This document shows, one piece after another, positions 1 to 64,000 of a DNA stretch of 64,000 nt. This stretch comes from a virus: positions 32,001 through 96,000 of IMG/VR virus record IMGVR_UViG_3300027793_000055; one strand, given 5' to 3'. Position 1 is the stretch's first letter. Every line of letters starts with the position of its first letter. Made by a program: the position numbers and the translations under genes. The notes under the pieces are model-generated. The model did not search any database. It saw only the letters and a list, made by a program, of their open reading frames with translations, and was not told the DNA's origin.

Positions 1-183
1 ACTACCAAAGGTGTTATCAAAATCAATATAGCTTTCAACTGTAACCGGTACCATACCTGGACCATGTTGAAATCTACCAACTACAACTGGACCGATTGCA
101 CCAATATTGGCTGTTAATACGGAACGGTCGATTTCATTAATTTTTACACCCGGTGATACGAAGCGAAATCTTTTAGCTGTCAT
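1..183 (-). CDS. gp18: Tail sheath protein, N-terminus (runs off left edge; not in ORF track)
   Basis: ATG at 183 after GAGGAG; translates MTAKRFRFVSPGVKINEIDRS...GRFQHGP...FDNTFG, the classic sheath N-terminal F-x-SPGV-x3-EID motif. Confidence 0.85.
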   Translation of the reverse strand, partial: MTAKRFRFVSPGVKINEIDRSVLTANIGAIGPVVVGRFQHGPGMVPVTVESYIDFDNTFGS

Positions 184-218
184 TATACAATTCTCCTCTA
201 AAATTAACTTTTCTAAAA

Positions 219-226
219 TAAATAGT
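219..226 (-). promoter_or_regulatory. ACTA(T/A/G)TTA putative phage late-promoter motif (first of 15 intergenic copies)
   Basis: Plus-strand TAA(A/T/C)TAGT at 219, 3248, 4816, 6236, 7121, 10335, 14629, 17310, 23006, 29222, 30625, 33522, 34735, 36958, 43875, each shortly upstream of a minus-strand start. Confidence 0.65.
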
Positions 227-253
227 GCTGTTTGTGGTCAAAAGCTGATGTTT

Positions 254-1075
254 TTACCATTTCTTTTTATATAGTGAGTTTTCATCTGTTAAAGTATACT
301 CTCTTGGAATTTTAACTTCAACTGCATTTTCTCTATAAATTATGTTTGGTTCATTCTCATTATTACCAGAATTAACCATATGGCCAACTACATTTAATTT
401 TATAGTTGTCTTGAACATTCTTTCTTCTTGTTCTAACTTATCTCCATTATGTTCAATGGCATAGTTAGAATCAATAAAGACTTCAAAACGATGACCTTCA
501 TTTTCAAGAACAAAATAATTTCCAGCACCTGTATATACAAGAAATGGCTGAGTTAATTCATTCATTTGTTGTTGATATTCTGTTCTTAAATCAATTTGGT
601 ATTCAAAATTGGCTTGTACAGGAAATTTAATAGATTTAAAGCCATAAACTATTTTTTTATTTTCTCTTTTGGAGTTTGGTTGACCAGTCTTTTTCTGTGA
701 ATCTGCATTAGCAAAATTAGTAGTCTTATCTTGATTAATTTGTTTTACTAAAATATAATCATCTTTAAAAAGATTTGGGACAACATTACCAGGAAATATA
801 CCTTTTACTTTTAGATCTTTATTAATTGCGGTTCTTTTAACAGTAATTACTGGTAGAATAAAACTGCCATCATTTTGTCTTAAATCCTTATTATTTTTAA
901 TCTGGAAAGATCTTTCACCGGAAACCCATATAACTGGTGTTTTTGCCCATCCTTTATTTGTTGTGGTATATAGATTCATTACTTCATCTAGCCATTTATA
1001 GACAGCTAGATCAATATTTTCTATCTTAGATGGATCCAGAGGAAATTTTCCATTACCTTCTTTTTGATTATTCAT
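254..1075 (-). CDS. Tail completion/terminator protein (gp15-like)
   Basis: Between neck genes and sheath; IDxAV..W, PVIW...ER, LP-x-I-x-V-x-R pattern. Confidence 0.55.
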   Translation of the reverse strand: MNNQKEGNGKFPLDPSKIENIDLAVYKWLDEVMNLYTTTNKGWAKTPVIWVSGERSFQIKNNKDLRQNDGSFILPVITVKRTAINKDLKVKGIFPGNVVPNLFKDDYILVKQINQDKTTNFANADSQKKTGQPNSKRENKKIVYGFKSIKFPVQANFEYQIDLRTEYQQQMNELTQPFLVYTGAGNYFVLENEGHRFEVFIDSNYAIEHNGDKLEQEERMFKTTIKLNVVGHMVNSGNNENEPNIIYRENAVEVKIPREYTLTDENSLYKKKW

Positions 1076-1079
1076 TTAT

Positions 1080-1931
1080 CTATTCCTCAGTAATTTCAAA
1101 AATACCATTACCAAATGGTCCATCTTCAAAGATTTCAAATGCAAATGGTGATGTGTACCAAATACCACCTTCATTATAGTAGAATTTATTAGCTATTTGA
1201 AAAGGTGGTGGATGATAATCTCCCAAAGCTGTTAGATAAATGACACATCCTTTATAATTCTGTGGATTTTCATTATAATCGATAAATTGTGGGAGATCTT
1301 GAGAATTATTTGCAGCACTAATTTTTCTAATTGTACCACGACAGCCCTCGACAACATCTCCCATATTGACAACTTTACCATCTTCTGTCAATTCACGGAA
1401 TATTTCAAGAACCTGATCAATTTCTGCCGGGTATTCAAATAAACCTTTTCTTGCTGTAATACATTGTGATATTATTTCAAATCTGTGTTCAGCTTGTCCA
1501 AACAATTGACGAGGGATATTAGCTGTAACTATTTCATAAAAACGACCACCATAGAATACAAAATCGCCTTCACGAACAAATAAATTCTGATCCTGTGTTA
1601 ATCTTCTGCGATGAAAATTAACAGTTATTTTGGTTTTCTTGTCAAGACCAAACTGATCAGTGGCTGTTTCAATACCTTCAAATTTAACTAAAGCATGCAC
1701 ACGAACAGGAGGTAGAAAGTTTTTTTCTATTGCCTCTCCATAAACTGGATGGAAATTAGTATGTGTATAACTTATAGGAAAATAGAGAATTGTTTGACCA
1801 ATTACTCGTTCAATTACCTCATCATTAACTTGTTTAACAAGATCGCGTTCCTTTTCTCCAAGGAACATTGGTGGTGGAGGATTTGAAGGCTGTTCCCATT
1901 TATTAAATTTAGAATTCTTTTTTCTAGCCAT
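1080..1931 (-). CDS. Neck/head-closure protein (gp14-like) with extra C-terminal domain
   Basis: Synteny; HPVYGEA and VREGDFVFYGGRFYEI motifs. Confidence 0.6.
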   Translation of the reverse strand: MARKKNSKFNKWEQPSNPPPPMFLGEKERDLVKQVNDEVIERVIGQTILYFPISYTHTNFHPVYGEAIEKNFLPPVRVHALVKFEGIETATDQFGLDKKTKITVNFHRRRLTQDQNLFVREGDFVFYGGRFYEIVTANIPRQLFGQAEHRFEIISQCITARKGLFEYPAEIDQVLEIFRELTEDGKVVNMGDVVEGCRGTIRKISAANNSQDLPQFIDYNENPQNYKGCVIYLTALGDYHPPPFQIANKFYYNEGGIWYTSPFAFEIFEDGPFGNGIFEITEE

Positions 1932-1940
1932 TTTTTAGCC

Positions 1941-3221
1941 TCAACCAGTGAATATGACCATTGGTACTTTATCGATTGTTTTTTGAACATTCTCGCCAAT
2001 ATTAGCAGTTTGTTCAGCTAATTTATCATAAGTCATTTCTGCCAAGATAGTTTTCATTTCTTCGCGGAGAGCAGTCATTTCTTCTTTTGCTTGAGCTAGT
2101 AAAGAATCAGCATTTAATTTAACACTTTCTCCTGGAATTGGAACACTATCAAACTTGCCACGAATCTGTCCTAACATCTCTTTACAAATTGCAAGAGCAA
2201 AACGTCGAATCCACTGTTTACCAATTGAGTTTATATTTTCATATGGAATGTTGGTAAAAGGAAGTGTATTAATATTATTAACACCACCGGCTCTATCACT
2301 TTGAGTCGATGCTGAGCCACTTGGACCTGATTCACCATAACTAAACACACCTTGTGGAATAGTAAATTCAATCCAGATTGACTGTAAATCTGTGCCGGTT
2401 GGAATAGGAAACATTCGCAATTTATTATTTCTAATCTCATAAGAATAATGTGAGATACGTGTATAAATATTATCTTCATAAGCCATCGCTTGTGCTTTGT
2501 TGTGCCAAGCAGGAATAACTTCAAATGTGCTATCATCAGCAAATTGACCATAAGTACTTAAATTACCTACAGTATTTATACCACCATAATATCCATAGAA
2601 TCTCCACATAGCTCTTGGAGACTTATAATAAACTTTTCTTACTTCTACTTTTTTATCAATTAAACCAGCAAAAGGAGAACCGGGTATCTGACTGGCAGTT
2701 ACTAATGCAGTCTGAACATCATAGTCTTGTTGATCTCCCACAATTGGTATTGAAGCTGAAAATACTGTTAAATTACCGCCTACTCCTGCCATTTCAGACG
2801 TTCTTGTCATAACTTCTTTTGCATAACCAATATCAAAAGACGGTAATAATAGTTGTGGATTTTGCCCAGCTAATGCACTACCAGAAGAAAATTCACCATC
2901 ACTATTAAAAGTACCAGTTGGTGAGCCAAGAGAGTTAGCCAACACATTTCTTGATTGATGAACGTTGATTATATAACTGTATTCCAATACAGCTGCTTCA
3001 TAAGCTGCGTATACATTTTGTTCAGTTAACTCTATATCAAGTACATCGCCACCAAGCATTTTATATGTAAATGCAACCTGATCAACAGCGCCAGTTATAA
3101 AATCAGAATTTGTTGCATATATACCAAAAGGTAAACTAGCAGTAACACGACTAGCTGTACCAATAGCCGGTAATACAATTGCACTTATTTGACTTTTTGG
3201 TGCTAATACAGGTAATGCCAT
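1941..3221 (-). CDS. Neck/head-tail adaptor (gp13-like)
   Basis: LGG-x-VLDIELT, C-terminal WIRRFALAICKEMLGQIRGKF...LN...L; synteny. Confidence 0.65.
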   Translation of the reverse strand: MALPVLAPKSQISAIVLPAIGTASRVTASLPFGIYATNSDFITGAVDQVAFTYKMLGGDVLDIELTEQNVYAAYEAAVLEYSYIINVHQSRNVLANSLGSPTGTFNSDGEFSSGSALAGQNPQLLLPSFDIGYAKEVMTRTSEMAGVGGNLTVFSASIPIVGDQQDYDVQTALVTASQIPGSPFAGLIDKKVEVRKVYYKSPRAMWRFYGYYGGINTVGNLSTYGQFADDSTFEVIPAWHNKAQAMAYEDNIYTRISHYSYEIRNNKLRMFPIPTGTDLQSIWIEFTIPQGVFSYGESGPSGSASTQSDRAGGVNNINTLPFTNIPYENINSIGKQWIRRFALAICKEMLGQIRGKFDSVPIPGESVKLNADSLLAQAKEEMTALREEMKTILAEMTYDKLAEQTANIGENVQKTIDKVPMVIFTG

Positions 3222-3247
3222 TTTAATATAACTCCTAAGTTATTTAG

Positions 3248-3255
3248 TAAATAGT
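3248..3255 (-). promoter_or_regulatory. ACTATTTA motif upstream of neck genes
   Basis: 14 nt downstream of the 33-bp terminator repeat. Confidence 0.6.
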
Positions 3256-3268
3256 TTTAATATTTATT

Positions 3269-3301
3269 AAAAACAAAACCCACCATATTTCAGGTGGGTT
3301 T
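3269..3301 (-). terminator. Intrinsic terminator, 33-bp direct repeat copy 1
   Basis: AAACCCACC-TGAAATAT-GGTGGGTTT-TGTTTTT; identical at 4837 and 6259. Confidence 0.85.
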
Positions 3302-3320
3302 ATAAATTTATTATCTTCTA

Positions 3321-4778
3321 TCAAACACCAGTTGTTGGATGTGAATCTGGCGGTGTAAAGTTTGTTGTATATCTTGCGATACCTTGAGTCAGCCTAAGAT
3401 CATCAATATAACCATTTAAATATCTCAAAGCACTATTGCTTCTATGAAAACCAACATAAAAAGTTGTAGGAAGTGTAGCTATAGAAGAAGCTAAACTTGA
3501 GCCTCTTAATATACCATTAATAAATAATCTCACAGTTGTTCCATCATTAGAAAGTGCAACATGGTTCCAACTGTTTAGAGAAACAAGACCGGCAGCCGTT
3601 GCGAATTGCCATATTGGAGTTTGAGAGTTTCCAAATCCATTTGCTGTCATACTTCCATTTAAATTTACAGCTAATTGAACTCTATTGATATTTGATGTTG
3701 TGGTGCCATTATAAAATAAACCACTACCATTTGTAGCATCTCCATAAGAATTAAGATAAAACCAGGTTTCTATAGTATAAGAGCCGCTTAGTTTAAGGTT
3801 TGAATTACTAAGAGAAAGATAATCGTTAGTTCCGTCAAAATAAGCACTACCAGTGATTGCTGTTACGATATTAGCAAGTGGCGACACGTCGCTGATTTGC
3901 GGTGAACCACGTCCTATTGTTATTGAATAGTTATTAGGTCCGTTGTCCTTGAATATACGTCCCTGGCAAGTTAATAATATCGTTCCAGAAATAGATTGTA
4001 GTGCAGTGGTTGGCGGGGAGAATGCAGACGTATAAACAGAAGTTCCACAAATTCTTAGATTTGATAGGTGGCAGTCGGTTCTGCCATAGTCGCCTCCGTT
4101 GGGATTTGGTGTTGAACCACCAATTGTGATGCTTTCTGCTGTTCCGTTATTTAACGGTGTATTAAATACTTCTTGTAACTCCAATACTCCATCTACAAAT
4201 ATTCTGTAAGTTGTACCTTGTTTGACAAAGGCTAGATGGTGCCAGTTGCCGTCATCTACGCGAGAAACAGAAAAGAATGACTTAATATTGACCGGCCATC
4301 CCGTACCGTGATACACGGTAAAATAAAACTTACCAACGTTGGTTCCAGACTCCATCACGCTGGCCACCCAAGAATTTCCTGTATCAGAATGCATGTCTGA
4401 TTTTGCCGCTATAGTAGCTCGCTGGGAATTAGAACTGCCACGGAACCATGTTTCAAATGTCCAATTTGTTCCTATATTTCCACCAACGATAGCGCCGTTG
4501 ACTAGTAGATAGTTTTTCCTTATGCTATCGGCTTGTGATGGAAAATAAATGCTCCATTTACCATCTTCTTTATTGTGCGGACTAAATGAGTCAATCCGGG
4601 TATTACCAAACCTTGAGATGGCAAGATTATTAACACTGCTGTCAACAAAAGTTGTGCTATTGTTAGCCCCGGCTGCTTTCAATAATAGTGATACATTTGA
4701 AAAATAAGGATCGGTTGTTGGAATATTTGTAGGCTCACTGCCAGTTGTTTGATTTTCTGCTTCACTATAAAAAAACAT
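3321..4778 (-). CDS. MFFY-leader protein with two LamG/concanavalin-like domains
   Basis: DPYFSNVSLLL, WTFETW, WHHLAFVK, WNHVAL, GYIDDLRLTQGIARYTTNFTPP. Confidence 0.85.
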   Translation of the reverse strand: MFFYSEAENQTTGSEPTNIPTTDPYFSNVSLLLKAAGANNSTTFVDSSVNNLAISRFGNTRIDSFSPHNKEDGKWSIYFPSQADSIRKNYLLVNGAIVGGNIGTNWTFETWFRGSSNSQRATIAAKSDMHSDTGNSWVASVMESGTNVGKFYFTVYHGTGWPVNIKSFFSVSRVDDGNWHHLAFVKQGTTYRIFVDGVLELQEVFNTPLNNGTAESITIGGSTPNPNGGDYGRTDCHLSNLRICGTSVYTSAFSPPTTALQSISGTILLTCQGRIFKDNGPNNYSITIGRGSPQISDVSPLANIVTAITGSAYFDGTNDYLSLSNSNLKLSGSYTIETWFYLNSYGDATNGSGLFYNGTTTSNINRVQLAVNLNGSMTANGFGNSQTPIWQFATAAGLVSLNSWNHVALSNDGTTVRLFINGILRGSSLASSIATLPTTFYVGFHRSNSALRYLNGYIDDLRLTQGIARYTTNFTPPDSHPTTGV

Positions 4779-4815
4779 CTTTTATTTCTCCTGTCATTGA
4801 AGATAAATATAGATA

Positions 4816-4823
4816 TAAATAGT
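4816..4823 (-). promoter_or_regulatory. ACTATTTA motif of LamG cassette
   Basis: Between the terminator repeat and GACAGGAG RBS. Confidence 0.6.
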
Positions 4824-4836
4824 TTTAGAATAATTC

Positions 4837-4869
4837 AAAAACAAAACCCACCATATTTCAGGTGGGTTT
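4837..4869 (-). terminator. Intrinsic terminator, 33-bp direct repeat copy 2
   Basis: Identical to 3269-3301. Confidence 0.85.
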
Positions 4870-4892
4870 GTGTTGGTAATTATACTTACTGT

Positions 4893-6197
4893 TTATTCTT
4901 CATTGAATACATAAGCAAGACCAGACTCATTGCCGCTTGTTGATTTTTCATCTCTCCACGCACCAACGATAACACGATCACCGGCAGAATTCATTGCAAC
5001 TGAATATCCAAACTGATCATCATTGGTTGCCAAACTTCCACTTAGGATAGGCTGCTGCTGTGTCCAGCCGGTTGTTCCACTAACAAATATATAAGCAAGA
5101 CCAGAAGAACCAACTCCACCACTACCAGTTATTTCGTCTAGACGAGCACCAACAATGATACGATCACCGGCAGAATTCATTGCAACAGACCAACCAAACC
5201 AATCATCAGTATTATTTGCAAAAGTTCCGCTTATGATGGGTTGTTGTGACCAACCACCAGTTCCACTTACAAATACATAAGCAAGACCTTCGTTGTAATT
5301 AGTTGCTTGGCTAACTCTTTCATCCAAATATGCACCAACAACAACACGATCACCAGCAGAATTCATCGCAACTGAATTACCAAATTGTTCATTGGAACTA
5401 GTTGCCAAGGTGCCACTTAGAACATGCTGCTGAGTCCAGCCACCAGTTCCACTTACAAATATATAGGCAAGACCTTCTGAGAGAGGGCCTCCGCTTCTTT
5501 CATCTTGCCCAGCACCAACGATAACACGATCACCAGCTGAATTCATTGCAACTGAATTACCGAATTGATCAGTTGAATTAACTGCTAAAGTTCCACTTAA
5601 TATATGTTGCTCTACCCATCCACTTGCTCCACTGACATATATATAAGCAAGTCCTTCTGAAATCTGGCCACCACTTCTTTCATCCAATTGGGCACCAACA
5701 ATAATACGATCACCTACGGAATTCATTGCAACTGCACTACCGAATTGATCACTAGTAGTTGCAAAAGTTCCGGTTGGGATAAGTTGTTGTGACCAACCAC
5801 CGGCTCCGCTGACGAATACATAAGCAAGACCTTGTGTGATGCTGGCTGGTCCCAATTCATCTAGCCGAGCACCAATAACAACACGATCACCAGCAGAATT
5901 CATTGCAACTGAATTGCCAAAATTATCATTTAAATCTATTGCAAAACTTCCACTTAGAACAATTTGTTCATTCCACCCACCGGTTCCACTAACATATATA
6001 TAAGCAAGCCCAGAAGAACCACTTCCGCCACTTCTTTCATCTTGCCACGCACCAACGATAACACGATCACCGGCAGAATTCATTGCAACTGAATATCCAA
6101 AATTGTCAGTTAAATCGGTTGCCAAAGTACCAGATAAAATCTGCTTTTCTTTCCAATTTTTTATTATATTTTCAATTATTTCTCTATAAAAAAACAT
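4893..6197 (-). CDS. MFFY-leader protein, 7-bladed FG-GAP beta-propeller
   Basis: Seven repeats of FG-x-SVAMNSAGDR-x-(I/V)-VGA...GLAY(I/V)(Y/F). Confidence 0.85.
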   Translation of the reverse strand: MFFYREIIENIIKNWKEKQILSGTLATDLTDNFGYSVAMNSAGDRVIVGAWQDERSGGSGSSGLAYIYVSGTGGWNEQIVLSGSFAIDLNDNFGNSVAMNSAGDRVVIGARLDELGPASITQGLAYVFVSGAGGWSQQLIPTGTFATTSDQFGSAVAMNSVGDRIIVGAQLDERSGGQISEGLAYIYVSGASGWVEQHILSGTLAVNSTDQFGNSVAMNSAGDRVIVGAGQDERSGGPLSEGLAYIFVSGTGGWTQQHVLSGTLATSSNEQFGNSVAMNSAGDRVVVGAYLDERVSQATNYNEGLAYVFVSGTGGWSQQPIISGTFANNTDDWFGWSVAMNSAGDRIIVGARLDEITGSGGVGSSGLAYIFVSGTTGWTQQQPILSGSLATNDDQFGYSVAMNSAGDRVIVGAWRDEKSTSGNESGLAYVFNEE

Positions 6198-6235
6198 CTT
6201 TTGTATCCCATCCTTTACTAGCTTATTAGTAAGTG

Positions 6236-6243
6236 TAAATAGT
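6236..6243 (-). promoter_or_regulatory. ACTATTTA motif of FG-GAP cassette
   Basis: Downstream of terminator copy 3. Confidence 0.6.
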
Positions 6244-6258
6244 TTTGTAATAGTTTAA

Positions 6259-6291
6259 AAAAACAAAACCCACCATATTTCAGGTGGGTTT
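6259..6291 (-). terminator. Intrinsic terminator, 33-bp direct repeat copy 3
   Basis: Identical to 3269-3301. Confidence 0.85.
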
Positions 6292-6310
6292 AAAAAATTA
6301 TTATCTTCTA

Positions 6311-6410
6311 TCAAGCACCAGCTACTTTTAACAATAACGATACACTTATAAAATATGTATCGGGTATGACTACTGATTAAATTGGGTCTGCTGCTTCACT
6401 ATGAATGCAC
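6311..6410 (-). pseudogene. Remnant of an MFFY-LamG cassette gene
   Basis: Translates SEAADPI*SVVIPDTYFISVSLLLKVAGA*, matching the N-terminus of 3321..4778 (38/50 nt by eye), joined to the same stop/3' flank. Confidence 0.75.
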
Positions 6411-6416
6411 CTAAAT

Positions 6417-7082
6417 TTAGGCAATTTCATATCTAATAATTACAATACCAGATGCTCCAGCACCACCATTTTTACTATAGTATCGATGCCCCCATCGATC
6501 TCGTTCTCCACCGCCACCACCAGCGCCAGTATTTGCAATTCCAGGGAATCCAAATGAAGCTAGGCCACCACGACCACCGCCGCCAAGACCACCATTAGCA
6601 TTGCCACCAGCACCACCACCACCAGCATAATATTTTAAAGTTCCATCTATAGATGATTGTAAACCATTAATACCACCACTTGCGCCTACGCCGTTGATCT
6701 GATTCCTCGCTGAACCTTTAAAGGCACCGCCAGCGGCAGTAATATTAAAAGCCGATGATGGATTGCCAGAAGTTACAGAAAATCCACCAACAATTATCGG
6801 ATAAGATTGAGCAGCTAAAATTATAGAGCCGCTAATCATTTGACCGGCATCGCCACCATTACCATCATACTTACCAAGAATTCCACCAACAGACCCCTCA
6901 AAACCTCTACCACCACCGCCGCCGCCGCCAATAATCAAATATTCAACTAATCCCGAATATTCAATTGTTAAAGTACCATTTTGTAAAAATCTATGAACTC
7001 TGTAGGTTTTTCCATCAAGTGAAAATTGTTCAGTTATTCCACCACTACCTTCTAAAAATTCTGCTTCGCCATAAAAAAACAT
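6417..7082 (-). CDS. MFFY-leader glycine-rich virion protein
   Basis: YRVHRF, VEYLIIGGGGGGG, YYAGGGGAG, ANTGAGGGGG, GASGIVIIRY. Confidence 0.8.
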   Translation of the reverse strand: MFFYGEAEFLEGSGGITEQFSLDGKTYRVHRFLQNGTLTIEYSGLVEYLIIGGGGGGGRGFEGSVGGILGKYDGNGGDAGQMISGSIILAAQSYPIIVGGFSVTSGNPSSAFNITAAGGAFKGSARNQINGVGASGGINGLQSSIDGTLKYYAGGGGAGGNANGGLGGGGRGGLASFGFPGIANTGAGGGGGERDRWGHRYYSKNGGAGASGIVIIRYEIA

Positions 7083-7120
7083 ATTTAGTGTCTCCTGTCG
7101 TCCAACGACAAATACAGATA

Positions 7121-7128
7121 TAAATAGT
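7121..7128 (-). promoter_or_regulatory. ACTATTTA motif of Gly-rich cassette
   Basis: Context AAAACTATTTATATCT-x-TATTT shared with the 4816 site; GACAGGAG RBS. Confidence 0.6.
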
Positions 7129-7140
7129 TTTAAAATTTAT

Positions 7141-7169
7141 AAAACAAAACCCGCCATTTCTGGCGGGTT
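7141..7169 (-). terminator. Terminator after major capsid gene (variant of the repeat)
   Basis: AACCCGCCA-GAAA-TGGCGGGTT-TTGTTTT. Confidence 0.85.
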
Positions 7170-7196
7170 CTGCTAGAATATTAGTCTAATCTGTTA

Positions 7197-8915
7197 TCAG
7201 CCCAAGAGATCTTGAACAACAACTAGACCGAACATATCTGGACGTACCATCTTCTTAGCGTAACGGGTCATAACGCCTTTACGTGGTACGAAGTCTTCGG
7301 TACCAAAGATGGTTGGTGTGACTTGGAGTGGTACGTATGGAGCGTAGACATATCCGCTTTCGAGGAATTGTGTACCACGACGACCAACTAGCAACAAGTT
7401 ACGTGGGAAGTATGGGTCAACCATAACATCCCATTTCTTGCTGAGTGAACCAACTTTAACTGCACCGGCTGTGCCCTTGGCTTCATCTGGAACAACACCT
7501 GAAGCACGGAAGCCAGCAGTCATTTCGAGGATACTGGCAACTTCTGGTGAAGTTACGATAAAGTTAGCACCACCACGTAATGTTTTACGGTGGATTTGAG
7601 CACTTAGATCATTAACGGTTTCGAGTAGTGTTTCGTACCACATTGAAACGTTACCGGTAAAGTCTGCACCAAGTAGATCTTCATTTGCTGAAGCACTGAT
7701 TGGAGCACCAGTTGCTTTGTTGACAAAGCGACCTGGACGACGTGACCAGTGATAAACACCGGCTGTAGCGCCTTTAACGAGGTCTTCTAGGACTTCTTGG
7801 TCGATTTCAAGAGCGATGTGCTCGCTCATGATGCTTGTCAATTCGACTTCGGCGTCGAGATTGTGGTAAGCATTTAGATCTTGACCGAGTTCTGGTGTCC
7901 ACTTGACTTTGAGTTTTTTGGTTTTGGCACTAACTGAAACTGAATCAATTTTTACATCGATTTCTGGAATTTCAGAACTACCTTCAAGACCCCAAAGTTG
8001 TTGTGCTAATACAGAACCTAGAGCACCACCAACACCTAGATTATCATCTATTGGGAAGGTTATAGATTTAGTACCACTTGTTAATTCAGTTTGTAAAGCA
8101 CCAAGAACAGCTGCACTGTTTGCTTTAAATACTAAACGCAAATGAGTATAAGTATCACCACCAACATCGGCACCGCTAGCATCGCACTTAGCAGTTAAAC
8201 GACGTACTTGTGTACCATTTGTGACTGCAGTTGTAACTTTGATAGCAACTAGATTGCTCTTGTTTAGTTTTTGGCCACCAACTTCTAGTGAAGCTACTGG
8301 AACAACAACAGCAATAACACCGTCTGAACCTGAAACTAGATCTGGATCGAAACGTAGAGCACGATCAAGTGCTGGATCAGCACCAACTAATTGACCACCA
8401 CCAAGTACCGAGGTCAATGAGGCAGTTACTGAACCGGTTGGTGAGCTATAACCGTTGTTTAAGCTGTAGAATGATTTTTCGAGGTTAACACCAGTTAAAT
8501 CAACGCCGCCTGTGATTTGGCTAGCAACACGACCACCACCAAATACTGAATCATTTGCATCTAGACCTAAACGGCTTCCGCTGACTTGGAAGTCAAGGAA
8601 GAAGATTAGACCGCTTGGTAGACTCATTGGTTGTACTGAAACAAGTTCATTGGCAATCAATGAACCGAATACACGGCGAACGATTGGGAATGCAACAGCT
8701 GCGAAACCTTCAACGTCACCAGCACTCATTGCACTACTTTCTTTGAGTAGTTGTTTGGCTTGGTTTTCCAATAGAACGGCCATACCATTCTTTTGGCTCT
8801 CATCACGAAGACCTTCTAATAGACCGGTCTTTTCCCATTTTGCACGTAGAGCGGCACCTTCTTTTGTAAGGTCACGGTCAACGATATTCTCTGTTAAACG
8901 CTTTAAAATTGACAT
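7197..8915 (-). CDS. gp23: Major capsid protein (gp23-like) with central insertion
   Basis: AFPIVRRVF, VSVQPMSLPSGLIFFLDF, LK..WTPELGQDL.AYH, GYVYAPYVPL, TRYAKKMVRP. Confidence 0.95.
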   Translation of the reverse strand: MSILKRLTENIVDRDLTKEGAALRAKWEKTGLLEGLRDESQKNGMAVLLENQAKQLLKESSAMSAGDVEGFAAVAFPIVRRVFGSLIANELVSVQPMSLPSGLIFFLDFQVSGSRLGLDANDSVFGGGRVASQITGGVDLTGVNLEKSFYSLNNGYSSPTGSVTASLTSVLGGGQLVGADPALDRALRFDPDLVSGSDGVIAVVVPVASLEVGGQKLNKSNLVAIKVTTAVTNGTQVRRLTAKCDASGADVGGDTYTHLRLVFKANSAAVLGALQTELTSGTKSITFPIDDNLGVGGALGSVLAQQLWGLEGSSEIPEIDVKIDSVSVSAKTKKLKVKWTPELGQDLNAYHNLDAEVELTSIMSEHIALEIDQEVLEDLVKGATAGVYHWSRRPGRFVNKATGAPISASANEDLLGADFTGNVSMWYETLLETVNDLSAQIHRKTLRGGANFIVTSPEVASILEMTAGFRASGVVPDEAKGTAGAVKVGSLSKKWDVMVDPYFPRNLLLVGRRGTQFLESGYVYAPYVPLQVTPTIFGTEDFVPRKGVMTRYAKKMVRPDMFGLVVVQDLLG

Positions 8916-8945
8916 TGTAATTCTCCTTAAATGAATTAATAAATA

Positions 8946-10301
8946 CTATTTCTTGATACCTGCAAGTTTACTCCATCTATCAAAAGCTGGTGTAGTTGCT
9001 GGTTCTTCTTTCTCTCTAGAACGAATACTAAAACTACTATTTCGTGAAACTGCTTCGCTTAGTGATTTTGGTTCTTTTGTTGCCTTAGCTGAACCCACCG
9101 TGCTTTGAAGTGTTTCAAATATAATTTTAACTTCGTCTACAGAATCAGCTTTTGAAATAGCTTCGACAATATGATTTTTTTGTCGCTCATTCAAGGAGAC
9201 GCTACTTAGTGCCTGATTCTTGTAATATAACTTAGCATTTTGAACATTCATTTGTTCAACCTGCTTCGCAAATTCTAATGCACTTATTTGCATTTCTTTA
9301 TGCTCTTTTAATAAACGTGCATTTTCTTCTGCTAGTAGCTTGTTCTTATTCTGAACTTTTTTATGCTCTTCTAGCAGTTGTGAAGTTTTTTGGGCCAAAA
9401 CTTGTGCTTCATTTAGCATTTTCTTTTCATTGTTTTTGGCAGTTTTGTTTTCACGCAATTGGCCTGTGATTAAGTGTTTTGCAACTTCTGCTGCAATTGC
9501 ATTAATTAATTTATTATCTTTAATTGCTTCTATGCCAACATCGCCTTCGATTTGTGCTTTATCTGAACTAGTACGATTTGGATAACGAGCATCTTCTTCT
9601 AGATCCTCTGAATCTTCTGACTCTTTGCTATCATCATCTAATTCAACGCCACGAGCAACAAGAACATCTTTTTTTGTTACCTTATTAAATGGAGGAGCTT
9701 TAGCAGCTAGATCTTTTTCACGATCTGACATTTCTTCTAAATCTTCTACTTCTTGGAATAATTCTTCATCTTCTAAAAGACTATTGATTAGTTCTTCATC
9801 TAATTCAATTTCTTCATCCATATTTTCTTCTTGCATTAATGGCTCTTCTTCTGGTACTTCTGGTGCCATATTTGCATTTACATCTGGTGCAGCAGGAGAT
9901 TCTTCAGCAGGAGTCATTGGTGCTGGAAGTGTACTTTGTGCAACTTGCATTTCTGGTGGTTGCATCATAGCTTTTTGCAATTGATTAAAATCAATTTCTA
10001 TAACTTCTTCATTATCTGGACAAGGACATAAATTCATTCCATTTGTAGCTGCCATAGGTATCTGTTTATCTAAACTACCTTGTGCTTGATCAGCACCTAA
10101 AGTATCCATATCTGGATCTAATAATGGTTCTTCAGTTCCTATATCACCGGGAGAAGCTTCATCTTGCTCTAAAAGAAGAGCTTCAACAGCTTTTTTAACT
10201 TCTGGATTATATTTTTCTAATATTGTTTCTTGTGCACTCTTTAAAGCAGCTTCTTTAAGTGCTTTTGCATCAATTATGGCTTCTTCTAGCAAATTTGACA
10301 T
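8946..10301 (-). CDS. Prohead scaffold/core protein
   Basis: Directly upstream of MCP; acidic centre, coiled coil, C-terminal RWSKLAGIK. Confidence 0.75.
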   Translation of the reverse strand: MSNLLEEAIIDAKALKEAALKSAQETILEKYNPEVKKAVEALLLEQDEASPGDIGTEEPLLDPDMDTLGADQAQGSLDKQIPMAATNGMNLCPCPDNEEVIEIDFNQLQKAMMQPPEMQVAQSTLPAPMTPAEESPAAPDVNANMAPEVPEEEPLMQEENMDEEIELDEELINSLLEDEELFQEVEDLEEMSDREKDLAAKAPPFNKVTKKDVLVARGVELDDDSKESEDSEDLEEDARYPNRTSSDKAQIEGDVGIEAIKDNKLINAIAAEVAKHLITGQLRENKTAKNNEKKMLNEAQVLAQKTSQLLEEHKKVQNKNKLLAEENARLLKEHKEMQISALEFAKQVEQMNVQNAKLYYKNQALSSVSLNERQKNHIVEAISKADSVDEVKIIFETLQSTVGSAKATKEPKSLSEAVSRNSSFSIRSREKEEPATTPAFDRWSKLAGIKK

Positions 10302-10335
10302 TCTTGTCTCCCAAATAAATATAGAAATTCAATAT

Positions 10336-10351
10336 AACTAGTATACTAGTT
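10336..10351. promoter_or_regulatory. Perfect 16-bp palindrome overlapping ACTAGTTA motif
   Basis: AACTAGTATACTAGTT upstream of the scaffold-MCP pair. Confidence 0.5.
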
Positions 10352-10365
10352 GTATAAAATGCCTT

Positions 10366-10920
10366 TTAACGCTTGTTAATCATACATTTTATTAAATTGC
10401 TGTCACCGGATGCATCTTCAAGAGCTTGACCAATTATAATACCGGTTAAATCTCTTTTAAAAACACTCCATTTTTTCTTCTTGACTGCCATTCCGTGGCC
10501 TGTTATATTACTAGTACAGATAAAATCACCACGTTTAACTTCACCAGTTACTAAAACTAATTCTGCTCCAAAAACAACCGGTTCACTTTTGTTGTCTTTA
10601 GTAACACCCATAACAAGTATATCTTCTTCTTTTCTGCAGGGTTCTAGACCATTTTCACCCCAAACAAGCACAGTGCCATCACTATACATAGCAATTGATG
10701 GCGTTGAGAGGCCATATTCGAATATAGCACCAACTGTTGTTTGTACAGCATATATATCTTTCCAACGAAATGTAGGACTACCTAGATCTGTAATACCATT
10801 TCCATTAGGTGATAAATTTCCAGTAACCGCAACAGAACCGCTAAAACTAACAGTTCCATTATCTAATATTCTATGGATTACAGTGGTGCCTTTATATACG
10901 GCAAGACCTTTTGCTGCCAT
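10366..10920 (-). CDS. Short fibre-like protein with chaperone/autoprotease-like C-terminus
   Basis: DLGSPTFRWKDIY fibre motif; GDFICTS...G.GM, IIGQALED; N-terminus shared with 11035..14553. Confidence 0.5.
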   Translation of the reverse strand: MAAKGLAVYKGTTVIHRILDNGTVSFSGSVAVTGNLSPNGNGITDLGSPTFRWKDIYAVQTTVGAIFEYGLSTPSIAMYSDGTVLVWGENGLEPCRKEEDILVMGVTKDNKSEPVVFGAELVLVTGEVKRGDFICTSNITGHGMAVKKKKWSVFKRDLTGIIIGQALEDASGDSNLIKCMINKR

Positions 10921-10978
10921 TATTAACCTCTACAATATTATAAATATAGCTATAACACAAAAAAAGCCAATTTTAATT

Positions 10979-11009
10979 AAAAAAAAGAAGGGCTGACCAG
11001 CAGCCCTTC
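10979..11009 (-). terminator. Intrinsic terminator
   Basis: GAAGGGCTG/CAGCCCTTC stem followed by T8 on minus strand. Confidence 0.8.
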
Positions 11010-11034
11010 CTAAACCAACCTAAATCAGTTTAAA

Positions 11035-14000
11035 TCAGCCCATATAGAATGGAGCATCAAACCATTCACCATCTTGACGGAAGTACCAGCACTTGCCACG
11101 TGGGAAAGTACCTGTTGGATCGTCACTTACATCGGTGAGATAGAACATATCACCATCTTGTGCTGTACGGGCGGCAGCTTGTACACGTGTCATTCTGGTT
11201 GAGACAGCGCCTTGTGATACTTGCATATCACCGGTTGAAACTGTCAAACCACCAGCTACTGTTGCGCCACCAGTGACACTCAAACCAGCACTAGCTGAGA
11301 GTTGAGCGGCTGATAGTGAACCGGCGATACTAACTGAATCTTTTAGAGAAACAGTTACAACGCCTGCTGCACTTGCAACAGCGATATTGCTTGAACTGAC
11401 AATCGAGAATGCACCACCAAATGGATCAACAGACATACCGTTGACACTAAATGATGCACTATTGATTTGTGCTTGTAGACCAGCTTCAGCAGCGGTTGCA
11501 CGTTGGATTTCAGAAACTAAGTTGCCACTTAGTGTACTGATATCTGCACCAATATTTGTGACAGCAGCTAATAGAGCATTATCATTGGTTAGATCGATGC
11601 TGTTAACAAAGTCAACAACTTCTTTAAATGTATCGAGATCAACACTTGAGCCTGATAGAATTGCATCAATTCTACCTTTTTCAGTGTTAATTGCTGATTG
11701 TAAACCAGCTTCAGCGCCTTCAGCACGGGTTTTTTCTGCTGCAATTGCTGTAGCTAATGAACCTGATACTGAATCAAGATTACTTTGTACGAGTGCTTCT
11801 GCTGTTGCTGCTCTAGATGCTTCAGCAGCTAGTGCAGTTGCAAAAGAACTTGATAGTGAAGAATTAGCACTTGTTTGAGCCGAATCAAGACTATCAATAT
11901 AACCCTTTAGTGAGCCAGATGCTGAATCTAGGTTACTTTGTATTAATCCTTCTGCTGCTGTTGCTCTGGCAATTTCTGCAGCCAATGCTGAAGAAAGTGA
12001 ACTTGAAAGAGCTGATGTATCACCAGATGCGCCAGATTGAATTGCGTCAATAGCAGCTTTCAATGAACCTGAAACACTGTCCAAATTTGACTGTACAGCT
12101 GCATCACCCGCTATTCTAGCAGCTATTTCTGCTGCTAACGAACTGGAAACAGCACCAGATAGATCTGTTACTGCTGCAGCACGATCAGTAATTTCTTGTA
12201 CAAGAGCACCACTAATAGCGGCAACTCTTAATGTCAAGTCTTGTGCAGCACTTCCTGAACCATCCAAGAAAGCAGCGATTTCTTGAATACTGTTCAATGA
12301 AGAAGTGATTGTTGCTAGTGTTGCACTATCACCAACTATTGCATTAACAGTTGTTTCTAGTGAGCCAACACGAGTATTAAATGAACTAGAAAGTGAATTT
12401 CTAGCAGTTGTTTGAGCGCCTAATGCAGCATCAATACCAGCAAAGTGACCTAATGAACTGGTTACTGTACCAGACATTGTGTAATTTACTGGAACATGTG
12501 AAACGAATTGGCTTCCTGCATTATCCAAGAAATCATAAACAACACCACTACCAGTATCTAATGCTCTGGCAGTTAGAATGCCATTGCTTGCTCTACTAAA
12601 TGCTAGAGTTGTGTGAGATACAGAGTCAATCTTATATCTTGCTGTACCGGTTGTTGGACCAATCTTGTATACTGAAGCACCGCCTTGACTTGCTACAGTT
12701 ATTGCTCTAAATTGGGTGTTAACTATGCCCAAGTATGAAGTTGATGTACTGCCACCAATTGAACCGTTGGTAACAACACCACCCATTGTGCGGTCAATAT
12801 CATAAACACGGCAACCATCAATTTCACCAATGGTCATTGTTGGACCAATTACTGATGCAAATGTTGAGTTGTGTGCTTTAAGTGTTAATGAGCCGAAAGA
12901 TGGTACTGTGGTACTTGCTCCAAATGGAACAAAGCCGCAGTATGTTCTTGAACCTGAATCAGCATTACCGATTCTGGATGATTCAACTTCTAGAACAACC
13001 GCTGGTGCGCGTGCTGATGTGACAGTGTTGTCATGAATCATTACTACGCCGCCGAGGATGGCTGCATTATCAACTGAAACATAGAACTGACCGAAGTTTG
13101 AATCCCAATTATAGTTTGCACCACCATTTTCGAATTCAAGTGATGTTCTACCGGTTACTGTAACAACGTTCGCTGTTGGATCTGATTCAAGACCGCCACC
13201 TGCATCACCAGCGATTTCAAAACTCATTTGAGCAGAGAAGCCGGTCCATGGTGCTGGATATTGCGCCTTAAATGCTTCTAGATTTGATGCTGGGAAGTCT
13301 GCCTTCTTAACATCCATCTTAACGGTACCGGCGATTCTAGCGCCATTACCAACTAGGGCAACACGGGCACGCTTAAATCCTAGTACAACATCTTCTGCAT
13401 ATGTACCAGGAGCTAGTTTAAAGATTAGTTTTTCAGTAACGAATTTTTCAACATTAGCATTGTATGTTGTATTCGAAGAATTACCTAATGACTGAACTTG
13501 TGAATAAGCGTAGTTGATTGTTCTGAATGGTTTTAATAGTGTACCATTACCAACTGCGTCTAAACCACCAACAGGGTCAACGTGTACTACGTTACCATTA
13601 TATGCTTCTAGAGCATCTAATCTTACATCTAGTGCATCAATTGAACTTGATAGTGCTTGATCTGCTGCAATACGTGCAGAAGCTTCGGCACTAATAGCAC
13701 CAGATAGAGAGCCGGAAACTGAATCTAGGTTACTTTGAACCTGTGCTTCAGCAGCGGTTGCTCTGGTAACTTCAGCAGCTAGTGCTGAAGAAAGCGAACT
13801 TGAAACTTCACCGTCTCTTAAATCAATATAGGACTTTAGTGAACTTGAAAGTGCTGAAGTATCACCAGAAGCACCTGATTGAATTGCGTCAATAGCTGCT
13901 TTTAATGAACTTGAAACATTATTCAAATTTGTTTGGACTGCTGCATCGCCAGAAACACGATCAGTTGCTTCTTGTACCAAAGCACCACTGATACGGCTTA

Positions 14001-14553
14001 CTTCGGTACTCAAGTCAGCAACTAGAGTTACTGGATTGCCATCACCGTCTAGATATTCAGCTAGATTTTGAATGGTTGTTAATGCAGCAGAAATGCTGCC
14101 TGTATCACCAATCAATGTATTAACTGTTGTTTCTAGTGTGCCAACACGACCGGTCAAAGATGAAACGGCTGTGTTATTTGAAGCTGTATAAGCATTTAAT
14201 GCTGATGCAGCTGCATTAGCAACTGCAGTATCGCCAGCTTCTCTTGCTGCAGCTTCTGCACTATCTTGTGCATCAATATATGATTTTAGCGAACTTGAAA
14301 GAGCCGCCTCGCCATTTGCTGCTTCGTTTTTTAATTCAACTAAAATACCACCTAGTGTGGTATTTGAGAATTCACCGCCAACATTACCAACTAGAATATT
14401 GTTGGCTGATGCGGTTAGTTGACCGGTTACGTTAATGTTACCACTAACTGTTACTGCTGCTGGATTTACAGCGGTACCGAGTTCAACTCTACCATCTTGC
14501 ATTAATTTGTGGACTACTGCGGAGCCACTAAATACTGCTAAACCTTTTTTCAT
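11035..14553 (-). CDS. Long coiled-coil fibre with central beta-helix-like domain
   Basis: AE-x-x-RATAAE / QSNLDSVSGSL repeats; VHVDPVGG.DAVGNGT..KPFRTI...LAPGTY motif. Confidence 0.7.
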   Translation of the reverse strand: MKKGLAVFSGSAVVHKLMQDGRVELGTAVNPAAVTVSGNINVTGQLTASANNILVGNVGGEFSNTTLGGILVELKNEAANGEAALSSSLKSYIDAQDSAEAAAREAGDTAVANAAASALNAYTASNNTAVSSLTGRVGTLETTVNTLIGDTGSISAALTTIQNLAEYLDGDGNPVTLVADLSTEVSRISGALVQEATDRVSGDAAVQTNLNNVSSSLKAAIDAIQSGASGDTSALSSSLKSYIDLRDGEVSSSLSSALAAEVTRATAAEAQVQSNLDSVSGSLSGAISAEASARIAADQALSSSIDALDVRLDALEAYNGNVVHVDPVGGLDAVGNGTLLKPFRTINYAYSQVQSLGNSSNTTYNANVEKFVTEKLIFKLAPGTYAEDVVLGFKRARVALVGNGARIAGTVKMDVKKADFPASNLEAFKAQYPAPWTGFSAQMSFEIAGDAGGGLESDPTANVVTVTGRTSLEFENGGANYNWDSNFGQFYVSVDNAAILGGVVMIHDNTVTSARAPAVVLEVESSRIGNADSGSRTYCGFVPFGASTTVPSFGSLTLKAHNSTFASVIGPTMTIGEIDGCRVYDIDRTMGGVVTNGSIGGSTSTSYLGIVNTQFRAITVASQGGASVYKIGPTTGTARYKIDSVSHTTLAFSRASNGILTARALDTGSGVVYDFLDNAGSQFVSHVPVNYTMSGTVTSSLGHFAGIDAALGAQTTARNSLSSSFNTRVGSLETTVNAIVGDSATLATITSSLNSIQEIAAFLDGSGSAAQDLTLRVAAISGALVQEITDRAAAVTDLSGAVSSSLAAEIAARIAGDAAVQSNLDSVSGSLKAAIDAIQSGASGDTSALSSSLSSALAAEIARATAAEGLIQSNLDSASGSLKGYIDSLDSAQTSANSSLSSSFATALAAEASRAATAEALVQSNLDSVSGSLATAIAAEKTRAEGAEAGLQSAINTEKGRIDAILSGSSVDLDTFKEVVDFVNSIDLTNDNALLAAVTNIGADISTLSGNLVSEIQRATAAEAGLQAQINSASFSVNGMSVDPFGGAFSIVSSSNIAVASAAGVVTVSLKDSVSIAGSLSAAQLSASAGLSVTGGATVAGGLTVSTGDMQVSQGAVSTRMTRVQAAARTAQDGDMFYLTDVSDDPTGTFPRGKCWYFRQDGEWFDAPFYMG

Positions 14554-14691
14554 ATTTTTAAATCTCCTAAATAAGTTAAAGATCTTTTATATTGTACCAG
14601 GCCCAATTATAAAAGTTTCGATTATATATAATTAGTTTCAAAATTTTTTAAAAATCTTAAGTAGTCTCTCTGTTTTTATAAATCCTCGTCG

Positions 14692-14722
14692 ACAAAACAA
14701 AATGTGGCATTGCTGCCACATT
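14692..14722 (-). terminator. Intrinsic terminator after bS21
   Basis: AATGTGGCA-GCAA-TGCCACATT-TTGTTTTGT. Confidence 0.8.
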
Positions 14723-14775
14723 CTATTTAACTTATTTAGGAATATCTGACTTATCTAACACATCTGACAATTTGG

Positions 14776-14982
14776 TCAATCTTTTTCCGAAGCTTTTTCT
14801 TGTTTAAGCTTCTCTAACACCCTCTTTCTTCTGCGTTTTTGTTCATTCCTTTTGACCGAAGGTTTTTTAAAATATTTTCTTTCTTGTAGGTTGTCCATTA
14901 AACCACTTTTCTTAACTTTATTAAGAAATTTTTTAATGGCAAAGTCTACATTTTCATCTCTACCGACCTTTACCGCTGTCAT
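14776..14982 (-). CDS. rpsU: Phage-encoded ribosomal protein bS21
   Basis: V.VG.DENVDFAIKKF..KVKKSG....L.ERKYF.KPSVKR. Confidence 0.9.
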   Translation of the reverse strand: MTAVKVGRDENVDFAIKKFLNKVKKSGLMDNLQERKYFKKPSVKRNEQKRRRKRVLEKLKQEKASEKD

Positions 14983-15458
14983 TTCTTCGTACCTTTCATA
15001 AATGCTTGTGTAAACTTTGGATTTAACAAGCCACTAATATCAACTCCAGCATCATTTGGTGCTATTCCTTGAAGTGGATTAACTGGACCGGTTTGAACCG
15101 GTTCATCCGGAATAGTATCGTTGATACCTTCAAAAATGTTAACACCTTTGTATGCTGTTCTGCCAATATTATCTAATGCTTCTCTATTATTACTTAAAAC
15201 TTTTTTAGCTTGTGATCTTTTTAGGATCTCGCGCATATGTGAATCTTGATCAAATCCTTTTTCTTCTTCAAGGAATTGCTGTTTTGGTTGTATTTTTGTT
15301 GGTTGTTTGTTTTCAACTAATACAGGTTGTAAGCCTTTTACAACTTCACTGATAACTTGAGATAATAATCCACTTTCTAAAAGAATGGTTTGAATATTTT
15401 CATTAACACATTCCCTTACAATTGGTTCAATTATCTCTTTTAACTCACTCTTTTTCAT
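14979..15458 (-). CDS. Hypothetical head-module protein
   Basis: ORF; MKKSELKEII start; P.D.GVDIS C-terminus. Confidence 0.6.
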   Translation of the reverse strand: MKKSELKEIIEPIVRECVNENIQTILLESGLLSQVISEVVKGLQPVLVENKQPTKIQPKQQFLEEEKGFDQDSHMREILKRSQAKKVLSNNREALDNIGRTAYKGVNIFEGINDTIPDEPVQTGPVNPLQGIAPNDAGVDISGLLNPKFTQAFMKGTKK

Positions 15459-15470
15459 TCTTGCCTCGTA

Positions 15471-16070
15471 TCAATCAATTATATCATTAATGAGTCTGAC
15501 TAGTTTATCGCTCTTTGTCATCTCAGCAGGCTTTTTTGCTTCGCTTAAGTTAAGGAAGGCACCTTTTGTAGACGGTTCAGATACTATATCAAAACAAATA
15601 AGTTGTAAATCATCTTCTACAATTGTTTTGCCTTGTGATTCTCTAACTGAACCAAGTGCTCTTGAAGAAATGCCAAGTGTTACACCATTGCTAATAAGTG
15701 CTTTTAAAATATTACCAGCTGGTGTATCTAATATTTTTAATTTACCCATAACATCTTTTCCATTCCACCAAACATCTGTTACAATGTGTGAAACGTTTTT
15801 AAGATTAATTACTGAATCATCAGGATGATCCAACTCACCAACAGCACGATTTTGAGCAATTATATTTTTATAGTTTTCTATTTCTCTCTCAAGTGTCTTT
15901 TGTGGATAAACGCGACCATTACCATTTTGTGCATCTGCTCTTTGCATAACACCTGTTAAGAAAAAAGCCTTTTGTTCACGAACAAGTGTTTTTTCACTTT
16001 CGGTTAATAAGTCTTCACATTTACCACCATCACAAAGTTGGTAGAATTCTCTTAAAACATATTTACTCAT
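15471..16070 (-). CDS. gp21: Prohead core protease (gp21-like)
   Basis: NGNGRVYP, GELDHP, GISSRALGS, ICFDIVSEPST.GAF. Confidence 0.92.
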   Translation of the reverse strand: MSKYVLREFYQLCDGGKCEDLLTESEKTLVREQKAFFLTGVMQRADAQNGNGRVYPQKTLEREIENYKNIIAQNRAVGELDHPDDSVINLKNVSHIVTDVWWNGKDVMGKLKILDTPAGNILKALISNGVTLGISSRALGSVRESQGKTIVEDDLQLICFDIVSEPSTKGAFLNLSEAKKPAEMTKSDKLVRLINDIID

Positions 16071-17278
16071 TTGGTTTTACCTGTTAGGAGGTTAAATATT
16101 TCTTCAACAATTGCTTCTTGAAGAGACTCGCCCAATCTTCCACCAGATTTCTGCATACCTCTCTGTAATGAAGATGTTATTTGTTTTTTAGTTTTACTTG
16201 TAGGTCGTTTTGCTATTGGTTTTTTAGTCTTGGTTGGAGGTAGGGCACCCAAAAGTCTTAAAAGTTCATCTTTTTCTTTTGCATTAAGAACACCGCCAGA
16301 ATCAAATTTTTTCTTAAGTACGCCCAATTTATCAGCATTGGTTTTTGCAATTTGTTGTCCTGTTTGTGGTTCTTCATCTACCGGTGCAAGAAATTTTATT
16401 TTAGCATTCTTGGTAGCTACTTCCGTACCAGAAACTACATCTGGTACTTCTGCTGGTTGTGCTGCTGCTGGTTGTGCTGGTTCTGCTAAACCATAATGTT
16501 GTTTTAATGATTGTGCGGCACGAGCACTTAATTGTTCTCCAGTTCTAGGATCTAAGCCTTGTGATATAGCCGCACTAACTTTCTGAGAATTTTGTGGATC
16601 TTTTAGCATATCATTTATTTTTGTAATTCTACGAGCGTCTTCTTGACCTTGAAAATCGCCTGCTTGCGGTTGTGGTGGTGGTTTTGCTGTTAAACTTGCT
16701 GCTGCGGGTTGTGCTGGCGCAGCATCTTGTTCTGGAGTTGAAGCCGGTTCTTCACTTTCTATATCACTATCTGATACTTCGGTATCACCAGTTTGTGTTT
16801 GCTGTACATCTGATTTTTCAACTGGCTTACTACCTTTTGGTATTAAGCCTAGGCTAGTCATCATTTTATTGGCTTTCTCGTTTTTTTTCATAGAATCAAT
16901 AAAATCAGTTAACATTTGTGGTGTAACTTTTTTATTTTTAATCATTTTTATGAAATCTGCACCAAGAGCTTCTTTTAAATTATCTTCTTCATCTGAACCA
17001 AATACTTGTTTACCAAATTCTGTTGCAAGTATTGCTTTTGTAATTCCTGGATCTCTTTGAGCCATTTGTAAGAAATCGCCCACTTTTCGAAGAGTTTTAT
17101 CATCAAGCTGTGGTGGGGGAGCTACTTTTTCACCAGCTTGAGTCATTTTCTTACCGGTAGTAGTCAACACAGAAGAAGCTTTACTTCTTAGCCAATCGCT
17201 TACTCCTTCATTTTTGAGATCTTGCTCAAGCATTTCTTTAATAACTAATTTTTTTAATTCTTCTCTAGAGATTGCCAT
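16067..17278 (-). CDS. Hypothetical protein with Pro/Ala/Gln low-complexity centre
   Basis: 403-aa ORF with GGAG RBS and upstream motif. Confidence 0.6.
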   Translation of the reverse strand: MAISREELKKLVIKEMLEQDLKNEGVSDWLRSKASSVLTTTGKKMTQAGEKVAPPPQLDDKTLRKVGDFLQMAQRDPGITKAILATEFGKQVFGSDEEDNLKEALGADFIKMIKNKKVTPQMLTDFIDSMKKNEKANKMMTSLGLIPKGSKPVEKSDVQQTQTGDTEVSDSDIESEEPASTPEQDAAPAQPAAASLTAKPPPQPQAGDFQGQEDARRITKINDMLKDPQNSQKVSAAISQGLDPRTGEQLSARAAQSLKQHYGLAEPAQPAAAQPAEVPDVVSGTEVATKNAKIKFLAPVDEEPQTGQQIAKTNADKLGVLKKKFDSGGVLNAKEKDELLRLLGALPPTKTKKPIAKRPTSKTKKQITSSLQRGMQKSGGRLGESLQEAIVEEIFNLLTGKTK

Positions 17279-17370
17279 AATATAGCTCCATAATCAACTA
17301 TTCAAAAAATAAATAGTTGAATTTTTATCAAATACATTAAGTTTTGTAGATTTTACGCCTCGCGACGGTT

Positions 17371-17393
17371 AAAAAAGCAGCGGCAAGCTGCTT
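17371..17393 (-). terminator. Intrinsic terminator
   Basis: AAGCAGC/GCTGCTT stem plus T run. Confidence 0.65.
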
Positions 17394-17396
17394 CAG

Positions 17397-17462
17397 TTAG
17401 CTGCCTTTGCAGCATCTACGGCAAACAGGCAGAAACCATTTTCTTGTGACTATTGGATTCAT
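17397..17462 (-). CDS. 21-aa Cys-rich microprotein (not in ORF track)
   Basis: AAGGAG-N5-ATG; MNPIVTRKWFLPVCRRCCKGS*; followed by terminator. Confidence 0.6.
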   Translation of the reverse strand: MNPIVTRKWFLPVCRRCCKGS

Positions 17463-17464
17463 AA

Positions 17465-17761
17465 CTACTCCTTGTTAAATTTAATCCCTTCATCAGAGAC
17501 TATTTTATCTAATAAATAGGACGTACCAGAACTTAAACAGGCCAATAAAAAGCCTGTTAATGGTAAATTATCAAAATGATATAATTTTGTTAATGGATTA
17601 ACCAACCATAGCAATAATCCAACCCAAAATCCCGTGCACATTGAACAGGATAATAACTCACCAAAAAATCCGGTCTTTGGTCTTATCCTATCAAATATTT
17701 TTCCATAACATAATATTTGTGTAAGACCGTATGCAACCAATATAAAAATTATTAAATTCAT
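17465..17761 (-). CDS. Small membrane protein (DUF1360-like)
   Basis: Three hydrophobic segments, GELLSCSMCTGFWVG. Confidence 0.65.
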   Translation of the reverse strand: MNLIIFILVAYGLTQILCYGKIFDRIRPKTGFFGELLSCSMCTGFWVGLLLWLVNPLTKLYHFDNLPLTGFLLACLSSGTSYLLDKIVSDEGIKFNKE

Positions 17762-17940
17762 CGTCGACGAGCTTTTGGTTTTTCTGAAATTCGATTTGCG
17801 TGTGATTTACCTGAGCCTTGTGAATCCTGTGATTCACCACCACGTTTTGATTTAATAGCTCTACGTTGTTTTCTATTAAGTTTCTGTTCTTCCGGTTTAC
17901 TTTCTTCTTGAACAGTTTCTTCTTTTTGGTCTTCTTGCAT
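17758..17940 (-). CDS. Small charged hypothetical protein
   Basis: Coupled ORF with LNRKQRR motif. Confidence 0.4.
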   Translation of the reverse strand: MQEDQKEETVQEESKPEEQKLNRKQRRAIKSKRGGESQDSQGSGKSHANRISEKPKARRR

Positions 17941-17943
17941 ATA

Positions 17944-18537
17944 TCACCACCAACCACCTAGATAACGGCGGCTTTGATATTTAGGAATTGAACCTTTTTC
18001 ACTCTCTTGAGGAACTTCTCCCAATTCTGTCGTTTCTTCATCAGTTGGTTCTGATAATCTATCATCAAATTCTTCTTCATACTTTTTATCAAATTCTAAA
18101 GCAGGTCTTTGACTATCGATCCAAGAAGCTATATTTAATAATACTAATTCATTTAATGGTATTGCTGTGTCTTTTGGTTTTAATATATTAGCTTCCATAG
18201 AACCAAATATATTTCCACCTTTTACAGTTTCTAGGGCTATAATACCTTTACGAGCCATATGATCAAAAAATCTATCCTGAGTATGGTAAACTAGTTCACT
18301 AAAGGCAATTTTATTATTTTCAGAGTATGGAATTGTTAGAATTTTCATTTTCTCTGGCATTAATATGATATCAATATAGTGGTGATCATATATGTAAAAA
18401 TTGCCATCTAGAGTTTTTCTTATGTTTAGCTTAGCACCTAATTTACCGTTAGGTTTTTGATCAACTTTTTGTTCTTGTGAAGTTTGTGCTTGATTATTTT
18501 CTTGCTCTTCTTCTCCAACTTTAACAGTAATTGCCAT
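17944..18537 (-). CDS. Hypothetical protein
   Basis: 197-aa coupled ORF in the portal operon. Confidence 0.6.
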   Translation of the reverse strand: MAITVKVGEEEQENNQAQTSQEQKVDQKPNGKLGAKLNIRKTLDGNFYIYDHHYIDIILMPEKMKILTIPYSENNKIAFSELVYHTQDRFFDHMARKGIIALETVKGGNIFGSMEANILKPKDTAIPLNELVLLNIASWIDSQRPALEFDKKYEEEFDDRLSEPTDEETTELGEVPQESEKGSIPKYQSRRYLGGWW

Positions 18538-19376
18538 TATTTAGTTGCCTCATTTACAAATTGTTGTATTTTAAGTACTTCTGTCAACATCTGGTGATCA
18601 ACCGGTTTCTTTTTAAAAGTCTCTATTTTTTCTAATAATTTATTAGTTTTGTCAGTAAGAAAATTATTATTTTTAAATTCTTCTGTTACTAATAGATTTT
18701 CAATATTATTCCTTAAACGACCAATTTCTTCATTTAAATAAACCTTTAAACTAACTCCATCATCAGTACCAGACATAACATAAAATGAAAGAAGTTCTTT
18801 CTGTTCCTTGATTAATGTTTCACCATATTTCTCATTAAATTTTTTTGCAAAAGAGGTGAAAACAATATTATCAACAGACTGCATATTTTTTGAATCAGCG
18901 ACCTCTTTATTTTTAGATATTAAAGAAGTTAACAAAGTCTGTTCAAGTAAAATTCTTTCTTTAACAGGTGCTCTCTTATTGAAAATTTGATAAATTGTTG
19001 CTAAATTTTTATAATCTGGTAAAAAATTATTAAAAACATTTGGTGTAACTGATTTATTTATTTTAGCTATTAATTTAGATTGTTCGCTGTAAATCTCTTC
19101 TTCATCTAGCTGAGAATATAGACGTACAGCCTCCTGAATTAACCTTTCGGCCAATTTAGGCTCCAAGTCAGAACTTTCATTTAATATAGAATAAAGTTGA
19201 AGTTCTTTTTGTAACGGTTTATCGGATGCAAAAAACTCTTTACAAATAGATACAATTGTATTTTTTGTTTTATTATCTTTGTTGACAACTGCTCTAGTTA
19301 ATTCTTTTACTAAACTTTCATATAAAAAAGCTGTATTACGCTTTTTATTGTGCTTTAGTTTGCTTTTTTCTTGCAT
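18537..19376 (-). CDS. Portal-adjacent hypothetical protein (possible prohead core)
   Basis: KHNKKRNTAFLYESL start; position next to portal. Confidence 0.55.
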   Translation of the reverse strand: MQEKSKLKHNKKRNTAFLYESLVKELTRAVVNKDNKTKNTIVSICKEFFASDKPLQKELQLYSILNESSDLEPKLAERLIQEAVRLYSQLDEEEIYSEQSKLIAKINKSVTPNVFNNFLPDYKNLATIYQIFNKRAPVKERILLEQTLLTSLISKNKEVADSKNMQSVDNIVFTSFAKKFNEKYGETLIKEQKELLSFYVMSGTDDGVSLKVYLNEEIGRLRNNIENLLVTEEFKNNNFLTDKTNKLLEKIETFKKKPVDHQMLTEVLKIQQFVNEATK

Positions 19377-21387
19377 CTTTTCTCTCCAATTCTGTAATTA
19401 GATCTTTTATTTTCTTATTATTTTCTAATATTAGTTTTTCTTCTTGTTTATCATAATTAGAATCATTTTTAATACCTTCCTCGAAAGGTACTTTGGTTAA
19501 ACTTTTCATATCTGAATAACCTTTAAATACATTGCGTACAGTATTTGAAGCTAGATTGGTATTGCCCAAAGAATGCATTCTTTGCTGACGACCAGTTCTT
19601 TTATCATATGGCTCTGGTTCATACCATTTTCCTTTTGATTTGTTGGTAGTTGTAGAACCATCATTTGCTTCAAATTTAAGAACCTTGACCGGCTCATCTT
19701 CACGTCTTGCTGGTGGGGTTACTAATAGTGGACCAGGTTCTTCGCCTGTTTCACCTGTTTCTGCAGATTCAGGAGAGGATTCTTCTGGTGTTGCAGTTTC
19801 CTCTGGTTCAGCGGTTGGCTCCTCGGTTGGTGTCTCTGCACCTTCTTCTGGTGCAAATTGACTTAAATCAGAACCACCAGATCCAGCACCAGATTCATCA
19901 ACAACTGCTTCCGCTTCCTTATCTAACATAGTTGATACTTTTCGATCATAGAACAGTTCACGTTGATTACGTAGGAAGTCTTCTTCACTCATACCAAATA
20001 GATTCTTGGCAATCCATCGTTTACTAAAGAAATTTTCAGTTGCAGAACCAGCAACATCAAATTTGGTTTTCCAGTGTTCTAATTCTTGCAATTCAGCAAT
20101 CTTTGATGGATTATTAAGTGATATTTTGTGACCCAATAGGTCATCGCCACGATATCCAAGTACATAAAGATGTACAACGCCAATCTTTTCTAGTTCTGTG
20201 ACAACTGAACGTTGTAGTCTTTGTATTGTTCTTGCAAATCTTACATCTTTTTGTGAAAGTGTTGTTTTATCTTCTTCTCCACCTTCACCACGTGCGAGAT
20301 ATGACTGTGGTACTTTAATTGCTGAAAACAGTTTATCTCGTAGATATTTAACGTCTTCAATGTCACCGGTATAAGTACCACCGGGAAGGCTTTCTATTTT
20401 TGTATTTGATGTAGCACCACGAACTGGTAAGAAGTAATCTTCTTCAATACTCATAGGATTATAACGTAAATCAACACGACCGGTTTTATCATCAATAACC
20501 TGATTGCGTTTCATAGTTGAAACAATTTTTTGCATATATTGTTCAACATCGTTTGGATCTATATTTCCTACATCTACATAAAAAACACGTCTTTCTGGAG
20601 AGCGTACAATTCGATAAGCCATCATCGCATCTTCCAGAAGAGTTAATTGTCGCCATATACGCCGCGCCGGCTCTAAAACACTTGTTCCATATGGCGCATA
20701 ACGGTCATTACCAAGAATACGGAAATGTCCCATTTGCCAATTTTCAAAAGTCATACCAGCTGAATTCCATTGGTATTGAACATAATTTGGATTTGTTGGA
20801 TCTTGACCTTCCAATCTTTCAACTTCATGAGGCGGAAGACCAATTACATTTTTAATACCAATTTCTTCATCTATATCAAGATATAAGAAGAAGTCGCCGT
20901 ATTTAACCATATTACGACACCAGCCAAATAGGTTAAATTCAACATTTAAAATATTATGATATAGATTAATTAAAATGTTTTTAATTTCTTCATTATCGCA
21001 GTCAACAATCAACATTTTCTGCAGCTTGCTCCAAGTGGTCATTTCATCTGCATATATGTCTAATGCCGAAGCTAATTCTGGGGTAAATTCCATTTGATCA
21101 AATTCTGCATATCTTTCACCACGATTATGATTTTTCATCATATTTGTGTGAATGAATTCAAATGGATTATAATCTGTTTTTTGAAAAGCTTTACCAGAAG
21201 CCGATTTAAAGTCGTATTTATCTAAGTCTTTTCGTTTTTCTTGACGATAAAACTGTGCACGTTTATTAACTATAGGACCAGAAAGAAGTCTGGTTAATCT
21301 CTTAAATAATTGAGATTCTGGATTTCTATTGTTATTTGTTTTAACGGTACCACCGGTATAGTTATATTTATTCGAATTATTCGGCAT
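19345..21387 (-). CDS. gp20: Portal protein (gp20-like)
   Basis: ALDIYADE, YRIVRSPERRVFYVDVGN, EEDYFLPVRG, DVRFARTIQRLQ. Confidence 0.95.
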   Translation of the reverse strand: MPNNSNKYNYTGGTVKTNNNRNPESQLFKRLTRLLSGPIVNKRAQFYRQEKRKDLDKYDFKSASGKAFQKTDYNPFEFIHTNMMKNHNRGERYAEFDQMEFTPELASALDIYADEMTTWSKLQKMLIVDCDNEEIKNILINLYHNILNVEFNLFGWCRNMVKYGDFFLYLDIDEEIGIKNVIGLPPHEVERLEGQDPTNPNYVQYQWNSAGMTFENWQMGHFRILGNDRYAPYGTSVLEPARRIWRQLTLLEDAMMAYRIVRSPERRVFYVDVGNIDPNDVEQYMQKIVSTMKRNQVIDDKTGRVDLRYNPMSIEEDYFLPVRGATSNTKIESLPGGTYTGDIEDVKYLRDKLFSAIKVPQSYLARGEGGEEDKTTLSQKDVRFARTIQRLQRSVVTELEKIGVVHLYVLGYRGDDLLGHKISLNNPSKIAELQELEHWKTKFDVAGSATENFFSKRWIAKNLFGMSEEDFLRNQRELFYDRKVSTMLDKEAEAVVDESGAGSGGSDLSQFAPEEGAETPTEEPTAEPEETATPEESSPESAETGETGEEPGPLLVTPPARREDEPVKVLKFEANDGSTTTNKSKGKWYEPEPYDKRTGRQQRMHSLGNTNLASNTVRNVFKGYSDMKSLTKVPFEEGIKNDSNYDKQEEKLILENNKKIKDLITELERKDARKKQTKAQ

Positions 21388-21390
21388 TGT

Positions 21391-22983
21391 TTATCCCTTT
21401 ATTAACCAAAGTAGATCTCGGTATTTTTGTTTTAAGTCCTCGGAATAAGGATCAAAAGCTTGATTCTGTTTATATCCTGCTTGTCCTTGTACCAAGGTGG
21501 TCATTTTTGAATTAGCTTTCATAATAGAGCCTAAAATGGCTTTTGTATAGGCTGATTCGCGTTTATTTGCTGTTAAAGCAGTATCACTAATCCAACAAGC
21601 AATAGCCATTGACATTACAAGATCGTCGTGATAACCACGCATAGCTTCTGGTCTTCCATTGTTCCAAACAAACGTTTCAAATTCTTGATATAGTCGACCA
21701 GACTTAATTTTAATAACTTTATTTCTAACAAACTCTTCCATTTTTGCAATAATTAATGGACGAGTTTTGGAACTGGTCGTGAAACCAGGAACTGTATTAT
21801 TTTGAAATTCTGCTGTATTTTGTTCAACATACTCATGGGTTGACTTAACAGAAAAATATAAATTTGGGTATTCCATCTCTATAAGTTTTTCTAATACGTT
21901 ATAACCAACGTTATTGTTTTCTACAACTAATAAACAATTGTTATATTCTCTGCCAACAGAATTAAGCATCGAGGCAAACATTTCAAGTACAGGTTTTCCT
22001 TGATATTCTGCTACCTGTTCCATAGTATCTAAACGTATAACGTGAAATACTGAATTATCACCACCATCACCACGTGCAACGTCTGCAATCATTGTATAAG
22101 AAACTCCATTTTGTGGCTGTTCCCATATCCAATAATTTCTATCGAAGCCTGTTTTATATACTGGCTCTATAATTTCGTCCTTAAGCTCAACCATATTATC
22201 TGGATGGATAACTGTATCGCCAGATGCATTAAAAGCACATTCGAATTCTTGAGCAATCTCTCGACGAGACATACTCTTTGTCTGCTCTTGAAACCACTGT
22301 GGTGTATAATCAGGATGTACATTCCAAGGTAATTTTATTGGATAAAAATTATTAATTCCATTCTCTGCATCAGTGTATGTTTTATAAAACCAGTTACCAA
22401 CACCATTTGGTGTACTCAAAGCAATACAGCGACCACCGGTTGAAATTGTTGGAAAAATACCAGTCCACAATTCTTCCATATTTTCAACGTGTGCAGCCTC
22501 GTCTATAATCAATAATGAAAGAGCTTCAGAACGACCGGCATCACTTTTTGATGTTGTTGATGCTTTAATATTTGAGCCATTAGAAAGTTCAAAAGAAGTT
22601 TGGTTATCTACTGTTATTTGAGCTATACGTAACCAGTCTGGTATACTTTTCATCATCTTCTTGACTTTTGAAGCTAAGTTAGCAGCTGTTTTAAATTTAG
22701 TTGCCAGTACAAGCACCGTCTTTTCACGACGGAATAACATTAGCCAAGTAGCATAGCCAGCTACAATTGTTGAAATACCAAGCTGTCTGGCTTTTAAAAT
22801 AACACTAAAACGATGATCATTGAAATCATTTAATAATTCATCTTGATAATCAAAGGTACTAAATGGTATTTGACCTTTTAATGCATGTGTAATTTTTACG
22901 TAATTCTTAAGGAAATAAATTGGATCATTTCCACATTTACGTATTTCTTCTTTGACGGCTTCTTTTGTTAATTTATATGCCAT
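21391..22983 (-). CDS. gp17: Terminase large subunit (gp17-like)
   Basis: KARQLGIST, LLIIDEAA, STPNG, ADVARGDG, HDDLVM. Confidence 0.95.
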   Translation of the reverse strand: MAYKLTKEAVKEEIRKCGNDPIYFLKNYVKITHALKGQIPFSTFDYQDELLNDFNDHRFSVILKARQLGISTIVAGYATWLMLFRREKTVLVLATKFKTAANLASKVKKMMKSIPDWLRIAQITVDNQTSFELSNGSNIKASTTSKSDAGRSEALSLLIIDEAAHVENMEELWTGIFPTISTGGRCIALSTPNGVGNWFYKTYTDAENGINNFYPIKLPWNVHPDYTPQWFQEQTKSMSRREIAQEFECAFNASGDTVIHPDNMVELKDEIIEPVYKTGFDRNYWIWEQPQNGVSYTMIADVARGDGGDNSVFHVIRLDTMEQVAEYQGKPVLEMFASMLNSVGREYNNCLLVVENNNVGYNVLEKLIEMEYPNLYFSVKSTHEYVEQNTAEFQNNTVPGFTTSSKTRPLIIAKMEEFVRNKVIKIKSGRLYQEFETFVWNNGRPEAMRGYHDDLVMSMAIACWISDTALTANKRESAYTKAILGSIMKANSKMTTLVQGQAGYKQNQAFDPYSEDLKQKYRDLLWLIKG

Positions 22984-22987
22984 AAAA

Positions 22988-23020
22988 TAAAAAACCCAAC
23001 TATTTTAAATAGTTGGGTTT
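22988..23020 (-). terminator. Hairpin terminator containing the promoter motif
   Basis: 12-bp stem AAACCCAACTAT/ATAGTTGGGTTT followed by T run; includes ACTATTTA. Confidence 0.7.
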
Positions 23021-23040
23021 CTAGCTTAATTTAAGGGGTT

Positions 23041-23514
23041 TTATTTGATACCCTCTTTTTTCTTAATATCCATCACACAACGTTCGTATTTCGCTTCATC
23101 TTCTCTGCCAACTTGTGCAGTACATACTGCCCAAGGATTTACTTTTTTTTCTTGTAAAACGGCATCTAATTCTTCTGATACAATAGATTCTATTTCGTCT
23201 AAACCAACTTCTTCTTGTTCCGGTGTCATTTGATCACTTTGTTCGGCCATTTGGCCTTCTAGGAAATGTTTTACATCACCCATCATAGCAGCGCATTTTG
23301 TAATCTTTGATTGAACCCAAGCTGGTAATTGATCATCATTTTGCAGCATATTTCCTAATTCTACAGCATAATTACCAATTTTAAAAAGTTCACCTCTTGC
23401 CATTCCGCCTTCTTCGTCTGGCTCACCAAACATATCTGGTGCGGATTCTTCTTTACGAAGAGCTTCCATCTCTTCTTTAATAATTTCTTTTAAACGTTGC
23501 TGAGTGATTTTCAT
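23041..23514 (-). CDS. Acidic hypothetical protein, candidate internal head protein
   Basis: MKITQQRLKEIIKEE; LPAWVQSKIT. Confidence 0.55.
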   Translation of the reverse strand: MKITQQRLKEIIKEEMEALRKEESAPDMFGEPDEEGGMARGELFKIGNYAVELGNMLQNDDQLPAWVQSKITKCAAMMGDVKHFLEGQMAEQSDQMTPEQEEVGLDEIESIVSEELDAVLQEKKVNPWAVCTAQVGREDEAKYERCVMDIKKKEGIK

Positions 23515-24089
23515 TTCTCATTTTCTCCGGACTTTTTTCTAGTATCGTTTTGTGGCTTTTTGGTACCAGGAAAACTATCTTTACCGGTGGCCATCATTTT
23601 ATCTACTTGTTTGTCTAGATCTTTTAATAAAGGTTCTTCTGTTTTTACTTCCTCGCCACCTGTGATTTCATAATTGCACATACCTTTTAGGTTTGTACGA
23701 ACCATTGAAACAGCTTCAACTTCATACTGGATTTTACCCTTCATTTTTAAAGTAAGAGTAGAACCGGTTATATTCTTAAATTCTTTCTTTAAGAAGGCGA
23801 CTATTTCCTGAATACGATCTTCGATTTCTTCTTCTAGTTTGTTTTCCAAAGCAGCTAATTTATGTCGAGCCATCATTTGTAGATGATAGGTGACACATAA
23901 TTCCTTTGGACTACGAACCTTAACAGTAAAACCGTCAATTGTACGCATGGTACGAGGATCAAGTAGTTCATTGTCCCGATCTAGACCGGTTTTTAATGGT
24001 TTACCATCTTTATCCTTGGCACCATCATAAGCATTAGCAGCTGCCTGCTTAATACCTTTAACTAATTCTTCAACAGATATAGCTGCCAT
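23511..24089 (-). CDS. Hypothetical protein
   Basis: 192-aa coupled ORF. Confidence 0.55.
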   Translation of the reverse strand: MAAISVEELVKGIKQAAANAYDGAKDKDGKPLKTGLDRDNELLDPRTMRTIDGFTVKVRSPKELCVTYHLQMMARHKLAALENKLEEEIEDRIQEIVAFLKKEFKNITGSTLTLKMKGKIQYEVEAVSMVRTNLKGMCNYEITGGEEVKTEEPLLKDLDKQVDKMMATGKDSFPGTKKPQNDTRKKSGENEK

Positions 24090-24096
24090 TTAAAGT

Positions 24097-24309
24097 TCAC
24101 TCCTGTTCAGCGTTTCTAGCTTCTTTAGTTTCTGAAACTAGTTTTCTGATATCCTTTAATTGTTTAATAGCATCTTGAGCTTTTTTACGTATACGAACAC
24201 CGGCAGAAGCATTGCCATTATCAAATTTCTCTGCATCACGCATCGACAATTGTAGATCATCGATTAGTTTTTGTAATGCTTCACTTAGTTTTTGTAGGTC
24301 GCCAACCAT
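24097..24309 (-). CDS. Hc1/histone-H1-like small basic protein
   Basis: DAEKFDNGNASAGVRIRK; likely start 24309 after GAGGTG. Confidence 0.6.
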   Translation of the reverse strand: MVGDLQKLSEALQKLIDDLQLSMRDAEKFDNGNASAGVRIRKKAQDAIKQLKDIRKLVSETKEARNAEQE

Positions 24310-24673
24310 TTTTCCACCTCTCTTCCCTATCTTCAACATACTGTATGTAGCATTCCTTACAGCAGTCAAATTTTAAAATATATAGCTCATCTTCTGCTTT
24401 AAGTATGTACTTATCGCAGCAAGAGCATTTTTTATCACTCTTCTTGTTAACTAGTTTTTTTGAAATTAAAAATCCATCTTTTTCTATTTTATCTTCATTT
24501 TCTTCAAGTTTAAATAGCTTTTGTGCATTTTCTTTTGCTTGTTCTTGATATTCTTTCTCTTTTTCTGGTGTCCAATCCTGTCTTGGATTCTTGATTGCTT
24601 CTTCGCCATACTGCTTTTTAATAGCTTGTTCTAGCTTACCAATATATTCTATACTTTTTTTAGGTTCCATCAC
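24281..24673 (-). CDS. Hypothetical protein with two Cys pairs
   Basis: CSCC...CCKEC. Confidence 0.55.
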   Translation of the reverse strand: MMEPKKSIEYIGKLEQAIKKQYGEEAIKNPRQDWTPEKEKEYQEQAKENAQKLFKLEENEDKIEKDGFLISKKLVNKKSDKKCSCCDKYILKAEDELYILKFDCCKECYIQYVEDREERWKNGWRPTKTK

Positions 24674-25707
24674 TTCTCCATAAACGGATTCAAATCCTCT
24701 GTTAAATAAAGGATTGCATCTACAGTTAATACAGGACTGTCCAGTTTGTTAAATGGTAAATTAACTGCAGCACCAACTGCAAAGTTAGTTTTTACAAATG
24801 GTGGAACAAAATGATAATTTAATCCAACACCAAGTCTTGAATTTTGTAAACTACCCTTTAATGGTTCTGAAACATCAGCTGATACTTTTCCATATACTCC
24901 AATATTAGCATAATCAATATATCTACCTAAATTAGCTACTTCAAAACCAATTCCTGGCTGTAATGCAATATCAAATGTTGCTAATGGTCTAAATGTAAAC
25001 ACATCAACTAATTTCTTTTGTTTTTCTTCCAACTTCTCATTTACGTATTTAAATTCACTTTCTTTAATAGAAACAGAAGAATCTGGTATTAAATTACCTT
25101 CGCTATCTACTTCATCTATTGATACTCGACGAACCTGAATATTTCCTGTTTTATCCTTGAATACTTCGCCTTTTACTTTTATATTCTGAGAATAAGAGAA
25201 TCTTTCGTTGTTTTTAACAAATATATCTGGATCATCAAGTCTGAAACGTTTTAAAGTATCCTCCCAGAAATAATCAACAACCGGTTGCTTTTCTGATGGT
25301 AAGCCGGGACAAACAACTGTTCCGGTACCAGAATTACCACCATTCAATTTGCCACGTAATGTGGCAATTGTACGATCACGACTTCTTATATCTAAATTAT
25401 ACTTCTCTCGTTCCTTCTCAAAGTCTTTATCTTTATCTGTTAACTGTCTCTTGTACTGTTCAGTTAGTTCTTTTTGTGTAACTAACTGTGAATCAGCCAA
25501 ACCTAAACTTTTATTAAAGTTTAAGATTTCTAGTTCATGATTTTTTTTAGTAGCTTCTAACTGTAAAGTTAATGCATTTACTTTTTTATTTTGTTCATTT
25601 AACGTAACACCTAAAAATAATATAAACAATATAAGACAAAAAACCACACCAACAGAAAAAAAGGCTAAAAGCCTTTTATTTCTTTCTATTATATTCCATC
25701 GGTTCAT
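24670..25707 (-). CDS. Membrane-anchored coiled-coil protein, spanin-like candidate
   Basis: N-terminal TM, coiled coil, C-terminal alternating beta-strands; next to holin-like gene. Confidence 0.45.
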   Translation of the reverse strand: MNRWNIIERNKRLLAFFSVGVVFCLILFILFLGVTLNEQNKKVNALTLQLEATKKNHELEILNFNKSLGLADSQLVTQKELTEQYKRQLTDKDKDFEKEREKYNLDIRSRDRTIATLRGKLNGGNSGTGTVVCPGLPSEKQPVVDYFWEDTLKRFRLDDPDIFVKNNERFSYSQNIKVKGEVFKDKTGNIQVRRVSIDEVDSEGNLIPDSSVSIKESEFKYVNEKLEEKQKKLVDVFTFRPLATFDIALQPGIGFEVANLGRYIDYANIGVYGKVSADVSEPLKGSLQNSRLGVGLNYHFVPPFVKTNFAVGAAVNLPFNKLDSPVLTVDAILYLTEDLNPFMEK

Positions 25708-25937
25708 TCTTGCACCGTGCCACCTTTCGCTTTTAAATAATTAATTACAAAGTTACTTGCTGCTTGTGAACCAATATATACCATACTCAATTGCATCCAC
25801 TGTTCACCAGTAATATAGCCAAGTGGTACACCAATTGTACCAATAAACCAAACAAGTAACTTTCTACTTATAATCTTCTGTAAACCTCTGTCAACGACAG
25901 CGTTTCTTATCATTAATTTTGTTTCATCTGACATCAT
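25704..25937 (-). CDS. Small two-TM holin-like protein
   Basis: SRKLLVW...WMQLSMVYIGSQ; start refined using GAGGTG RBS. Confidence 0.45.
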   Translation of the reverse strand: MMSDETKLMIRNAVVDRGLQKIISRKLLVWFIGTIGVPLGYITGEQWMQLSMVYIGSQAASNFVINYLKAKGGTVQE

Positions 25938-25945
25938 TAAGCACC

Positions 25946-28540
25946 TCAAATATTCACCTTGGCAAAGCCACCGGATGATTCAATAATTATCTGTTCATCA
26001 ACAATATCTTTTAGTGCATCAAGATGTGAAATAAGAATAATTGCTTTGAATTGATTTTTAATTATATCAATTATTCTTACGAAACCTTCCATGTTCTCTT
26101 CATCCAAAGCCGTTGCTGGTTCATCAAGCACAAATAAATCACCAACTGGCAAGTTACTTACTTTAATAAGTGCAAGTCTGATAGCAATTGCGGCAATACT
26201 CTTTTCTGCTCCTGAACCCAATTCAATTGGACGTGGATCATATTTTGGATGCCGGATATAGATATCAAGTTTCTTGCCATCGTCTTCAAAGAAGATCTCA
26301 AAGTTAACAATATTTGATAGAATTTTAGCTATCTCTTGATTAATAACAGGAAGTCTCTTCTTGATAATATCATAAACAATTCCATTGCTATGCATAGTTT
26401 TTAAGAATAGATCATAAGCAAGGAATTCATCACGCAAATTGGCTAATTCAACCTTTTCACGTTCAAGTGTTTCCTTTTTATTTACCAATGAACCGTGTTC
26501 ACGATAAAGTTTTTGACTATCATTTTCGCAAGCTTCTAATGATATTTGAGATAAAATAATTTTTGTATCTATCTCTTTTTGCTCCTTTTTAATTTCTAAT
26601 AATTGCAACATCCAAGCTTCATTTTCGTGGTATACTTTTTGTAGATTTTCTAAATCTACCAACTCTTTTTCACAGGATACAAGACGATTCTTTGCTTTTT
26701 CCAATTTTAACTGGAAATCAGAAATTTCTTTTTCTAAAGTATTAAGGCTTGAATTTAATTGCTCAAATTTATTGATATGTTTCTGGGTTTCATCATTTTT
26801 AATCTTTTCTTCAACCTCTTTTAAAAGAGTTTCATTCTGAAGCAATTCTTTTTCTGTTTCTGGTACTATTTCTCGCTCTTTTGCTGCATCAACAAGAAAC
26901 TTACAGGATAAAAATTTATCACCACACGGAACGTTATCAAGAATAGAAATCTTTTTCTGTTGTTCACTCTGTTGTTTCTGCAGCATTTTAACGGCAGATT
27001 CAAGAAGAACAGCGTTTTTATTAAGTTTCTCTAATTCTTTTTTATCATTCTTGAGCTTTTCGTAATCATATTTTAGTAAAGATTCACTCAATTGAGTAAT
27101 AACCGGTTGACGCTTATCAATTTCCTTCTTATATTCCAGATTTTTATTATTAATTGTTTCTATCTCATCCTTTTTAGAGGAGATATCTTTTATAAGTTTA
27201 GCAATATCAATAAATTCCTGTTTTGGACCAGAAGCAATTTTACCTTTTAGTTCTGAAAGGTGAATATGGTGGTTATGAAGTTCTTCTTTCAGTTCTCCAC
27301 ATTTTGTTTTATTACGTTCTGTAAGAATTTCATTATCAACAATATCTGTAAGTGTCTTTGAAATTTCTGCATCAAAGTCTTTTCCTTCAAGACGTTTGAT
27401 GGCACCTTTCAAAAGGGCACTTTCATCTTTTGCTAATTTAAACTTCTTATCAAAGTGTTCAAGATCAAGGAATTTACCAAGAATCTCTTTACGTTTTGTT
27501 GAACCTTCATTAATAAATGCAAGTGAACCAACCTGACTTGTCATCGAGGTCAGAAGAAAATCATCAATTGTACCAAATACTTTACGGATATTTGCATCTG
27601 TTTCATTACGATCCAGACCATTTAGACTTTCTTTTTCACCCGTTGCATTATCAATAACTGAGAAATCAAGTGAAGTTTTAGCTTCAACTGTTTCTTCACC
27701 GTGTAATTTCTTTGTGTATTTCTTAGCTTCACGAGTAATACAATAGGTCTTATTATCAATCTGAATCTCAACGTAGCCGGATGCTTCATCACGATTCTGA
27801 TTAATAATATCAACATTCTTACGAACATTCTTTGAAATAGAATTAAAGATTGTCCAAAGAATAGAATCTACAACACTTGATTTACCGCTGTAATTCTTGC
27901 CAAAGATACCAAGAACACCATTGATATTAGTAAAGTCAACACTATTACCGGTTCCGTAGTTAAAAAGATTATTCCATTCAACTTTTTTAATTTTCCAATG
28001 CACGTTACGAGCAATATCATCACTTTGCTCGGCAAGTGTATTGTATTTACGGTTGAATTCAAATACCTTTTCTAATACAGTATCATTTAGCTTGTAGTCT
28101 TTTAGATATTCACCAATAAGTTTCTCTTGGGTTGCAAGATCGCGAAGGTTTTCGTGTTCAACTTCATTTGATAACTCTTCAACAGAAATACGCTTGCCGG
28201 GTTTATTCTGAACCGTTACTGATTCGGGTTTAAATCGATTCTTAGCGATATCTACAGACTTCTTGAGTGCTTGGAGGGAAATGTGATTATTCGACACCAA
28301 ACGCAGTTTAGCGCCTTCCTGAATAGCAATATCATCTGGAATATTACCATCTGGTGTAAGTTCAACTGTAATAAACGGTGTTGGGTGTGGAATAGCAACA
28401 TGGTTTACTGAGAATGCGTCTTTATCCTCAATTTCCCAAATTAAGAAACCCTTATCATTTGTTTCACCAAAGTTCTGCTGAACAGTTGAGCCAGGATATA
28501 CAAAATATGGTTTTTTTCTAATAATTTTAATTTTAGACAT
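25946..28540 (-). CDS. sbcC: C-terminal part of SbcD/Mre11 fused to SbcC/Rad50 (gp46-like) ATPase
   Basis: YPGSTVQQNFGE..KGFL.W (Mre11 motif V region); GKNYSGKSS, Q-loop, coiled coil, GSGAEK, LDEPATALD, ISH. Confidence 0.9.
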   Translation of the reverse strand: MSKIKIIRKKPYFVYPGSTVQQNFGETNDKGFLIWEIEDKDAFSVNHVAIPHPTPFITVELTPDGNIPDDIAIQEGAKLRLVSNNHISLQALKKSVDIAKNRFKPESVTVQNKPGKRISVEELSNEVEHENLRDLATQEKLIGEYLKDYKLNDTVLEKVFEFNRKYNTLAEQSDDIARNVHWKIKKVEWNNLFNYGTGNSVDFTNINGVLGIFGKNYSGKSSVVDSILWTIFNSISKNVRKNVDIINQNRDEASGYVEIQIDNKTYCITREAKKYTKKLHGEETVEAKTSLDFSVIDNATGEKESLNGLDRNETDANIRKVFGTIDDFLLTSMTSQVGSLAFINEGSTKRKEILGKFLDLEHFDKKFKLAKDESALLKGAIKRLEGKDFDAEISKTLTDIVDNEILTERNKTKCGELKEELHNHHIHLSELKGKIASGPKQEFIDIAKLIKDISSKKDEIETINNKNLEYKKEIDKRQPVITQLSESLLKYDYEKLKNDKKELEKLNKNAVLLESAVKMLQKQQSEQQKKISILDNVPCGDKFLSCKFLVDAAKEREIVPETEKELLQNETLLKEVEEKIKNDETQKHINKFEQLNSSLNTLEKEISDFQLKLEKAKNRLVSCEKELVDLENLQKVYHENEAWMLQLLEIKKEQKEIDTKIILSQISLEACENDSQKLYREHGSLVNKKETLEREKVELANLRDEFLAYDLFLKTMHSNGIVYDIIKKRLPVINQEIAKILSNIVNFEIFFEDDGKKLDIYIRHPKYDPRPIELGSGAEKSIAAIAIRLALIKVSNLPVGDLFVLDEPATALDEENMEGFVRIIDIIKNQFKAIILISHLDALKDIVDEQIIIESSGGFAKVNI

Positions 28541-29200
28541 TCAGAAATCCTTTAAAGTATTCAAAATCAAACTTGCTTTTTCTTTTTTTCTTTTAAAGCC
28601 CAAGTCATCTTCAAAAGCATAAAGATAATTTATAAGTTTCAGGCTATCTTTTTGATTTGTGATTCTTATTTGTGAATAAGAGGACTTTTGTTTTTTTACT
28701 CTTCTAATAGAATATTTAATATTTAAGTTTTTATATATATTTTCCAAAAAAGTCCAATCTTGTTCGTATGTACTTGTTGCTGTACACTGGACTGCTTTAC
28801 TGATATTATTAAAATAGAAGCAGCCATCACCATCCCAATATCCTCTTAACCAATAATTTTTTAAATTATCTGGTATTTTTTGTAAAATTTTATCCGCACT
28901 TGCATATGATTTTTTATCATAATCGTTATTTTTCAAAAACATTGAAAATTCTTTATTAGATATGTGGTAAACCATTTGCGGTTTCCAGTCTTCTCTATTG
29001 CGATATCTTATATTCCATTCTCCGGTATCTAGAAAAACTTTTCTTAAAGATTCTATATCCTCTTTAACACTCTCTAGAGAAATCATATTACCGCACATTG
29101 AGCCATCTGCCCATAGTAGACCGAGAATATAGCAAGTATATTCATTGATATTGTCTGTAAACAGATTGTTTTTAATATTATTAATTTTTTGTTTCGGCAT
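28541..29200 (-). CDS. Double-motif LAGLIDADG homing endonuclease
   Basis: YILGLLWADGSM and WLRGYWDGDGCF. Confidence 0.9.
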   Translation of the reverse strand: MPKQKINNIKNNLFTDNINEYTCYILGLLWADGSMCGNMISLESVKEDIESLRKVFLDTGEWNIRYRNREDWKPQMVYHISNKEFSMFLKNNDYDKKSYASADKILQKIPDNLKNYWLRGYWDGDGCFYFNNISKAVQCTATSTYEQDWTFLENIYKNLNIKYSIRRVKKQKSSYSQIRITNQKDSLKLINYLYAFEDDLGFKRKKEKASLILNTLKDF

Positions 29201-29221
29201 AGATCTCCTAGGTATTATTCA

Positions 29222-29229
29222 TAAATAGT
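29222..29229 (-). promoter_or_regulatory. ACTATTTA motif in loop of RBS-sequestering hairpin
   Basis: CTTCTAG...CTAGGAG pairing encloses the motif. Confidence 0.55.
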
Positions 29230-29251
29230 ATAACTAGAAGCAATTAATAAT

Positions 29252-29905
29252 TTATTTTTTAATCCAACCCTGTTCAATATACAATGGTAGCTCTTCTTCG
29301 TCAATCTCTTTTTCTTCTATGCTCATTTCTTGAACAACCTGAAATGTCTTGTGGATATCGCCAGCCATTACATAATCGTGACCAGTAAAAGCAGAAATAT
29401 CATGATCACCATGATCCATAACATATCCCATATCTGTTAGAACACCAGATACAGAGCCGTGATAAAGAGCAATATTGATCTTTGATGGATCACTAATTTT
29501 CTGCCAATTTCCTTCATCAAAAATAGAAAGAACATTAAGAGTAATTTGTTCACTAATAGATACTTCACCTGAATCTTTTAAAAGATGAAGTTGGTTGTGT
29601 TGTAATGCTTGTACAATTGGTGTAATTGCATCCTGACGACCGCCATTTTTAAGGTTACCGTCGTGATTACCCAATAAGACATATGTGGGTGCAATATCTG
29701 CCAGATTCTTAAGGAATTCTGTTGCAAGTTCAAAGAATTCTGGACTTAATTGTGTTTTGGTATGTGCAATATCACCACAATGAACAATATAATCTACTTT
29801 TTGTTCACGTAGCTTGCTATAAATTTGTGAGAAAATCTCACGATATTCTTTATGAAATTTTAGGTTTCTTATGTGGGTGTCCGATAGATGGCAGATCTTA
29901 ATCAT
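29252..29905 (-). CDS. sbcD: SbcD/Mre11 nuclease, N-terminal fragment
   Basis: HLSDTH, GDIAH, GNHD, YHG, GDIHK metallophosphoesterase motifs. Confidence 0.9.
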   Translation of the reverse strand: MIKICHLSDTHIRNLKFHKEYREIFSQIYSKLREQKVDYIVHCGDIAHTKTQLSPEFFELATEFLKNLADIAPTYVLLGNHDGNLKNGGRQDAITPIVQALQHNQLHLLKDSGEVSISEQITLNVLSIFDEGNWQKISDPSKINIALYHGSVSGVLTDMGYVMDHGDHDISAFTGHDYVMAGDIHKTFQVVQEMSIEEKEIDEEELPLYIEQGWIKK

Positions 29906-30605
29906 CTTTTCTCCATATTTTATTATTTACAATATTCGAAATATTTGTGGCACAAGTATCAAAAATTAATGCTATATCTTTTAGCATCATTCCTTCTTTC
30001 GCCAATCTTCTTATTTCTTCTACTTTTTCCCAATTCAATTTAGAATGAGGGTTTTTTTCACCTTTTTTGCCATTACTGATTTTTATTTTTGTTTCTTCGC
30101 TTCTCTTACCTGTTGAATAAATTCCTTTTTTACCTTTATTCCAAGGAATTTGTCCTTTTTTAAATTTTGTTTTTATTTTATTTTTATGTTCGTCTGTTAG
30201 ATTTTTACCTTTATTCCAAGGATCCTTACCGAACATTCCATTATTTTCTACTACTTTCCCTTCTGAAATTATCTTTTTTGTTTCTTCGCTATGTTTTCCA
30301 TAAGAACCACCACCTTTTAGATTAAAACCTTTATCTAAATTTCTTGTTTCATAAAATATTATGAATCTATCTTCTTCTTCATCTAATTCTTTTTTGGAAT
30401 AACATTCTTTTAATATTTCCCACTCAAAATTTTCAATTCCATATTTTTTTATGGCGCTGTGAAAATAGTCATATTTAGGATTTTTACTTGCGTGTTTATG
30501 TTCGGAAACTCTTCTTGCTAAATGTTTAACGGTTTGTCCTATATAAAGTCTTCCGTCTATTTTTAAAGTTGCTTTATAAATTATTCCATATATTAATTTG
30601 CTCAT
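29898..30605 (-). CDS. GIY-YIG homing endonuclease with NUMOD3 repeats and C-terminal HTH
   Basis: GIIY...YIGQT, HSEETK, PWNKGK x2. Confidence 0.9.
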   Translation of the reverse strand: MSKLIYGIIYKATLKIDGRLYIGQTVKHLARRVSEHKHASKNPKYDYFHSAIKKYGIENFEWEILKECYSKKELDEEEDRFIIFYETRNLDKGFNLKGGGSYGKHSEETKKIISEGKVVENNGMFGKDPWNKGKNLTDEHKNKIKTKFKKGQIPWNKGKKGIYSTGKRSEETKIKISNGKKGEKNPHSKLNWEKVEEIRRLAKEGMMLKDIALIFDTCATNISNIVNNKIWRKDD

Positions 30606-30624
30606 ATATCAGATACTCCTATAT

Positions 30625-30632
30625 TAATTAGT
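30625..30632 (-). promoter_or_regulatory. ACTAATTA motif inside hairpin overlapping the RBS
   Basis: AGATACT/AGTATCT inverted repeat covering part of AGGAG. Confidence 0.55.
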
Positions 30633-30662
30633 ATCTATCTGAAATATGTGCAATTTTATACA

Positions 30663-31601
30663 TTAAATCACCAACTTGAATGCTTTTTGAATAAACGAGT
30701 CTTGTGTCATTAGGGTTGCTCGTTTTTTACGACGTGAAAATTCAAGTGTTGACATTTCACCAACATCTTTATACCCCGTCACGTCTATCTTGTAAAGTTC
30801 TACATCATACGACATTAAACTACGAATAAGGTAGTTTGTCTTTCTCTCTGCATCTGGATCTAGTGCAATATAGATCGGAGTATCATGTTTTGTTATTTCC
30901 TGAAATAGTTTAGAATCTTCTCTAAGAGTTGAACCTAATATTGGTACGGCGTTGCCTGCTTTAATGGCATCAAATACTCCTTCGACCAATACAAGATCAC
31001 TTTTCCAGTCAATAAACAAATCATTAAAAATAATATCTTTGCTTGTTGCTGGATTCATATAATTGGGTCTTTCTCCTGTATATGAGCGGGCAATAAAATA
31101 ATTGCAATATCCTTCACGATTAAAAGAAGGTACAATTATTCTATTTTTGTACATACCTTCCTTGCAATAGCCAATTTTCCAGCGAACAATATCTTCTTTT
31201 TCTAGGCCACGCTGTTGTAGGTATTTTAAAGGTTCTCTAGAAGAAAATGGTAAATTGTTATTTGCTAATGAAATAAATTCTTTTGGTAAAGAAATATGAC
31301 TTTCTTCTATCTTCTTGGTTGGAAAAAGAATATCTACAAGTGATTGGCTGATTTCTACTTCACCAGTTAAAGTTTCCCAAGTATGTTTTTGAGAAAAATT
31401 ACCATATTTACGAACTAATCTGCTTAGATTTGTGCCTTTATAATTGCAAAGCCAACATTTAAATACATTTTTTTGAATATTGACAGAAAGTTTTTTCTTT
31501 TCACTTTTACACTTTGGGCAGTAAAAAAGTAATTCCCCACCTTGTCGGAGGGGATTACCTAAAATATCAACTAAGATCTGCTGTTTCTGTTCTTGTGACA
31601 T
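30663..31601 (-). CDS. dnaG: DNA primase (DnaG/gp61-like)
   Basis: CPKC..C..C zinc finger, RIIVP, LVEGVFDAI, ALDPDA TOPRIM. Confidence 0.88.
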   Translation of the reverse strand: MSQEQKQQILVDILGNPLRQGGELLFYCPKCKSEKKKLSVNIQKNVFKCWLCNYKGTNLSRLVRKYGNFSQKHTWETLTGEVEISQSLVDILFPTKKIEESHISLPKEFISLANNNLPFSSREPLKYLQQRGLEKEDIVRWKIGYCKEGMYKNRIIVPSFNREGYCNYFIARSYTGERPNYMNPATSKDIIFNDLFIDWKSDLVLVEGVFDAIKAGNAVPILGSTLREDSKLFQEITKHDTPIYIALDPDAERKTNYLIRSLMSYDVELYKIDVTGYKDVGEMSTLEFSRRKKRATLMTQDSFIQKAFKLVI

Positions 31602-31609
31602 ACCTTAAC

Positions 31610-31638
31610 AAACTACCACAGAAAGCGCGGGGTGTCAA
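31610..31638 (-). promoter_or_regulatory. Sigma70-type promoter with extended -10
   Basis: TTGACA-N17-TAGTTT with TG at -15/-14, 8 nt before the primase ATG. Confidence 0.7.
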
Positions 31639-31666
31639 GTAGTCGTGTGGGTTATTATATTAGTGT

Positions 31667-31993
31667 TTAGGCAGGAAATCCTCGACCTTCAATTTCTATT
31701 TCTAATTGGACACCACTTCCGGAAACTACCAAAGTATCAGTCAGATCTAAAAAACCACTATACGATAGAGTAAAACCTGCCGTTAATGGATCTCCAAAAA
31801 ATATTAAATTTGGGTTATCAATAGAAAAACCTGGATTACCAATACTGGCAATTGCCGTGAAGCCTTCGCCTTCCGGTACGTTGAGTGCTTGAACACTAAA
31901 AAAAACTGAAGAACCGGCATTTATTGTTGCTGTTGATGGTGTTATTACTAATTCAACCGGTTGCTGTGTTTCTATAGATCGATAAAAAAACAT
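31667..31993 (-). CDS. MFFY-leader small beta-sandwich (Ig-like) protein
   Basis: LVITPSTATI.AGSSV.FSVQ pattern. Confidence 0.6.
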   Translation of the reverse strand: MFFYRSIETQQPVELVITPSTATINAGSSVFFSVQALNVPEGEGFTAIASIGNPGFSIDNPNLIFFGDPLTAGFTLSYSGFLDLTDTLVVSGSGVQLEIEIEGRGFPA

Positions 31994-32010
31994 ATTATAT
32001 ACCCCATTTT
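31982..32010. repeat. 29-bp gene-junction repeat copy 1
   Basis: KWGI-stop-T-ATG-FFY junction; 28/29 identical to 32718-32746. Confidence 0.75.
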
Positions 32011-32729
32011 GTTGACAAGGCAGACACTAGTGCTGATTCGTTAGCCGGAACAGATGGATATACAACGAAATCATGTATAATACCATCAAAGTATCTATAT
32101 GCACTACTCCCTACGAACATTTTTGCTGCCGGAAATCCTCCGCTGGCACTTGTATTTTTTTCTGTATAGCTATTATTATTTAGTGCTATACCAACCTTAC
32201 CTGATTTTAATCTGGCACGTAATAATATTTTTGTCGCTAGCGGGATTGGAGTAGATGCACTATTTGGATAGTTATTTGCATCAGCATATGATATACTACC
32301 ACTAGTGTACAATAATAACCCAGCCCAACCAGAACTAGTTTGCCATATGCCACCATTTGTATATGCGCCTTCGCCGGCAAAATTAACACCCGTACCCGCA
32401 GTCTGTGATAGTGTAGAGTTAACAGTAACAACCGTCGCAACATACCATTCAGTATTGCTGCCACGGAAGTCTCGGTTAGCAATTTCCATAAAATCATTTC
32501 TTGCTATATCGGGATCTAAAGTGAATGTAACGCCTGCGGGACTACTACTATGTGTTGGTCGTTTGAAAGAACCAGGTTGTACAATAGAAGATGTTATAGT
32601 CCCGGTGCTGGCCCAACTGCTCACCGCTCCATTTGCAGTAGTAATAGTGGCGATATCGCTACTATCATAACGATAAGTATATCCTGTAGGCAATGGAGAT
32701 GGCGCACTTACTTGTCTATAAAAAAACAT
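31995..32729 (-). CDS. MFFY-leader LamG-like protein
   Basis: YRYDSSD..TIT...G.VSSW, FDGIIHDFVVY, C-terminal KWGI. Confidence 0.7.
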   Translation of the reverse strand: MFFYRQVSAPSPLPTGYTYRYDSSDIATITTANGAVSSWASTGTITSSIVQPGSFKRPTHSSSPAGVTFTLDPDIARNDFMEIANRDFRGSNTEWYVATVVTVNSTLSQTAGTGVNFAGEGAYTNGGIWQTSSGWAGLLLYTSGSISYADANNYPNSASTPIPLATKILLRARLKSGKVGIALNNNSYTEKNTSASGGFPAAKMFVGSSAYRYFDGIIHDFVVYPSVPANESALVSALSTKWGI

Positions 32730-32746
32730 ATTATATACTCCATTTT
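32718..32746. repeat. 29-bp gene-junction repeat copy 2
   Basis: KWSI-stop-T-ATG-FFY. Confidence 0.75.
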
Positions 32747-33486
32747 GCTTTTAGATAGTCGGTCCACAAAACTCTTCTATCATCTGCAAGATCATCAGAG
32801 AATACAACAATTTCGTGAATAGAGCCACTTAGACTTCCGGCTCCAGACCAGTTGCCTGCTATTTCTGTTTTCCAGCCAGACGACAAAAGTGTATTTCCTG
32901 CTGCGCGAGAAACAAAAGTTCCACCATTTACTGCGACAGAAACGGAAGTACCAGTTGCCTTGCCTTCTACCAATATTTTAGTATTTAAATTTACCCCTGC
33001 GGCAGAAATGGTTTTGTGAGTACCATCATATACATGTGCTTGTGCAACTCTTGTAGTACCGCTTAGTGCCAAATAAATGCCACCATATTGGGCAAAAGCA
33101 AATATTTGATGATTACTGTAAGCATTAACATCACTTCTTGTAATATTGGCTGGATTTACAATGGCAAACATATGCCAATTTGGAGTTGATAAATTTGGAG
33201 CCGTTGTTCCTAAACGCATATAGTAAGCAATATTACTACCACTAAAGTATCTAATTGAATTACTTGTTGCTTCATATATTGGAGCATTAGTAGTATTTCC
33301 TGCACCCGGTGTTGCACTTGAAGTATTGATACCGGTACTGGCCCAACTGATTACTTTATTTGGCACCCCGTTATGAGTTGTCGTGGTTATAGATGAGATA
33401 TCGGATGCATCAAATATATACCTTGCAGAATCACTTGGACGTTCTGGGCCGGCTAATAGATTTTCTCTATAAAAAAATATACCCAT
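32731..33486 (-). CDS. MGIFFY-leader LamG-like protein
   Basis: FDASDISSIT, GSIHEIVVF, YLKAKWSI; paralogue of 31995..32729. Confidence 0.7.
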   Translation of the reverse strand: MGIFFYRENLLAGPERPSDSARYIFDASDISSITTTTHNGVPNKVISWASTGINTSSATPGAGNTTNAPIYEATSNSIRYFSGSNIAYYMRLGTTAPNLSTPNWHMFAIVNPANITRSDVNAYSNHQIFAFAQYGGIYLALSGTTRVAQAHVYDGTHKTISAAGVNLNTKILVEGKATGTSVSVAVNGGTFVSRAAGNTLLSSGWKTEIAGNWSGAGSLSGSIHEIVVFSDDLADDRRVLWTDYLKAKWSI

Positions 33487-33615
33487 TTTTATTGCTTTTT
33501 ATTATATAGAATCAACTAATATAATTAGTTTTATTTTTTGTACTGTTCTTTTACTTCTACATTTTGGATAATAAAAAATGAAAATATACCATAATATTTT
33601 AGCATATTGTTTATT

Positions 33616-34425
33616 TTATAACGTTATAGCTTCTCTATAAACTTCAAACCGGTCAATACGAACTGGGGTAACCGGTTGAGATGAATGATATAATATTCCC
33701 ATATATCCAGCAGTTGCAGAACCTATATTGTCACCAGGATACGATGGATTGTTATACCAAGGAACATATGCACCAACTTTTGTTCTTTGTATATCAACTT
33801 GGTGTATTTGTGACCAAATGTCTGCTCCGCTTCCAGTAAATACGGTTATTCTGTCGGCATCTGGGAGTCCCATAACATCCATTCTTACTCTTGTCCATGT
33901 TGCATCTGGTATTGATAATAAACTTATAGCGTAAGCATTGCTATTATTTGCGGCGTCCAAAGAAGAGTTATAAGTGGAGACATTTTCATCTCTTGCGCAC
34001 CGAAGAACCAATTCTGGATTAGTAGCAGTTGTTGCATTTAACATTATGCGATATCCTTTTAAACGATGTGCAGTGAAGGTAGTAGCCCAAGTTTGAGCTG
34101 ATAATGATGAACTATTTTTAAAACTTATCACCCCTGTTGCATGCCGGCTGGTGCTAGACTGAGAATTATCAATTCGCATCAAGGCTCTCAATGAATATGT
34201 AAAACCATATGGATATCCAAGGGAACTTGTTAATAGTGAATTGTTAATTGGTAATAAACCTCCAATCGCGCTCGTGTTGTTGGCATTGGATTGAAAATTT
34301 CGAAACCATGTTCCAGAAGAAGTTATGGGGTTTGATAGAGTGCTATGTTGCACTGCAGTTCCACTAATACTTGTTGAATAAGCGTTTGCAGTGGTAGATA
34401 TTGTTGTCCAATCAATTTGTGCCAT
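33616..34425 (-). CDS. Beta-rich virion-type hypothetical protein
   Basis: MAQIDW start; ends GYMGI...IDRFEVYR; lectin-like composition. Confidence 0.55.
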   Translation of the reverse strand: MAQIDWTTISTTANAYSTSISGTAVQHSTLSNPITSSGTWFRNFQSNANNTSAIGGLLPINNSLLTSSLGYPYGFTYSLRALMRIDNSQSSTSRHATGVISFKNSSSLSAQTWATTFTAHRLKGYRIMLNATTATNPELVLRCARDENVSTYNSSLDAANNSNAYAISLLSIPDATWTRVRMDVMGLPDADRITVFTGSGADIWSQIHQVDIQRTKVGAYVPWYNNPSYPGDNIGSATAGYMGILYHSSQPVTPVRIDRFEVYREAITL

Positions 34426-34443
34426 TTTTACTTCCTTTATATA

Positions 34444-34701
34444 TTATATATTTGGCCAGGAGCCAGATTCAAATTCTTCTGCAAGCAACACCGAACCAGT
34501 AAAAGTTGGATAAACCAGAGATGCCGTGTTATAGGTTCCATTCCAAGTTGGTTGTTCAAACGCTTCTAAAATTAAAGCAGATTCTGTAAAAGTTGGATAA
34601 ACTAGCGATGCCGTGTTATAGGTTCCATTCCAAGTTGGTTGTTCAAATTCTTCGCTAAATAATAATTTTAAAAGATTTTGTCTATAAAAAAATAAACCCA
34701 T
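34444..34701 (-). CDS. MGLFFY-leader 85-aa repeat protein
   Basis: Two 29-aa repeats plus a partial third. Confidence 0.7.
   Translation of the reverse strand: MGLFFYRQNLLKLLFSEEFEQPTWNGTYNTASLVYPTFTESALILEAFEQPTWNGTYNTASLVYPTFTGSVLLAEEFESGSWPNI
34500..34647. repeat. 87-bp-period tandem repeat
   Basis: 34500-34560 is near-identical to 34587-34647. Confidence 0.9.
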
Positions 34702-34737
34702 CTTTATTACCTCTTATTATATAGATTGCTAATATAA

Positions 34738-35253
34738 TTAGTTTTTAGTTTGTAGATATCCAGCTTGCGCTATCACCCAACTATCTGCCATATCATAATA
34801 GTGATCTTTTATATTTTCACTATTTTTTTTATTTTCAACTTTAAACCAAGTTTGATTTTGGAGCATCCAATCCATTACCTGTTGTTTGGCTGGAGTTCCT
34901 TTTGTTACTTTTATTCCACACAATTTTCTTGCTGTTCCAGAACCAATATACTGTGGTTTTATCCCTAAATGTTCCCATACCATCCACGATAAGGTTCCAT
35001 TGAACTTTGCCAGTGACAATATTGTTTTTGCTGATGAAAAACCAGGACGAAATGCTTGAAGACTTTCTTCAATAAAAACTTCTGTTATTGGATATTTTTT
35101 TCTTAGTTCTAATATGTTTTCTTTTGCTGCTTGAAGTTTATCAAGCATTTCTTCCTGCTTGAACTTCCAGCAAGTATTCAATACAACACGACCAGCGTAA
35201 TCTATAATAGTTACGCCAGTGCAAGTTGTGGATATGTCTAAACCAAGGATCAT
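34738..35253 (-). CDS. ruvC: RuvC-like Holliday junction resolvase
   Basis: ILGLDIS..CTG, VFIEE, DMADS. Confidence 0.8.
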   Translation of the reverse strand: MILGLDISTTCTGVTIIDYAGRVVLNTCWKFKQEEMLDKLQAAKENILELRKKYPITEVFIEESLQAFRPGFSSAKTILSLAKFNGTLSWMVWEHLGIKPQYIGSGTARKLCGIKVTKGTPAKQQVMDWMLQNQTWFKVENKKNSENIKDHYYDMADSWVIAQAGYLQTKN

Positions 35254-35265
35254 TTAAATATTATA

Positions 35266-36531
35266 TCACGGAATTGAGCCAGATATAGCAAATAATCGTG
35301 CAGCTATTCTATCAATTGCTTGCCTAATCGTTGTTGGATCGGGATCTGTCCAATGAGCGCCGTTTGCTGGTGTATAAGCTATTGTACTAAATGAACCAGT
35401 ATCTGCTCTTATCGTTTGGAAATCAGCTATAGCACCAAGAGATGTTCCAAGTGTTGAAGTTGTTTTATTAAATACAGAATTTGAGTAACTGAGTGTTCCG
35501 CCTATTATAATTCTGGTCGGTAATCCATTAGTATCTACTGTGGTTGAATCTACCATTTGTATTACGCTGGATGGTGATACTGAAGTTATAGCCGTACCGC
35601 CACTACTTGAGGCAATAATAGTAGAATCATTTATACCTAAAGTTCCAGAAATAAGAACTGGAGAATATAGCGTTATACTATCTCTGACTGTAACAAATGC
35701 AGTTGGATTATTTATTGTGAAATTTGAACCAGATGAAGACTGTGTACCTCCCTGAAATTCTGTAAATCCACCACTAACAACTGAAATATTTCTATTAAAA
35801 TCGCTATCAGTTGCTCTAAAATAAGCAGTTGTTGCTTTTGTAAAAGTGTCATTTATTTTACAATTATCTAAAAATAAAGCGCCAACACCACTATGCACCA
35901 AATTTGCAAGAGATATGCCGTATAATCTTATTGAAGAAGCCGGCGCAATTGACTGTGAAACGGTCATTGTTCCGGAGATATTTACTTCTCCACCATTTGT
36001 TCCTTGTGCCGCACAAATAGTGGTGTTAAATTTACCCATCGTCACATTTTCAATATATGTACCAGGGTGTATGACGATTTGATCTCCACCTTGTGTTGAT
36101 GCAGCTGCGATACCAGCAGCAACCGTTCTGTATGGACTCAATAATGTGCCATTACCAGTAATATCATTACCGCTGCCAGTTGAGACGTGCCATTCTCTTG
36201 CATACACATTTGAAGAAGCAGAAGCAGCATTTGTTGCGAAACTTGCTGTTCCAGCCAAGTTACCACTAAAAGAGCCAGTTATACTTGTTGCTTGTAAGCT
36301 AGTTAATCCGGTTACAGAACTGGCTAATGAAACAGTAACATCACCACTGGTTCCGCCACCAGTTAAATTAGTGCCAGCTGTAACAGAAGTTATATCTCCT
36401 GTTCCACCACCGCCACCACTTACTGTACCAGCAACCCAACTAGTACCATCATAAACTAGTGCATTACCACTAACAGGAGGTACGGCTGGAACTGGTATAG
36501 AATTTTTTGTAAAGCCGTCATTAAAACTCAT
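35266..36531 (-). CDS. Fibre/spike with beta-helix-like domain
   Basis: GDITSVTAG.NLTGGG, WHVSTGSGND..GNGT..SPYRT, HPGTY.ENV. Confidence 0.65.
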   Translation of the reverse strand: MSFNDGFTKNSIPVPAVPPVSGNALVYDGTSWVAGTVSGGGGGTGDITSVTAGTNLTGGGTSGDVTVSLASSVTGLTSLQATSITGSFSGNLAGTASFATNAASASSNVYAREWHVSTGSGNDITGNGTLLSPYRTVAAGIAAASTQGGDQIVIHPGTYIENVTMGKFNTTICAAQGTNGGEVNISGTMTVSQSIAPASSIRLYGISLANLVHSGVGALFLDNCKINDTFTKATTAYFRATDSDFNRNISVVSGGFTEFQGGTQSSSGSNFTINNPTAFVTVRDSITLYSPVLISGTLGINDSTIIASSSGGTAITSVSPSSVIQMVDSTTVDTNGLPTRIIIGGTLSYSNSVFNKTTSTLGTSLGAIADFQTIRADTGSFSTIAYTPANGAHWTDPDPTTIRQAIDRIAARLFAISGSIP

Positions 36532-36532
36532 T

Positions 36533-36928
36533 TCAACCTACTCCTGATGAACCAGACCAATTGTTTGGCAATTCTGTGGCTGGAATATTTGTCAATCCTG
36601 CTACGATTGAGGCACTTAATGTGGTACCATTATTACTCATTAAAAATACTTTTGATACTCTTAGATCACAGGCAAAACTCTCACCACGATCTAGTAGGAA
36701 AAAGTTAGTACCATTTATACCGTTTTCACTAAAACCAACTCTTAAACTGCCGGTAGTAGCACTTACATTTTTAACAATTATGCTTTTTGTTACCAATGGA
36801 AAATCAACTTCCAAAGGTGTACTGCCGCTAGCTGGTGCAATTAAAGATGAACTGGCCCAAGGTATTCCAGAAGCTTGGTATGAACCAACATTTGAAAGAC
36901 CTGCTTTTACGTGATTATAGGTTGACAT
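36533..36928 (-). CDS. Small virion-type hypothetical protein
   Basis: GL.NVGSYQASG.PW; beta-rich. Confidence 0.55.
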   Translation of the reverse strand: MSTYNHVKAGLSNVGSYQASGIPWASSSLIAPASGSTPLEVDFPLVTKSIIVKNVSATTGSLRVGFSENGINGTNFFLLDRGESFACDLRVSKVFLMSNNGTTLSASIVAGLTNIPATELPNNWSGSSGVG

Positions 36929-37031
36929 TAATAATACTCCGGATTAAATCAATAACCTAATTAGTGTTTATTTAATATAAAACTCATTTATTTGATTGAA
37001 AAAGAGCAAATTACTTCTACACCTAAATCTA

Positions 37032-39554
37032 TCACTGGTTATTTTTTAGATCTGCCACTTCTGCACTTAGCATATCAATTTTTGCTTTTAGAGTATTTAC
37101 TTCGGATGATAATTGTTTAATGCAATTAATCATAACATATGTTAAAGCGTGAGAATTAAAATTATATAATTCTGTATCTTCAGTATCTTCTGGATTGAGT
37201 TTGGTCTTGTAAACAGAAATACTCTCGGGAAGAATATCTTTTATGTCTTGCGCTATTAAGCCTACATTATTTTTAATATCTGGATTAAATCCACCCTTTC
37301 CATTATAATCGTAAGTAACTGGATTAATCTGAACTAGAGTTTCTAAGCCTTTTGTATAGTTTTGAACATTTTCTTTGATTCTTATATCGGATGAAATTGT
37401 CCAAGTATTTGTTGAAGGCTTTGCAGCACTATCAGTACTTAGCTGAAGCTGAAAACTAGGTGCGGTTGTTCCTATACCAATTCTCCCATCACCACGTACA
37501 CTTAGAGGTGTAGTTGAGACAACACCGGTGCTTCTTGTGATATATTGAAAATCAATTCTGCCGGTGCTTAAACTAGTTGCCGCAGGAGCAATAGCCATAG
37601 CAAAAGTGCTATCTTGACTAAAAAGAACTCTGCCAGCATTTGTAGTACCACCAGATGATTTAAATTCAGCTGCATATTCGGTTGTCGAACTCGCACCAGC
37701 AAAATTAACTTCTAAGCGTGCTCCGGGTGTGGTAGTACCAATACCAACATTTGTTCCCCCAACAAAAAGTGTTGAACCACCACTATTCCTGAAGTCGGCC
37801 AAAGTATGACCTGTGCTAGCACCGGAATCAACTATCAATCTTGCGGCAAGAGGAGAACTTTCAATAGTATTTGTACCATCAATCAATAAACCACTATTAT
37901 TTATGTGCAATCTTTTGCTTGGTGCAGTGGTACCAATACCAACTTTTCCATTATTATCAATTCTTACTCTATCGGAACCACTGGTAACAAATGATATCTG
38001 ATCAATTGATGGACTATACATACCGGTTTCTGAATCAGCAAAAAAACCATATGTTGGTGATGCAGCTGTACCAGCTGACCATTTTATCGTAGGACCACCA
38101 ACAATACCACTAGTTACTCCGAATGTATCAAATAGGGCACGTCTTGTGCCGGCAACGGTCAAACCAATATAAGTGCCAGTGGCATCATAGAAAAATCCTG
38201 TCTGCGTATCATCTAACCAAGTATAGGCTGGTCGTCCTTCGCTACCGGTCGGTACCGCTTGCACTTGGTTGCCCACCGCATTCTGGTTCAGACTGAGAAT
38301 ACTTTCTCCATCAGTAGCGAAAATGAGGTTTTTTGCATTTCGCCACATACCTGAACCGGTAGCAGCAGTAAAACTATATGCCGGTGCGGCTGCTGAACCA
38401 TTAGTACCACGATGAGGCAGAAGAGCAAATACTGCAGTTGTATCTATATGTAAACGGCCGGAACCACTAGTAACAAGAGTGATGGTATCAGCATCAGTAG
38501 ATGTTAAGCCGGTATTTGTGTTATTCACAAAACTATATAATGGAGCCTGAAGCTGATTAAGAGCAGTTTCTGCACTACGTATATATGGTGCTCGACGAGA
38601 TCCGCCAGCCAACTCTACGCCTTGTAATACATCTAAGAAAGTAGCACTACCTGTTACAGTTAGTGAACCGGTTACATTTAAATTACCTGATACAAGAGTG
38701 TTGCCATTAACATGTAATAGAGAAGTTGGACTACTAGTACCTATACCAACATTACCGGTAGAAGTAATTCTTATTCTTTCTGACCCACTTGTTAATAGCG
38801 CAATGTCGCTAGATGTTGCTTCATTTGAAATACTTAAATGGTTGTTTACCGAACTAGTATAACCTATATAACCTAAATTGGCACTTGGGCCTCGAAAACT
38901 CAGATAATTATTTCCGATAGAGCCGGTACTTTGAATTTTTACTATTTCTCCGCTTCCTTTAACATGCAATGGGTTCACGGGTTCATCGGCGTTTAGTCCA
39001 ATACCAACTCTTCCGTTACCTCGGATCTTCAGCGGTGTCGACTCGGTAGCACCGGTACTTCTTGTGATATACTGAAAGTCTAGTCCTCCGTCGATACCAT
39101 TTGTCAATTGAGATATCATCGCTACGCCATATGTATTAAGTTCTGTACTGATAACCAAGCGGCCGGCGTTACTTCTTAGACTGTTTGCAATAATTTCAAC
39201 AGCAGTACTATTTGCATTAAGCTGACCACCATTTACTTCTAAAAGAGCCGTAGGAGTGGTACGTATTCCTACTCTGCCATCATTAGTTAAAATAAATGGA
39301 GTGCTATCTGGGTTTTCTGAGTCTTCTACACGAAAAGACTCGCCTGTTCCACGCTGTGTGATTCGTAGAGCTGTGCTAGAAGATGAAACATCAATTACCG
39401 ATGGTCCAGAAGCACTGATTGCGGAGGCTGTTAAATTTGTAAACTGTGCCGTTGTACCTGACACATTTGATAAGAAAGTAGTACTACCTGTTACAGCTAG
39501 TGAACTTGTAACATTTAAATTACCTGATACTAATGTAGTTTGCAGTGTAGCCAT
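37032..39554 (-). CDS. Long tail fibre with C-terminal S74 intramolecular chaperone
   Basis: Repeated GNVGIGT..P; SDIRIKENV, NPVTY, GLIAQD, coiled-coil end. Confidence 0.85.
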   Translation of the reverse strand: MATLQTTLVSGNLNVTSSLAVTGSTTFLSNVSGTTAQFTNLTASAISASGPSVIDVSSSSTALRITQRGTGESFRVEDSENPDSTPFILTNDGRVGIRTTPTALLEVNGGQLNANSTAVEIIANSLRSNAGRLVISTELNTYGVAMISQLTNGIDGGLDFQYITRSTGATESTPLKIRGNGRVGIGLNADEPVNPLHVKGSGEIVKIQSTGSIGNNYLSFRGPSANLGYIGYTSSVNNHLSISNEATSSDIALLTSGSERIRITSTGNVGIGTSSPTSLLHVNGNTLVSGNLNVTGSLTVTGSATFLDVLQGVELAGGSRRAPYIRSAETALNQLQAPLYSFVNNTNTGLTSTDADTITLVTSGSGRLHIDTTAVFALLPHRGTNGSAAAPAYSFTAATGSGMWRNAKNLIFATDGESILSLNQNAVGNQVQAVPTGSEGRPAYTWLDDTQTGFFYDATGTYIGLTVAGTRRALFDTFGVTSGIVGGPTIKWSAGTAASPTYGFFADSETGMYSPSIDQISFVTSGSDRVRIDNNGKVGIGTTAPSKRLHINNSGLLIDGTNTIESSPLAARLIVDSGASTGHTLADFRNSGGSTLFVGGTNVGIGTTTPGARLEVNFAGASSTTEYAAEFKSSGGTTNAGRVLFSQDSTFAMAIAPAATSLSTGRIDFQYITRSTGVVSTTPLSVRGDGRIGIGTTAPSFQLQLSTDSAAKPSTNTWTISSDIRIKENVQNYTKGLETLVQINPVTYDYNGKGGFNPDIKNNVGLIAQDIKDILPESISVYKTKLNPEDTEDTELYNFNSHALTYVMINCIKQLSSEVNTLKAKIDMLSAEVADLKNNQ

Positions 39555-40636
39555 TATTTTTTACCTCGGGTAGTTTTCTTTTTATTTTTAAGTAGTTCTA
39601 TTTCTACACTTTGTTTTTCTACTTTTTCACTTAATTCTTTTACGGCACTTACAAGAATGCTTACCATTTTTGGATAGTTAATACCTTCACCTATTACGAA
39701 TTCTGGATATACTTCTCTTACTTCTTCTGAAATAAATCCATACTCCCTTCTACCATCGTCAACACGTGTATATGATACAGGATTTAGTTTTGAAATTGTT
39801 GTTAATTCATCATCTAGACTTACTATGTTTGTTTTTATTCTTCTTGTTGAAAGTTCTGATATTGAACCAGTTACAGTTAAATTACCAGATATAATTTGGC
39901 TTCCTATAAATGTATTAGAACCGGTTGTAGCAAAAACTTCTTTATTTAATTCTACCGGTACACCATTCGTACCACCAACCCAAATATGATTTGCAGTTAT
40001 ATTTGGTAGAATATAATGATGACCCGGACCTTTTACAACACCAGAGCCATTTGTACCTATTTTTTCAACATAGCCAAGAGGTTGTACTAATGCACTGCCA
40101 GTAGGTCTTATATTTGTATATCCGCCACCAACTGCAACATAAACAGCTTCACCGGATGCAAACCCATTCGTATTAACTTCATTAATAAAACCTTCTAGGA
40201 TTGCAATTCCTTCTGTATCAGCAGGTATATCTTCAAAAGCTACACAAGCTGCTGGCATTCTTGCAGGATTATTTGCATCAGCACGAAGTATACCAGCAAT
40301 ATTTCCCGAAGTACCACTTGATGTTATATAACAAGGTGTGCCTCTTAAGATTGTTGTTACTTCACGATTTTTTACTCTTATAATTAAATCGTTTGCAACC
40401 GGATCTTGGAAAGTTAATGTTCCCAATCCATTTGTTACCATTACCTGCCCAGCATCACCATCGGCTGTTGGATATAATATACCACCAGCAAAAAGATTAG
40501 ATGCAGAAACAATGGTGGACTGCAACCTACTTCCAGAAATTTCAGAACCAGATACAGAACCGGTTAGTGTTATTAATGAACCACTAATTTGTACTATATT
40601 GTTCTGATTTATTTTTATATTCTTTTGGTAGGCCAC
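39554..40636 (-). CDS. Fibre protein with S74-type chaperone
   Basis: LSTRRIKTNI, LNPVSY, YGFISEEV. Confidence 0.75.
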   Translation of the reverse strand: MAYQKNIKINQNNIVQISGSLITLTGSVSGSEISGSRLQSTIVSASNLFAGGILYPTADGDAGQVMVTNGLGTLTFQDPVANDLIIRVKNREVTTILRGTPCYITSSGTSGNIAGILRADANNPARMPAACVAFEDIPADTEGIAILEGFINEVNTNGFASGEAVYVAVGGGYTNIRPTGSALVQPLGYVEKIGTNGSGVVKGPGHHYILPNITANHIWVGGTNGVPVELNKEVFATTGSNTFIGSQIISGNLTVTGSISELSTRRIKTNIVSLDDELTTISKLNPVSYTRVDDGRREYGFISEEVREVYPEFVIGEGINYPKMVSILVSAVKELSEKVEKQSVEIELLKNKKKTTRGKK

Positions 40637-40667
40637 AGTTCACCCTCTTGTTTAATTTAAGTAATTA

Positions 40668-42008
40668 TCAGATTATATTCCAATTGTTACCGGTACCAGC
40701 AACAATTGTGATTGACTGATATGGACCATTAAGACCAAAGCTAGCTTCACCATCAATAGTACCAGAAACGATATTGACACTATTTTCTGTACCATCACTC
40801 TTTTTGAGTATTAGTACACGGCCGGCTTGTGGCGTACTTGGTATTGCAACGTTAAAAGTGCCAGCTGTAGCATTAGCAAGAATAACATTATCACTAGCTA
40901 CAACAGTATAAGCACCGGTTACTTCTGTTACACCAAATCTTACACTACCACTTAAGAAAGAACCAACACTAGAAGTGATTGTATCTACTGTTATATTGGC
41001 AGCCAAATCAAGAGAAGCGGTTGGACCTGATCCGTTAGTTACTATAATATTTGGATCACTGCTTGATACCTGCGAGACACCTAAACTACCAGTTACAGCA
41101 ATCGTAATTGAACCAGAACCTTTTGTAATTCCGATATTTGAACCAGCAACCAAATCACCAAGTTGTAATGTACTACCGGATCCGATTAATAGTTGACCGC
41201 TAGTAACACCGCTAGCATTAATTCCTGTACCACCATTTGCTAATGGTACAATACCAGTTAAATTAGCTGCTGGCAGATTTGTTAAGCCAGCACCAGAGCC
41301 AGTAAACGATGAAGCACTTACTGAGCCGGTAACATCCAAATTACCTGATATAACTGTACTACCAGATACTTTTAGACCCGGATAGATAAGAATCTTATCT
41401 TCTGGTAAGCCCGTATATCTTACATATGCTGCGTCTGGATTTGATGAAAGACTTGCTGTTCCATAAATAAGGACATTGCCACTAAATTCTGCAGCACTTG
41501 CACTTAATACGGCAAATGAACCGGTTGATGAAGAGAGGTTTGTAAGACCGGTTAATGTTGTTAAATCACTAGTAATTGAACTTGATAGTCTTACTGTTAC
41601 GGCACCATTTACATCTGGAGCACTAGCCGAGATATTTGGACCTGCAACAACTGATTTGACTAAACCAGTTAGACCAGCAGCGGAACCACTAAAGCCTACT
41701 GAACTACTGACTAGTCCAAATATATTAACAGAACCAGAGAAGGTATGCGAATCATTTAGATTATCACCAAATTGTGTTGAACCACTAGTGAAAACAGTTG
41801 ATGCTGATGTAATTGTATTTACAACTAAATTGGCAGCAGTTAATGTGCCACCAACTGTTACATTACCATTTGTGAATACTGAACCAGTTACAATTACTTG
41901 TGATGAACTAACACTTAAGCTAGCACCACTACCCGTCAATTGTACAGCGGTACCACTTACTTGTACTTGGTTTCCCGCTAATACTTTAACATTTGCTACA
42001 TTAGCCAT
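40668..42008 (-). CDS. Ser/Gly/Thr-rich fibre protein
   Basis: SGSTQFGD...D.H.FSGS, VPLANGGTG. Confidence 0.7.
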   Translation of the reverse strand: MANVANVKVLAGNQVQVSGTAVQLTGSGASLSVSSSQVIVTGSVFTNGNVTVGGTLTAANLVVNTITSASTVFTSGSTQFGDNLNDSHTFSGSVNIFGLVSSSVGFSGSAAGLTGLVKSVVAGPNISASAPDVNGAVTVRLSSSITSDLTTLTGLTNLSSSTGSFAVLSASAAEFSGNVLIYGTASLSSNPDAAYVRYTGLPEDKILIYPGLKVSGSTVISGNLDVTGSVSASSFTGSGAGLTNLPAANLTGIVPLANGGTGINASGVTSGQLLIGSGSTLQLGDLVAGSNIGITKGSGSITIAVTGSLGVSQVSSSDPNIIVTNGSGPTASLDLAANITVDTITSSVGSFLSGSVRFGVTEVTGAYTVVASDNVILANATAGTFNVAIPSTPQAGRVLILKKSDGTENSVNIVSGTIDGEASFGLNGPYQSITIVAGTGNNWNII

Positions 42009-42027
42009 TTTATAAAACTCCTATAGT

Positions 42028-42528
42028 TTAGAATACATACCAATCTGTTCCATCGTGGACTAATGTAATTGATTGATAAGGTCCATTTAATTCAAATGAT
42101 GAAGCACCATTAACTAAATTTGGTGAACTTGGCAGTACAATTACAGAACCACTAACTGCATCGGCTTTAATAACATAGTATTCTCCGGAGTTAGCTATGG
42201 AAGCACTTGGTAAAGTAATAGAGATCGACGAACTATCACTATTTTTAGCGAATACTGCTCTTTCTGTCGTCAACAAAGATACAGAAGAACTAACAATTAA
42301 TTTTGTTAGATCTGAAGATGGTAAGCCTATATAATTTGAAGAAGAAATACTAGAAGCTGTTAATTGGGTTACAGTCAGTGTATCGAATATTGAACCGGTT
42401 ATATAATCTAGTATCTGTTCTGCTGTGGCTCTTTGAGTTGTCAAACTACCGCTATCGACAATCGGAAACAGATCATCAGAGGTTACTTGAGATGCTGCAG
42501 GTAGTTGAGATATTTTGACATTTGCCAT
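42028..42528 (-). CDS. Short fibre/adaptor protein
   Basis: MANVKISQLP start; C-terminal LNGPYQSITL shared with 40668..42008. Confidence 0.65.
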   Translation of the reverse strand: MANVKISQLPAASQVTSDDLFPIVDSGSLTTQRATAEQILDYITGSIFDTLTVTQLTASSISSSNYIGLPSSDLTKLIVSSSVSLLTTERAVFAKNSDSSSISITLPSASIANSGEYYVIKADAVSGSVIVLPSSPNLVNGASSFELNGPYQSITLVHDGTDWYVF

Positions 42529-42591
42529 TATTTTTCCTCTTTTATATATAGTTTATAAATACCTTTCGGTAATAAATATATATCTCCACTA

Positions 42592-42858
42592 TCAAGGTGG
42601 TGGTGCTGTACTTGTACAACTCTCAATAATAAGGGCATCATTATTCTCAGCTAATAAAACGTCTGAATTTTCAGCTAAAATAAAACAGCTTTCCTCAATT
42701 ACAGTTTGCTGCGGTACTCTTAAGAAATCAAACAGTGCTGCATTTCCATCAGTATCTGTAGAATTATATGATATAGAGCCAGAATTAACAAAAAATCTTA
42801 CTTTTGGGTAAGCTTTTATTTTATTATATATTATGTCTCCGTCATTAAACTTTTTCAT
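42592..42858 (-). CDS. Small baseplate-region hypothetical protein
   Basis: 88-aa ORF with LAEN repeats. Confidence 0.5.
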   Translation of the reverse strand: MKKFNDGDIIYNKIKAYPKVRFFVNSGSISYNSTDTDGNAALFDFLRVPQQTVIEESCFILAENSDVLLAENNDALIIESCTSTAPPP

Positions 42859-42886
42859 TAATTACATCACCATTATTTAAATATCT

Positions 42887-43864
42887 CTACATATTTAATT
42901 TCAGCTTAAATGCTATGCTATCTATTTCTCTCTTTCTTACCGGAGTAGCTAATTTGGCTATACCTATTAGCTGTCCCATCTCATCATAGATTCCTATTTT
43001 TGAAATAAATGTTGTTTTTTCAAAAGGCGGTTCAATTTCATTATAATTTACTTGTACAATATTTTTGATAGAATTATCTGAGTTTTCCAGAAATTGTGTA
43101 GAGCCAGTTACTTTTAAATATTGTTGTCCATACTCAACATATGTTGGATTATTTGAATGGTTAAACTCGCCTTTTTCAGCATGCGCAAACATAGTTATTG
43201 TTGGTATTTCTTCAATACCATCAAAAGAAAAATCAAAAGAAGAAGAAGGTACAATGTTATCACCTTCTGAACCGGTTGTCAGAAAATAGAACCATTTTGG
43301 AGCATAGGTTGTTACTGGTTCGAATATATTAAAATTATCGACATATGAATTATCTAATTCCCAAGAACCGGTTAATAATGCAAAACCTTCTGAATATAAT
43401 ACAACACCGGCAACACTTCCAGTATTTGGACCATAAACTTCTACTAATTCACCATTTCTTTTTATATCTTGTAGTTCTGCTATAAGAGTACCGGTAACAT
43501 ACCACTTGCAGCTTATTGAACCTTTTTTAATGCTCTTGCCATAAAAAATAGATGGTATACTGATTAATCTACATTCTTGTGTTCTTTTATTACCAAGAGG
43601 ACTATTAAAAGCATAATGTGGGCTTAGGTATTTATAATAATCAAATGTATTTTTTAAAGCCAACAGATGACTTTTCGGATAGCTAGATACCGGCTCACCA
43701 GATAAAAAATGTTCCGAACTTAATGTAGCAGTTAGTTGATAATTCGAACCGGTGATTATATCACCGTATTGAAAATCAGTATTATAACTATCTGTATCTG
43801 TTGTTTTAAAGGAAGAGAGGCTTCCTTCTTTTGTTATGAAAGGATAAACACTTGAAGTTAACAT
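42887..43864 (-). CDS. Baseplate/fibre-attachment-type protein
   Basis: C-terminal FISKIGIYD...LIGIAKL..P. Confidence 0.55.
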   Translation of the reverse strand: MLTSSVYPFITKEGSLSSFKTTDTDSYNTDFQYGDIITGSNYQLTATLSSEHFLSGEPVSSYPKSHLLALKNTFDYYKYLSPHYAFNSPLGNKRTQECRLISIPSIFYGKSIKKGSISCKWYVTGTLIAELQDIKRNGELVEVYGPNTGSVAGVVLYSEGFALLTGSWELDNSYVDNFNIFEPVTTYAPKWFYFLTTGSEGDNIVPSSSFDFSFDGIEEIPTITMFAHAEKGEFNHSNNPTYVEYGQQYLKVTGSTQFLENSDNSIKNIVQVNYNEIEPPFEKTTFISKIGIYDEMGQLIGIAKLATPVRKREIDSIAFKLKLNM

Positions 43865-43919
43865 ATTGATTCTTTAACTAGTCTAAAACAAGCGTTTCTT
43901 CAAAATTGTTAATATAATA

Positions 43920-43943
43920 AAACAAGCCTCGAAAGGCTTGTTT
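43920..43943 (-). terminator. Intrinsic terminator with UUCG loop
   Basis: AAACAAGCCT-TTCG-AGGCTTGTTT. Confidence 0.75.
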
Positions 43944-43975
43944 ATTATTAGATAAATTCTTCCTATATACAAAAA

Positions 43976-44998
43976 TCAGAAATCTAAACGGCATCTAATA
44001 ATCATCTCATTACTAGAATCTTTCTTTAATGGTTCACTTAATTTAGCTACAGCTAATAACTCATTTGCTGAACTATAAAGACCAACAGTTGTGATATAAC
44101 TTACAGGAGCATCAGTTGAGGTTTCTTTAACTCTTATCTGACTCTCTGATAAGTAAGTTGGATTTGAACTGTAGTTAAATTCGTTATGATTTACACGACA
44201 GAAATAGATTGTTGAATTTAATTCTGTTGTATTATTAAACTGACAGCTGTGCCAGCGTCTTCTTAGTGAATCACATACATCTGGAATAGATGATGTTTGC
44301 ATGGTAGCTGCAGCATTATTAGAACCACTAAAAGTTGTGAATACTGATGCTGTTAATACTGCAACGCCGGCTTGATAAAATATTAATCCAGCTTTTGTAG
44401 AACCACCATTTGTATAAAGTATGCCATATTCACCAGCTGGTGAATTTACACGATAATCATTCTGAGCGCCATCATCAGCAATTGAAGATGTTGTAGAGAA
44501 TCTTGAAGCAGCATTTGTATCTGCTCCAGTACCTAATTTAATCTGAAATGAACCTTTTTTAACTTCATCTTTTGTAAGAAGTCTTGAAAAGTTAATAAAA
44601 ACAACTTCTCTCATTTTATCTGTAGCTGTATTTATTAAATTGCCATCTTCATCAAAACGTAAAATCGAGCCAGTTAAATCATGACCAACCAACACTTGAG
44701 CCATTTGATTATATGTTTGAGTCTTTTTTGATAGATCTGTTACACCGCTTGCACTTAAAGAGGAGTCTGGTGCTAAACCAACACTTAAGTCAAAAATGTG
44801 ATTAGCAGAAGAACTTAGTACAGGATAATCATACACACTTTGAAATCTACCGTGTGAATAGTTTTTGATATTCTTTTCAACGCCAGATTCAACATATGTG
44901 CCAGAAACAATCGTACCTGTTATTGGTATTGCCTCATGAAGTAGAGTCCTTGTAGAAACAACATCATCATTTGTTAAATTTTTATATATTGTAGCCAT
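43976..44998 (-). CDS. Baseplate/fibre-attachment-type protein
   Basis: C-terminal YITTVGLY...LLAVAKLSEP; paralogous end to 42887..43864. Confidence 0.55.
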   Translation of the reverse strand: MATIYKNLTNDDVVSTRTLLHEAIPITGTIVSGTYVESGVEKNIKNYSHGRFQSVYDYPVLSSSANHIFDLSVGLAPDSSLSASGVTDLSKKTQTYNQMAQVLVGHDLTGSILRFDEDGNLINTATDKMREVVFINFSRLLTKDEVKKGSFQIKLGTGADTNAASRFSTTSSIADDGAQNDYRVNSPAGEYGILYTNGGSTKAGLIFYQAGVAVLTASVFTTFSGSNNAAATMQTSSIPDVCDSLRRRWHSCQFNNTTELNSTIYFCRVNHNEFNYSSNPTYLSESQIRVKETSTDAPVSYITTVGLYSSANELLAVAKLSEPLKKDSSNEMIIRCRLDF

Positions 44999-45013
44999 TA
45001 TTCTTCCTCTTTA

Positions 45014-45913
45014 TCAGATTTTTTTGATATATCTAACTGGTATATCTAATTTATAACCAGTTGTAGCACCGACTACTCTTATGTTGGTATCAATTATATT
45101 ATAGCTACCAGAGACAGTGCCGATCTCTTCAAATAAGAAGGTACTTGTTTGTAGTTCTAGTGTAGCAGCTAATTTTAGTTTTAGACTTGTTCCTCTTGGA
45201 CCACGAATTGGAGTTGCAACACCGGCATCATTTGGTTGTGCTGTTGGTAATTGTTCGATTTCATTTGGATTTTTTTGGATTGATAGCAGGTAAGTCGCTA
45301 TTTGATCATCATCTATATAGGAACGATTCATCTCTGCACCGGACTGATCAAACAAAGAGCCTAATCGATTATCCATCTCGACCATATAAATAGTTTCAAC
45401 CAAATCTGGAGGGAGTGGCTGTGTAGCAGAAATCTTTGGTGTATCTAATCCTTGATCAACAACAATAAGGTTCTGCTTTGTTGATTGTTTCTCATTAGTA
45501 AAAAATATACCAGGATCTTTAGCAAGTGCAGCAAAATCTAATTCTGTTCTACTATCTACCGCAACAGCAAAATATCCTTGACCGTTAAAACTTTTTGTAT
45601 TTGAACCCAATTCATTTAGTTTTATAACCGGTAAAAACAGCAAATCAGTTTGATTTATGCTTATCAGGTGCGATTTAAGTGCAGAGGCATTATCAGTAAA
45701 AGCCTCTAGAATAGGAGTTTGCAAAATATCTAAATCATAATATGCACTACCACTTGGATTATTTTTATCATATAAAGAATAATCTATTTCATCATCACCT
45801 AAAGCAAATTTAGTAATTTTAAAACTACCATCACCTTTTGCAAGTCTGTAACGTCCTGTATCAGTAAGGACTGCATCTAATATTATATCGCCTGAATTAT
45901 CAAGAAAAGCCAT
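45014..45913 (-). CDS. Baseplate-region structural protein
   Basis: LDAVLTD.GR..LAKG...ITKFALGDDEIDY. Confidence 0.55.
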   Translation of the reverse strand: MAFLDNSGDIILDAVLTDTGRYRLAKGDGSFKITKFALGDDEIDYSLYDKNNPSGSAYYDLDILQTPILEAFTDNASALKSHLISINQTDLLFLPVIKLNELGSNTKSFNGQGYFAVAVDSRTELDFAALAKDPGIFFTNEKQSTKQNLIVVDQGLDTPKISATQPLPPDLVETIYMVEMDNRLGSLFDQSGAEMNRSYIDDDQIATYLLSIQKNPNEIEQLPTAQPNDAGVATPIRGPRGTSLKLKLAATLELQTSTFLFEEIGTVSGSYNIIDTNIRVVGATTGYKLDIPVRYIKKI

Positions 45914-45960
45914 CTGTTTTGCTCCTATAATCTTTTATAAGTATATTGCTTGTTTTATTT

Positions 45961-48228
45961 TTACTTGCAAATAGCAGGATTTGGTAAAGTTTTATGTTTA
46001 AATTTAAAATCAATTTCTATGATTTTGCCAGTTGTTTTTGATCTAATTTTTAATCTATAGTTTTTATTCCAAACTTTCTCTTCTGTTAATCCTAAAACCA
46101 CATCTTCTTTAACTAATTCTGCTGATTCTTTTATTGAACCGTCTTCATTGTAGTATCTACTTTCCTGTTCATTAACAATTGTTTGTAGTGCGTTTGGAAT
46201 TATATGTAAAAACCGTTTTACAGACTTAAACGGAGTCTTGTCATCTGATTTTTTTAAATCAACAGTCTTTATAAGTGGATAGATTGTTCCTTCCTGGTTT
46301 GTTACTACTACTTCATAAATTGGTGATGGATTAGAAATATTACCATGAATATCTACTGTTCTAAACATATAATAATAATTTGTATTTGGTTCTATGTGAT
46401 CCAAATAGGTTGAGTGATTTGTTTTTAGAGTTGAACATATTTCTCTGCTTATATTATCTGTTACATTTTGTACTGTTGTTGAAGCTGTTACAAAAGTATC
46501 CCTAAACTGAATATATGAGGTTGGATGAAAATCCAGTCTAAATATTTGAAAATATAATGGCCTATCATCGCCATCGAACATCAGCTGATCCTGTATGGAA
46601 GTCAACTTTTGACTTAGTATATTATTTTCAAATATTGCCCTATCTTGCGGTTGTATCAACACAGGTACAGCTCTAAATTCACTTATTGAAGAATTAAGTT
46701 GAATAAATATTTTATTATCTATACCAATCAATCCATCTATTTGTACTTCTGGAGGTGGTGGTGGATGGTCAAAAACAGCCATATTATCAGAAACGCTTTG
46801 TTTCTTAAAAAATACAGGATAGTAGTTAAAAGCTTCGAAGCCTAAATTAAGCATAGCCTGAACTAAAGTAGATAGAAATTCGTTATCAACAATTGTATCT
46901 GAAGTTTCGGTAGAAATGTCTATTATTTGTTTGCCATATTTTGGGTTGAGTTTGACCATTTCTTGAAAAATTAAAAACCATTGTTCATTTGTCAAAGAAT
47001 TTATCAAGGCAGTATTTAAATTCTGTTCTAGTGAAAAATAAAAATCATTAAATGAATAAATATAATTTTTACCAAACTTAACTTGCGTATCATATAAAGT
47101 ATATTCACTTCTTTCGCTTATGTTTGGTAAATAAAAAGATTGTACTAATCCTTCTTGTGAATCTTTATTTATCTCTGTCATAAACATTTCTGTATAAAAT
47201 GACTGCCCTCCAAAAAATTGTTCTGGTGTTAATTTAGCATTTTCAACTACTTGAGACAGTCTAGCCATCAAAATGGCCATTTTAATTGAACGAGATATGG
47301 AAGAAGATTGATTTTTAGCTATTGCAGCTGCTGCTCTTGAAAGATTATTATTTGTCTGCTGCGATTGTGGAGGTATTTCTCCCAAACGAAAAATGGAATT
47401 AATATCATAATTTCTGATTAATTGGTTTATCTGTGTTTGAAATTGTGCATAATTGTCAAACTTTTTTCCTAAAACAGTTTCTGTGTTGGTCTGAGTTCCT
47501 ATAGAAACTGTTCCTTCTTGTTCAGAAATAATATCGGATGTAATTTTTAGCTCTATGTCCTCAAAATAGTTTTTACTATAAGCAACAAACTCGCTACAAA
47601 AATCATCAGTAAAATCTGTACCTTCTAGTATAGCTGCAAATGAACCAATAGCAGGTTTTTGAAAATCTAGTTTTATACTAAATGGCAATGTATTACTATT
47701 TTTATTTACATCATCAATTCTTACTAATAATTTTTTACTAATATATATTTCCTGTTGTAAAGTAGCTATATCAGAAAATTCTGTGGTACCATTATTTAAT
47801 GATTTGGCATACTTTTCGGCATAATTGTCAAAATATTCTAATAAATTTCCACTATTCGTAGCTTTAATTTGTATATTATCTTTTACTGTGATTATATCAT
47901 TATACAAAGCACTTTCATTGTTTAAATCATCACCATAAATATATAAATTAGGTAAACCAGATTCGGCAATCCTTATATTTTCTTTTGTTATATCTTCATA
48001 AAAATCTGTATAAAAATTATAATCACTATTAATATTATATGTTAGCTCTTCTATTTGTGTCGAAGATATTACATCTTCGTCTACTTTTATTGATACTTCT
48101 CGCGTATTAGAAGTGTCATAATTATTTAATATATCTGTAACAATATTTTTAAGAATAGCTATAGCTATTCTGCCAGAGTTATTTCCGACTGTCTCAATTG
48201 GATTACTAAAATCTATTATAATTCCCAT
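45961..48228 (-). CDS. Large structural-region hypothetical protein
   Basis: 755-aa ORF; FN3-like C-terminal YYYMFR..D.HGN.SNP. Confidence 0.55.
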   Translation of the reverse strand: MGIIIDFSNPIETVGNNSGRIAIAILKNIVTDILNNYDTSNTREVSIKVDEDVISSTQIEELTYNINSDYNFYTDFYEDITKENIRIAESGLPNLYIYGDDLNNESALYNDIITVKDNIQIKATNSGNLLEYFDNYAEKYAKSLNNGTTEFSDIATLQQEIYISKKLLVRIDDVNKNSNTLPFSIKLDFQKPAIGSFAAILEGTDFTDDFCSEFVAYSKNYFEDIELKITSDIISEQEGTVSIGTQTNTETVLGKKFDNYAQFQTQINQLIRNYDINSIFRLGEIPPQSQQTNNNLSRAAAAIAKNQSSSISRSIKMAILMARLSQVVENAKLTPEQFFGGQSFYTEMFMTEINKDSQEGLVQSFYLPNISERSEYTLYDTQVKFGKNYIYSFNDFYFSLEQNLNTALINSLTNEQWFLIFQEMVKLNPKYGKQIIDISTETSDTIVDNEFLSTLVQAMLNLGFEAFNYYPVFFKKQSVSDNMAVFDHPPPPPEVQIDGLIGIDNKIFIQLNSSISEFRAVPVLIQPQDRAIFENNILSQKLTSIQDQLMFDGDDRPLYFQIFRLDFHPTSYIQFRDTFVTASTTVQNVTDNISREICSTLKTNHSTYLDHIEPNTNYYYMFRTVDIHGNISNPSPIYEVVVTNQEGTIYPLIKTVDLKKSDDKTPFKSVKRFLHIIPNALQTIVNEQESRYYNEDGSIKESAELVKEDVVLGLTEEKVWNKNYRLKIRSKTTGKIIEIDFKFKHKTLPNPAICK

Positions 48229-48233
48229 TTTGT

Positions 48234-51200
48234 TTACCCATTAAATTTATTATTACGCGAAAATAGAGCCAAACTACCAGCAACAGCTACAGTCTGATTT
48301 ACCATTATCGGCATACCAGTTGTTAATTGTGGTGGTAAAATAATTGGTGGGCGAGGAAGTTTTGGTACCAAATCACCCGGACTGATATTTGGAGGACGTA
48401 TGGTGATATTGTCATTATCTATTATTCTTGCCTCTGTTAAAGACAGACTTCTAAATACGCCACTTATCTGTATACCATGTGGAGCAAGAAAGCTATATTT
48501 TGTTGTTTCATATGAGTCATTTCTTAATACATTTCTACCATTTATTGAATAGCTTACTTCTGGTTCTTGTTCATTATTGAAATATTTTTGGATTTCAAAG
48601 TTACAACGATTTTCATATCTTTGTTTACTTATAGAAGTAATAGAATTGGGGCTTGGATTAATTTCAGTAGCACTTATTAAAAAACATTCATTAATAAAAG
48701 TATTTGTTAATGCTTGATTGTGTTTATAAGATATATCACTAAAATCATATGGCTGCATCTTGCAAAAAAGAAATTGACCTGTTGTTTCTGGTAACGATAA
48801 AATTATAGATCTATTAACATTTGCCCATCTTGGTTCTTGTACTTTAAATGTTTTTGTTTCTTGATCAAATTCAAAACCGGTTAGGCACATAACGGTATTA
48901 ATTAATTCATATTTAAGACGAACTTCTGCATCAGACAATGATATGCCTGTTTGTTCTGTCTTATTCTTAATTAAAGATTTAATATGATTTGGAATTACAG
49001 TTAGATTTCTTGTAGAAGTTTTAGTATTTTTAATCAAATTTATTACATCGGTACCACCTAATATTGTGGCTGAAGTGGGTGTAATTTTTTCAAAAATATT
49101 ATCATCGTTCGATGTATCAAATATAATTTCTAGCTGTTTTGGTGATTTATCTACTGTTGGTGAAATTAATGTAGAAAATAAAGTATTTAGTACTTTTTTG
49201 TCATTAATAGTAAAATTCCTACTTCTATCAGAAACAGCTTCTCTAAATGGATTTACTATTCTACTATCTACAGATGTTTGCAGTTCTCTTACGGCACCTA
49301 AATTAATATTTTGATTACTCAAAGGCTCTGAAAATATTTCTACTTCTAGATCTGCCAAATCTGTAAGAATTTTACCAAGTTTATTAAATACAACTTCGTT
49401 TTGTTCATTTAGATTTCTAGTAGATGTATTCTTGCTATTTATATCATATTTTTTAGAAATAAGATCTGTCTTTATAACATCGTACAGGAAAGAACCCTCT
49501 GAATTAATACCACTTGTGTCTCTTCTTGTATGATCTAGATATTCTAAAAGATATTCACTTTCAAAATTTATATTTGAACTAAAGTTCTTTTGTATTTTTA
49601 AAGTTTTAGCTGCAGCAGTTACTCTTTGTTGTGTAGCAAATGCATCACCCTTTTCATTTAAACTGTTATTAACTACTGATGTTGATTCGATTGAATCTTG
49701 CAAAGCCTTTATTACTATATCATATGTATCTAAAATATACGATATAGTTGTTGGAGTTCCTTGTATTGGATTGGCCCATTTAGTTAATATACTTGATAAT
49801 GGTTCTGGAGATATCGTTGTTTGATCGCTACTAGTAGCTGTTGTTAAATTAAATATTTTTTGTAAAGTTTGTAATAATGTCCTAAAACTCTGAGCAGTTG
49901 GTACCTGAACGTTATTGAACGCACCGTTTCTAAAACGATTTGTAGTTTCGTTAAAATTGCCCGGTAATATACTATTATTGTAATATTCTACTATTGCTGA
50001 TTTTTCAATTTCTAGATTTGTTTTTATATTTTTTATTGGAGTTACCAAATCTTCCTTGATCTCTAATTCCAATCTGTATTCATATGAACCTTGTTTAAGC
50101 TGTTCTGTGTGGAAGAGCGAAAGCATTATTAATTGTTCTATATTTTGGCCGGCTCTAATATTACCAGGTAAAAAAATGTTTTTTATAGCTGCCTCAATTT
50201 GTTGTCTTTCTAGAAGTTGACATACTATTTTTTCTGTTGTTTTATTTGGTGTAAGTGACTCATCAATATCAATTCTTTTTGCAAATAAAGTAACTGCTTC
50301 AATTGACATATATTTATAATATTGTTCAATTAGATCTGCAGATCTAGTATTTGCACTTTTTGATAATACCAACCCTATAATTGAGTTTTTTATAAACATC
50401 TTTTTAAGATCAATAAAGAAATTTATAGTTGCGTTACCTAAAGCATCAATTGATGTATGTGCCTCAGATATAAAAGAGTTATCGTAATCACTAAATTGAT
50501 TTCTAATAGCTGTTTCTACGTTATCTAATTCTTCAGAATCGGGTACAACAATTGTATTAAGAAAATTCTTGACCGCTCTTAGTTGTCTTAGATCTTGAAT
50601 CTTATAATTTTCTACTTCTCTAACAAAAAGATCAACAGAATTAGCTGTTTCTGTTTGTCCGGATCTGAAAACAGTCTGGCCATTACGATTAATTAAATGA
50701 ACCGGACCCGGCCATAATTGCTCTGCTTCGTCAACATAAACAGTTGATGTTTGTTCAACCAAACCATTACTGATAACAGATTCTACAAATATCTCTCCAA
50801 CCTGAATTGCAAATGCACCTTGTTGTTCTACTTGTCCTATCAAGGAACTTAAATCATATGTTGTGCCAACTAGAAAACTAAGATGCTCGGTATTTTCTTC
50901 TGCAATCCTTTCAAAATCAATATCGATATAAATATTGTAAATATTATTACCATTATTATCTACTATTCTTTCTGCTTTACCATTTTTAACCAGTTCTTGT
51001 AGTTTATTTTTTGCACCGGGACCAGCTAAATCGAACAGATTTATTTCTTTATATTCTATCTCTGAAAAATTAGAGATAATATTTTCATTTCGCAAAATAC
51101 GTTTATATTGAGAAAATTGATCTGCATTACTAAAAAATCCCCGCTCTTTGGTACTATCAAAGGCCAATTTTAATCTCTCTGTTGCTTTTGGATTTGTACT

Positions 51201-51440
51201 TTGAATTACAAATATTTTTAAATATTGTAAAGCAGTACTGTCTTCTAACCATGAAGATACATCATCATTAGAGAATGATTGTCTGAATAATAACTGTATA
51301 TTCGCTAGTAATTTATCTTCTTCTGTTGATTGTAAAATAATTCTAGAAATATTAACATTTGGCAAAAGACTGCCGGCTATATCTTCATTAGTTACAATCA
51401 TATCAACACTTCTCCAGTAGATCTTCAGCTTTAACGTCAC
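48234..51440 (-). CDS. Large structural-region hypothetical protein (true start perhaps 51401)
   Basis: Long ORF in the baseplate cluster. Confidence 0.55.
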   Translation of the reverse strand: MTLKLKIYWRSVDMIVTNEDIAGSLLPNVNISRIILQSTEEDKLLANIQLLFRQSFSNDDVSSWLEDSTALQYLKIFVIQSTNPKATERLKLAFDSTKERGFFSNADQFSQYKRILRNENIISNFSEIEYKEINLFDLAGPGAKNKLQELVKNGKAERIVDNNGNNIYNIYIDIDFERIAEENTEHLSFLVGTTYDLSSLIGQVEQQGAFAIQVGEIFVESVISNGLVEQTSTVYVDEAEQLWPGPVHLINRNGQTVFRSGQTETANSVDLFVREVENYKIQDLRQLRAVKNFLNTIVVPDSEELDNVETAIRNQFSDYDNSFISEAHTSIDALGNATINFFIDLKKMFIKNSIIGLVLSKSANTRSADLIEQYYKYMSIEAVTLFAKRIDIDESLTPNKTTEKIVCQLLERQQIEAAIKNIFLPGNIRAGQNIEQLIMLSLFHTEQLKQGSYEYRLELEIKEDLVTPIKNIKTNLEIEKSAIVEYYNNSILPGNFNETTNRFRNGAFNNVQVPTAQSFRTLLQTLQKIFNLTTATSSDQTTISPEPLSSILTKWANPIQGTPTTISYILDTYDIVIKALQDSIESTSVVNNSLNEKGDAFATQQRVTAAAKTLKIQKNFSSNINFESEYLLEYLDHTRRDTSGINSEGSFLYDVIKTDLISKKYDINSKNTSTRNLNEQNEVVFNKLGKILTDLADLEVEIFSEPLSNQNINLGAVRELQTSVDSRIVNPFREAVSDRSRNFTINDKKVLNTLFSTLISPTVDKSPKQLEIIFDTSNDDNIFEKITPTSATILGGTDVINLIKNTKTSTRNLTVIPNHIKSLIKNKTEQTGISLSDAEVRLKYELINTVMCLTGFEFDQETKTFKVQEPRWANVNRSIILSLPETTGQFLFCKMQPYDFSDISYKHNQALTNTFINECFLISATEINPSPNSITSISKQRYENRCNFEIQKYFNNEQEPEVSYSINGRNVLRNDSYETTKYSFLAPHGIQISGVFRSLSLTEARIIDNDNITIRPPNISPGDLVPKLPRPPIILPPQLTTGMPIMVNQTVAVAGSLALFSRNNKFNG

Positions 51441-52446
51441 TAGTAATTCTAGGATCAGTTAGGCTTCCATATAATTCTTCGCATTCTAAATCAATTTGAT
51501 TTGTTGCTACCAACTTCTTCTTTTCTGCATCTGATAGATCTTTGCATAATACTCTTGAATCAATTTCTCTATCTGCCTGAATATTAAAATAATATTCAGC
51601 CATTTCTAATCTTTCTGGCTTATATTCCGGTGATTTATCCTGTTCGTCTAAAAGAATATTATTAACTATATTTTGTGTTTTTTTATTAAAATATAATTGT
51701 TTTAAAGACTCGCCACTTATACTATCATCTTCAATTATTTCAAACAATTCAATATCAAAATTCTCTTGATTAAATTGTGCATTTAATTCTTGTAGATCAA
51801 GTAAAATATAATCTTCTCTAACTTGTATAAAAGAATCATCTACGAATCTTGAGGATAAGTTATTTAGATCACTTGTTGGTTGCAATCCAACATCAGAAAC
51901 TGTATCCAATACATCACCAGGTACATAATTTTGTACAGTTGATTTCTTGGCTGATTCTATGATATAATCACTGTCTTCTAAGATTAATCTAGTTCTTTTT
52001 GCGGTAATTAGCGTACCGGCTTCATTAGTAACTACTTGTGATATTTTTCCTCTTAAACAATTAATACTCCAAGCGGGAGCATTTCTATTTCCATAGTCTG
52101 AATTAGCTAAAGGCTGGGACATTATTTTCTGAGTAATAACATCGGGAATATATATGTCGGTAAAACTGCCTTTTTTCTTGGATCTAAACTGTTCAACAGC
52201 TTTTTTAAGATCAGTTTCGGGGCTGATAAAGGTATATTGAGTATGTATTCTTGGAGACTCTTTGATACGATTTTGTATATCTTTCTGGGCTTCTTCCGGA
52301 AGATTTGCATATTCTATATCATACACAATATCATCATCAAAGAATTGATAATAAGCCGGCTTAAATATACCTTTAGCTAAAAGCTGTTTGCCATATTGAG
52401 TCAGCTGTATATCTAATACTTCTTCTTTTCTATTGAAAAAGGTCAT
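51403..52446 (-). CDS. Baseplate-region protein, N-terminus paralogous to 45014..45913
   Basis: LDIQLT.YGK.LLAKG.FK.....DDDI.Y. Confidence 0.55.
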   Translation of the reverse strand: MTFFNRKEEVLDIQLTQYGKQLLAKGIFKPAYYQFFDDDIVYDIEYANLPEEAQKDIQNRIKESPRIHTQYTFISPETDLKKAVEQFRSKKKGSFTDIYIPDVITQKIMSQPLANSDYGNRNAPAWSINCLRGKISQVVTNEAGTLITAKRTRLILEDSDYIIESAKKSTVQNYVPGDVLDTVSDVGLQPTSDLNNLSSRFVDDSFIQVREDYILLDLQELNAQFNQENFDIELFEIIEDDSISGESLKQLYFNKKTQNIVNNILLDEQDKSPEYKPERLEMAEYYFNIQADREIDSRVLCKDLSDAEKKKLVATNQIDLECEELYGSLTDPRITSDVKAEDLLEKC

Positions 52447-52456
52447 ACTTTAATTA

Positions 52457-55400
52457 TTATAACCTTGTTCTTTTTCCACGGGTTTTATTTTGTTTATTCA
52501 TAAATCCAGAAGCTAGCTGTCGCTTTGGATCTTTTGCTGTTGTTGAAGTAACTTTTCCTTGATCTAGGAAATCCGGATTATTACCTATGGCAAACCTATT
52601 AGTATCAATACCGGTACCTATGATAGTATTATCGATACTTCCTGTTGCTGTTGGTTTCTCACCATATTCATATGTAACATCAACTTTTGCTAATTCAACT
52701 AGCGAGAAATAGTCATATGGCCAGTTATAGTTATATTTTGGTGTTTGTGCTTCTTGGCTGTTTGCAAAGTTAAATTTAAACCGAACGTCATCTTGGGTGT
52801 CTTCTGTAACTGCAAAGTAATTCCACTCAGCCTTCTTCTTAACCTTGAAAATCATCCAGCGCATATTTGGTGGTAATTTAAAGTTTTCACCAAAAAGTTC
52901 ATTTTCGCCAACGTCATGACTAAAGGTGATTTGTTCTTTTTCTGCTGTTGTAGCGATTTTAGGCATCACACCTTGCCAAATATCAGCAAGATCTTGTTGA
53001 TCTAGATCGTGTGCAAATTCAAACATATACATAACAAATGGATCAATTCCTTCACGATTATCGCGAATCGTTCTGGTTAATGGATTCTTATAATAAGTCA
53101 AGAAATCAAAATTTGGTGGTATAACATATTGTTTCATCAAACGTATCATTCTTGAAATAGAAGTCTCTTTAGGTAGCGTGTTTAGTTCTAGTTGTGTTTT
53201 CTGTGATTCGAAAACAAATGGGTTAACAGAGAAGAAATGATATCCATCAACAAAAGTTGTAACACCTTCAATTGGTCTATCAACAAATGGTATAGCAACA
53301 ATTGCTTCTGATATTGTCTTTTTCTCTGCCAATTGGCCAATCTTTTTAGATTCTGCTTTAAACCCAACCTGTTTAAGTAGTGAACCGGTTGCTGATGTAT
53401 TTATACGATTAGATCTAAAATCAGTATTTAGAGGGAAACTTTCTGCTAGTTCAAGAGTAATACCTTGTGAACCAGTTGGAATTTTTCCATATCCACTCCA
53501 CATACCTCTTCCGTATCCATCAGCTACCCAATAAGAACCGGTGCGTTGTATAAATTGTTGTTCACTAAAATCTAATACCGGTGTTTCTAATTTTGGTGAA
53601 ATAACCCAAAATTGATTTGCTGTATCTGTAGTACCGCGAATACTAGTAGCTTTTCCATCTGGTGTGCTATCTGCCAAAGGATTAATTCCCAAACCAAATA
53701 GGTTAATACAGTCTTGCATAGACATTTTGTTTCTATATGCTGCCGATCCTGTTCCTATTGCTCCACTTATTGCTGGAAAGAATTCGACCAAATTAATATC
53801 TTTTTGAAAATCGGCAAAAGAGGAATCTCTATAAGAGGTTCTAGAAGCACTCAACTCAAAACGTAATATTGCTTCACCTTCAAAATATGGAGGCGTAAAT
53901 GGTGCATATGCAGGATCATTATGTACTACATAATTATCTTCTACAGTACGTTCATTAGATTGTTTGCTTACCGGCCAACCAAAATATCTACCATTCATTG
54001 TTTTTTCAATACTATTTGATCCAGTAATATGATGTTGTGATCTATATGATTCGATCATTACTAAATCAGAAGATTTTTTCATTTTAAGATCAAAGTAGTA
54101 TTTTTTACCAATTTCAAATTTCCAGTCCTTCATTTCACTACTCTTGAAAGAGATCATTGATGAATCACGAAGGAAAAATGTTGGTATTTCTGCTAAGAAA
54201 TTACTCATAGCAAGACTATAAGATGGATCAATTATTTTATCATCTTTTAGATATGCAAATGGTACAGAATTTTTTTGATAAAAACCAATATTGATAAATT
54301 GAGAATTAATTGTAGTAAATCCAGATGATCCAGAAGTAAATAAAGGTTGCCTATAACGATCTGGCTGATGATTACAGTCAAATTTAATATTTAATATAGA
54401 ATTAGAAATATATTTTGAATATAAATCCTCTAATTGTACCTGCAATGAACCGGTCAATGTAATATCGACACTGTTAGAATATATAAAAGAAGACGTAACA
54501 ACATCTGGCTTTTCTAGAAATTCTTGTGGAAATATTAATGATTCGAATGGAATACGAGAATTAATTCTATTCTCAGATATATAAGATGCATCAAAGATAT
54601 ATGGATCTAATCTATTTGTGGCAGATGTTTGAGAACCAGTCAGGCTAATAAGATTACAATTTTTAGATAAAATAGAACACTTATCGAATATATTAAGCTC
54701 TTTAACAGTTAATATGGTAGTTTTTGAACCAGTTATATCTGTAAAATTAATATTTTGAATATCTAGTAAACTAGCAGTTATGATCGGGAAGTCTACAGAA
54801 ATACCGCTTTTTATTGTATTAAAAAGGATACCTGGAGAAAAAAGATATGGCATTACTACATTTTTCGACCAGTAACTTCCGGAATCATCTGTATTGTAAA
54901 TCAATACATCGTTTGCATCTCCAGCGCCGGTACTGGCAGATTGTACCGTTCTGATAAAGGAAAAATATCCACCACCAACATTAGTATCTAAAAAGTCATT
55001 AAATAAGTTAGCCAACTGTAATGTTCTTTCTTGAGGATAGAAGCCATTATATGGTAGCAGTTTTTTAATACCAGAAAGAGTAAACGTTATTTTATCTAAT
55101 TTGGTTACATTAGCATTCTCTTGTTGTAATTCATAAGCATTAGAAATTTCTTCACCCAATACATAAGACTTTATATAACCCTGATCAGAAGAAGAATTTG
55201 CAGCAATTGCAGTTCTATAACTTATACCAGACCCATCATTTTCTAAAAATGCCCTGTTTATTGCTCTAAAATTACCGCCACTATCCTTGACATAATATGG
55301 CATATGGGATGAAATTCTGAATTCTGGTAATATAGAATATTCTTTGCCAATATTTCTAATGTCATCAGAATAATCTTCATAAGAATCAAACCATGGTTTT

Positions 55401-57829
55401 TTATCACCAAATGATTCAGTGGCATATCTCAAGCCAGAATCAAGAGTTGATATCAATGTGCCAGATGGCTTAGAGTCGAAAATATTATTTAATTCATTTT
55501 CGAAATTTCTACTTCGATTTGAAACGCTTTCAAAACCTCCCAAGAAAGCCAAATATTTAGGTTGTGGTACCGGTAAACTCTGAGTCATCGATGAATAGCT
55601 GGGATATGTTGATGGAAATTTATATTTATCGGATAGGCTTAGATCTTTTAATTCCTGTATATACTGCAATAAAACGCTATGTGGAGTGACACGTGTTAAT
55701 TGTTTTTGTACTCCATCAGAAAAAGTTGGGTATTTTGAATCATTGAAATTGATAAAATCAACTGAGCAGCTGGAGAAATAATCTAGCATTACTTCGCGAT
55801 TTAATTCACCACTATTAGCATTAGTTGTTATACGTGTCGCAATAGCTAAATCACCGATAGCAGTACCCGGATCTTGTACAAATTCTCCCTCCATCGTTAA
55901 TCGATTAGTGCCATAAATATCTGTTATTTGTGGTGAATTATCAAAAGAATGTATAGAGTTATTTGATTTAAAAGTGTTTTCTGCAAAACTATTAGTAACG
56001 TTCCACTGTCTACCTGCGTATGTAGCATATCCAGGCAATTCTATATAAGGAGATTGGGTCGCAAGCTCAGTAGTTGTTGGACGATCAATTTGAAAATTTA
56101 AAGAATTTCGTGATACATAAATACTTCTCATTCTATCTAATAATTTATCTCTCCAGAATGCTCTCTGTGTTCCAAGCTGTCTGTCATAACCATCTCTTGT
56201 GAAACCGCTTTGTGTTAAGATATAGGCTGTTCTAGCACGTGTTTCTGCTAGGTATGTATTAACCTCTTTTGGATAAAGAGTCTCTGAAAAGGCGTAGCTA
56301 TGTAATTTAATGACTGGATTGTCTGGATTATTTAATCTATTTGGATCAGAATAATATTTTTTGAGTAAGTCATAGGTTTGCTGACTGCCTTCTTTTATAT
56401 TTAAAGCAGCTAATAATTCTTGATTAGCAAATGTACCTAAATTATTTGTATGAGAAAATTTAAATACATATTTCTCGGTACTACCTTTTAATTCTAAAAC
56501 CTGTTTAAGTGGCTTGTGTTTGATAGTAACCGGTGGATCTATATAGCCAAATACACTATCACTTCTTTTTGACTGTGTTTGTACATTATTAATAACTTTA
56601 GATTTACTGCCTTCAATAGAAACTATATTATTATTTCTTAATTTTCTAGAAACAGGATGTTCTCCTGTACGAATTTGTTTCCAAACTGGATATTGATAGG
56701 CACTATTGGCAATCTCACTAAAAGAAGCAGATAAACCTGGAGAAGAATAAGTAATTGTATTACTCTGTAAATTAATACTCTTCCTACCTTTTATAAGGCT
56801 TCTGATTCCAACATTATCAACTGAAAATTGTTTATTTGTTCCACTTACAACTAAACTAGCACTATTGAAAACTAGTTCTGATGGATTAAAAGGCTTTTGA
56901 TATTGTAAAATACTACCAGAATCGATAACAGAATCAGCAATCCATTTATATCTTAAATCTGTTGATGGTATTGCGTGTTGAACCCAGAAATTGTCATAAT
57001 CCGAAGCTGTTACAAACGTAGTTCCACTCAACTCAACACTTTTTATTGTATTTCTATTAATAGCATGTACAGTAACACCTTCTAAACTACCACTATTGAA
57101 CTGTGCAGCATGCTGTGTTAATTGACTATAAAAAGGCTGTCTAACTTTTATATTTCTTGTAACTAGTGAGTTATTTGGTGAATATTGTTCACTTTCTCTA
57201 TCTAATGCGCCTCTTGAACTTTCTTTACGATCACCGGGAGCACTAAATCTTTCTACAAAAACAGTTTTATTAATATTACCTGTTATTTCTGGTAAAGAAT
57301 AATCTTCAACGCCTTCGATAAATTTTGTTGTTAAAACTCCCGAAGCAGTTAAATTGTTTTGAACAAGACTCTGATTTAGCTCTCTACCAGATGTTTGTAC
57401 AACTTGATAGTTGTGTGAAAAATTACCAAGTCTACGATTTTCATTTTTAATATTTTTTATATTAAGTGGTGATTTTGAAACTGTATCTCTTGTTAAAAGG
57501 GCTTTTGGTGCTTTTGGATCAAAATAATCTGGTCCGTAAACTCGGACTTTTCCTGTTGAACCACTTACTAAAAAGGCTTCTGGTCTATTGGAGGCATCAT
57601 CGGTACCATTGTTAATATGAATATGTCTGTGTTGGTTTCCACCGACCCATTGTTCGGTAAATGGACCCTGCATCGGTGCATCCTGAAGTCCACCATATTC
57701 ATCCTGATGCTGATTTACAATTTCTAAATTACTGCCGACAGCTGCTGTCAATTCAACATTATAGCCAGTATTAACAGATGAACTTACTATTTGGAAAGGC
57801 AGCTTTCCTCGGCGGTTAAAATCAGACAT
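52457..57829 (-). CDS. Very large baseplate-region structural protein
   Basis: 1790-aa ORF; C-terminal YNWPYDYFSLVELAK. Confidence 0.6.
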   Translation of the reverse strand: MSDFNRRGKLPFQIVSSSVNTGYNVELTAAVGSNLEIVNQHQDEYGGLQDAPMQGPFTEQWVGGNQHRHIHINNGTDDASNRPEAFLVSGSTGKVRVYGPDYFDPKAPKALLTRDTVSKSPLNIKNIKNENRRLGNFSHNYQVVQTSGRELNQSLVQNNLTASGVLTTKFIEGVEDYSLPEITGNINKTVFVERFSAPGDRKESSRGALDRESEQYSPNNSLVTRNIKVRQPFYSQLTQHAAQFNSGSLEGVTVHAINRNTIKSVELSGTTFVTASDYDNFWVQHAIPSTDLRYKWIADSVIDSGSILQYQKPFNPSELVFNSASLVVSGTNKQFSVDNVGIRSLIKGRKSINLQSNTITYSSPGLSASFSEIANSAYQYPVWKQIRTGEHPVSRKLRNNNIVSIEGSKSKVINNVQTQSKRSDSVFGYIDPPVTIKHKPLKQVLELKGSTEKYVFKFSHTNNLGTFANQELLAALNIKEGSQQTYDLLKKYYSDPNRLNNPDNPVIKLHSYAFSETLYPKEVNTYLAETRARTAYILTQSGFTRDGYDRQLGTQRAFWRDKLLDRMRSIYVSRNSLNFQIDRPTTTELATQSPYIELPGYATYAGRQWNVTNSFAENTFKSNNSIHSFDNSPQITDIYGTNRLTMEGEFVQDPGTAIGDLAIATRITTNANSGELNREVMLDYFSSCSVDFINFNDSKYPTFSDGVQKQLTRVTPHSVLLQYIQELKDLSLSDKYKFPSTYPSYSSMTQSLPVPQPKYLAFLGGFESVSNRSRNFENELNNIFDSKPSGTLISTLDSGLRYATESFGDKKPWFDSYEDYSDDIRNIGKEYSILPEFRISSHMPYYVKDSGGNFRAINRAFLENDGSGISYRTAIAANSSSDQGYIKSYVLGEEISNAYELQQENANVTKLDKITFTLSGIKKLLPYNGFYPQERTLQLANLFNDFLDTNVGGGYFSFIRTVQSASTGAGDANDVLIYNTDDSGSYWSKNVVMPYLFSPGILFNTIKSGISVDFPIITASLLDIQNINFTDITGSKTTILTVKELNIFDKCSILSKNCNLISLTGSQTSATNRLDPYIFDASYISENRINSRIPFESLIFPQEFLEKPDVVTSSFIYSNSVDITLTGSLQVQLEDLYSKYISNSILNIKFDCNHQPDRYRQPLFTSGSSGFTTINSQFINIGFYQKNSVPFAYLKDDKIIDPSYSLAMSNFLAEIPTFFLRDSSMISFKSSEMKDWKFEIGKKYYFDLKMKKSSDLVMIESYRSQHHITGSNSIEKTMNGRYFGWPVSKQSNERTVEDNYVVHNDPAYAPFTPPYFEGEAILRFELSASRTSYRDSSFADFQKDINLVEFFPAISGAIGTGSAAYRNKMSMQDCINLFGLGINPLADSTPDGKATSIRGTTDTANQFWVISPKLETPVLDFSEQQFIQRTGSYWVADGYGRGMWSGYGKIPTGSQGITLELAESFPLNTDFRSNRINTSATGSLLKQVGFKAESKKIGQLAEKKTISEAIVAIPFVDRPIEGVTTFVDGYHFFSVNPFVFESQKTQLELNTLPKETSISRMIRLMKQYVIPPNFDFLTYYKNPLTRTIRDNREGIDPFVMYMFEFAHDLDQQDLADIWQGVMPKIATTAEKEQITFSHDVGENELFGENFKLPPNMRWMIFKVKKKAEWNYFAVTEDTQDDVRFKFNFANSQEAQTPKYNYNWPYDYFSLVELAKVDVTYEYGEKPTATGSIDNTIIGTGIDTNRFAIGNNPDFLDQGKVTSTTAKDPKRQLASGFMNKQNKTRGKRTRL

Positions 57830-57840
57830 TCAGGAACCTC

Positions 57841-60800
57841 TTATTTATCATTACAGTCTTTTTTATCGACAATCGATGGAATATCAATTTCTAAATATTC
57901 TCCAGAACCAAATTTTGTTATTTGTTTAACAACTTCTTGTTCTTTTGGATTTTTATTTATTATCACAATCGCATCTGTATTTAAATCATAAACTGTAGTA
58001 AATTTACGATCATAGGTCGATTTTAAGACATTAAATATTTGTTCTCTATCTTGTCTATTATCTATATCTCTTTCTTTCCACCAGAGACAGTTTGTATCTT
58101 CTTCAAGTGGTATTGGTGCGTGACCAAATTTCCAGTTATACTTTAGCTCGTTTATTGTACGAATTGCAGCAATTGGATCTTTCTTTCTGAATTCCAACGT
58201 TGGCAATTTGTGTCTATACTTGTTTCTTTCTAGAATATGGCTTTCTACTATGTTTGAAGCAATAGTAGTTGTACCCATCGAAGCTGGTATTATTTCTTGA
58301 ATTATCTTTCCTACTGACCAATCTATCCATTTATAAAATTCAACAAACTTCTCAAAGTCAGGTGTATTATCTACTTTTTCAAAGAACATTCTTCTTAAAA
58401 AAGATAGATCGCGATATTCCATTTCATATCTATCGGCCGGCTTACCAAGTAGATTATTAAATTGTTTTATTGTACCAATCCAACGTAACATCTCTTCAGA
58501 GATATTTTGATACATACTTTTTTCAATTGAAAGAAAATGGTTAACCGGCACCATATCTCTTACATATGTAATATCATCTTGTTGTAAAATACTGATCAGA
58601 TCATCGTTATTTAGGATCTCTGGTTGTCTTCTTTTTGCATTTGCTACATATTCATAAGCAACAACTTTATCATTATTTCTAAGGAAGAAGTCTCCTCTTC
58701 CTGGGTATAATCTTCTTGATATATCAGAAACAATTTCATATCTTGAAAGTTGATCAATTGAGCCAGAAGATAAATCTATAACATCAAAACCAGCGTCATT
58801 TAAACCAAGTGTGGGAGTACCGGCACCATTATCAGAAACTTCAATGCTATCAAATCTCCAATGTAACACAAGTGTTTCTGATTGTGGTATTGTTTGATCT
58901 TTTAGTTGCGTTATAAGAGCATTTTCAACATTTTGTACAAACGATTCTGGACCAGCATCAGTTATATCTAATGCGTGAGAAATTAATACTTCTTCTGGTA
59001 TATAATTTAACCAATATCTTACTGTACCAATCTGTAGATCAGAGAGTTGCTGTTTATTATCGCTACCAACTATTACAGAGCCTGTAAAATTTTGGTGATG
59101 TGAGCCAACGTACAATCTTTTATTTGCAGTAAAATATGCTTCTGCAATTGTCTTATCGATACTAGCTGAGACTATAAAACTCTCTTTTAGTATATCCAAT
59201 TCAGTATTAAAACCACTAAATTCTAGAATATAATCTCCGTTATCGGCACCTATAACAACACCATCAAAAGGATATTTTTCATTTTTTATTCTAATAGCAA
59301 AAAGCCACTTTTGATCAGTGTAAACATCTTTAAAGAGCGATGACGTTAATTGTACGCCAAAACAGGAAGATGAAAGTAGGAAGTATGAATCCTTTGATTC
59401 TCTTTCTGGTCTTACTCCAAAGATTTGAATACTAGCAGAATCATTTGTAGCCCATGTATTATAATCAACAGTTGATTGTGGCTGATGCATACCAAATACA
59501 GAACTACTTAAAAAGTTTGTTTCAAAATATTGATCTTCATTTATATCATATTTTCTTGGAAATATTGTTTCTATCTCGATTGTATTTCCAAAATATTTTG
59601 AATCAATATCACCAACTATGTATGCTAAACTATTTGGCTCACCAGATTGCGTAACTTGGTAAACAGTTCCTTCAAATCTATCTGGATTATTAAAATCTAC
59701 AAATTTTCTTTTTTGAGAAGTATATTCATATCTATCTTCGAAAGTAAAAGATTGATCATCGGCATATAAGTTAATCTTAATTAACTCAGTATCGATACCG
59801 AAGCATCTCAAGAGATTGCGAATAGATTTCTCTGTACCTTTTGAACGATAAATATATAAAATATTGTTATATATGTTTTGATAAATTGAATTTTTTATAT
59901 GATATATTTTTTCATCATATACATCTTGTTCATTTCTCGACAAGACAGTTTCTAGGATTGTCGAATCTGAAAATAATTCTACGGTACTTAATCCACGTGA
60001 TTCTACCAATCTTTTTGAAAATGGAAGAGGATTTTGTTTTCTAAAGTCCTCATCTTTCAAAGTTGGTAAACTTTGAATATGATAGAACATTTCATCTAGA
60101 TATTCTGATATGATCTGGGTTATTTCTAGTAGACCTTCACCCTTTTCTTGATCCTCTTCTAGAATCCAGCTAGCAAATGAATTATAGATTGATGAATTAT
60201 TCATCTGATCATATGAAATCGTTTTTTGTTGAAGTGTTTGTATTAAGATTAATACTTCGGGATGATTAGGATATAATATTGGATCGGCCGGTTCTTCTTG
60301 AGTGAATCCAGATTCTATTAAAGCAGAACCGGTTTCACGGCTTCCAACAGAATAACCAAACCAAGTACCATTAGAAATTCTACCAGAATAATCAATTACA
60401 TTTGCATCATATGCAGAGAATTGTTGATTATTAAATATTCCTTCATTAAACTTGTAGTAAACACCTAAATCTGTATTAGCATCATCGGTATTTGTACCAC
60501 CATATACTTCTGTAAAATAGAATCTAAAAATATCCTTATCTGTTCTTTTTGATTTCCAGTAACGAAACTCATCTAAAGAAGCAGATAATTTACCATATCC
60601 TAAACCTGCACTACCGGTATCATGTACCAGTGAACCAATTGTAGCCATCATTGGTCCCTGCACTTGTGAAACTGTTGTACCAGATAGTTCTTGTGAGAGT
60701 AATTCTCCGTCTTGGAAAAGTTGAAATGCAATAGTAGAATTGTCATTTTTTGCAGTTATAGCAATATGGTGCCAATTCGAATCAGTTATATTATTAGCTG

Positions 60801-61545
60801 CTAATAATACATCGTTTGCTCCATTTGTACCGGATACAAATGTGACATAAAAATTATTTTCTTCACCAATATTTCCTGGGTGGGTTTCAATGGTGAATCT
60901 TGCATAATCAGAAGAAGTAAAAGAAGCGCTATTCCATAAATCAAATATTACTTGTTTAGCAGAACCGGATAGATCTTCTTTTTTTATATAGAATTCTACT
61001 GTTACACCATCTTCACCGTTCAAACTAAGATTACTGGCTCTTTTAAAGTCCTCATTATAATAGTTTGATTTTCCAAATAGATTTTTGGCAGTGTCTGTCT
61101 GACTATAAGTATTTGGACCACCTTTGATTAATATATATTCAGGCTTATCAGTAATAGAATAGCCATTACTTGTACTGGTGATGGTACCGTAATCAAAGCC
61201 AAATTTTATAAAACCAGTGTTTCTTGGATATAAATTATTAAAAGTATAGTTTGTTAATAATGAACTACTATTAAACCACTCTGTCTTTTCGTTTCTAGAA
61301 CCATCATATGGAAAACTTTTATAAATTAATTTTATTGAATCTGCATAATATTTTTCTGCAGAACCAAACTTTGCAAAGTTTTCAGGTTCTGAAAAATCAA
61401 TATCTGGTATGAATCTGTCTTTTTCTATTCTTGCGGACTCTACTAATTTTACTGATTCTACCTCTTGACCGATAGTCTCGGGATCAGTTAATGGGAGTAT
61501 TTTTCCAGATTTTTTACCAAATAGATCTTTAATCGACATTATCAT
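57841..61545 (-). CDS. Baseplate wedge-type protein (gp7-like) with LamG domains
   Basis: WHHIAIT, LDEFRYW, IYRSKGT.KSIRNLLRCFG. Confidence 0.6.
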   Translation of the reverse strand: MIMSIKDLFGKKSGKILPLTDPETIGQEVESVKLVESARIEKDRFIPDIDFSEPENFAKFGSAEKYYADSIKLIYKSFPYDGSRNEKTEWFNSSSLLTNYTFNNLYPRNTGFIKFGFDYGTITSTSNGYSITDKPEYILIKGGPNTYSQTDTAKNLFGKSNYYNEDFKRASNLSLNGEDGVTVEFYIKKEDLSGSAKQVIFDLWNSASFTSSDYARFTIETHPGNIGEENNFYVTFVSGTNGANDVLLAANNITDSNWHHIAITAKNDNSTIAFQLFQDGELLSQELSGTTVSQVQGPMMATIGSLVHDTGSAGLGYGKLSASLDEFRYWKSKRTDKDIFRFYFTEVYGGTNTDDANTDLGVYYKFNEGIFNNQQFSAYDANVIDYSGRISNGTWFGYSVGSRETGSALIESGFTQEEPADPILYPNHPEVLILIQTLQQKTISYDQMNNSSIYNSFASWILEEDQEKGEGLLEITQIISEYLDEMFYHIQSLPTLKDEDFRKQNPLPFSKRLVESRGLSTVELFSDSTILETVLSRNEQDVYDEKIYHIKNSIYQNIYNNILYIYRSKGTEKSIRNLLRCFGIDTELIKINLYADDQSFTFEDRYEYTSQKRKFVDFNNPDRFEGTVYQVTQSGEPNSLAYIVGDIDSKYFGNTIEIETIFPRKYDINEDQYFETNFLSSSVFGMHQPQSTVDYNTWATNDSASIQIFGVRPERESKDSYFLLSSSCFGVQLTSSLFKDVYTDQKWLFAIRIKNEKYPFDGVVIGADNGDYILEFSGFNTELDILKESFIVSASIDKTIAEAYFTANKRLYVGSHHQNFTGSVIVGSDNKQQLSDLQIGTVRYWLNYIPEEVLISHALDITDAGPESFVQNVENALITQLKDQTIPQSETLVLHWRFDSIEVSDNGAGTPTLGLNDAGFDVIDLSSGSIDQLSRYEIVSDISRRLYPGRGDFFLRNNDKVVAYEYVANAKRRQPEILNNDDLISILQQDDITYVRDMVPVNHFLSIEKSMYQNISEEMLRWIGTIKQFNNLLGKPADRYEMEYRDLSFLRRMFFEKVDNTPDFEKFVEFYKWIDWSVGKIIQEIIPASMGTTTIASNIVESHILERNKYRHKLPTLEFRKKDPIAAIRTINELKYNWKFGHAPIPLEEDTNCLWWKERDIDNRQDREQIFNVLKSTYDRKFTTVYDLNTDAIVIINKNPKEQEVVKQITKFGSGEYLEIDIPSIVDKKDCNDK

Positions 61546-62972
61546 TCCTCAACGCGAAATTTAAAAACTTCCCTTTGTTCAATTTCTAAGCCAAATTCTT
61601 TAAACTTAAATTTAACACCATATGTATAACCTGGTTCAAAAATTGACATATCTAAGTCAAAATAATTACCAGTATCATCATATGACAATCTTGTATATTC
61701 TATGTCTTTATCACCATATGGAATAATTTCAAGATTATCAACTATTCTGAATATCTTGTAATATGCTTTTCTGATAGTGAAATTTTCTGCATTTGCTTTT
61801 GAGATTGTATAAATTGTAGGATCCCAATTTTTATCACGTACATACAAATTAAATCTTGCTTGCTCATTGGCAGAATAAACAGTCTTTAGATTTGTTATAT
61901 TTACGGAATAATCTGATATTTGAAAATCTGATTCGTTATCTCCGTCACCAGATTTAACATCAAATGCACTACCGGTATAATAATAAATATTATCACCATT
62001 ATGCCATACATCAAACAAAAGTTGTGCTTCTGTATTCACAACAACTTCAGCTTCATAAATTCCTTTTCTTATTCTTGTTGCTGCAATATAGCCTAGTCCA
62101 AAATTATTATCTAGTGGTACAGGTAAACCAGCTGGTCCTAGAGTACCAGAATAGATACTACAATATAGTTCTGTATTTGGATTACCAGCAATATCAGATA
62201 ATAAACCACGATGACGATTATACATATATAATCTGTTTATATTGTCTGCTTCCGGTGCTAGTGAACTACTCTTGTAAAAATAGTTTCTATCATCTCGTAT
62301 AGATTCATCAAATCGTGCTTCTATCCAAGGACGTTTATAAAAGAATTGACTTCCTCTAGCAAAGAACTTTTTAGTATAATATGTTCTTGAGCCACTTTCT
62401 ATAATATCTGGTAATTTTACTATTAATCCATTTGGTTCTACAGCACCGGTAATCCACATTTCTACAATCGAAGTGATATCTATTTCTAGATCTTCATTGC
62501 CTCTATCAAAATGTTGCTGAAATATGGTACCCGTTAAAAAATCGCCGCCCTGATTAGTCCAAGAAGAAGTCAAAGAGGAAGACAGCCAATTGGCAGCATC
62601 AATATCCGAATAACCTTCCATATCTAAACCTAAACCTTCTTCCCAGCTACTTGATACGGGATGAACTATTAGATCAAAGTTTCTTGGAGTAGTATAACCG
62701 TGTTCTGCATTACTCAGCTTGAGAACAAACTGTGTGTTGCCACTCACCGGAATATTTAGTTCTTGCCTATCCTGTATAATATCAGATATAGGAAAATCAA
62801 CTAAAATACGTGAGGCTTCCGAGGAAGTATTTGAAGCCTGAGCATATAACGAGTACACTTCTAGAACGTCAGATTCGCCCATATTTGAATTTAAAGCACG
62901 TGTCTTTAAATTAGATAAAAACCCATTTGTTATGGTAGTATCTTTATTTGCAAAATATCTCTTGATACCCAT
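61542..62972 (-). CDS. Baseplate-region structural protein
   Basis: Coupled to gp6-like gene; WEEG.G..W...GGDF carbohydrate-binding-like N-domain. Confidence 0.55.
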   Translation of the reverse strand: MGIKRYFANKDTTITNGFLSNLKTRALNSNMGESDVLEVYSLYAQASNTSSEASRILVDFPISDIIQDRQELNIPVSGNTQFVLKLSNAEHGYTTPRNFDLIVHPVSSSWEEGLGLDMEGYSDIDAANWLSSSLTSSWTNQGGDFLTGTIFQQHFDRGNEDLEIDITSIVEMWITGAVEPNGLIVKLPDIIESGSRTYYTKKFFARGSQFFYKRPWIEARFDESIRDDRNYFYKSSSLAPEADNINRLYMYNRHRGLLSDIAGNPNTELYCSIYSGTLGPAGLPVPLDNNFGLGYIAATRIRKGIYEAEVVVNTEAQLLFDVWHNGDNIYYYTGSAFDVKSGDGDNESDFQISDYSVNITNLKTVYSANEQARFNLYVRDKNWDPTIYTISKANAENFTIRKAYYKIFRIVDNLEIIPYGDKDIEYTRLSYDDTGNYFDLDMSIFEPGYTYGVKFKFKEFGLEIEQREVFKFRVEE

Positions 62973-64000
62973 TATAGCACCACTCCCTTGATATCGGTAT
63001 TTGGAAATTTAATTTCAAATATAACATTATCTGGACAATTAATGTATCTTCCGTCAGAAGACGTATTTTCGTCCATATTGTAAAATACATTCGAATAAAG
63101 TCCACCATAGTTATTGATAAATTTAACTTTTACTATATCTAGGACACCCTTTGTTTCTTTTAAGACCTTAAGAACATCTGAGTAGAAAAGTGGTTCACCA
63201 ATATCTCTAATTCTACTAAATTCTAGTTGAAGTGCATTTTTGCAGGCAATTAGCACATCATATTTATTGGTTTCTAGATCAGCAATTACACTAAAATTAA
63301 TAGAAAAATTAACCACTCTAGCATCTAAGATATCAATTGTATCATTAATCATTCTATTTTTATTAAGCCAAATCTTAATATTTTCTTTTACCACTAAATT
63401 AGTTGGTACAAGAAAACCTTTATCATCACTAGAAATTGTATATAAATTTAAGTTTCTTCTAAAAGAATTCTGATCTCTTACAACGTTTGCTCTTTTAACG
63501 CGCCCAAATTCTGCTGGCATTTTATATAGCAAAGCTTTGTAGTCTTCTTTGGTAACTGCTCTACTTTGTGCTGCATATGCAGTACTTGCTATTGTTTTTA
63601 ATTCACGAGAATTTAGTAATCTAGTATCGCCGGTAATTGGCTCTTCATTTGTTACTTCAAGACTATTTTTTATTTGATTTTTAATATCAACACTTATTGC
63701 AGATGGATTTGGAAATTCTAATCTGGCTGCAGCTACATTTTTAATTGATGCAGCTGATGCATTAACATTTGCAGAAGTATTGGTACGTGCTGTTATAGTT
63801 AAAGTAGTATTAACTGGTACAATACCAAATTTATCTGTTTCAATTAAATTGGTAGGATCAAAAGAGTCACTAGCAATATAGTTTTTACCATAAACACTTA
63901 AAGCTACAGTAGAAGGATCTGCAACGCTTTCACGGTTTTTATTTGTCTTATCTTGTCCTTGACCAAATTGCAAATAATTTATACCATTAATCTTTTCTAT
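62972..64000 (-). CDS. Baseplate wedge protein (gp6-like), C-terminal part; 5' end beyond window
   Basis: Frame open to the edge; YLQFG, QSRAVT.EDY, FEIKFP..DI.G. Confidence 0.75.
   Translation of the reverse strand: MEKINGINYLQFGQGQDKTNKNRESVADPSTVALSVYGKNYIASDSFDPTNLIETDKFGIVPVNTTLTITARTNTSANVNASAASIKNVAAARLEFPNPSAISVDIKNQIKNSLEVTNEEPITGDTRLLNSRELKTIASTAYAAQSRAVTKEDYKALLYKMPAEFGRVKRANVVRDQNSFRRNLNLYTISSDDKGFLVPTNLVVKENIKIWLNKNRMINDTIDILDARVVNFSINFSVIADLETNKYDVLIACKNALQLEFSRIRDIGEPLFYSDVLKVLKETKGVLDIVKVKFINNYGGLYSNVFYNMDENTSSDGRYINCPDNVIFEIKFPNTDIKGVVL

Follow-up and report, generated by a model that had tools for sequence, protein, structure and literature searches.

A terminator-framed array of adhesin-like gene cassettes between the capsid and neck genes of an uncultured T4-like phage

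Gene content of the capsid-neck interval

The window analysed here is a 64,000-nucleotide stretch (positions 32,001 to 96,000 of IMG/VR record IMGVR_UViG_3300027793_000055) from the complete, 187,750-bp genome of an uncultured T4-like phage. Read along the minus strand, the locus comprises the gp23 major capsid protein (MCP) gene, a glycine-rich gene, a gene remnant, an FG-GAP gene, a gene with two LamG domains and a gp13-like neck gene, in agreement with the order given in the initial annotation. The upstream anchor, the MCP gene (7197-8915, minus strand), encodes 572 amino acids of the T4 gp23 family (Pfam Gp23, E 7e-69) and has homologues in 186 IMG/VR stretches. The downstream anchor (1941-3221, minus strand) encodes a neck protein of 426 amino acids, homologous to T4 gp13 by match to PDB sequences (9mkb, 9lu4; E 2e-5) and to the PHROG family of head-tail adaptor Ad2.

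Three cassettes, all on the minus strand, lie between these anchors. Cassette 1 (6417-7082) encodes P0003, a protein of 221 amino acids with the leader MFFYGE followed by a TNF-like and glycine-rich adhesin domain (Pfam Gly_rich_2, PF21722, E 8e-11). Its AlphaFold2 model (pLDDT 92, residues 1-10 disordered) is matched best in Foldseek by the cyanophage Pam3 fibre (7ypx_A, E 5e-5, probability 1.0, TM 0.48), with further matches to Bxb1 tail-tip proteins. For P0003, and for this cassette protein only, the model displays the TNF-like sandwich and glycine-rich lattice of a Pam3 gp24-type fibre tip, which in Pam3 is described as the receptor-recognising distal end (PMC9608196). Close homologues of P0003 retain MFFY, distant ones carry other N-terminal modules. 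Cassette 2 (4893-6197) encodes 434 amino acids with the leader MFFYRE and seven FG-GAP repeats of the beta-propeller type (Pfam FG-GAP_2, E 1e-54, 7 stretches), the gene itself containing seven DNA repeats of ~180 bp. Cassette 3 (3321-4778) encodes 485 amino acids, consisting of the leader MFFYSE, an S/T/P-rich linker and two concanavalin-A-like (LamG) domains (Pfam Laminin_G_3, E 1e-33, 2 stretches). This protein matches PHROG families of virion structural and baseplate wedge proteins, and in cyanophages its homologues carry the annotation of virion structural protein.

A leader of the form MFFY[SRGA]E, in which position 4 is Tyr and position 6 an invariant Glu, is present on 17 distinct and otherwise unrelated cassette proteins from the studied phage and its relatives. 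Four more FFY-leader genes adjoin the tail-fibre genes. Two of them, with MFFY leaders and encoding 244 (31995-32729) and 108 (31667-31993) amino acids on the minus strand, lie outside the array and downstream of the tail-fibre genes, where they abut each other and no terminator-promoter separates them; by eye they look LamG-like and Ig-like, and neither has a match in Pfam or PHROG. The others encode proteins of 251 amino acids (32731-33486, minus strand; leader variant MGIFFYRE) and 85 amino acids (34444-34701; leader MGLFFYRQ). Position 6 of the leader is Gln or Ser, not Glu, in two of these FFY genes.

Between cassettes 1 and 2 lies the fossil of a fourth cassette (6292-6416, minus strand), recognised because it aligns with both ends, 5' and 3', of the LamG gene. 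In it, a stretch from near the start of a LamG-type MFFY gene (about codons 4-38) runs straight into that gene's final ~30 nt; the start codon and a terminator-promoter of its own have been lost. The fossil arose by an internal microhomology deletion rather than by exchange between repeat copies; illegitimate events therefore also shape the array.

Terminator repeats and the late-promoter-like motif

Sequence comparison and folding place three copies of a 33-nt block, termed T, on the minus strand at 3269-3301, 4837-4869 and 6259-6291, with their hairpins at 3276-3301, 4844-4869 and 6266-6291. A script check bears out the initial annotation that the copies are identical at 33 of 33 positions and spaced 1568 and 1422 bp from start to start. 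The hairpin core of T measures 26 nt, with a loop of 8 nt. A related hairpin, T', follows the MCP gene (7148-7169, minus strand; -23.6 kcal/mol, z -5.5, then a U-tract) and is, as had been proposed, a variant of T: its stem CCCGCC/GGCGGG differs by compensatory A>G and T>C changes, and its loop, AGAAAT, is 2 nt shorter. The same variant is located 3' of the MCP gene in three relatives (L091, L032 and L021). All four hairpins fold as intrinsic terminators on the minus strand (free energy -15 to -24 kcal/mol), each ahead of a U-tract, and are predicted to act as such.

The earlier reading of the repeats depended on T not being reused across the genome, and T is indeed confined to this locus: the whole 187,750-bp genome contains no further copy, exact or with up to 3 mismatches, beyond the three sites, and shuffled versions of the window gave no match. 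A scan for intergenic minus-strand terminators found 21, and all those outside the locus differ in sequence from T.

As described in the initial annotation, AAAACTATTTA comes after each terminator block; on the coding (minus) strand the gap between hairpin and motif is 15-19 nt. The motif occupies 7121-7131 (39 nt before the ATG of the glycine-rich gene), 6236-6246 (39 nt before the FG-GAP gene), 4816-4826 (38 nt before the LamG gene) and 3248-3258 (27 nt before the neck gene). These are its only 4 occurrences in the window (0.34 expected), all on the minus strand and 27-39 nt 5' of the next ATG. Genome-wide, CTATTTA is the most enriched oriented 7-mer of intergenic DNA and, at structural-module genes, sits 19-40 nt 5' of the ATG, with variable upstream spacing. 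It is a single -10-like element with no -35 and, like T4-type late promoters, precedes late or structural genes. Sigma70-type sites, CTTGAC-N17-TGnTAnnAT, form a class of their own elsewhere in the genome; none of the four blocks matched in a generic sigma70 scan, and the array was not enriched for such matches (16 found versus 21.2 expected). The T4 late consensus TATAAATA shows no comparable placement before genes, the motif here being (A)CTATTTA. The candidate for a late sigma factor is a 254-amino-acid ORF whose only family match is phrog_234, the gp55 family (E 3e-9 and 7e-8), a weak match of 34 bits to a profile that also matches host genomes in a control search, and T4 gp55 as a query sequence found no match. 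On placement and enrichment, CTATTTA is a late-promoter-like signal used across the genome. Each cassette carries a promoter motif and a terminator hairpin of its own, the anatomy expected of the self-contained expression unit that had been postulated.

Cassette variation and exchange joints among relatives

The MCP-neck interval was compared across 63 non-redundant relatives, a check named in the initial annotation, and the gene set proved not to be fixed: the interval spans 98 to 5665 bp and holds 0 to 5 cassettes in differing orders. It is empty (160 bp or less) in 22 of the 63 and carries 1-5 MFFY cassettes in 13. The empty sites of L086 and L090, 106 bp each, contain the same 26-nt hairpin and the motif, and CTAWTTA is found within 70 nt before the neck gene in 51/63 relatives. 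Some relatives have non-MFFY cargo without T in the interval; phages immuto and Mel-JY01, for example, carry PhoH there, and L073 has lipoprotein-like genes.

Three close pairs of relatives reveal where cassettes are joined. In L004 and L007, the flanks are 99.8% and 98.1% identical and the interior is unrelated; one joint lies at the MCP stop, another ~45 nt into the coding sequence and a third ~10 nt short of the last T. In L022 and L028, with flanks 94% identical, a 1280-amino-acid gene replaces the FG-GAP cassette and both joints fall in the hairpin. L091 differs from L022 by a 631-bp insertion directly after the MCP gene. Joints thus fall at the hairpin, the MCP stop or the shared leader. 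Such replacements and insertions between near-identical genomes support the earlier proposal of whole-cassette loss, gain and exchange at the repeats. The fossil is one case that does not derive from exchange between T copies.

Conservation of the hairpin exceeds that of its surroundings. The 26-nt hairpin is identical in genomes with flanks only ~75% identical, and it is kept exactly, including the 8-nt loop, across clades with ~65% MCP identity. Hairpin stems show ordinary compensatory drift, three relatives (L022, L024 and L028) have a version with an inverted loop, and deeper clades use unrelated terminators at this locus. The exact 26-mer is also present in L084, an unrelated 258-kb viral contig. 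Within most arrays the regulatory blocks resemble each other more than they resemble blocks of other arrays, the mean likeness of upstream blocks being 0.65-0.87 per array (0.87 in L089) versus 0.71 between arrays, and the cargo proteins of one array are 30-50% identical or unrelated. An FG-GAP orthologue, 66% identical, occupies the same locus in L022, L024 and L091. The nucleotide identity of this cassette between clades (74.5%) is no higher than that of its flanks (77% and 69%), and it therefore bears no sign of recent horizontal transfer.

Interpretation and comparison with known systems

Taken together, the locus is probably a hyperplastic late-gene array of cassettes for virion adhesins, and homologous recombination between the reiterated terminator-promoter(-leader) blocks probably shuffles them. 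The empty form of the locus in relatives, ~100 bp long, has the hairpin T as putative terminator of the capsid gene and, after it, CTATTTA as putative late promoter of the neck operon. The present phage has this block four times, each time framing one unit made up of a putative late promoter, a short 5' UTR with a Shine-Dalgarno sequence, the M-F-F-Y-x-E leader, a binding domain that varies (fibre-tip of the glycine-rich kind, FG-GAP propeller or LamG lectin fold) and a terminator T. The blocks, of which 33 nt are identical and 60-100 nt similar, together with the first 18 nt of each coding sequence, probably supply portable homology to the general recombination system that the phage itself has; the genome encodes a RecA/UvsX-family protein (E 3e-32) and SbcCD. 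Through exchange inside one genome, or between relatives that infect the same cell, whole cassettes would then be deleted, duplicated, inserted or replaced, and the essential flanking genes would stay untouched. The most likely role of the cargo proteins is that of adhesins exposed on the virion or of accessory receptor-binding proteins, and their common disordered FFY leader probably docks them at one shared site on the particle, a role for which six conserved residues are short if docking is to be stable.

An unlikely alternative makes the array an internal-protein locus, in which MFFYxE acts as a capsid-targeting sequence as in T4 IPI-III and directs cargo into the prohead core, where a gp21-type prohead protease would cut after the invariant Glu; the cargo, injected with the DNA, would serve in host takeover or anti-defence. 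Accounts of T-even internal-protein loci describe a similar layout of hypervariable genes sharing a short N-terminal leader only, with promoter and stem-loop flanks (PMC2839356, PMC3012670, PMC9026906). The leader is disordered in the P0003 model and bears the Tyr and Glu at positions 4 and 6, gp21-type proteases cleave after Glu (PMC9026906), the phage encodes a gp21-like prohead protease (15471-16070), and the locus adjoins head genes. Against this, the cargo folds are extracellular binding folds, that of P0003 resembling the receptor-binding tips of tail fibres; the annotations of LamG relatives name virion structural or baseplate proteins; and the other FFY genes lie near tail-fibre genes, two of them with Gln or Ser in place of the Glu.

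It is also improbable, and slightly more so, that the repeats are mere transcriptional punctuation of highly expressed late genes at a site permissive for illegitimate insertion, being a by-product of local duplication rather than a substrate of exchange. Cargo lacking both MFFY and T in some relatives, the microhomology origin of the fossil and the unrelated terminators of deeper clades would all fit such a history. It accounts poorly for three independent close pairs whose joints are not random, for a hairpin that is identical between diverged flanks, and for regulatory blocks that are mostly more alike within arrays than between them next to far diverged cargo.

SbcCD is a palindrome-specific nuclease. 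Hairpin-directed, site-specific exchange, with T as an integron attC-like site or as the target of cruciform cutting by SbcCD or an endonuclease VII-like enzyme, is very improbable: the exactly conserved hairpin and loop, the inverted-loop version, the 26-mer in the unrelated contig and the SbcCD genes would suit it, but a search of the complete 187.7-kb genome for tyrosine and serine recombinases (integrase, resolvase; PF00589, PF00239) found none where controls gave matches, the stems drift in the ordinary compensatory way, joints also lie in the leader and at the MCP stop, and nothing here distinguishes hairpin-initiated from homology-driven exchange.

[quoted passage not shown] Pam3 gp24 docks via an N-terminal helical bundle and S16 gp38 via three short helices, whereas P0003 has only its 10-residue disordered MFFY leader. 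With integrons the locus shares tandem single-gene cassettes separated by a repeated hairpin-forming site and varying in number and order among relatives. An integron, however, relies on IntI, one common Pc and attC, whereas here each cassette carries a promoter, the repeat is a Rho-independent terminator and an integrase is missing; the earlier phrase 'integron without an integrase' is fair as an analogy only.

The T-even internal-protein loci (Repoila et al., 1994, as described in PMC2839356, PMC3012670 and PMC9026906) are, in those descriptions, likewise small, confined loci with many alternative genes that have a short N-terminal leader in common, and their promoter and stem-loop flanks are thought to mediate and confine shuffling. 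Their leaders are described as capsid-targeting propeptides of 10-19 residues on small basic injected proteins, whereas MFFYxE here precedes lectin, propeller and fibre-tip folds that are more likely to reside outside the particle.

PeSLs (promoter-early stem-loops) are mobile regulatory cassettes of the T4-type phages RB49/phi1, PST and nt-1, for which excised mini-circles have been demonstrated (Arbiol et al., 2010, PMC2839356; Comeau et al., 2014, PMC4122927). In both systems, composite blocks of a terminator hairpin and a promoter or promoter-like element are reiterated between non-essential genes of T4-like myoviruses and offer homology for single-gene insertion, deletion or replacement between close relatives with no dedicated recombinase; here, the joints of the three pairs (L004/L007, L022/L028 and L091/L022) coincide with such elements, falling in the hairpin, in the leader or at the MCP stop. 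PeSLs carry sigma70-like early promoters at ~50 sites in hyperplastic regions, upstream of small ORFans. The present locus differs in its single late-type element CTATTTA, which shows no sigma70 likeness, in being one locus-specific family within the structural core between gp23 and gp13, in homology that reaches into the shared coding leader, and in its cargo of large adhesin-like virion proteins. Shuffling of this type is already known in T4-type phages, of which the array represents a late-gene version, and PeSL-type modular shuffling (PMC2839356), not the integron, is the right precedent. The array is best read as a late, structural counterpart of the PeSL cassettes and the T-even internal-protein loci.

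The repeated terminator and the promoter motif

The contig, of which the window covers positions 32001-96000, is 187,750 bp long, is rated complete by CheckV, has a G+C content of 34% and carries nearly all of its genes on the minus strand. The array was initially annotated as lying between a capsid gene and a neck gene, and the identity of the flanking ORFs bears this out. One encodes a major capsid protein (MCP) of the T4 gp23 family (7197-8915, minus strand, 572 aa, Pfam E 7e-69), and the other a homologue of the T4 neck protein gp13 (1941-3221, minus strand, 426 aa, matching PDB 9mkb and 9lu4 with E 2e-5). Genes for the large terminase, portal and a gp21-type prohead protease are located upstream of the MCP gene. 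The MCP shares 34-50% identity with its nearest cultured relatives, Flavobacterium phage immuto, Rhodothermus phage RM378 and Microcystis phage Mel-JY01, and a megablast of the locus against cultured phages gave no match.

All 33 nt agree among the three copies of the predicted terminator block T (3269-3301, 4837-4869 and 6259-6291), which are spaced by 1568 and 1422 bp, as first described; no match to T was found in shuffled sequence. On the coding strand each copy comprises a 9-bp stem and an 8-nt loop followed by UUUUGUUUUU, with folding free energies of -15 to -17 kcal/mol across the three copies. T', the block behind the MCP gene (7148-7169, -23.6 kcal/mol), is confirmed as a variant of this hairpin in which the stem change is compensated and the loop is shorter. 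The repeat is specific to this locus rather than a terminator reused genome-wide, as its 26-nt hairpin, with up to three mismatches allowed, occurs in the whole genome at these three sites only. A hairpin-plus-T-tract scan returned 21 intergenic minus-strand terminators, every one distinct in sequence outside the three T copies. An Rfam scan yielded sub-threshold chance matches only, so T does not belong to a known RNA family.

Every hairpin is followed by the motif P, as had been noted: AAAACTATTTA lies 15-19 nt downstream at four sites, against 0.34 expected, and 27-39 nt ahead of the next ATG. Several lines of sequence evidence lead to P being read as a late promoter and CTATTTA as a general late-type signal of this genome. 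CTATTTA is the top enriched oriented 7-mer of intergenic DNA and lies 19-40 nt upstream of many structural-module gene starts, a fixed -35 element being absent. In 51 of 63 relatives (MCP 57-92% identical), CTAWTTA is found within 70 nt upstream of the neck gene. A generic sigma70 consensus scan showed no enrichment and no site at the array repeats, and an early promoter of the promoter-early stem-loop (PeSL) type is therefore rejected for the array. Lastly, a 254-aa ORF outside the window (L097:1282-2046, genome 106094-106858) has as its sole PHROG match the gp55 late-sigma family; the match is weak (E 7e-8) and was obtained with the family profile alone, a single-sequence search of the genome with T4 gp55 giving none. 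This ORF is a candidate for the factor that reads CTATTTA.

A second promoter class, CTTGAC-N17-TGnTAnnAT, marks other genes. Across the whole genome 14 CTTGAC sites precede genes, for example the gene at 30663-31601; most are sigma70-type with an extended -10, and they are located in G+C-rich islands of this 34% G+C phage. Judged by their sequence, they are probably early promoters, and they point to a host whose promoters are of the canonical sigma70 type and not of the Bacteroidota type, although the nearest cultured relative infects Flavobacterium.

Three other terminator hairpins contain CTATTTA within their own stem or loop (22992-23020 in the window; 135712-135741 and 176920-176941 of the genome, outside it), an overlap of promoter and terminator that resembles some PeSL subclasses. 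In addition, an unrelated 258-kb viral contig holds one exact copy of the 26-nt T hairpin (L084:3003-3028), a match too long by far to have arisen by chance. This copy overlaps a stop codon, that of a 178-aa ORF, and neither a T-tract nor the late motif nor an MFFY gene (named for its first residues) lies nearby.

Variation of the interval and its exchange joints

MCP searches of IMG/VR retrieved 80 loci, 63 of which have a non-redundant MCP-to-neck interval. A fixed gene set in relatives would have spoken against cassette behaviour; instead, content and order vary and the interval ranges from 98 to 5665 bp across the 63. It is empty (160 bp or less) in 22 relatives, 161-700 bp long in 16, 701-2000 bp in 11 and above 2000 bp in 14. 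In L086 and L090 the empty site measures 106 bp and holds the identical 26-nt hairpin and the motif, indicating that the repeated block is the native capsid terminator plus neck promoter. Between one and five cassettes occur in 13 relatives, their proteins beginning MFFY[SRGA]E and the motif lying 30-42 nt upstream. The order is LamG, Gly-rich, LamG, LamG, LamG in L026 and L089 and LamG, FG-GAP in L091, and in L093 a Gly-rich gene adjoins the neck gene. The same interval in the cultured relatives immuto (L094) and Mel-JY01 (L095) contains a PhoH gene and hypothetical genes, so the hotspot is old and also takes up auxiliary metabolic genes.

In a quick MCP tree, the basis for clade distribution here, MFFY cassettes and T-type hairpins fall in two clades, that of the window with L004-L007 and that of L021-L032, and are absent from L008-L014, the sister of the window's clade. 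The FG-GAP cassette gives no support for a recent horizontal transfer between the two MFFY-bearing clades: at 74.5% nucleotide identity it is as diverged as its flanks (77% and 69%), and the sister clade may equally well have lost its cassettes. Even so, these two clades have the same 26-nt hairpin, a conservation that points to selection on the hairpin sequence. In L022, L024 and L028 a hairpin with the reverse-complement loop (ATGTTTCA) precedes the first MFFY cassette, some 630-660 bp past the MCP stop.

Exchange joints were located from three pairs of close relatives. L004 and L007 share 99.8% identity across the final 603 nt of the MCP gene, and 98.1% from about 10 nt before the last hairpin onwards; the intervening 1.5 kb is unrelated save for the first ~45 nt of coding sequence, which places the joints at the MCP stop, the leader and T. 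In L022 and L028, sequence at 94% identity reaches as far as the hairpin that follows the first LamG cassette and resumes at the pre-neck hairpin; between the two hairpins a 1.4-kb FG-GAP cassette is swapped for a 4-kb gene. A 631-bp insertion just past the MCP gene distinguishes L091 from L022. The 95-nt blocks upstream of the genes resemble one another more, on average, within an array (0.65-0.87 per array; 0.87 in L089, 0.76 in the window) than between arrays (0.71 +/- 0.06), and the cargo proteins of one array are only 30-50% identical or unrelated, the pattern expected from repeated exchange or conversion between blocks. The genome has genes for a RecA/UvsX-family recombinase (E 3e-32) and SbcCD; no tyrosine or serine recombinase was found in it. 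Overall, the reading of the array as recombining expression cassettes, put forward in the initial annotation, is supported.

Illegitimate events also occur at the array. The remnant at 6292-6416 corresponds in alignment to the LamG cassette gene from about codon 4 to codon 38, with its ATG gone and stops present, and passes through a GCTGGTGCT-like microhomology into the last ~30 nt of the LamG gene and T; it was a fourth cassette, destroyed by internal deletion.

In the SbcD region, a GIY-YIG-type homing endonuclease gene (29898-30605) is found directly upstream of a short SbcD-like ORF (29252-29905), which is followed by a separate 'endonuclease' ORF (28541-29200). The SbcD gene may have been split or invaded (28541-30605).

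Cargo folds and the shared leader

The three payload genes, each starting MFFY, encode a Gly_rich_2 protein of 221 aa (P0003), an FG-GAP protein of 434 aa with seven repeats and a double Laminin_G_3 protein of 485 aa. AlphaFold models the Gly-rich protein with confidence (pLDDT 92) and with residues 1-10 disordered, and the best structural matches of the model are the tail fibre of cyanophage Pam3 (7ypx_A, E 5e-5) and Bxb1 tail-tip proteins. In Pam3 the receptor-recognising distal end consists of a TNF-like and a glycine-rich part, and baseplate docking is carried out by a separate N-terminal helical domain (PMC9608196). The leader is kept in close Gly-rich homologues, and distant ones bear other N-terminal modules on the same domain. 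Cyanophage LamG relatives bear virion structural or baseplate annotations. A tblastn of P0003 against cultured phages gave no match, and PDB sequence searches with P0001 and P0003 were empty or insignificant. The cargo looks like receptor-binding or adhesin modules sharing a six-residue leader.

The leader also occurs, as such or as a variant, in four more genes of the genome (MFFYRQ, MFFYRS, MGIFFYRE and MGLFFYRQ). They lie just downstream of tail-fibre genes, three of them adjacent with no terminator-promoter block between. ATG TTT TTT TAT AGT GAA is nearly invariant across lineages and the 5' UTR is variable, so the leader is selected in its own right, and it is read as a short docking tag that places interchangeable binding domains on a putative common site of the particle. 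The main rival is a capsid-targeting propeptide like that of T4 internal proteins (IP), a reading in keeping with the genetic layout shared with T-even IP loci (PMC2839356, PMC3012670, PMC9026906) and with the encoded gp21-type protease; it is downgraded because both the cargo folds and the position of the other FFY genes next to tail-fibre genes argue against it. Conservation solely as a DNA homology block is rejected, since the first 18 nt of coding sequence do not vary as the 5' UTR does and FFY genes exist that have no terminator-promoter block.

If the leader is a docking tag, the array would explain how such phages can change adhesion target with essential genes undisturbed, and phage engineering would gain a natural display handle. 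A further reading, considered unlikely, takes the leader as a universal plug for any domain at one virion site and the hairpin as an active recombination hotspot, cut or stalled there by SbcCD or an enzyme like it, not passive homology. Were it true, the array would be dedicated to diversifying adhesins and host range in plug-and-play fashion, and would be a functional integron analogue built only from transcription signals and general recombination machinery.

In many cassettes the Shine-Dalgarno sequence is also directly preceded by a small hairpin of 5 bp whose loop is 3 nt (~7097-7109, minus strand, in the window; the same position in L032, L085, L091 and L005 cassettes). Its pairing is kept despite sequence change across lineages (GTCGT/ACGAC, GTCAC/GTGAC, GCTGA/TCAGC, GTTCA/TGAAC), and it may be a 5' stabiliser or translational element.

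Comparison with known systems

The array fails integron membership outright. Its closest precedent is the PeSL system of T4-type phages, in which terminator-promoter blocks mediate modular shuffling and mini-circles have been shown experimentally; next come the T-even IP loci, described as PeSL-like analogues (PMC2839356, PMC4122927). The array falls outside the PeSL definition on promoter type, and differs further in being a single-locus repeat family, in its location within the head-neck core, in homology that reaches into a shared coding leader and in a cargo of large, adhesin-like late proteins. In T4-type coliphages and vibriophages, modular shuffling via small regulatory repeats is known from ORFans that are early and non-structural; here the same logic extends to late promoters, to the conserved head-neck core and to a large, uncultured and distant T4-like clade.

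Follow-up and report, generated by a model that had tools for sequence, protein, structure and literature searches.

In phages whose receptor-binding proteins (RBPs) are arranged in branched systems, swappable secondary receptor-binding proteins carry conserved N-terminal docking peptides of 7-11 residues (PMC6872550). These include the hepta- and undecapeptides of K1-5, K1E and SP6, and those of the KP32/KP34 and Menlow groups; one example of such a peptide is MALxxLV (PMC6872550). The payloads are trimeric tailspikes or depolymerases, one to four per phage, and their partner is a T4gp10-like branching domain. In phage T4, diverse internal proteins share a 10-residue capsid targeting sequence, or CTS (PMC3012670, PMC9026906), in which residues 4 and 7 dominate targeting (PMC9026906). 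The CTS cargo is small and basic, is packaged inside the head, and is processed at an L/I-x-E site. The T4 CTS has a tyrosine at position 4 and a glutamate at position 6. Hoc, a T4 decoration protein, attaches to the capsid by its C-terminal domain. T4-type phages also contain PeSL cassettes (PMC2839356), whose promoters are early and sigma70-like and which lack a coding leader in common.

We examined seven genes of an uncultivated freshwater T4-like phage whose products begin with MFFY or MG[IL]FFY (the FFY leader). An earlier note on this DNA knew of no description of such an arrangement. To call it undescribed is too strong, as the docking-peptide principle is already described both for podophage RBPs (PMC6872550) and for the T4 CTS (PMC3012670, PMC9026906). 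Like the branched-RBP peptides, the FFY leader is very short, N-terminal and phage-group-specific, retains conserved hydrophobic residues, and precedes unrelated C-terminal binding parts in modules that can be swapped. However, the FFY payloads are up to seven small lectin, Ig or propeller modules encoded in scattered, independent late cassettes of a T4-like myophage. Sequence searches of the baseplate and fibre proteins with Pfam, PHROGs and the PDB revealed neither a gp10-like domain nor any other baseplate assignment, but these proteins are too divergent for such methods. The FFY proteins also resemble Hoc-type decoration proteins in being non-essential Ig-like or adhesion modules near the capsid gene. 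However, the sole element they share is N-terminal and only six residues long, and their C-termini are unrelated, with no conserved capsid-binding domain of the Hoc kind.

The reading we prefer, and to which we give about an even chance, is that M-F-F-Y-x-E serves as a portable docking tag at the N terminus of accessory adhesins, mounting them on the virion. The tag would be a free hydrophobic-aromatic hexapeptide, also occurring as MG[IL]FFY, followed by a variable flexible linker. It would most likely dock interchangeable lectin, Ig or propeller adhesin modules at one common site on the virion exterior. The cassettes undergo gain, loss and shuffling among several hypervariable islands. We infer both the incorporation of the FFY proteins into the virion and the socket that would receive them.

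FFY genes and their payloads

The genome of the source phage is 187.7 kb (187,750 bp) in length. A whole-genome scan for M(G[IL])FFY starts returned seven ORFs, all of them within the window (the whole 64,000-nucleotide stretch of DNA analyzed) and all previously listed in the earlier note (Table 1). Each lies on the minus strand, so that the position first taken as the start of each gene is its stop end. Five of the 227 called ORFs begin with MFFY, against an expectation of 0.019 (Poisson P ~2e-11), and no other N-terminal tetrapeptide occurs more than three times. The note had itself named a chance frequency of such starts as the outcome that would count against the leader; with five MFFY starts and two variants against ~0.02 expected, a chance origin is excluded.

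Table 1. Positions of the FFY genes, their 5' modules and the bordering genes within the window
Feature	Position	Strand	Description
gp13-like neck protein	1941..3221	-	downstream border of cluster 1 (capsid-neck island)
FFY gene 1	3321..4778	-	MFFYSE, 16-aa Thr/Pro/Ser-rich linker, two LamG domains; 485 aa
Gene 1 5' module	4779..4869	-	33-bp terminator hairpin 4837-4869, late motif ACTATTTA 4816-4823, 5' UTR with SD
FFY gene 2	4893..6197	-	MFFYRE, short helix-like segment, seven-bladed FG-GAP propeller; 434 aa
Gene 2 5' module	6198..6291	-	terminator copy 6259-6291, late motif 6236-6243, UTR
FFY gene 3	6417..7082	-	MFFYGE and glycine-rich domain (PF21722); 221 aa
Gene 3 5' module	7083..7173	-	variant terminator behind capsid gene, late motif 7121-7128, 8-bp 5' hairpin, SD
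gp23-like major capsid protein	7197..8915	-	upstream border of cluster 1
DNA primase	30663..31601	-	downstream border of cluster 2 (RuvC-primase island)
FFY gene 4	31667..31993	-	MFFYRS and small all-beta body; 108 aa; lacks its own promoter; start abuts stop of preceding gene
FFY gene 5	31995..32729	-	MFFYRQ and ConA-like jelly roll; 244 aa; paralogue of gene 6; lacks its own promoter
FFY gene 6	32731..33486	-	MGIFFYRE and ConA-like jelly roll; 251 aa; leader residues 1-10 disordered in model
Leaderless gene in cluster 2	33616..34425	-	269 aa, downstream of gene 7
FFY gene 7	34444..34701	-	MGLFFYRQ and two ~27-aa repeat copies; 85 aa; promoter-like box ACTAATTA upstream
RuvC-like resolvase	34738..35253	-	upstream border of cluster 2, end of tail-fibre module

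Most of the payloads first proposed for these genes were recovered. The paired LamG domains of gene 1 were confirmed by domain search, the FG-GAP assignment of gene 2 holds with 7 repeats, the body of gene 3 is Gly_rich_2, and both repeat copies of gene 7 are present. The exception is gene 4, described as Ig-like, which has no Pfam match and whose all-beta model (single-sequence) has a pLDDT of only 52. The jelly roll of gene 6 is modelled confidently by AF2 (pLDDT 84), and Foldseek matches it, at ~11% identity, to the lectin-like subdomain found in the binding domains of clostridial toxins. In the same model, leader residues 1-10 have a pLDDT below 50. Genes 5 and 6 are 29% identical. In gene 1, single-nucleotide differences between strains are concentrated in linker codons 11-25, and none falls in the leader.

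Leader conservation and portability across relatives

The leader is conserved on unrelated payloads in many related phages. In related IMG/VR contigs we identified ~40 distinct MFFYxE proteins (including those from DNA-pattern scans) belonging to at least eight payload families, among them LamG, ASH-type Ig with LamG, FG-GAP propeller, glycine-rich and unknown bodies. An all-against-all BLAST comparison confirmed that the families are unrelated. Between zero and five MFFYxE genes lie between the capsid and neck genes of each relative, and FFY cassettes occupy at least four hypervariable islands: besides the capsid-neck island these are the RuvC-primase island, the lysis genes, and a fourth at ~133-138 kb of the genome. 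In an alignment of the first 40 residues of 34 sequences, F2, F3 and Y4 never vary, at least 90% of the sequences have M1 and E6, and the remaining positions show no conservation. The linker following the leader ranges from 6 to 20 aa. The payloads are acidic (median pI 4.96), 85-766 aa in size, and have lectin, Ig or propeller folds. The survey of related phages that the earlier note had suggested upholds the portable leader and the adhesion- or lectin-type payloads; nothing found here supports the capsid socket.

None of the cultured relatives carries the leader, and none gives a nucleotide match. The capsid-neck island of Flavobacterium phage immuto contains other genes, none with an FFY start. 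Among five large or complete genomes of distant relatives, ATGTTTTTTTAY is absent from four and occurs at control level in the fifth. A 145-aa "MFFYIEP" family returned by a degenerate pattern scan was discarded as a false positive, as its methionine is internal to a 323-aa ORF.

The properties of the payloads bear on the possibility that the leader is this lineage's version of the T4 CTS. The proteins would then be drawn into the prohead scaffolding core, possibly cleaved after Glu6, and packaged inside the head. We consider this improbable, because the FFY proteins are acidic cargo of up to 766 aa with lectin, Ig or propeller folds of the extracellular type, unlike the small basic internal proteins that are packaged with the T4 DNA. 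The leader is also not consistently followed by an L/I-x-E processing motif (a minority of proteins have I or L at P3 of a glutamate in residues 8-11), Ser or Gln stands at position 6 in cluster-2 members, and homologous bodies are found elsewhere on tail-fibre-type stalks. Both peptides belong to the T4 lineage, occupy no more than 10 residues at the extreme N terminus of unrelated, fast-evolving proteins, have an aromatic residue of importance at position 4, and share Tyr4 and Glu6. The phage has a gp23-type capsid protein, its relatives encode a prohead protease homologue, and cluster 1 lies within the head gene block.

Late expression signals and selection on the leader

Most FFY genes are self-contained late cassettes consisting of a terminator, a late promoter motif, a 5' hairpin, an SD sequence, the leader and the payload. 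The terminator repeat and ACTATTTA are found upstream of every cluster-1 gene. Because ACTATTTA also precedes the sheath, neck (gp13) and portal genes, we classify it as a late-type motif. The cassettes are similar to PeSL cassettes in that repeated blocks of a promoter and a stem-loop terminator surround non-essential genes in hyperplastic regions, and recombination between blocks adds or deletes genes. However, their promoter is of the late type common to structural genes and not the early sigma70 type, and their repeat runs on to cover codons 1-6. DNA of this phage is present in the data of 14 studies, and turnover in natural populations is seen in public sequencing runs as deletion joints between repeats (7132->3276 and 6202->4814). 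The repeats also break assemblies exactly at the ATG through shared 31-mers that span the SD and leader, with contigs ending at 4778 and 6197.

From these repeats comes the alternative that the leader has no docking role and that it forms the coding part at the end of a mobile 5' module for expression, made up of late promoter, 5' hairpin, SD and the first six codons. It would be kept because recombination captures new bodies downstream of codon 6 and because a U-rich start keeps the initiation region open. The promoter motif, hairpin, SD and leader do move as a unit, and are near-identical in five cassettes of a single genome (L023); the shared 31-mers and the PeSL-like deletion and shuffling of cassettes (PMC2839356) are as this alternative would have it. 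In 27 tabulated leader instances all 54 Phe codons are TTT, compared with 78% TTT genome-wide. Codon 5 is usually AGT or AGA, with serine always encoded by AGY and arginine almost always by AGA. Some of the nucleotide conservation exceeds what the peptide would need, so that the identity of the leaders is in part due to their having descended together with the 5' expression module.

We nevertheless regard the absence of a docking role on these grounds as unlikely. Where the FFY codons vary they do so synonymously only, with TTC in L117 and L121 and TAC several times. Position 5 may be S, R, G, A, V, N, K, C or T, whereas the amino acids of codons 2-4 are fixed in the sampled cassettes. The motif is displaced by 6 nt in the MG[IL] variants, and orthologues of gene 6 have either MFFY or MGLFFY. 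Genes 4 and 5 retain MFFY with neither a promoter nor a hairpin of their own. The leader is absent from gp13, portal, and the most highly expressed late genes, capsid and sheath, all of which have the same type of promoter, and other lineages replace the leader with other hydrophobic N-termini, not with nothing. The synonymous variants, the exchange of MFFY and MG[IL]FFY, the promoterless members and the alternative N-termini of FG-GAP proteins described below point to selection on the peptide. If the leader were a mere relic of an expression module, the cassettes would still be a late-gene counterpart of PeSL cassette shuffling.

The seven-T run behind the ATG could also be read as a slippage-prone on/off switch for single adhesin genes. 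Such phase variation seems to us scarcely credible, although the ATG-T7-A run is invariant in most cassettes. No indels occur at any of the three T runs in contigs from four public runs of four studies (contigs hide rare variants), the run is interrupted by TTC in bona fide cassettes, and no frameshifted cassettes were seen among relatives.

Alternative N-termini and candidate attachment sites

One FG-GAP body has three different N-termini depending on the lineage: MFFYxE, MxIFPGFxGxI, or a ~125-aa fibre-like stalk (MSYNPRIKN...). The swaps occur at the same junction in different lineages, a behaviour characteristic of virion anchor modules. In sister lineages, LamG and FG-GAP bodies are encoded within the tail-fibre module. 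One of them follows the long-fibre gene, to which it is ATGA-coupled, and another forms an insert in small fibre-like proteins encoded immediately ahead of RuvC; cluster 2 in the present genome lies just after RuvC. The gene order in relatives speaks rather for the tail-fibre apparatus.

The earlier note had placed the socket probably on the capsid, its argument being only that cluster 1 lies beside the capsid gene. FFY cassettes also occur in the three other islands, and the sister-lineage bodies argue for a different location. If forced to choose, we favour an adaptor in the tail-fibre/baseplate apparatus over the capsid. Candidate partners for the leader would be the capsid hexamer and pentamer, the gp13/gp14 rings, the trimers formed by the C-termini of the 840-, 446- and 166-aa fibre proteins, the 421-aa protein encoded at 35266-36531, and baseplate proteins.

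Selection apparently acting on the peptide would also suit a recognition tag for a non-virion partner, such as a chaperone of the phage, a glycosyltransferase or a step in host-envelope targeting, and some cassettes do lie beside lysis or replication genes and not structural genes. However, the leader lacks signal-peptide or lipobox character, nothing connects it to such enzymes, and attachment to the virion agrees better with the kinds of payload and with the exchange for fibre-type anchors. We judge a non-virion partner improbable.

For the docking tag itself, a point against is that six residues are short for a stable anchor, and we assume that seven strongly expressed proteins compete for a single site. 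A bolder and distinctly more tentative form of the docking-tag reading, possible but in our estimation rather doubtful, is a universal plug. Any fold behind MFFYxE and a short linker would fit one outer-virion socket, each particle would carry a mosaic of up to seven adhesins and be re-equipped by cassette gain and loss, and sister lineages would have plug/socket pairs of their own (MxIFPGF).

If the tag docks on the virion, it would be shorter than any other modular attachment signal put forward to date for a myophage. Abundant freshwater T4-like phages would then vary the targets to which their particles adhere with the core structural genes untouched, and the "conserved docking peptide" logic of capsule-targeting podophages would extend to lectin and Ig accessory modules. 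The tag would also offer a simple handle with which such phages could be made to display foreign proteins. Tags specific to a lineage may prove to be a design rule of general validity.

We considered as the socket, and rejected, an extension at the C terminus of the gp14-like neck protein. The long form of gp14 and the FFY genes co-occur on the major capsid protein tree, and both are missing from sister clade B2. However, an HMM search with the extension located this domain in the FFY-less B2 phages too, where it forms an ORF of its own directly following the short gp14, so the correlation is not specific. In cluster 2, the gene that lacks the leader has a homologue at the same position in L169.

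FFY starts in this genome and in relatives

The seven minus-strand ORFs reported in the earlier note were found at their positions with MFFY or MG[IL]FFY starts, and no others occur in the 187,750 bp scan of the whole uncultivated virus record (34% G+C), of which the window is part. Given 227 ORFs and the Phe and Tyr frequencies of the proteome, 0.019 MFFY starts are expected by chance, compared with five observed plus two prefixed variants (P ~ 2e-11); the next most frequent N-terminal tetrapeptide has three occurrences. The shared start is confirmed and strongly non-random. Among the payloads, Pfam confirms LamG (two domains), FG-GAP (seven repeats) and one Gly_rich_2 domain. The 32731 protein is a concanavalin-A-like jelly roll in a confident model (pLDDT 84) and the 31995 protein is its paralogue, but the label 'Ig-like' for the 31667 protein could not be confirmed.

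Judged by its genes, the phage is a distant T4-type myophage, as it encodes a gp23-family capsid protein and a gp13-like neck protein, has genes for sheath, tube and portal, and carries a long block of tail-fibre genes. The best cultured matches of the capsid protein (Microcystis, Rhodothermus and Flavobacterium phages) reach just 34–47% identity. Public runs containing this DNA are labeled mainly as freshwater metagenomes, with a few fungus metagenomes.

Gene order was compared at 80 IMG/VR loci that surround capsid-gene relatives, and it stays scaffold, capsid, variable island, gp13-like, gp14-like, gp15-like, sheath. The island of nearer relatives holds zero to five genes with an MFFY[SRGA]E start, and two scans, one for exact matches to ATGTTTTTTTAYAGWGAA and one with a degenerate pattern (GGAG, spacer, ATG TTY TTY TAY NNN GAR), identified many additional FFY genes. 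With duplicates removed, approximately 40 distinct proteins carry at least eight unrelated payload groups behind the one leader. One group has one to three LamG domains, and in another LamG comes after one to four ASH/HYDIN-type Ig domains; FG-GAP propellers and Gly-rich domains also occur, as do several families without a Pfam match. When the first 40 residues of 34 proteins are aligned, F2, F3 and Y4 never vary, M1 and E6 reach 90% or more, and the remaining columns average 23% identity. A linker of variable length (6–20 residues) connects the hexapeptide to the first domain, which in LamG members opens with a recognizable D-P-Y-F-S-N-V-S-L-L.

At least four islands contain FFY cassettes (leader gene, 5' signals and payload). 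One lies between the capsid and neck genes, one between RuvC and the primase gene (cluster 2 of this phage), one between two endolysin-like genes, and the fourth near 133-138 kb of this genome. One FFY orthologue is located among replication genes. Five relatives at a greater distance, all large or complete genomes, lack the leader, and it was not found in any cultured phage. The capsid-neck island of more distant relatives contains large genes with signal-peptide-like starts (MKKLLL...), indicating that the island is a general hotspot for accessory genes. In several relatives a GIY-YIG-type homing endonuclease homologue, ~28% identical to the window copy, lies immediately behind the capsid gene at the edge of the FFY island.

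Coordinates of features in the window and in related IMG/VR contigs (L-numbers)
Feature	Window	Related loci
FFY genes, cluster 1	3321-4778, 4893-6197, 6417-7082	
FFY genes, cluster 2	31667-31993, 31995-32729, 32731-33486, 34444-34701	
Fourth FFY island	outside the window, ~133-138 kb of this genome	
UTR hairpins	4779-4830, 6198-6250, 7083-7135	L083, L104, L106, L108, L113, other loci 5' of FFY genes
gp23-family capsid protein	7197-8915	
gp13-like neck protein	1941-3221	
gp14-like neck protein	1080-1931	
~60-aa gp14 domain		L005 ~3676-4000; L008 ~5512-6211; L010; L011
Signal-peptide-like genes		L068 12408-14474; L070 11916-16810
GIY-YIG-type endonuclease	29898-30605	L019 2581-3171; L021 3856-4446; L025 11731-12321
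IFPGF propeller genes		L182 10001-11311; L183 10001-11305
MSYNPRIKN paralogues		L185 1501-4171
446-aa and 166-aa proteins	40668-42008, 42028-42528	
184-aa protein and 1172-aa fibre	10366-10920, 11035-14553	

Cassette anatomy and turnover

Each cluster 1 gene is preceded by a 33-bp terminator hairpin, the motif ACTATTTA(T/C), a short 5' UTR and GGAG. The motif is also found 5' of sheath, gp13-like, portal-region and other structural genes, and this arrangement indicates that each cassette gene is a late gene and a transcription unit of its own. Relatives supply 31 distinct UTRs, in which a 5–7-bp hairpin nearly always lies between the motif and the SD (mean z -1.8). Its arms vary between genomes yet remain complementary (for example GTCAC/GTGAC, GCTGA/TCAGC, GGGTAA/TTACCC), and it is probably a 5' stabilizer of late mRNAs.

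Contig ends in four public runs coincide exactly with ATGs (4778, 6197) and with terminator repeats. In one freshwater run (window 3276-7132), a joint 7132->3276 lacks all three cassettes, the whole island, and a joint 6202->4814 lacks the propeller cassette. These joints are natural presence/absence polymorphism at terminator repeats, and together with the contig ends they indicate that cassettes are gained and lost in nature. A strain variant of gene 1 has its differences concentrated in linker codons 11–25, with zero in the leader.

Possible selection on peptide or nucleotides

Across 27 tabulated leader instances the two Phe codons are TTT in 54/54 cases, compared with 78% genome-wide, and the Ser5 codon is invariably AGY. 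Such bias is evidence for a nucleotide-level constraint or for plain common descent. However, genuine cassettes with the promoter motif but TTC exist (L117, L121), TAC occurs several times, and MG[IL]FFY moves the T run by six bases. At least nine amino acids occur at position 5, with no amino-acid change at positions 2–4 in sampled cassettes. In hits of the pattern scans this invariance is partly built in, as those scans demanded FFY; the position-based capsid-flank sample is the unbiased one, and there Glu6 is present in 21/21 FFY-started genes and a few island genes begin differently or with a degenerate form of the leader, for instance MFFN and MLAFYR.

The leader is retained where promoter and hairpin are missing. 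Neither 31995 nor 31667 in cluster 2 has its own promoter; each starts one base past the preceding stop, and both keep MFFY. Leaderless structural genes are driven by the same promoter type as FFY genes, and orthologues of 32731 begin MFFYRE, MGLFFYRQ or without a leader. From these comparisons, the FFY tag is portable and probably works as a peptide.

N-terminus exchange and proposed virion attachment

Relatives retrieved with the propeller protein carry one FG-GAP body behind three types of N-terminus: MFFYxE, M-x-I-F-P-G-F-x-G-x-I, and a ~125-residue stalk beginning MSYNPRIKN. The junction is identical in all three, just ahead of W-x-x-Q-I-L-S-G-S. The IFPGF form is ATGA-coupled immediately 3' of a tail-fibre-module gene in two contigs. 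In L183, where the fibre block also includes LamG genes, this upstream gene is homologous to the one for the 840-aa fibre of this phage; in L182 it encodes a 655-aa protein with an N-terminus like that of this phage's 166-aa protein (42028-42528). In an FFY-clade phage, three adjacent paralogous small fibre-like genes just 5' of RuvC include the MSYNPRIKN form; the scaffold, present in all three, ends in S-D-G-S-G-S-W-x-I-I. Virion anchor modules behave in this way, with the N-terminal part changing while the binding body stays the same, and the exchange would tie the payloads to the tail-fibre apparatus, not the capsid.

The most economical reading is that the leader, which is disordered in the predicted model, would be a free N-terminal hydrophobic plug on a flexible tether. 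The plug may enter a conserved pocket of some virion protein, thereby mounting accessory adhesins, and we infer that FFY proteins dock on the virion. The earlier note had placed swappable binding domains in one virion socket, probably on the capsid; the portable tag, probably acting as a peptide, stands, and no support was found for the capsid site. In the T4 lineage, diverse proteins are incorporated by means of an N-terminal signal of 10 residues, of which residues 4 and 7 are important (PMC9026906, PMC3012670). A capsid targeting signal of this kind fits poorly with the FFY proteins: their median pI of 4.96 is acidic, their folds are of lectin, Ig or propeller type, and they lack a consistent processing motif. 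The docking-tag principle is already known, and the present case extends it to a new phage group, in which the tag is unusually short and the range of payloads broad.

A C-terminal extension of the gp14-like neck protein was considered as a candidate socket and rejected when the specificity check failed. This ~60-aa domain is fused in this clade and is a separate small ORF immediately behind a short gp14 in a sister clade. Clade A has an additional copy after gp14, and big head-region fibres end in weak copies.

The 446-aa and 166-aa tail-module proteins have the same terminal motif, N-G-P-Y-Q-S-I-T-[IL]-V ... W, and a similar end motif occurs in the fibre proteins ahead of the IFPGF propeller genes of L182 and L183. 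The 184-aa protein and the 1172-aa Ala/Ser-rich fibre, a pair kept in relatives, have a ~25-aa N-terminus in common (M-x-K-G-L-A-V-x-x-G-x-x-V-x-H), suggesting that this phage has a second, longer shared anchor module.
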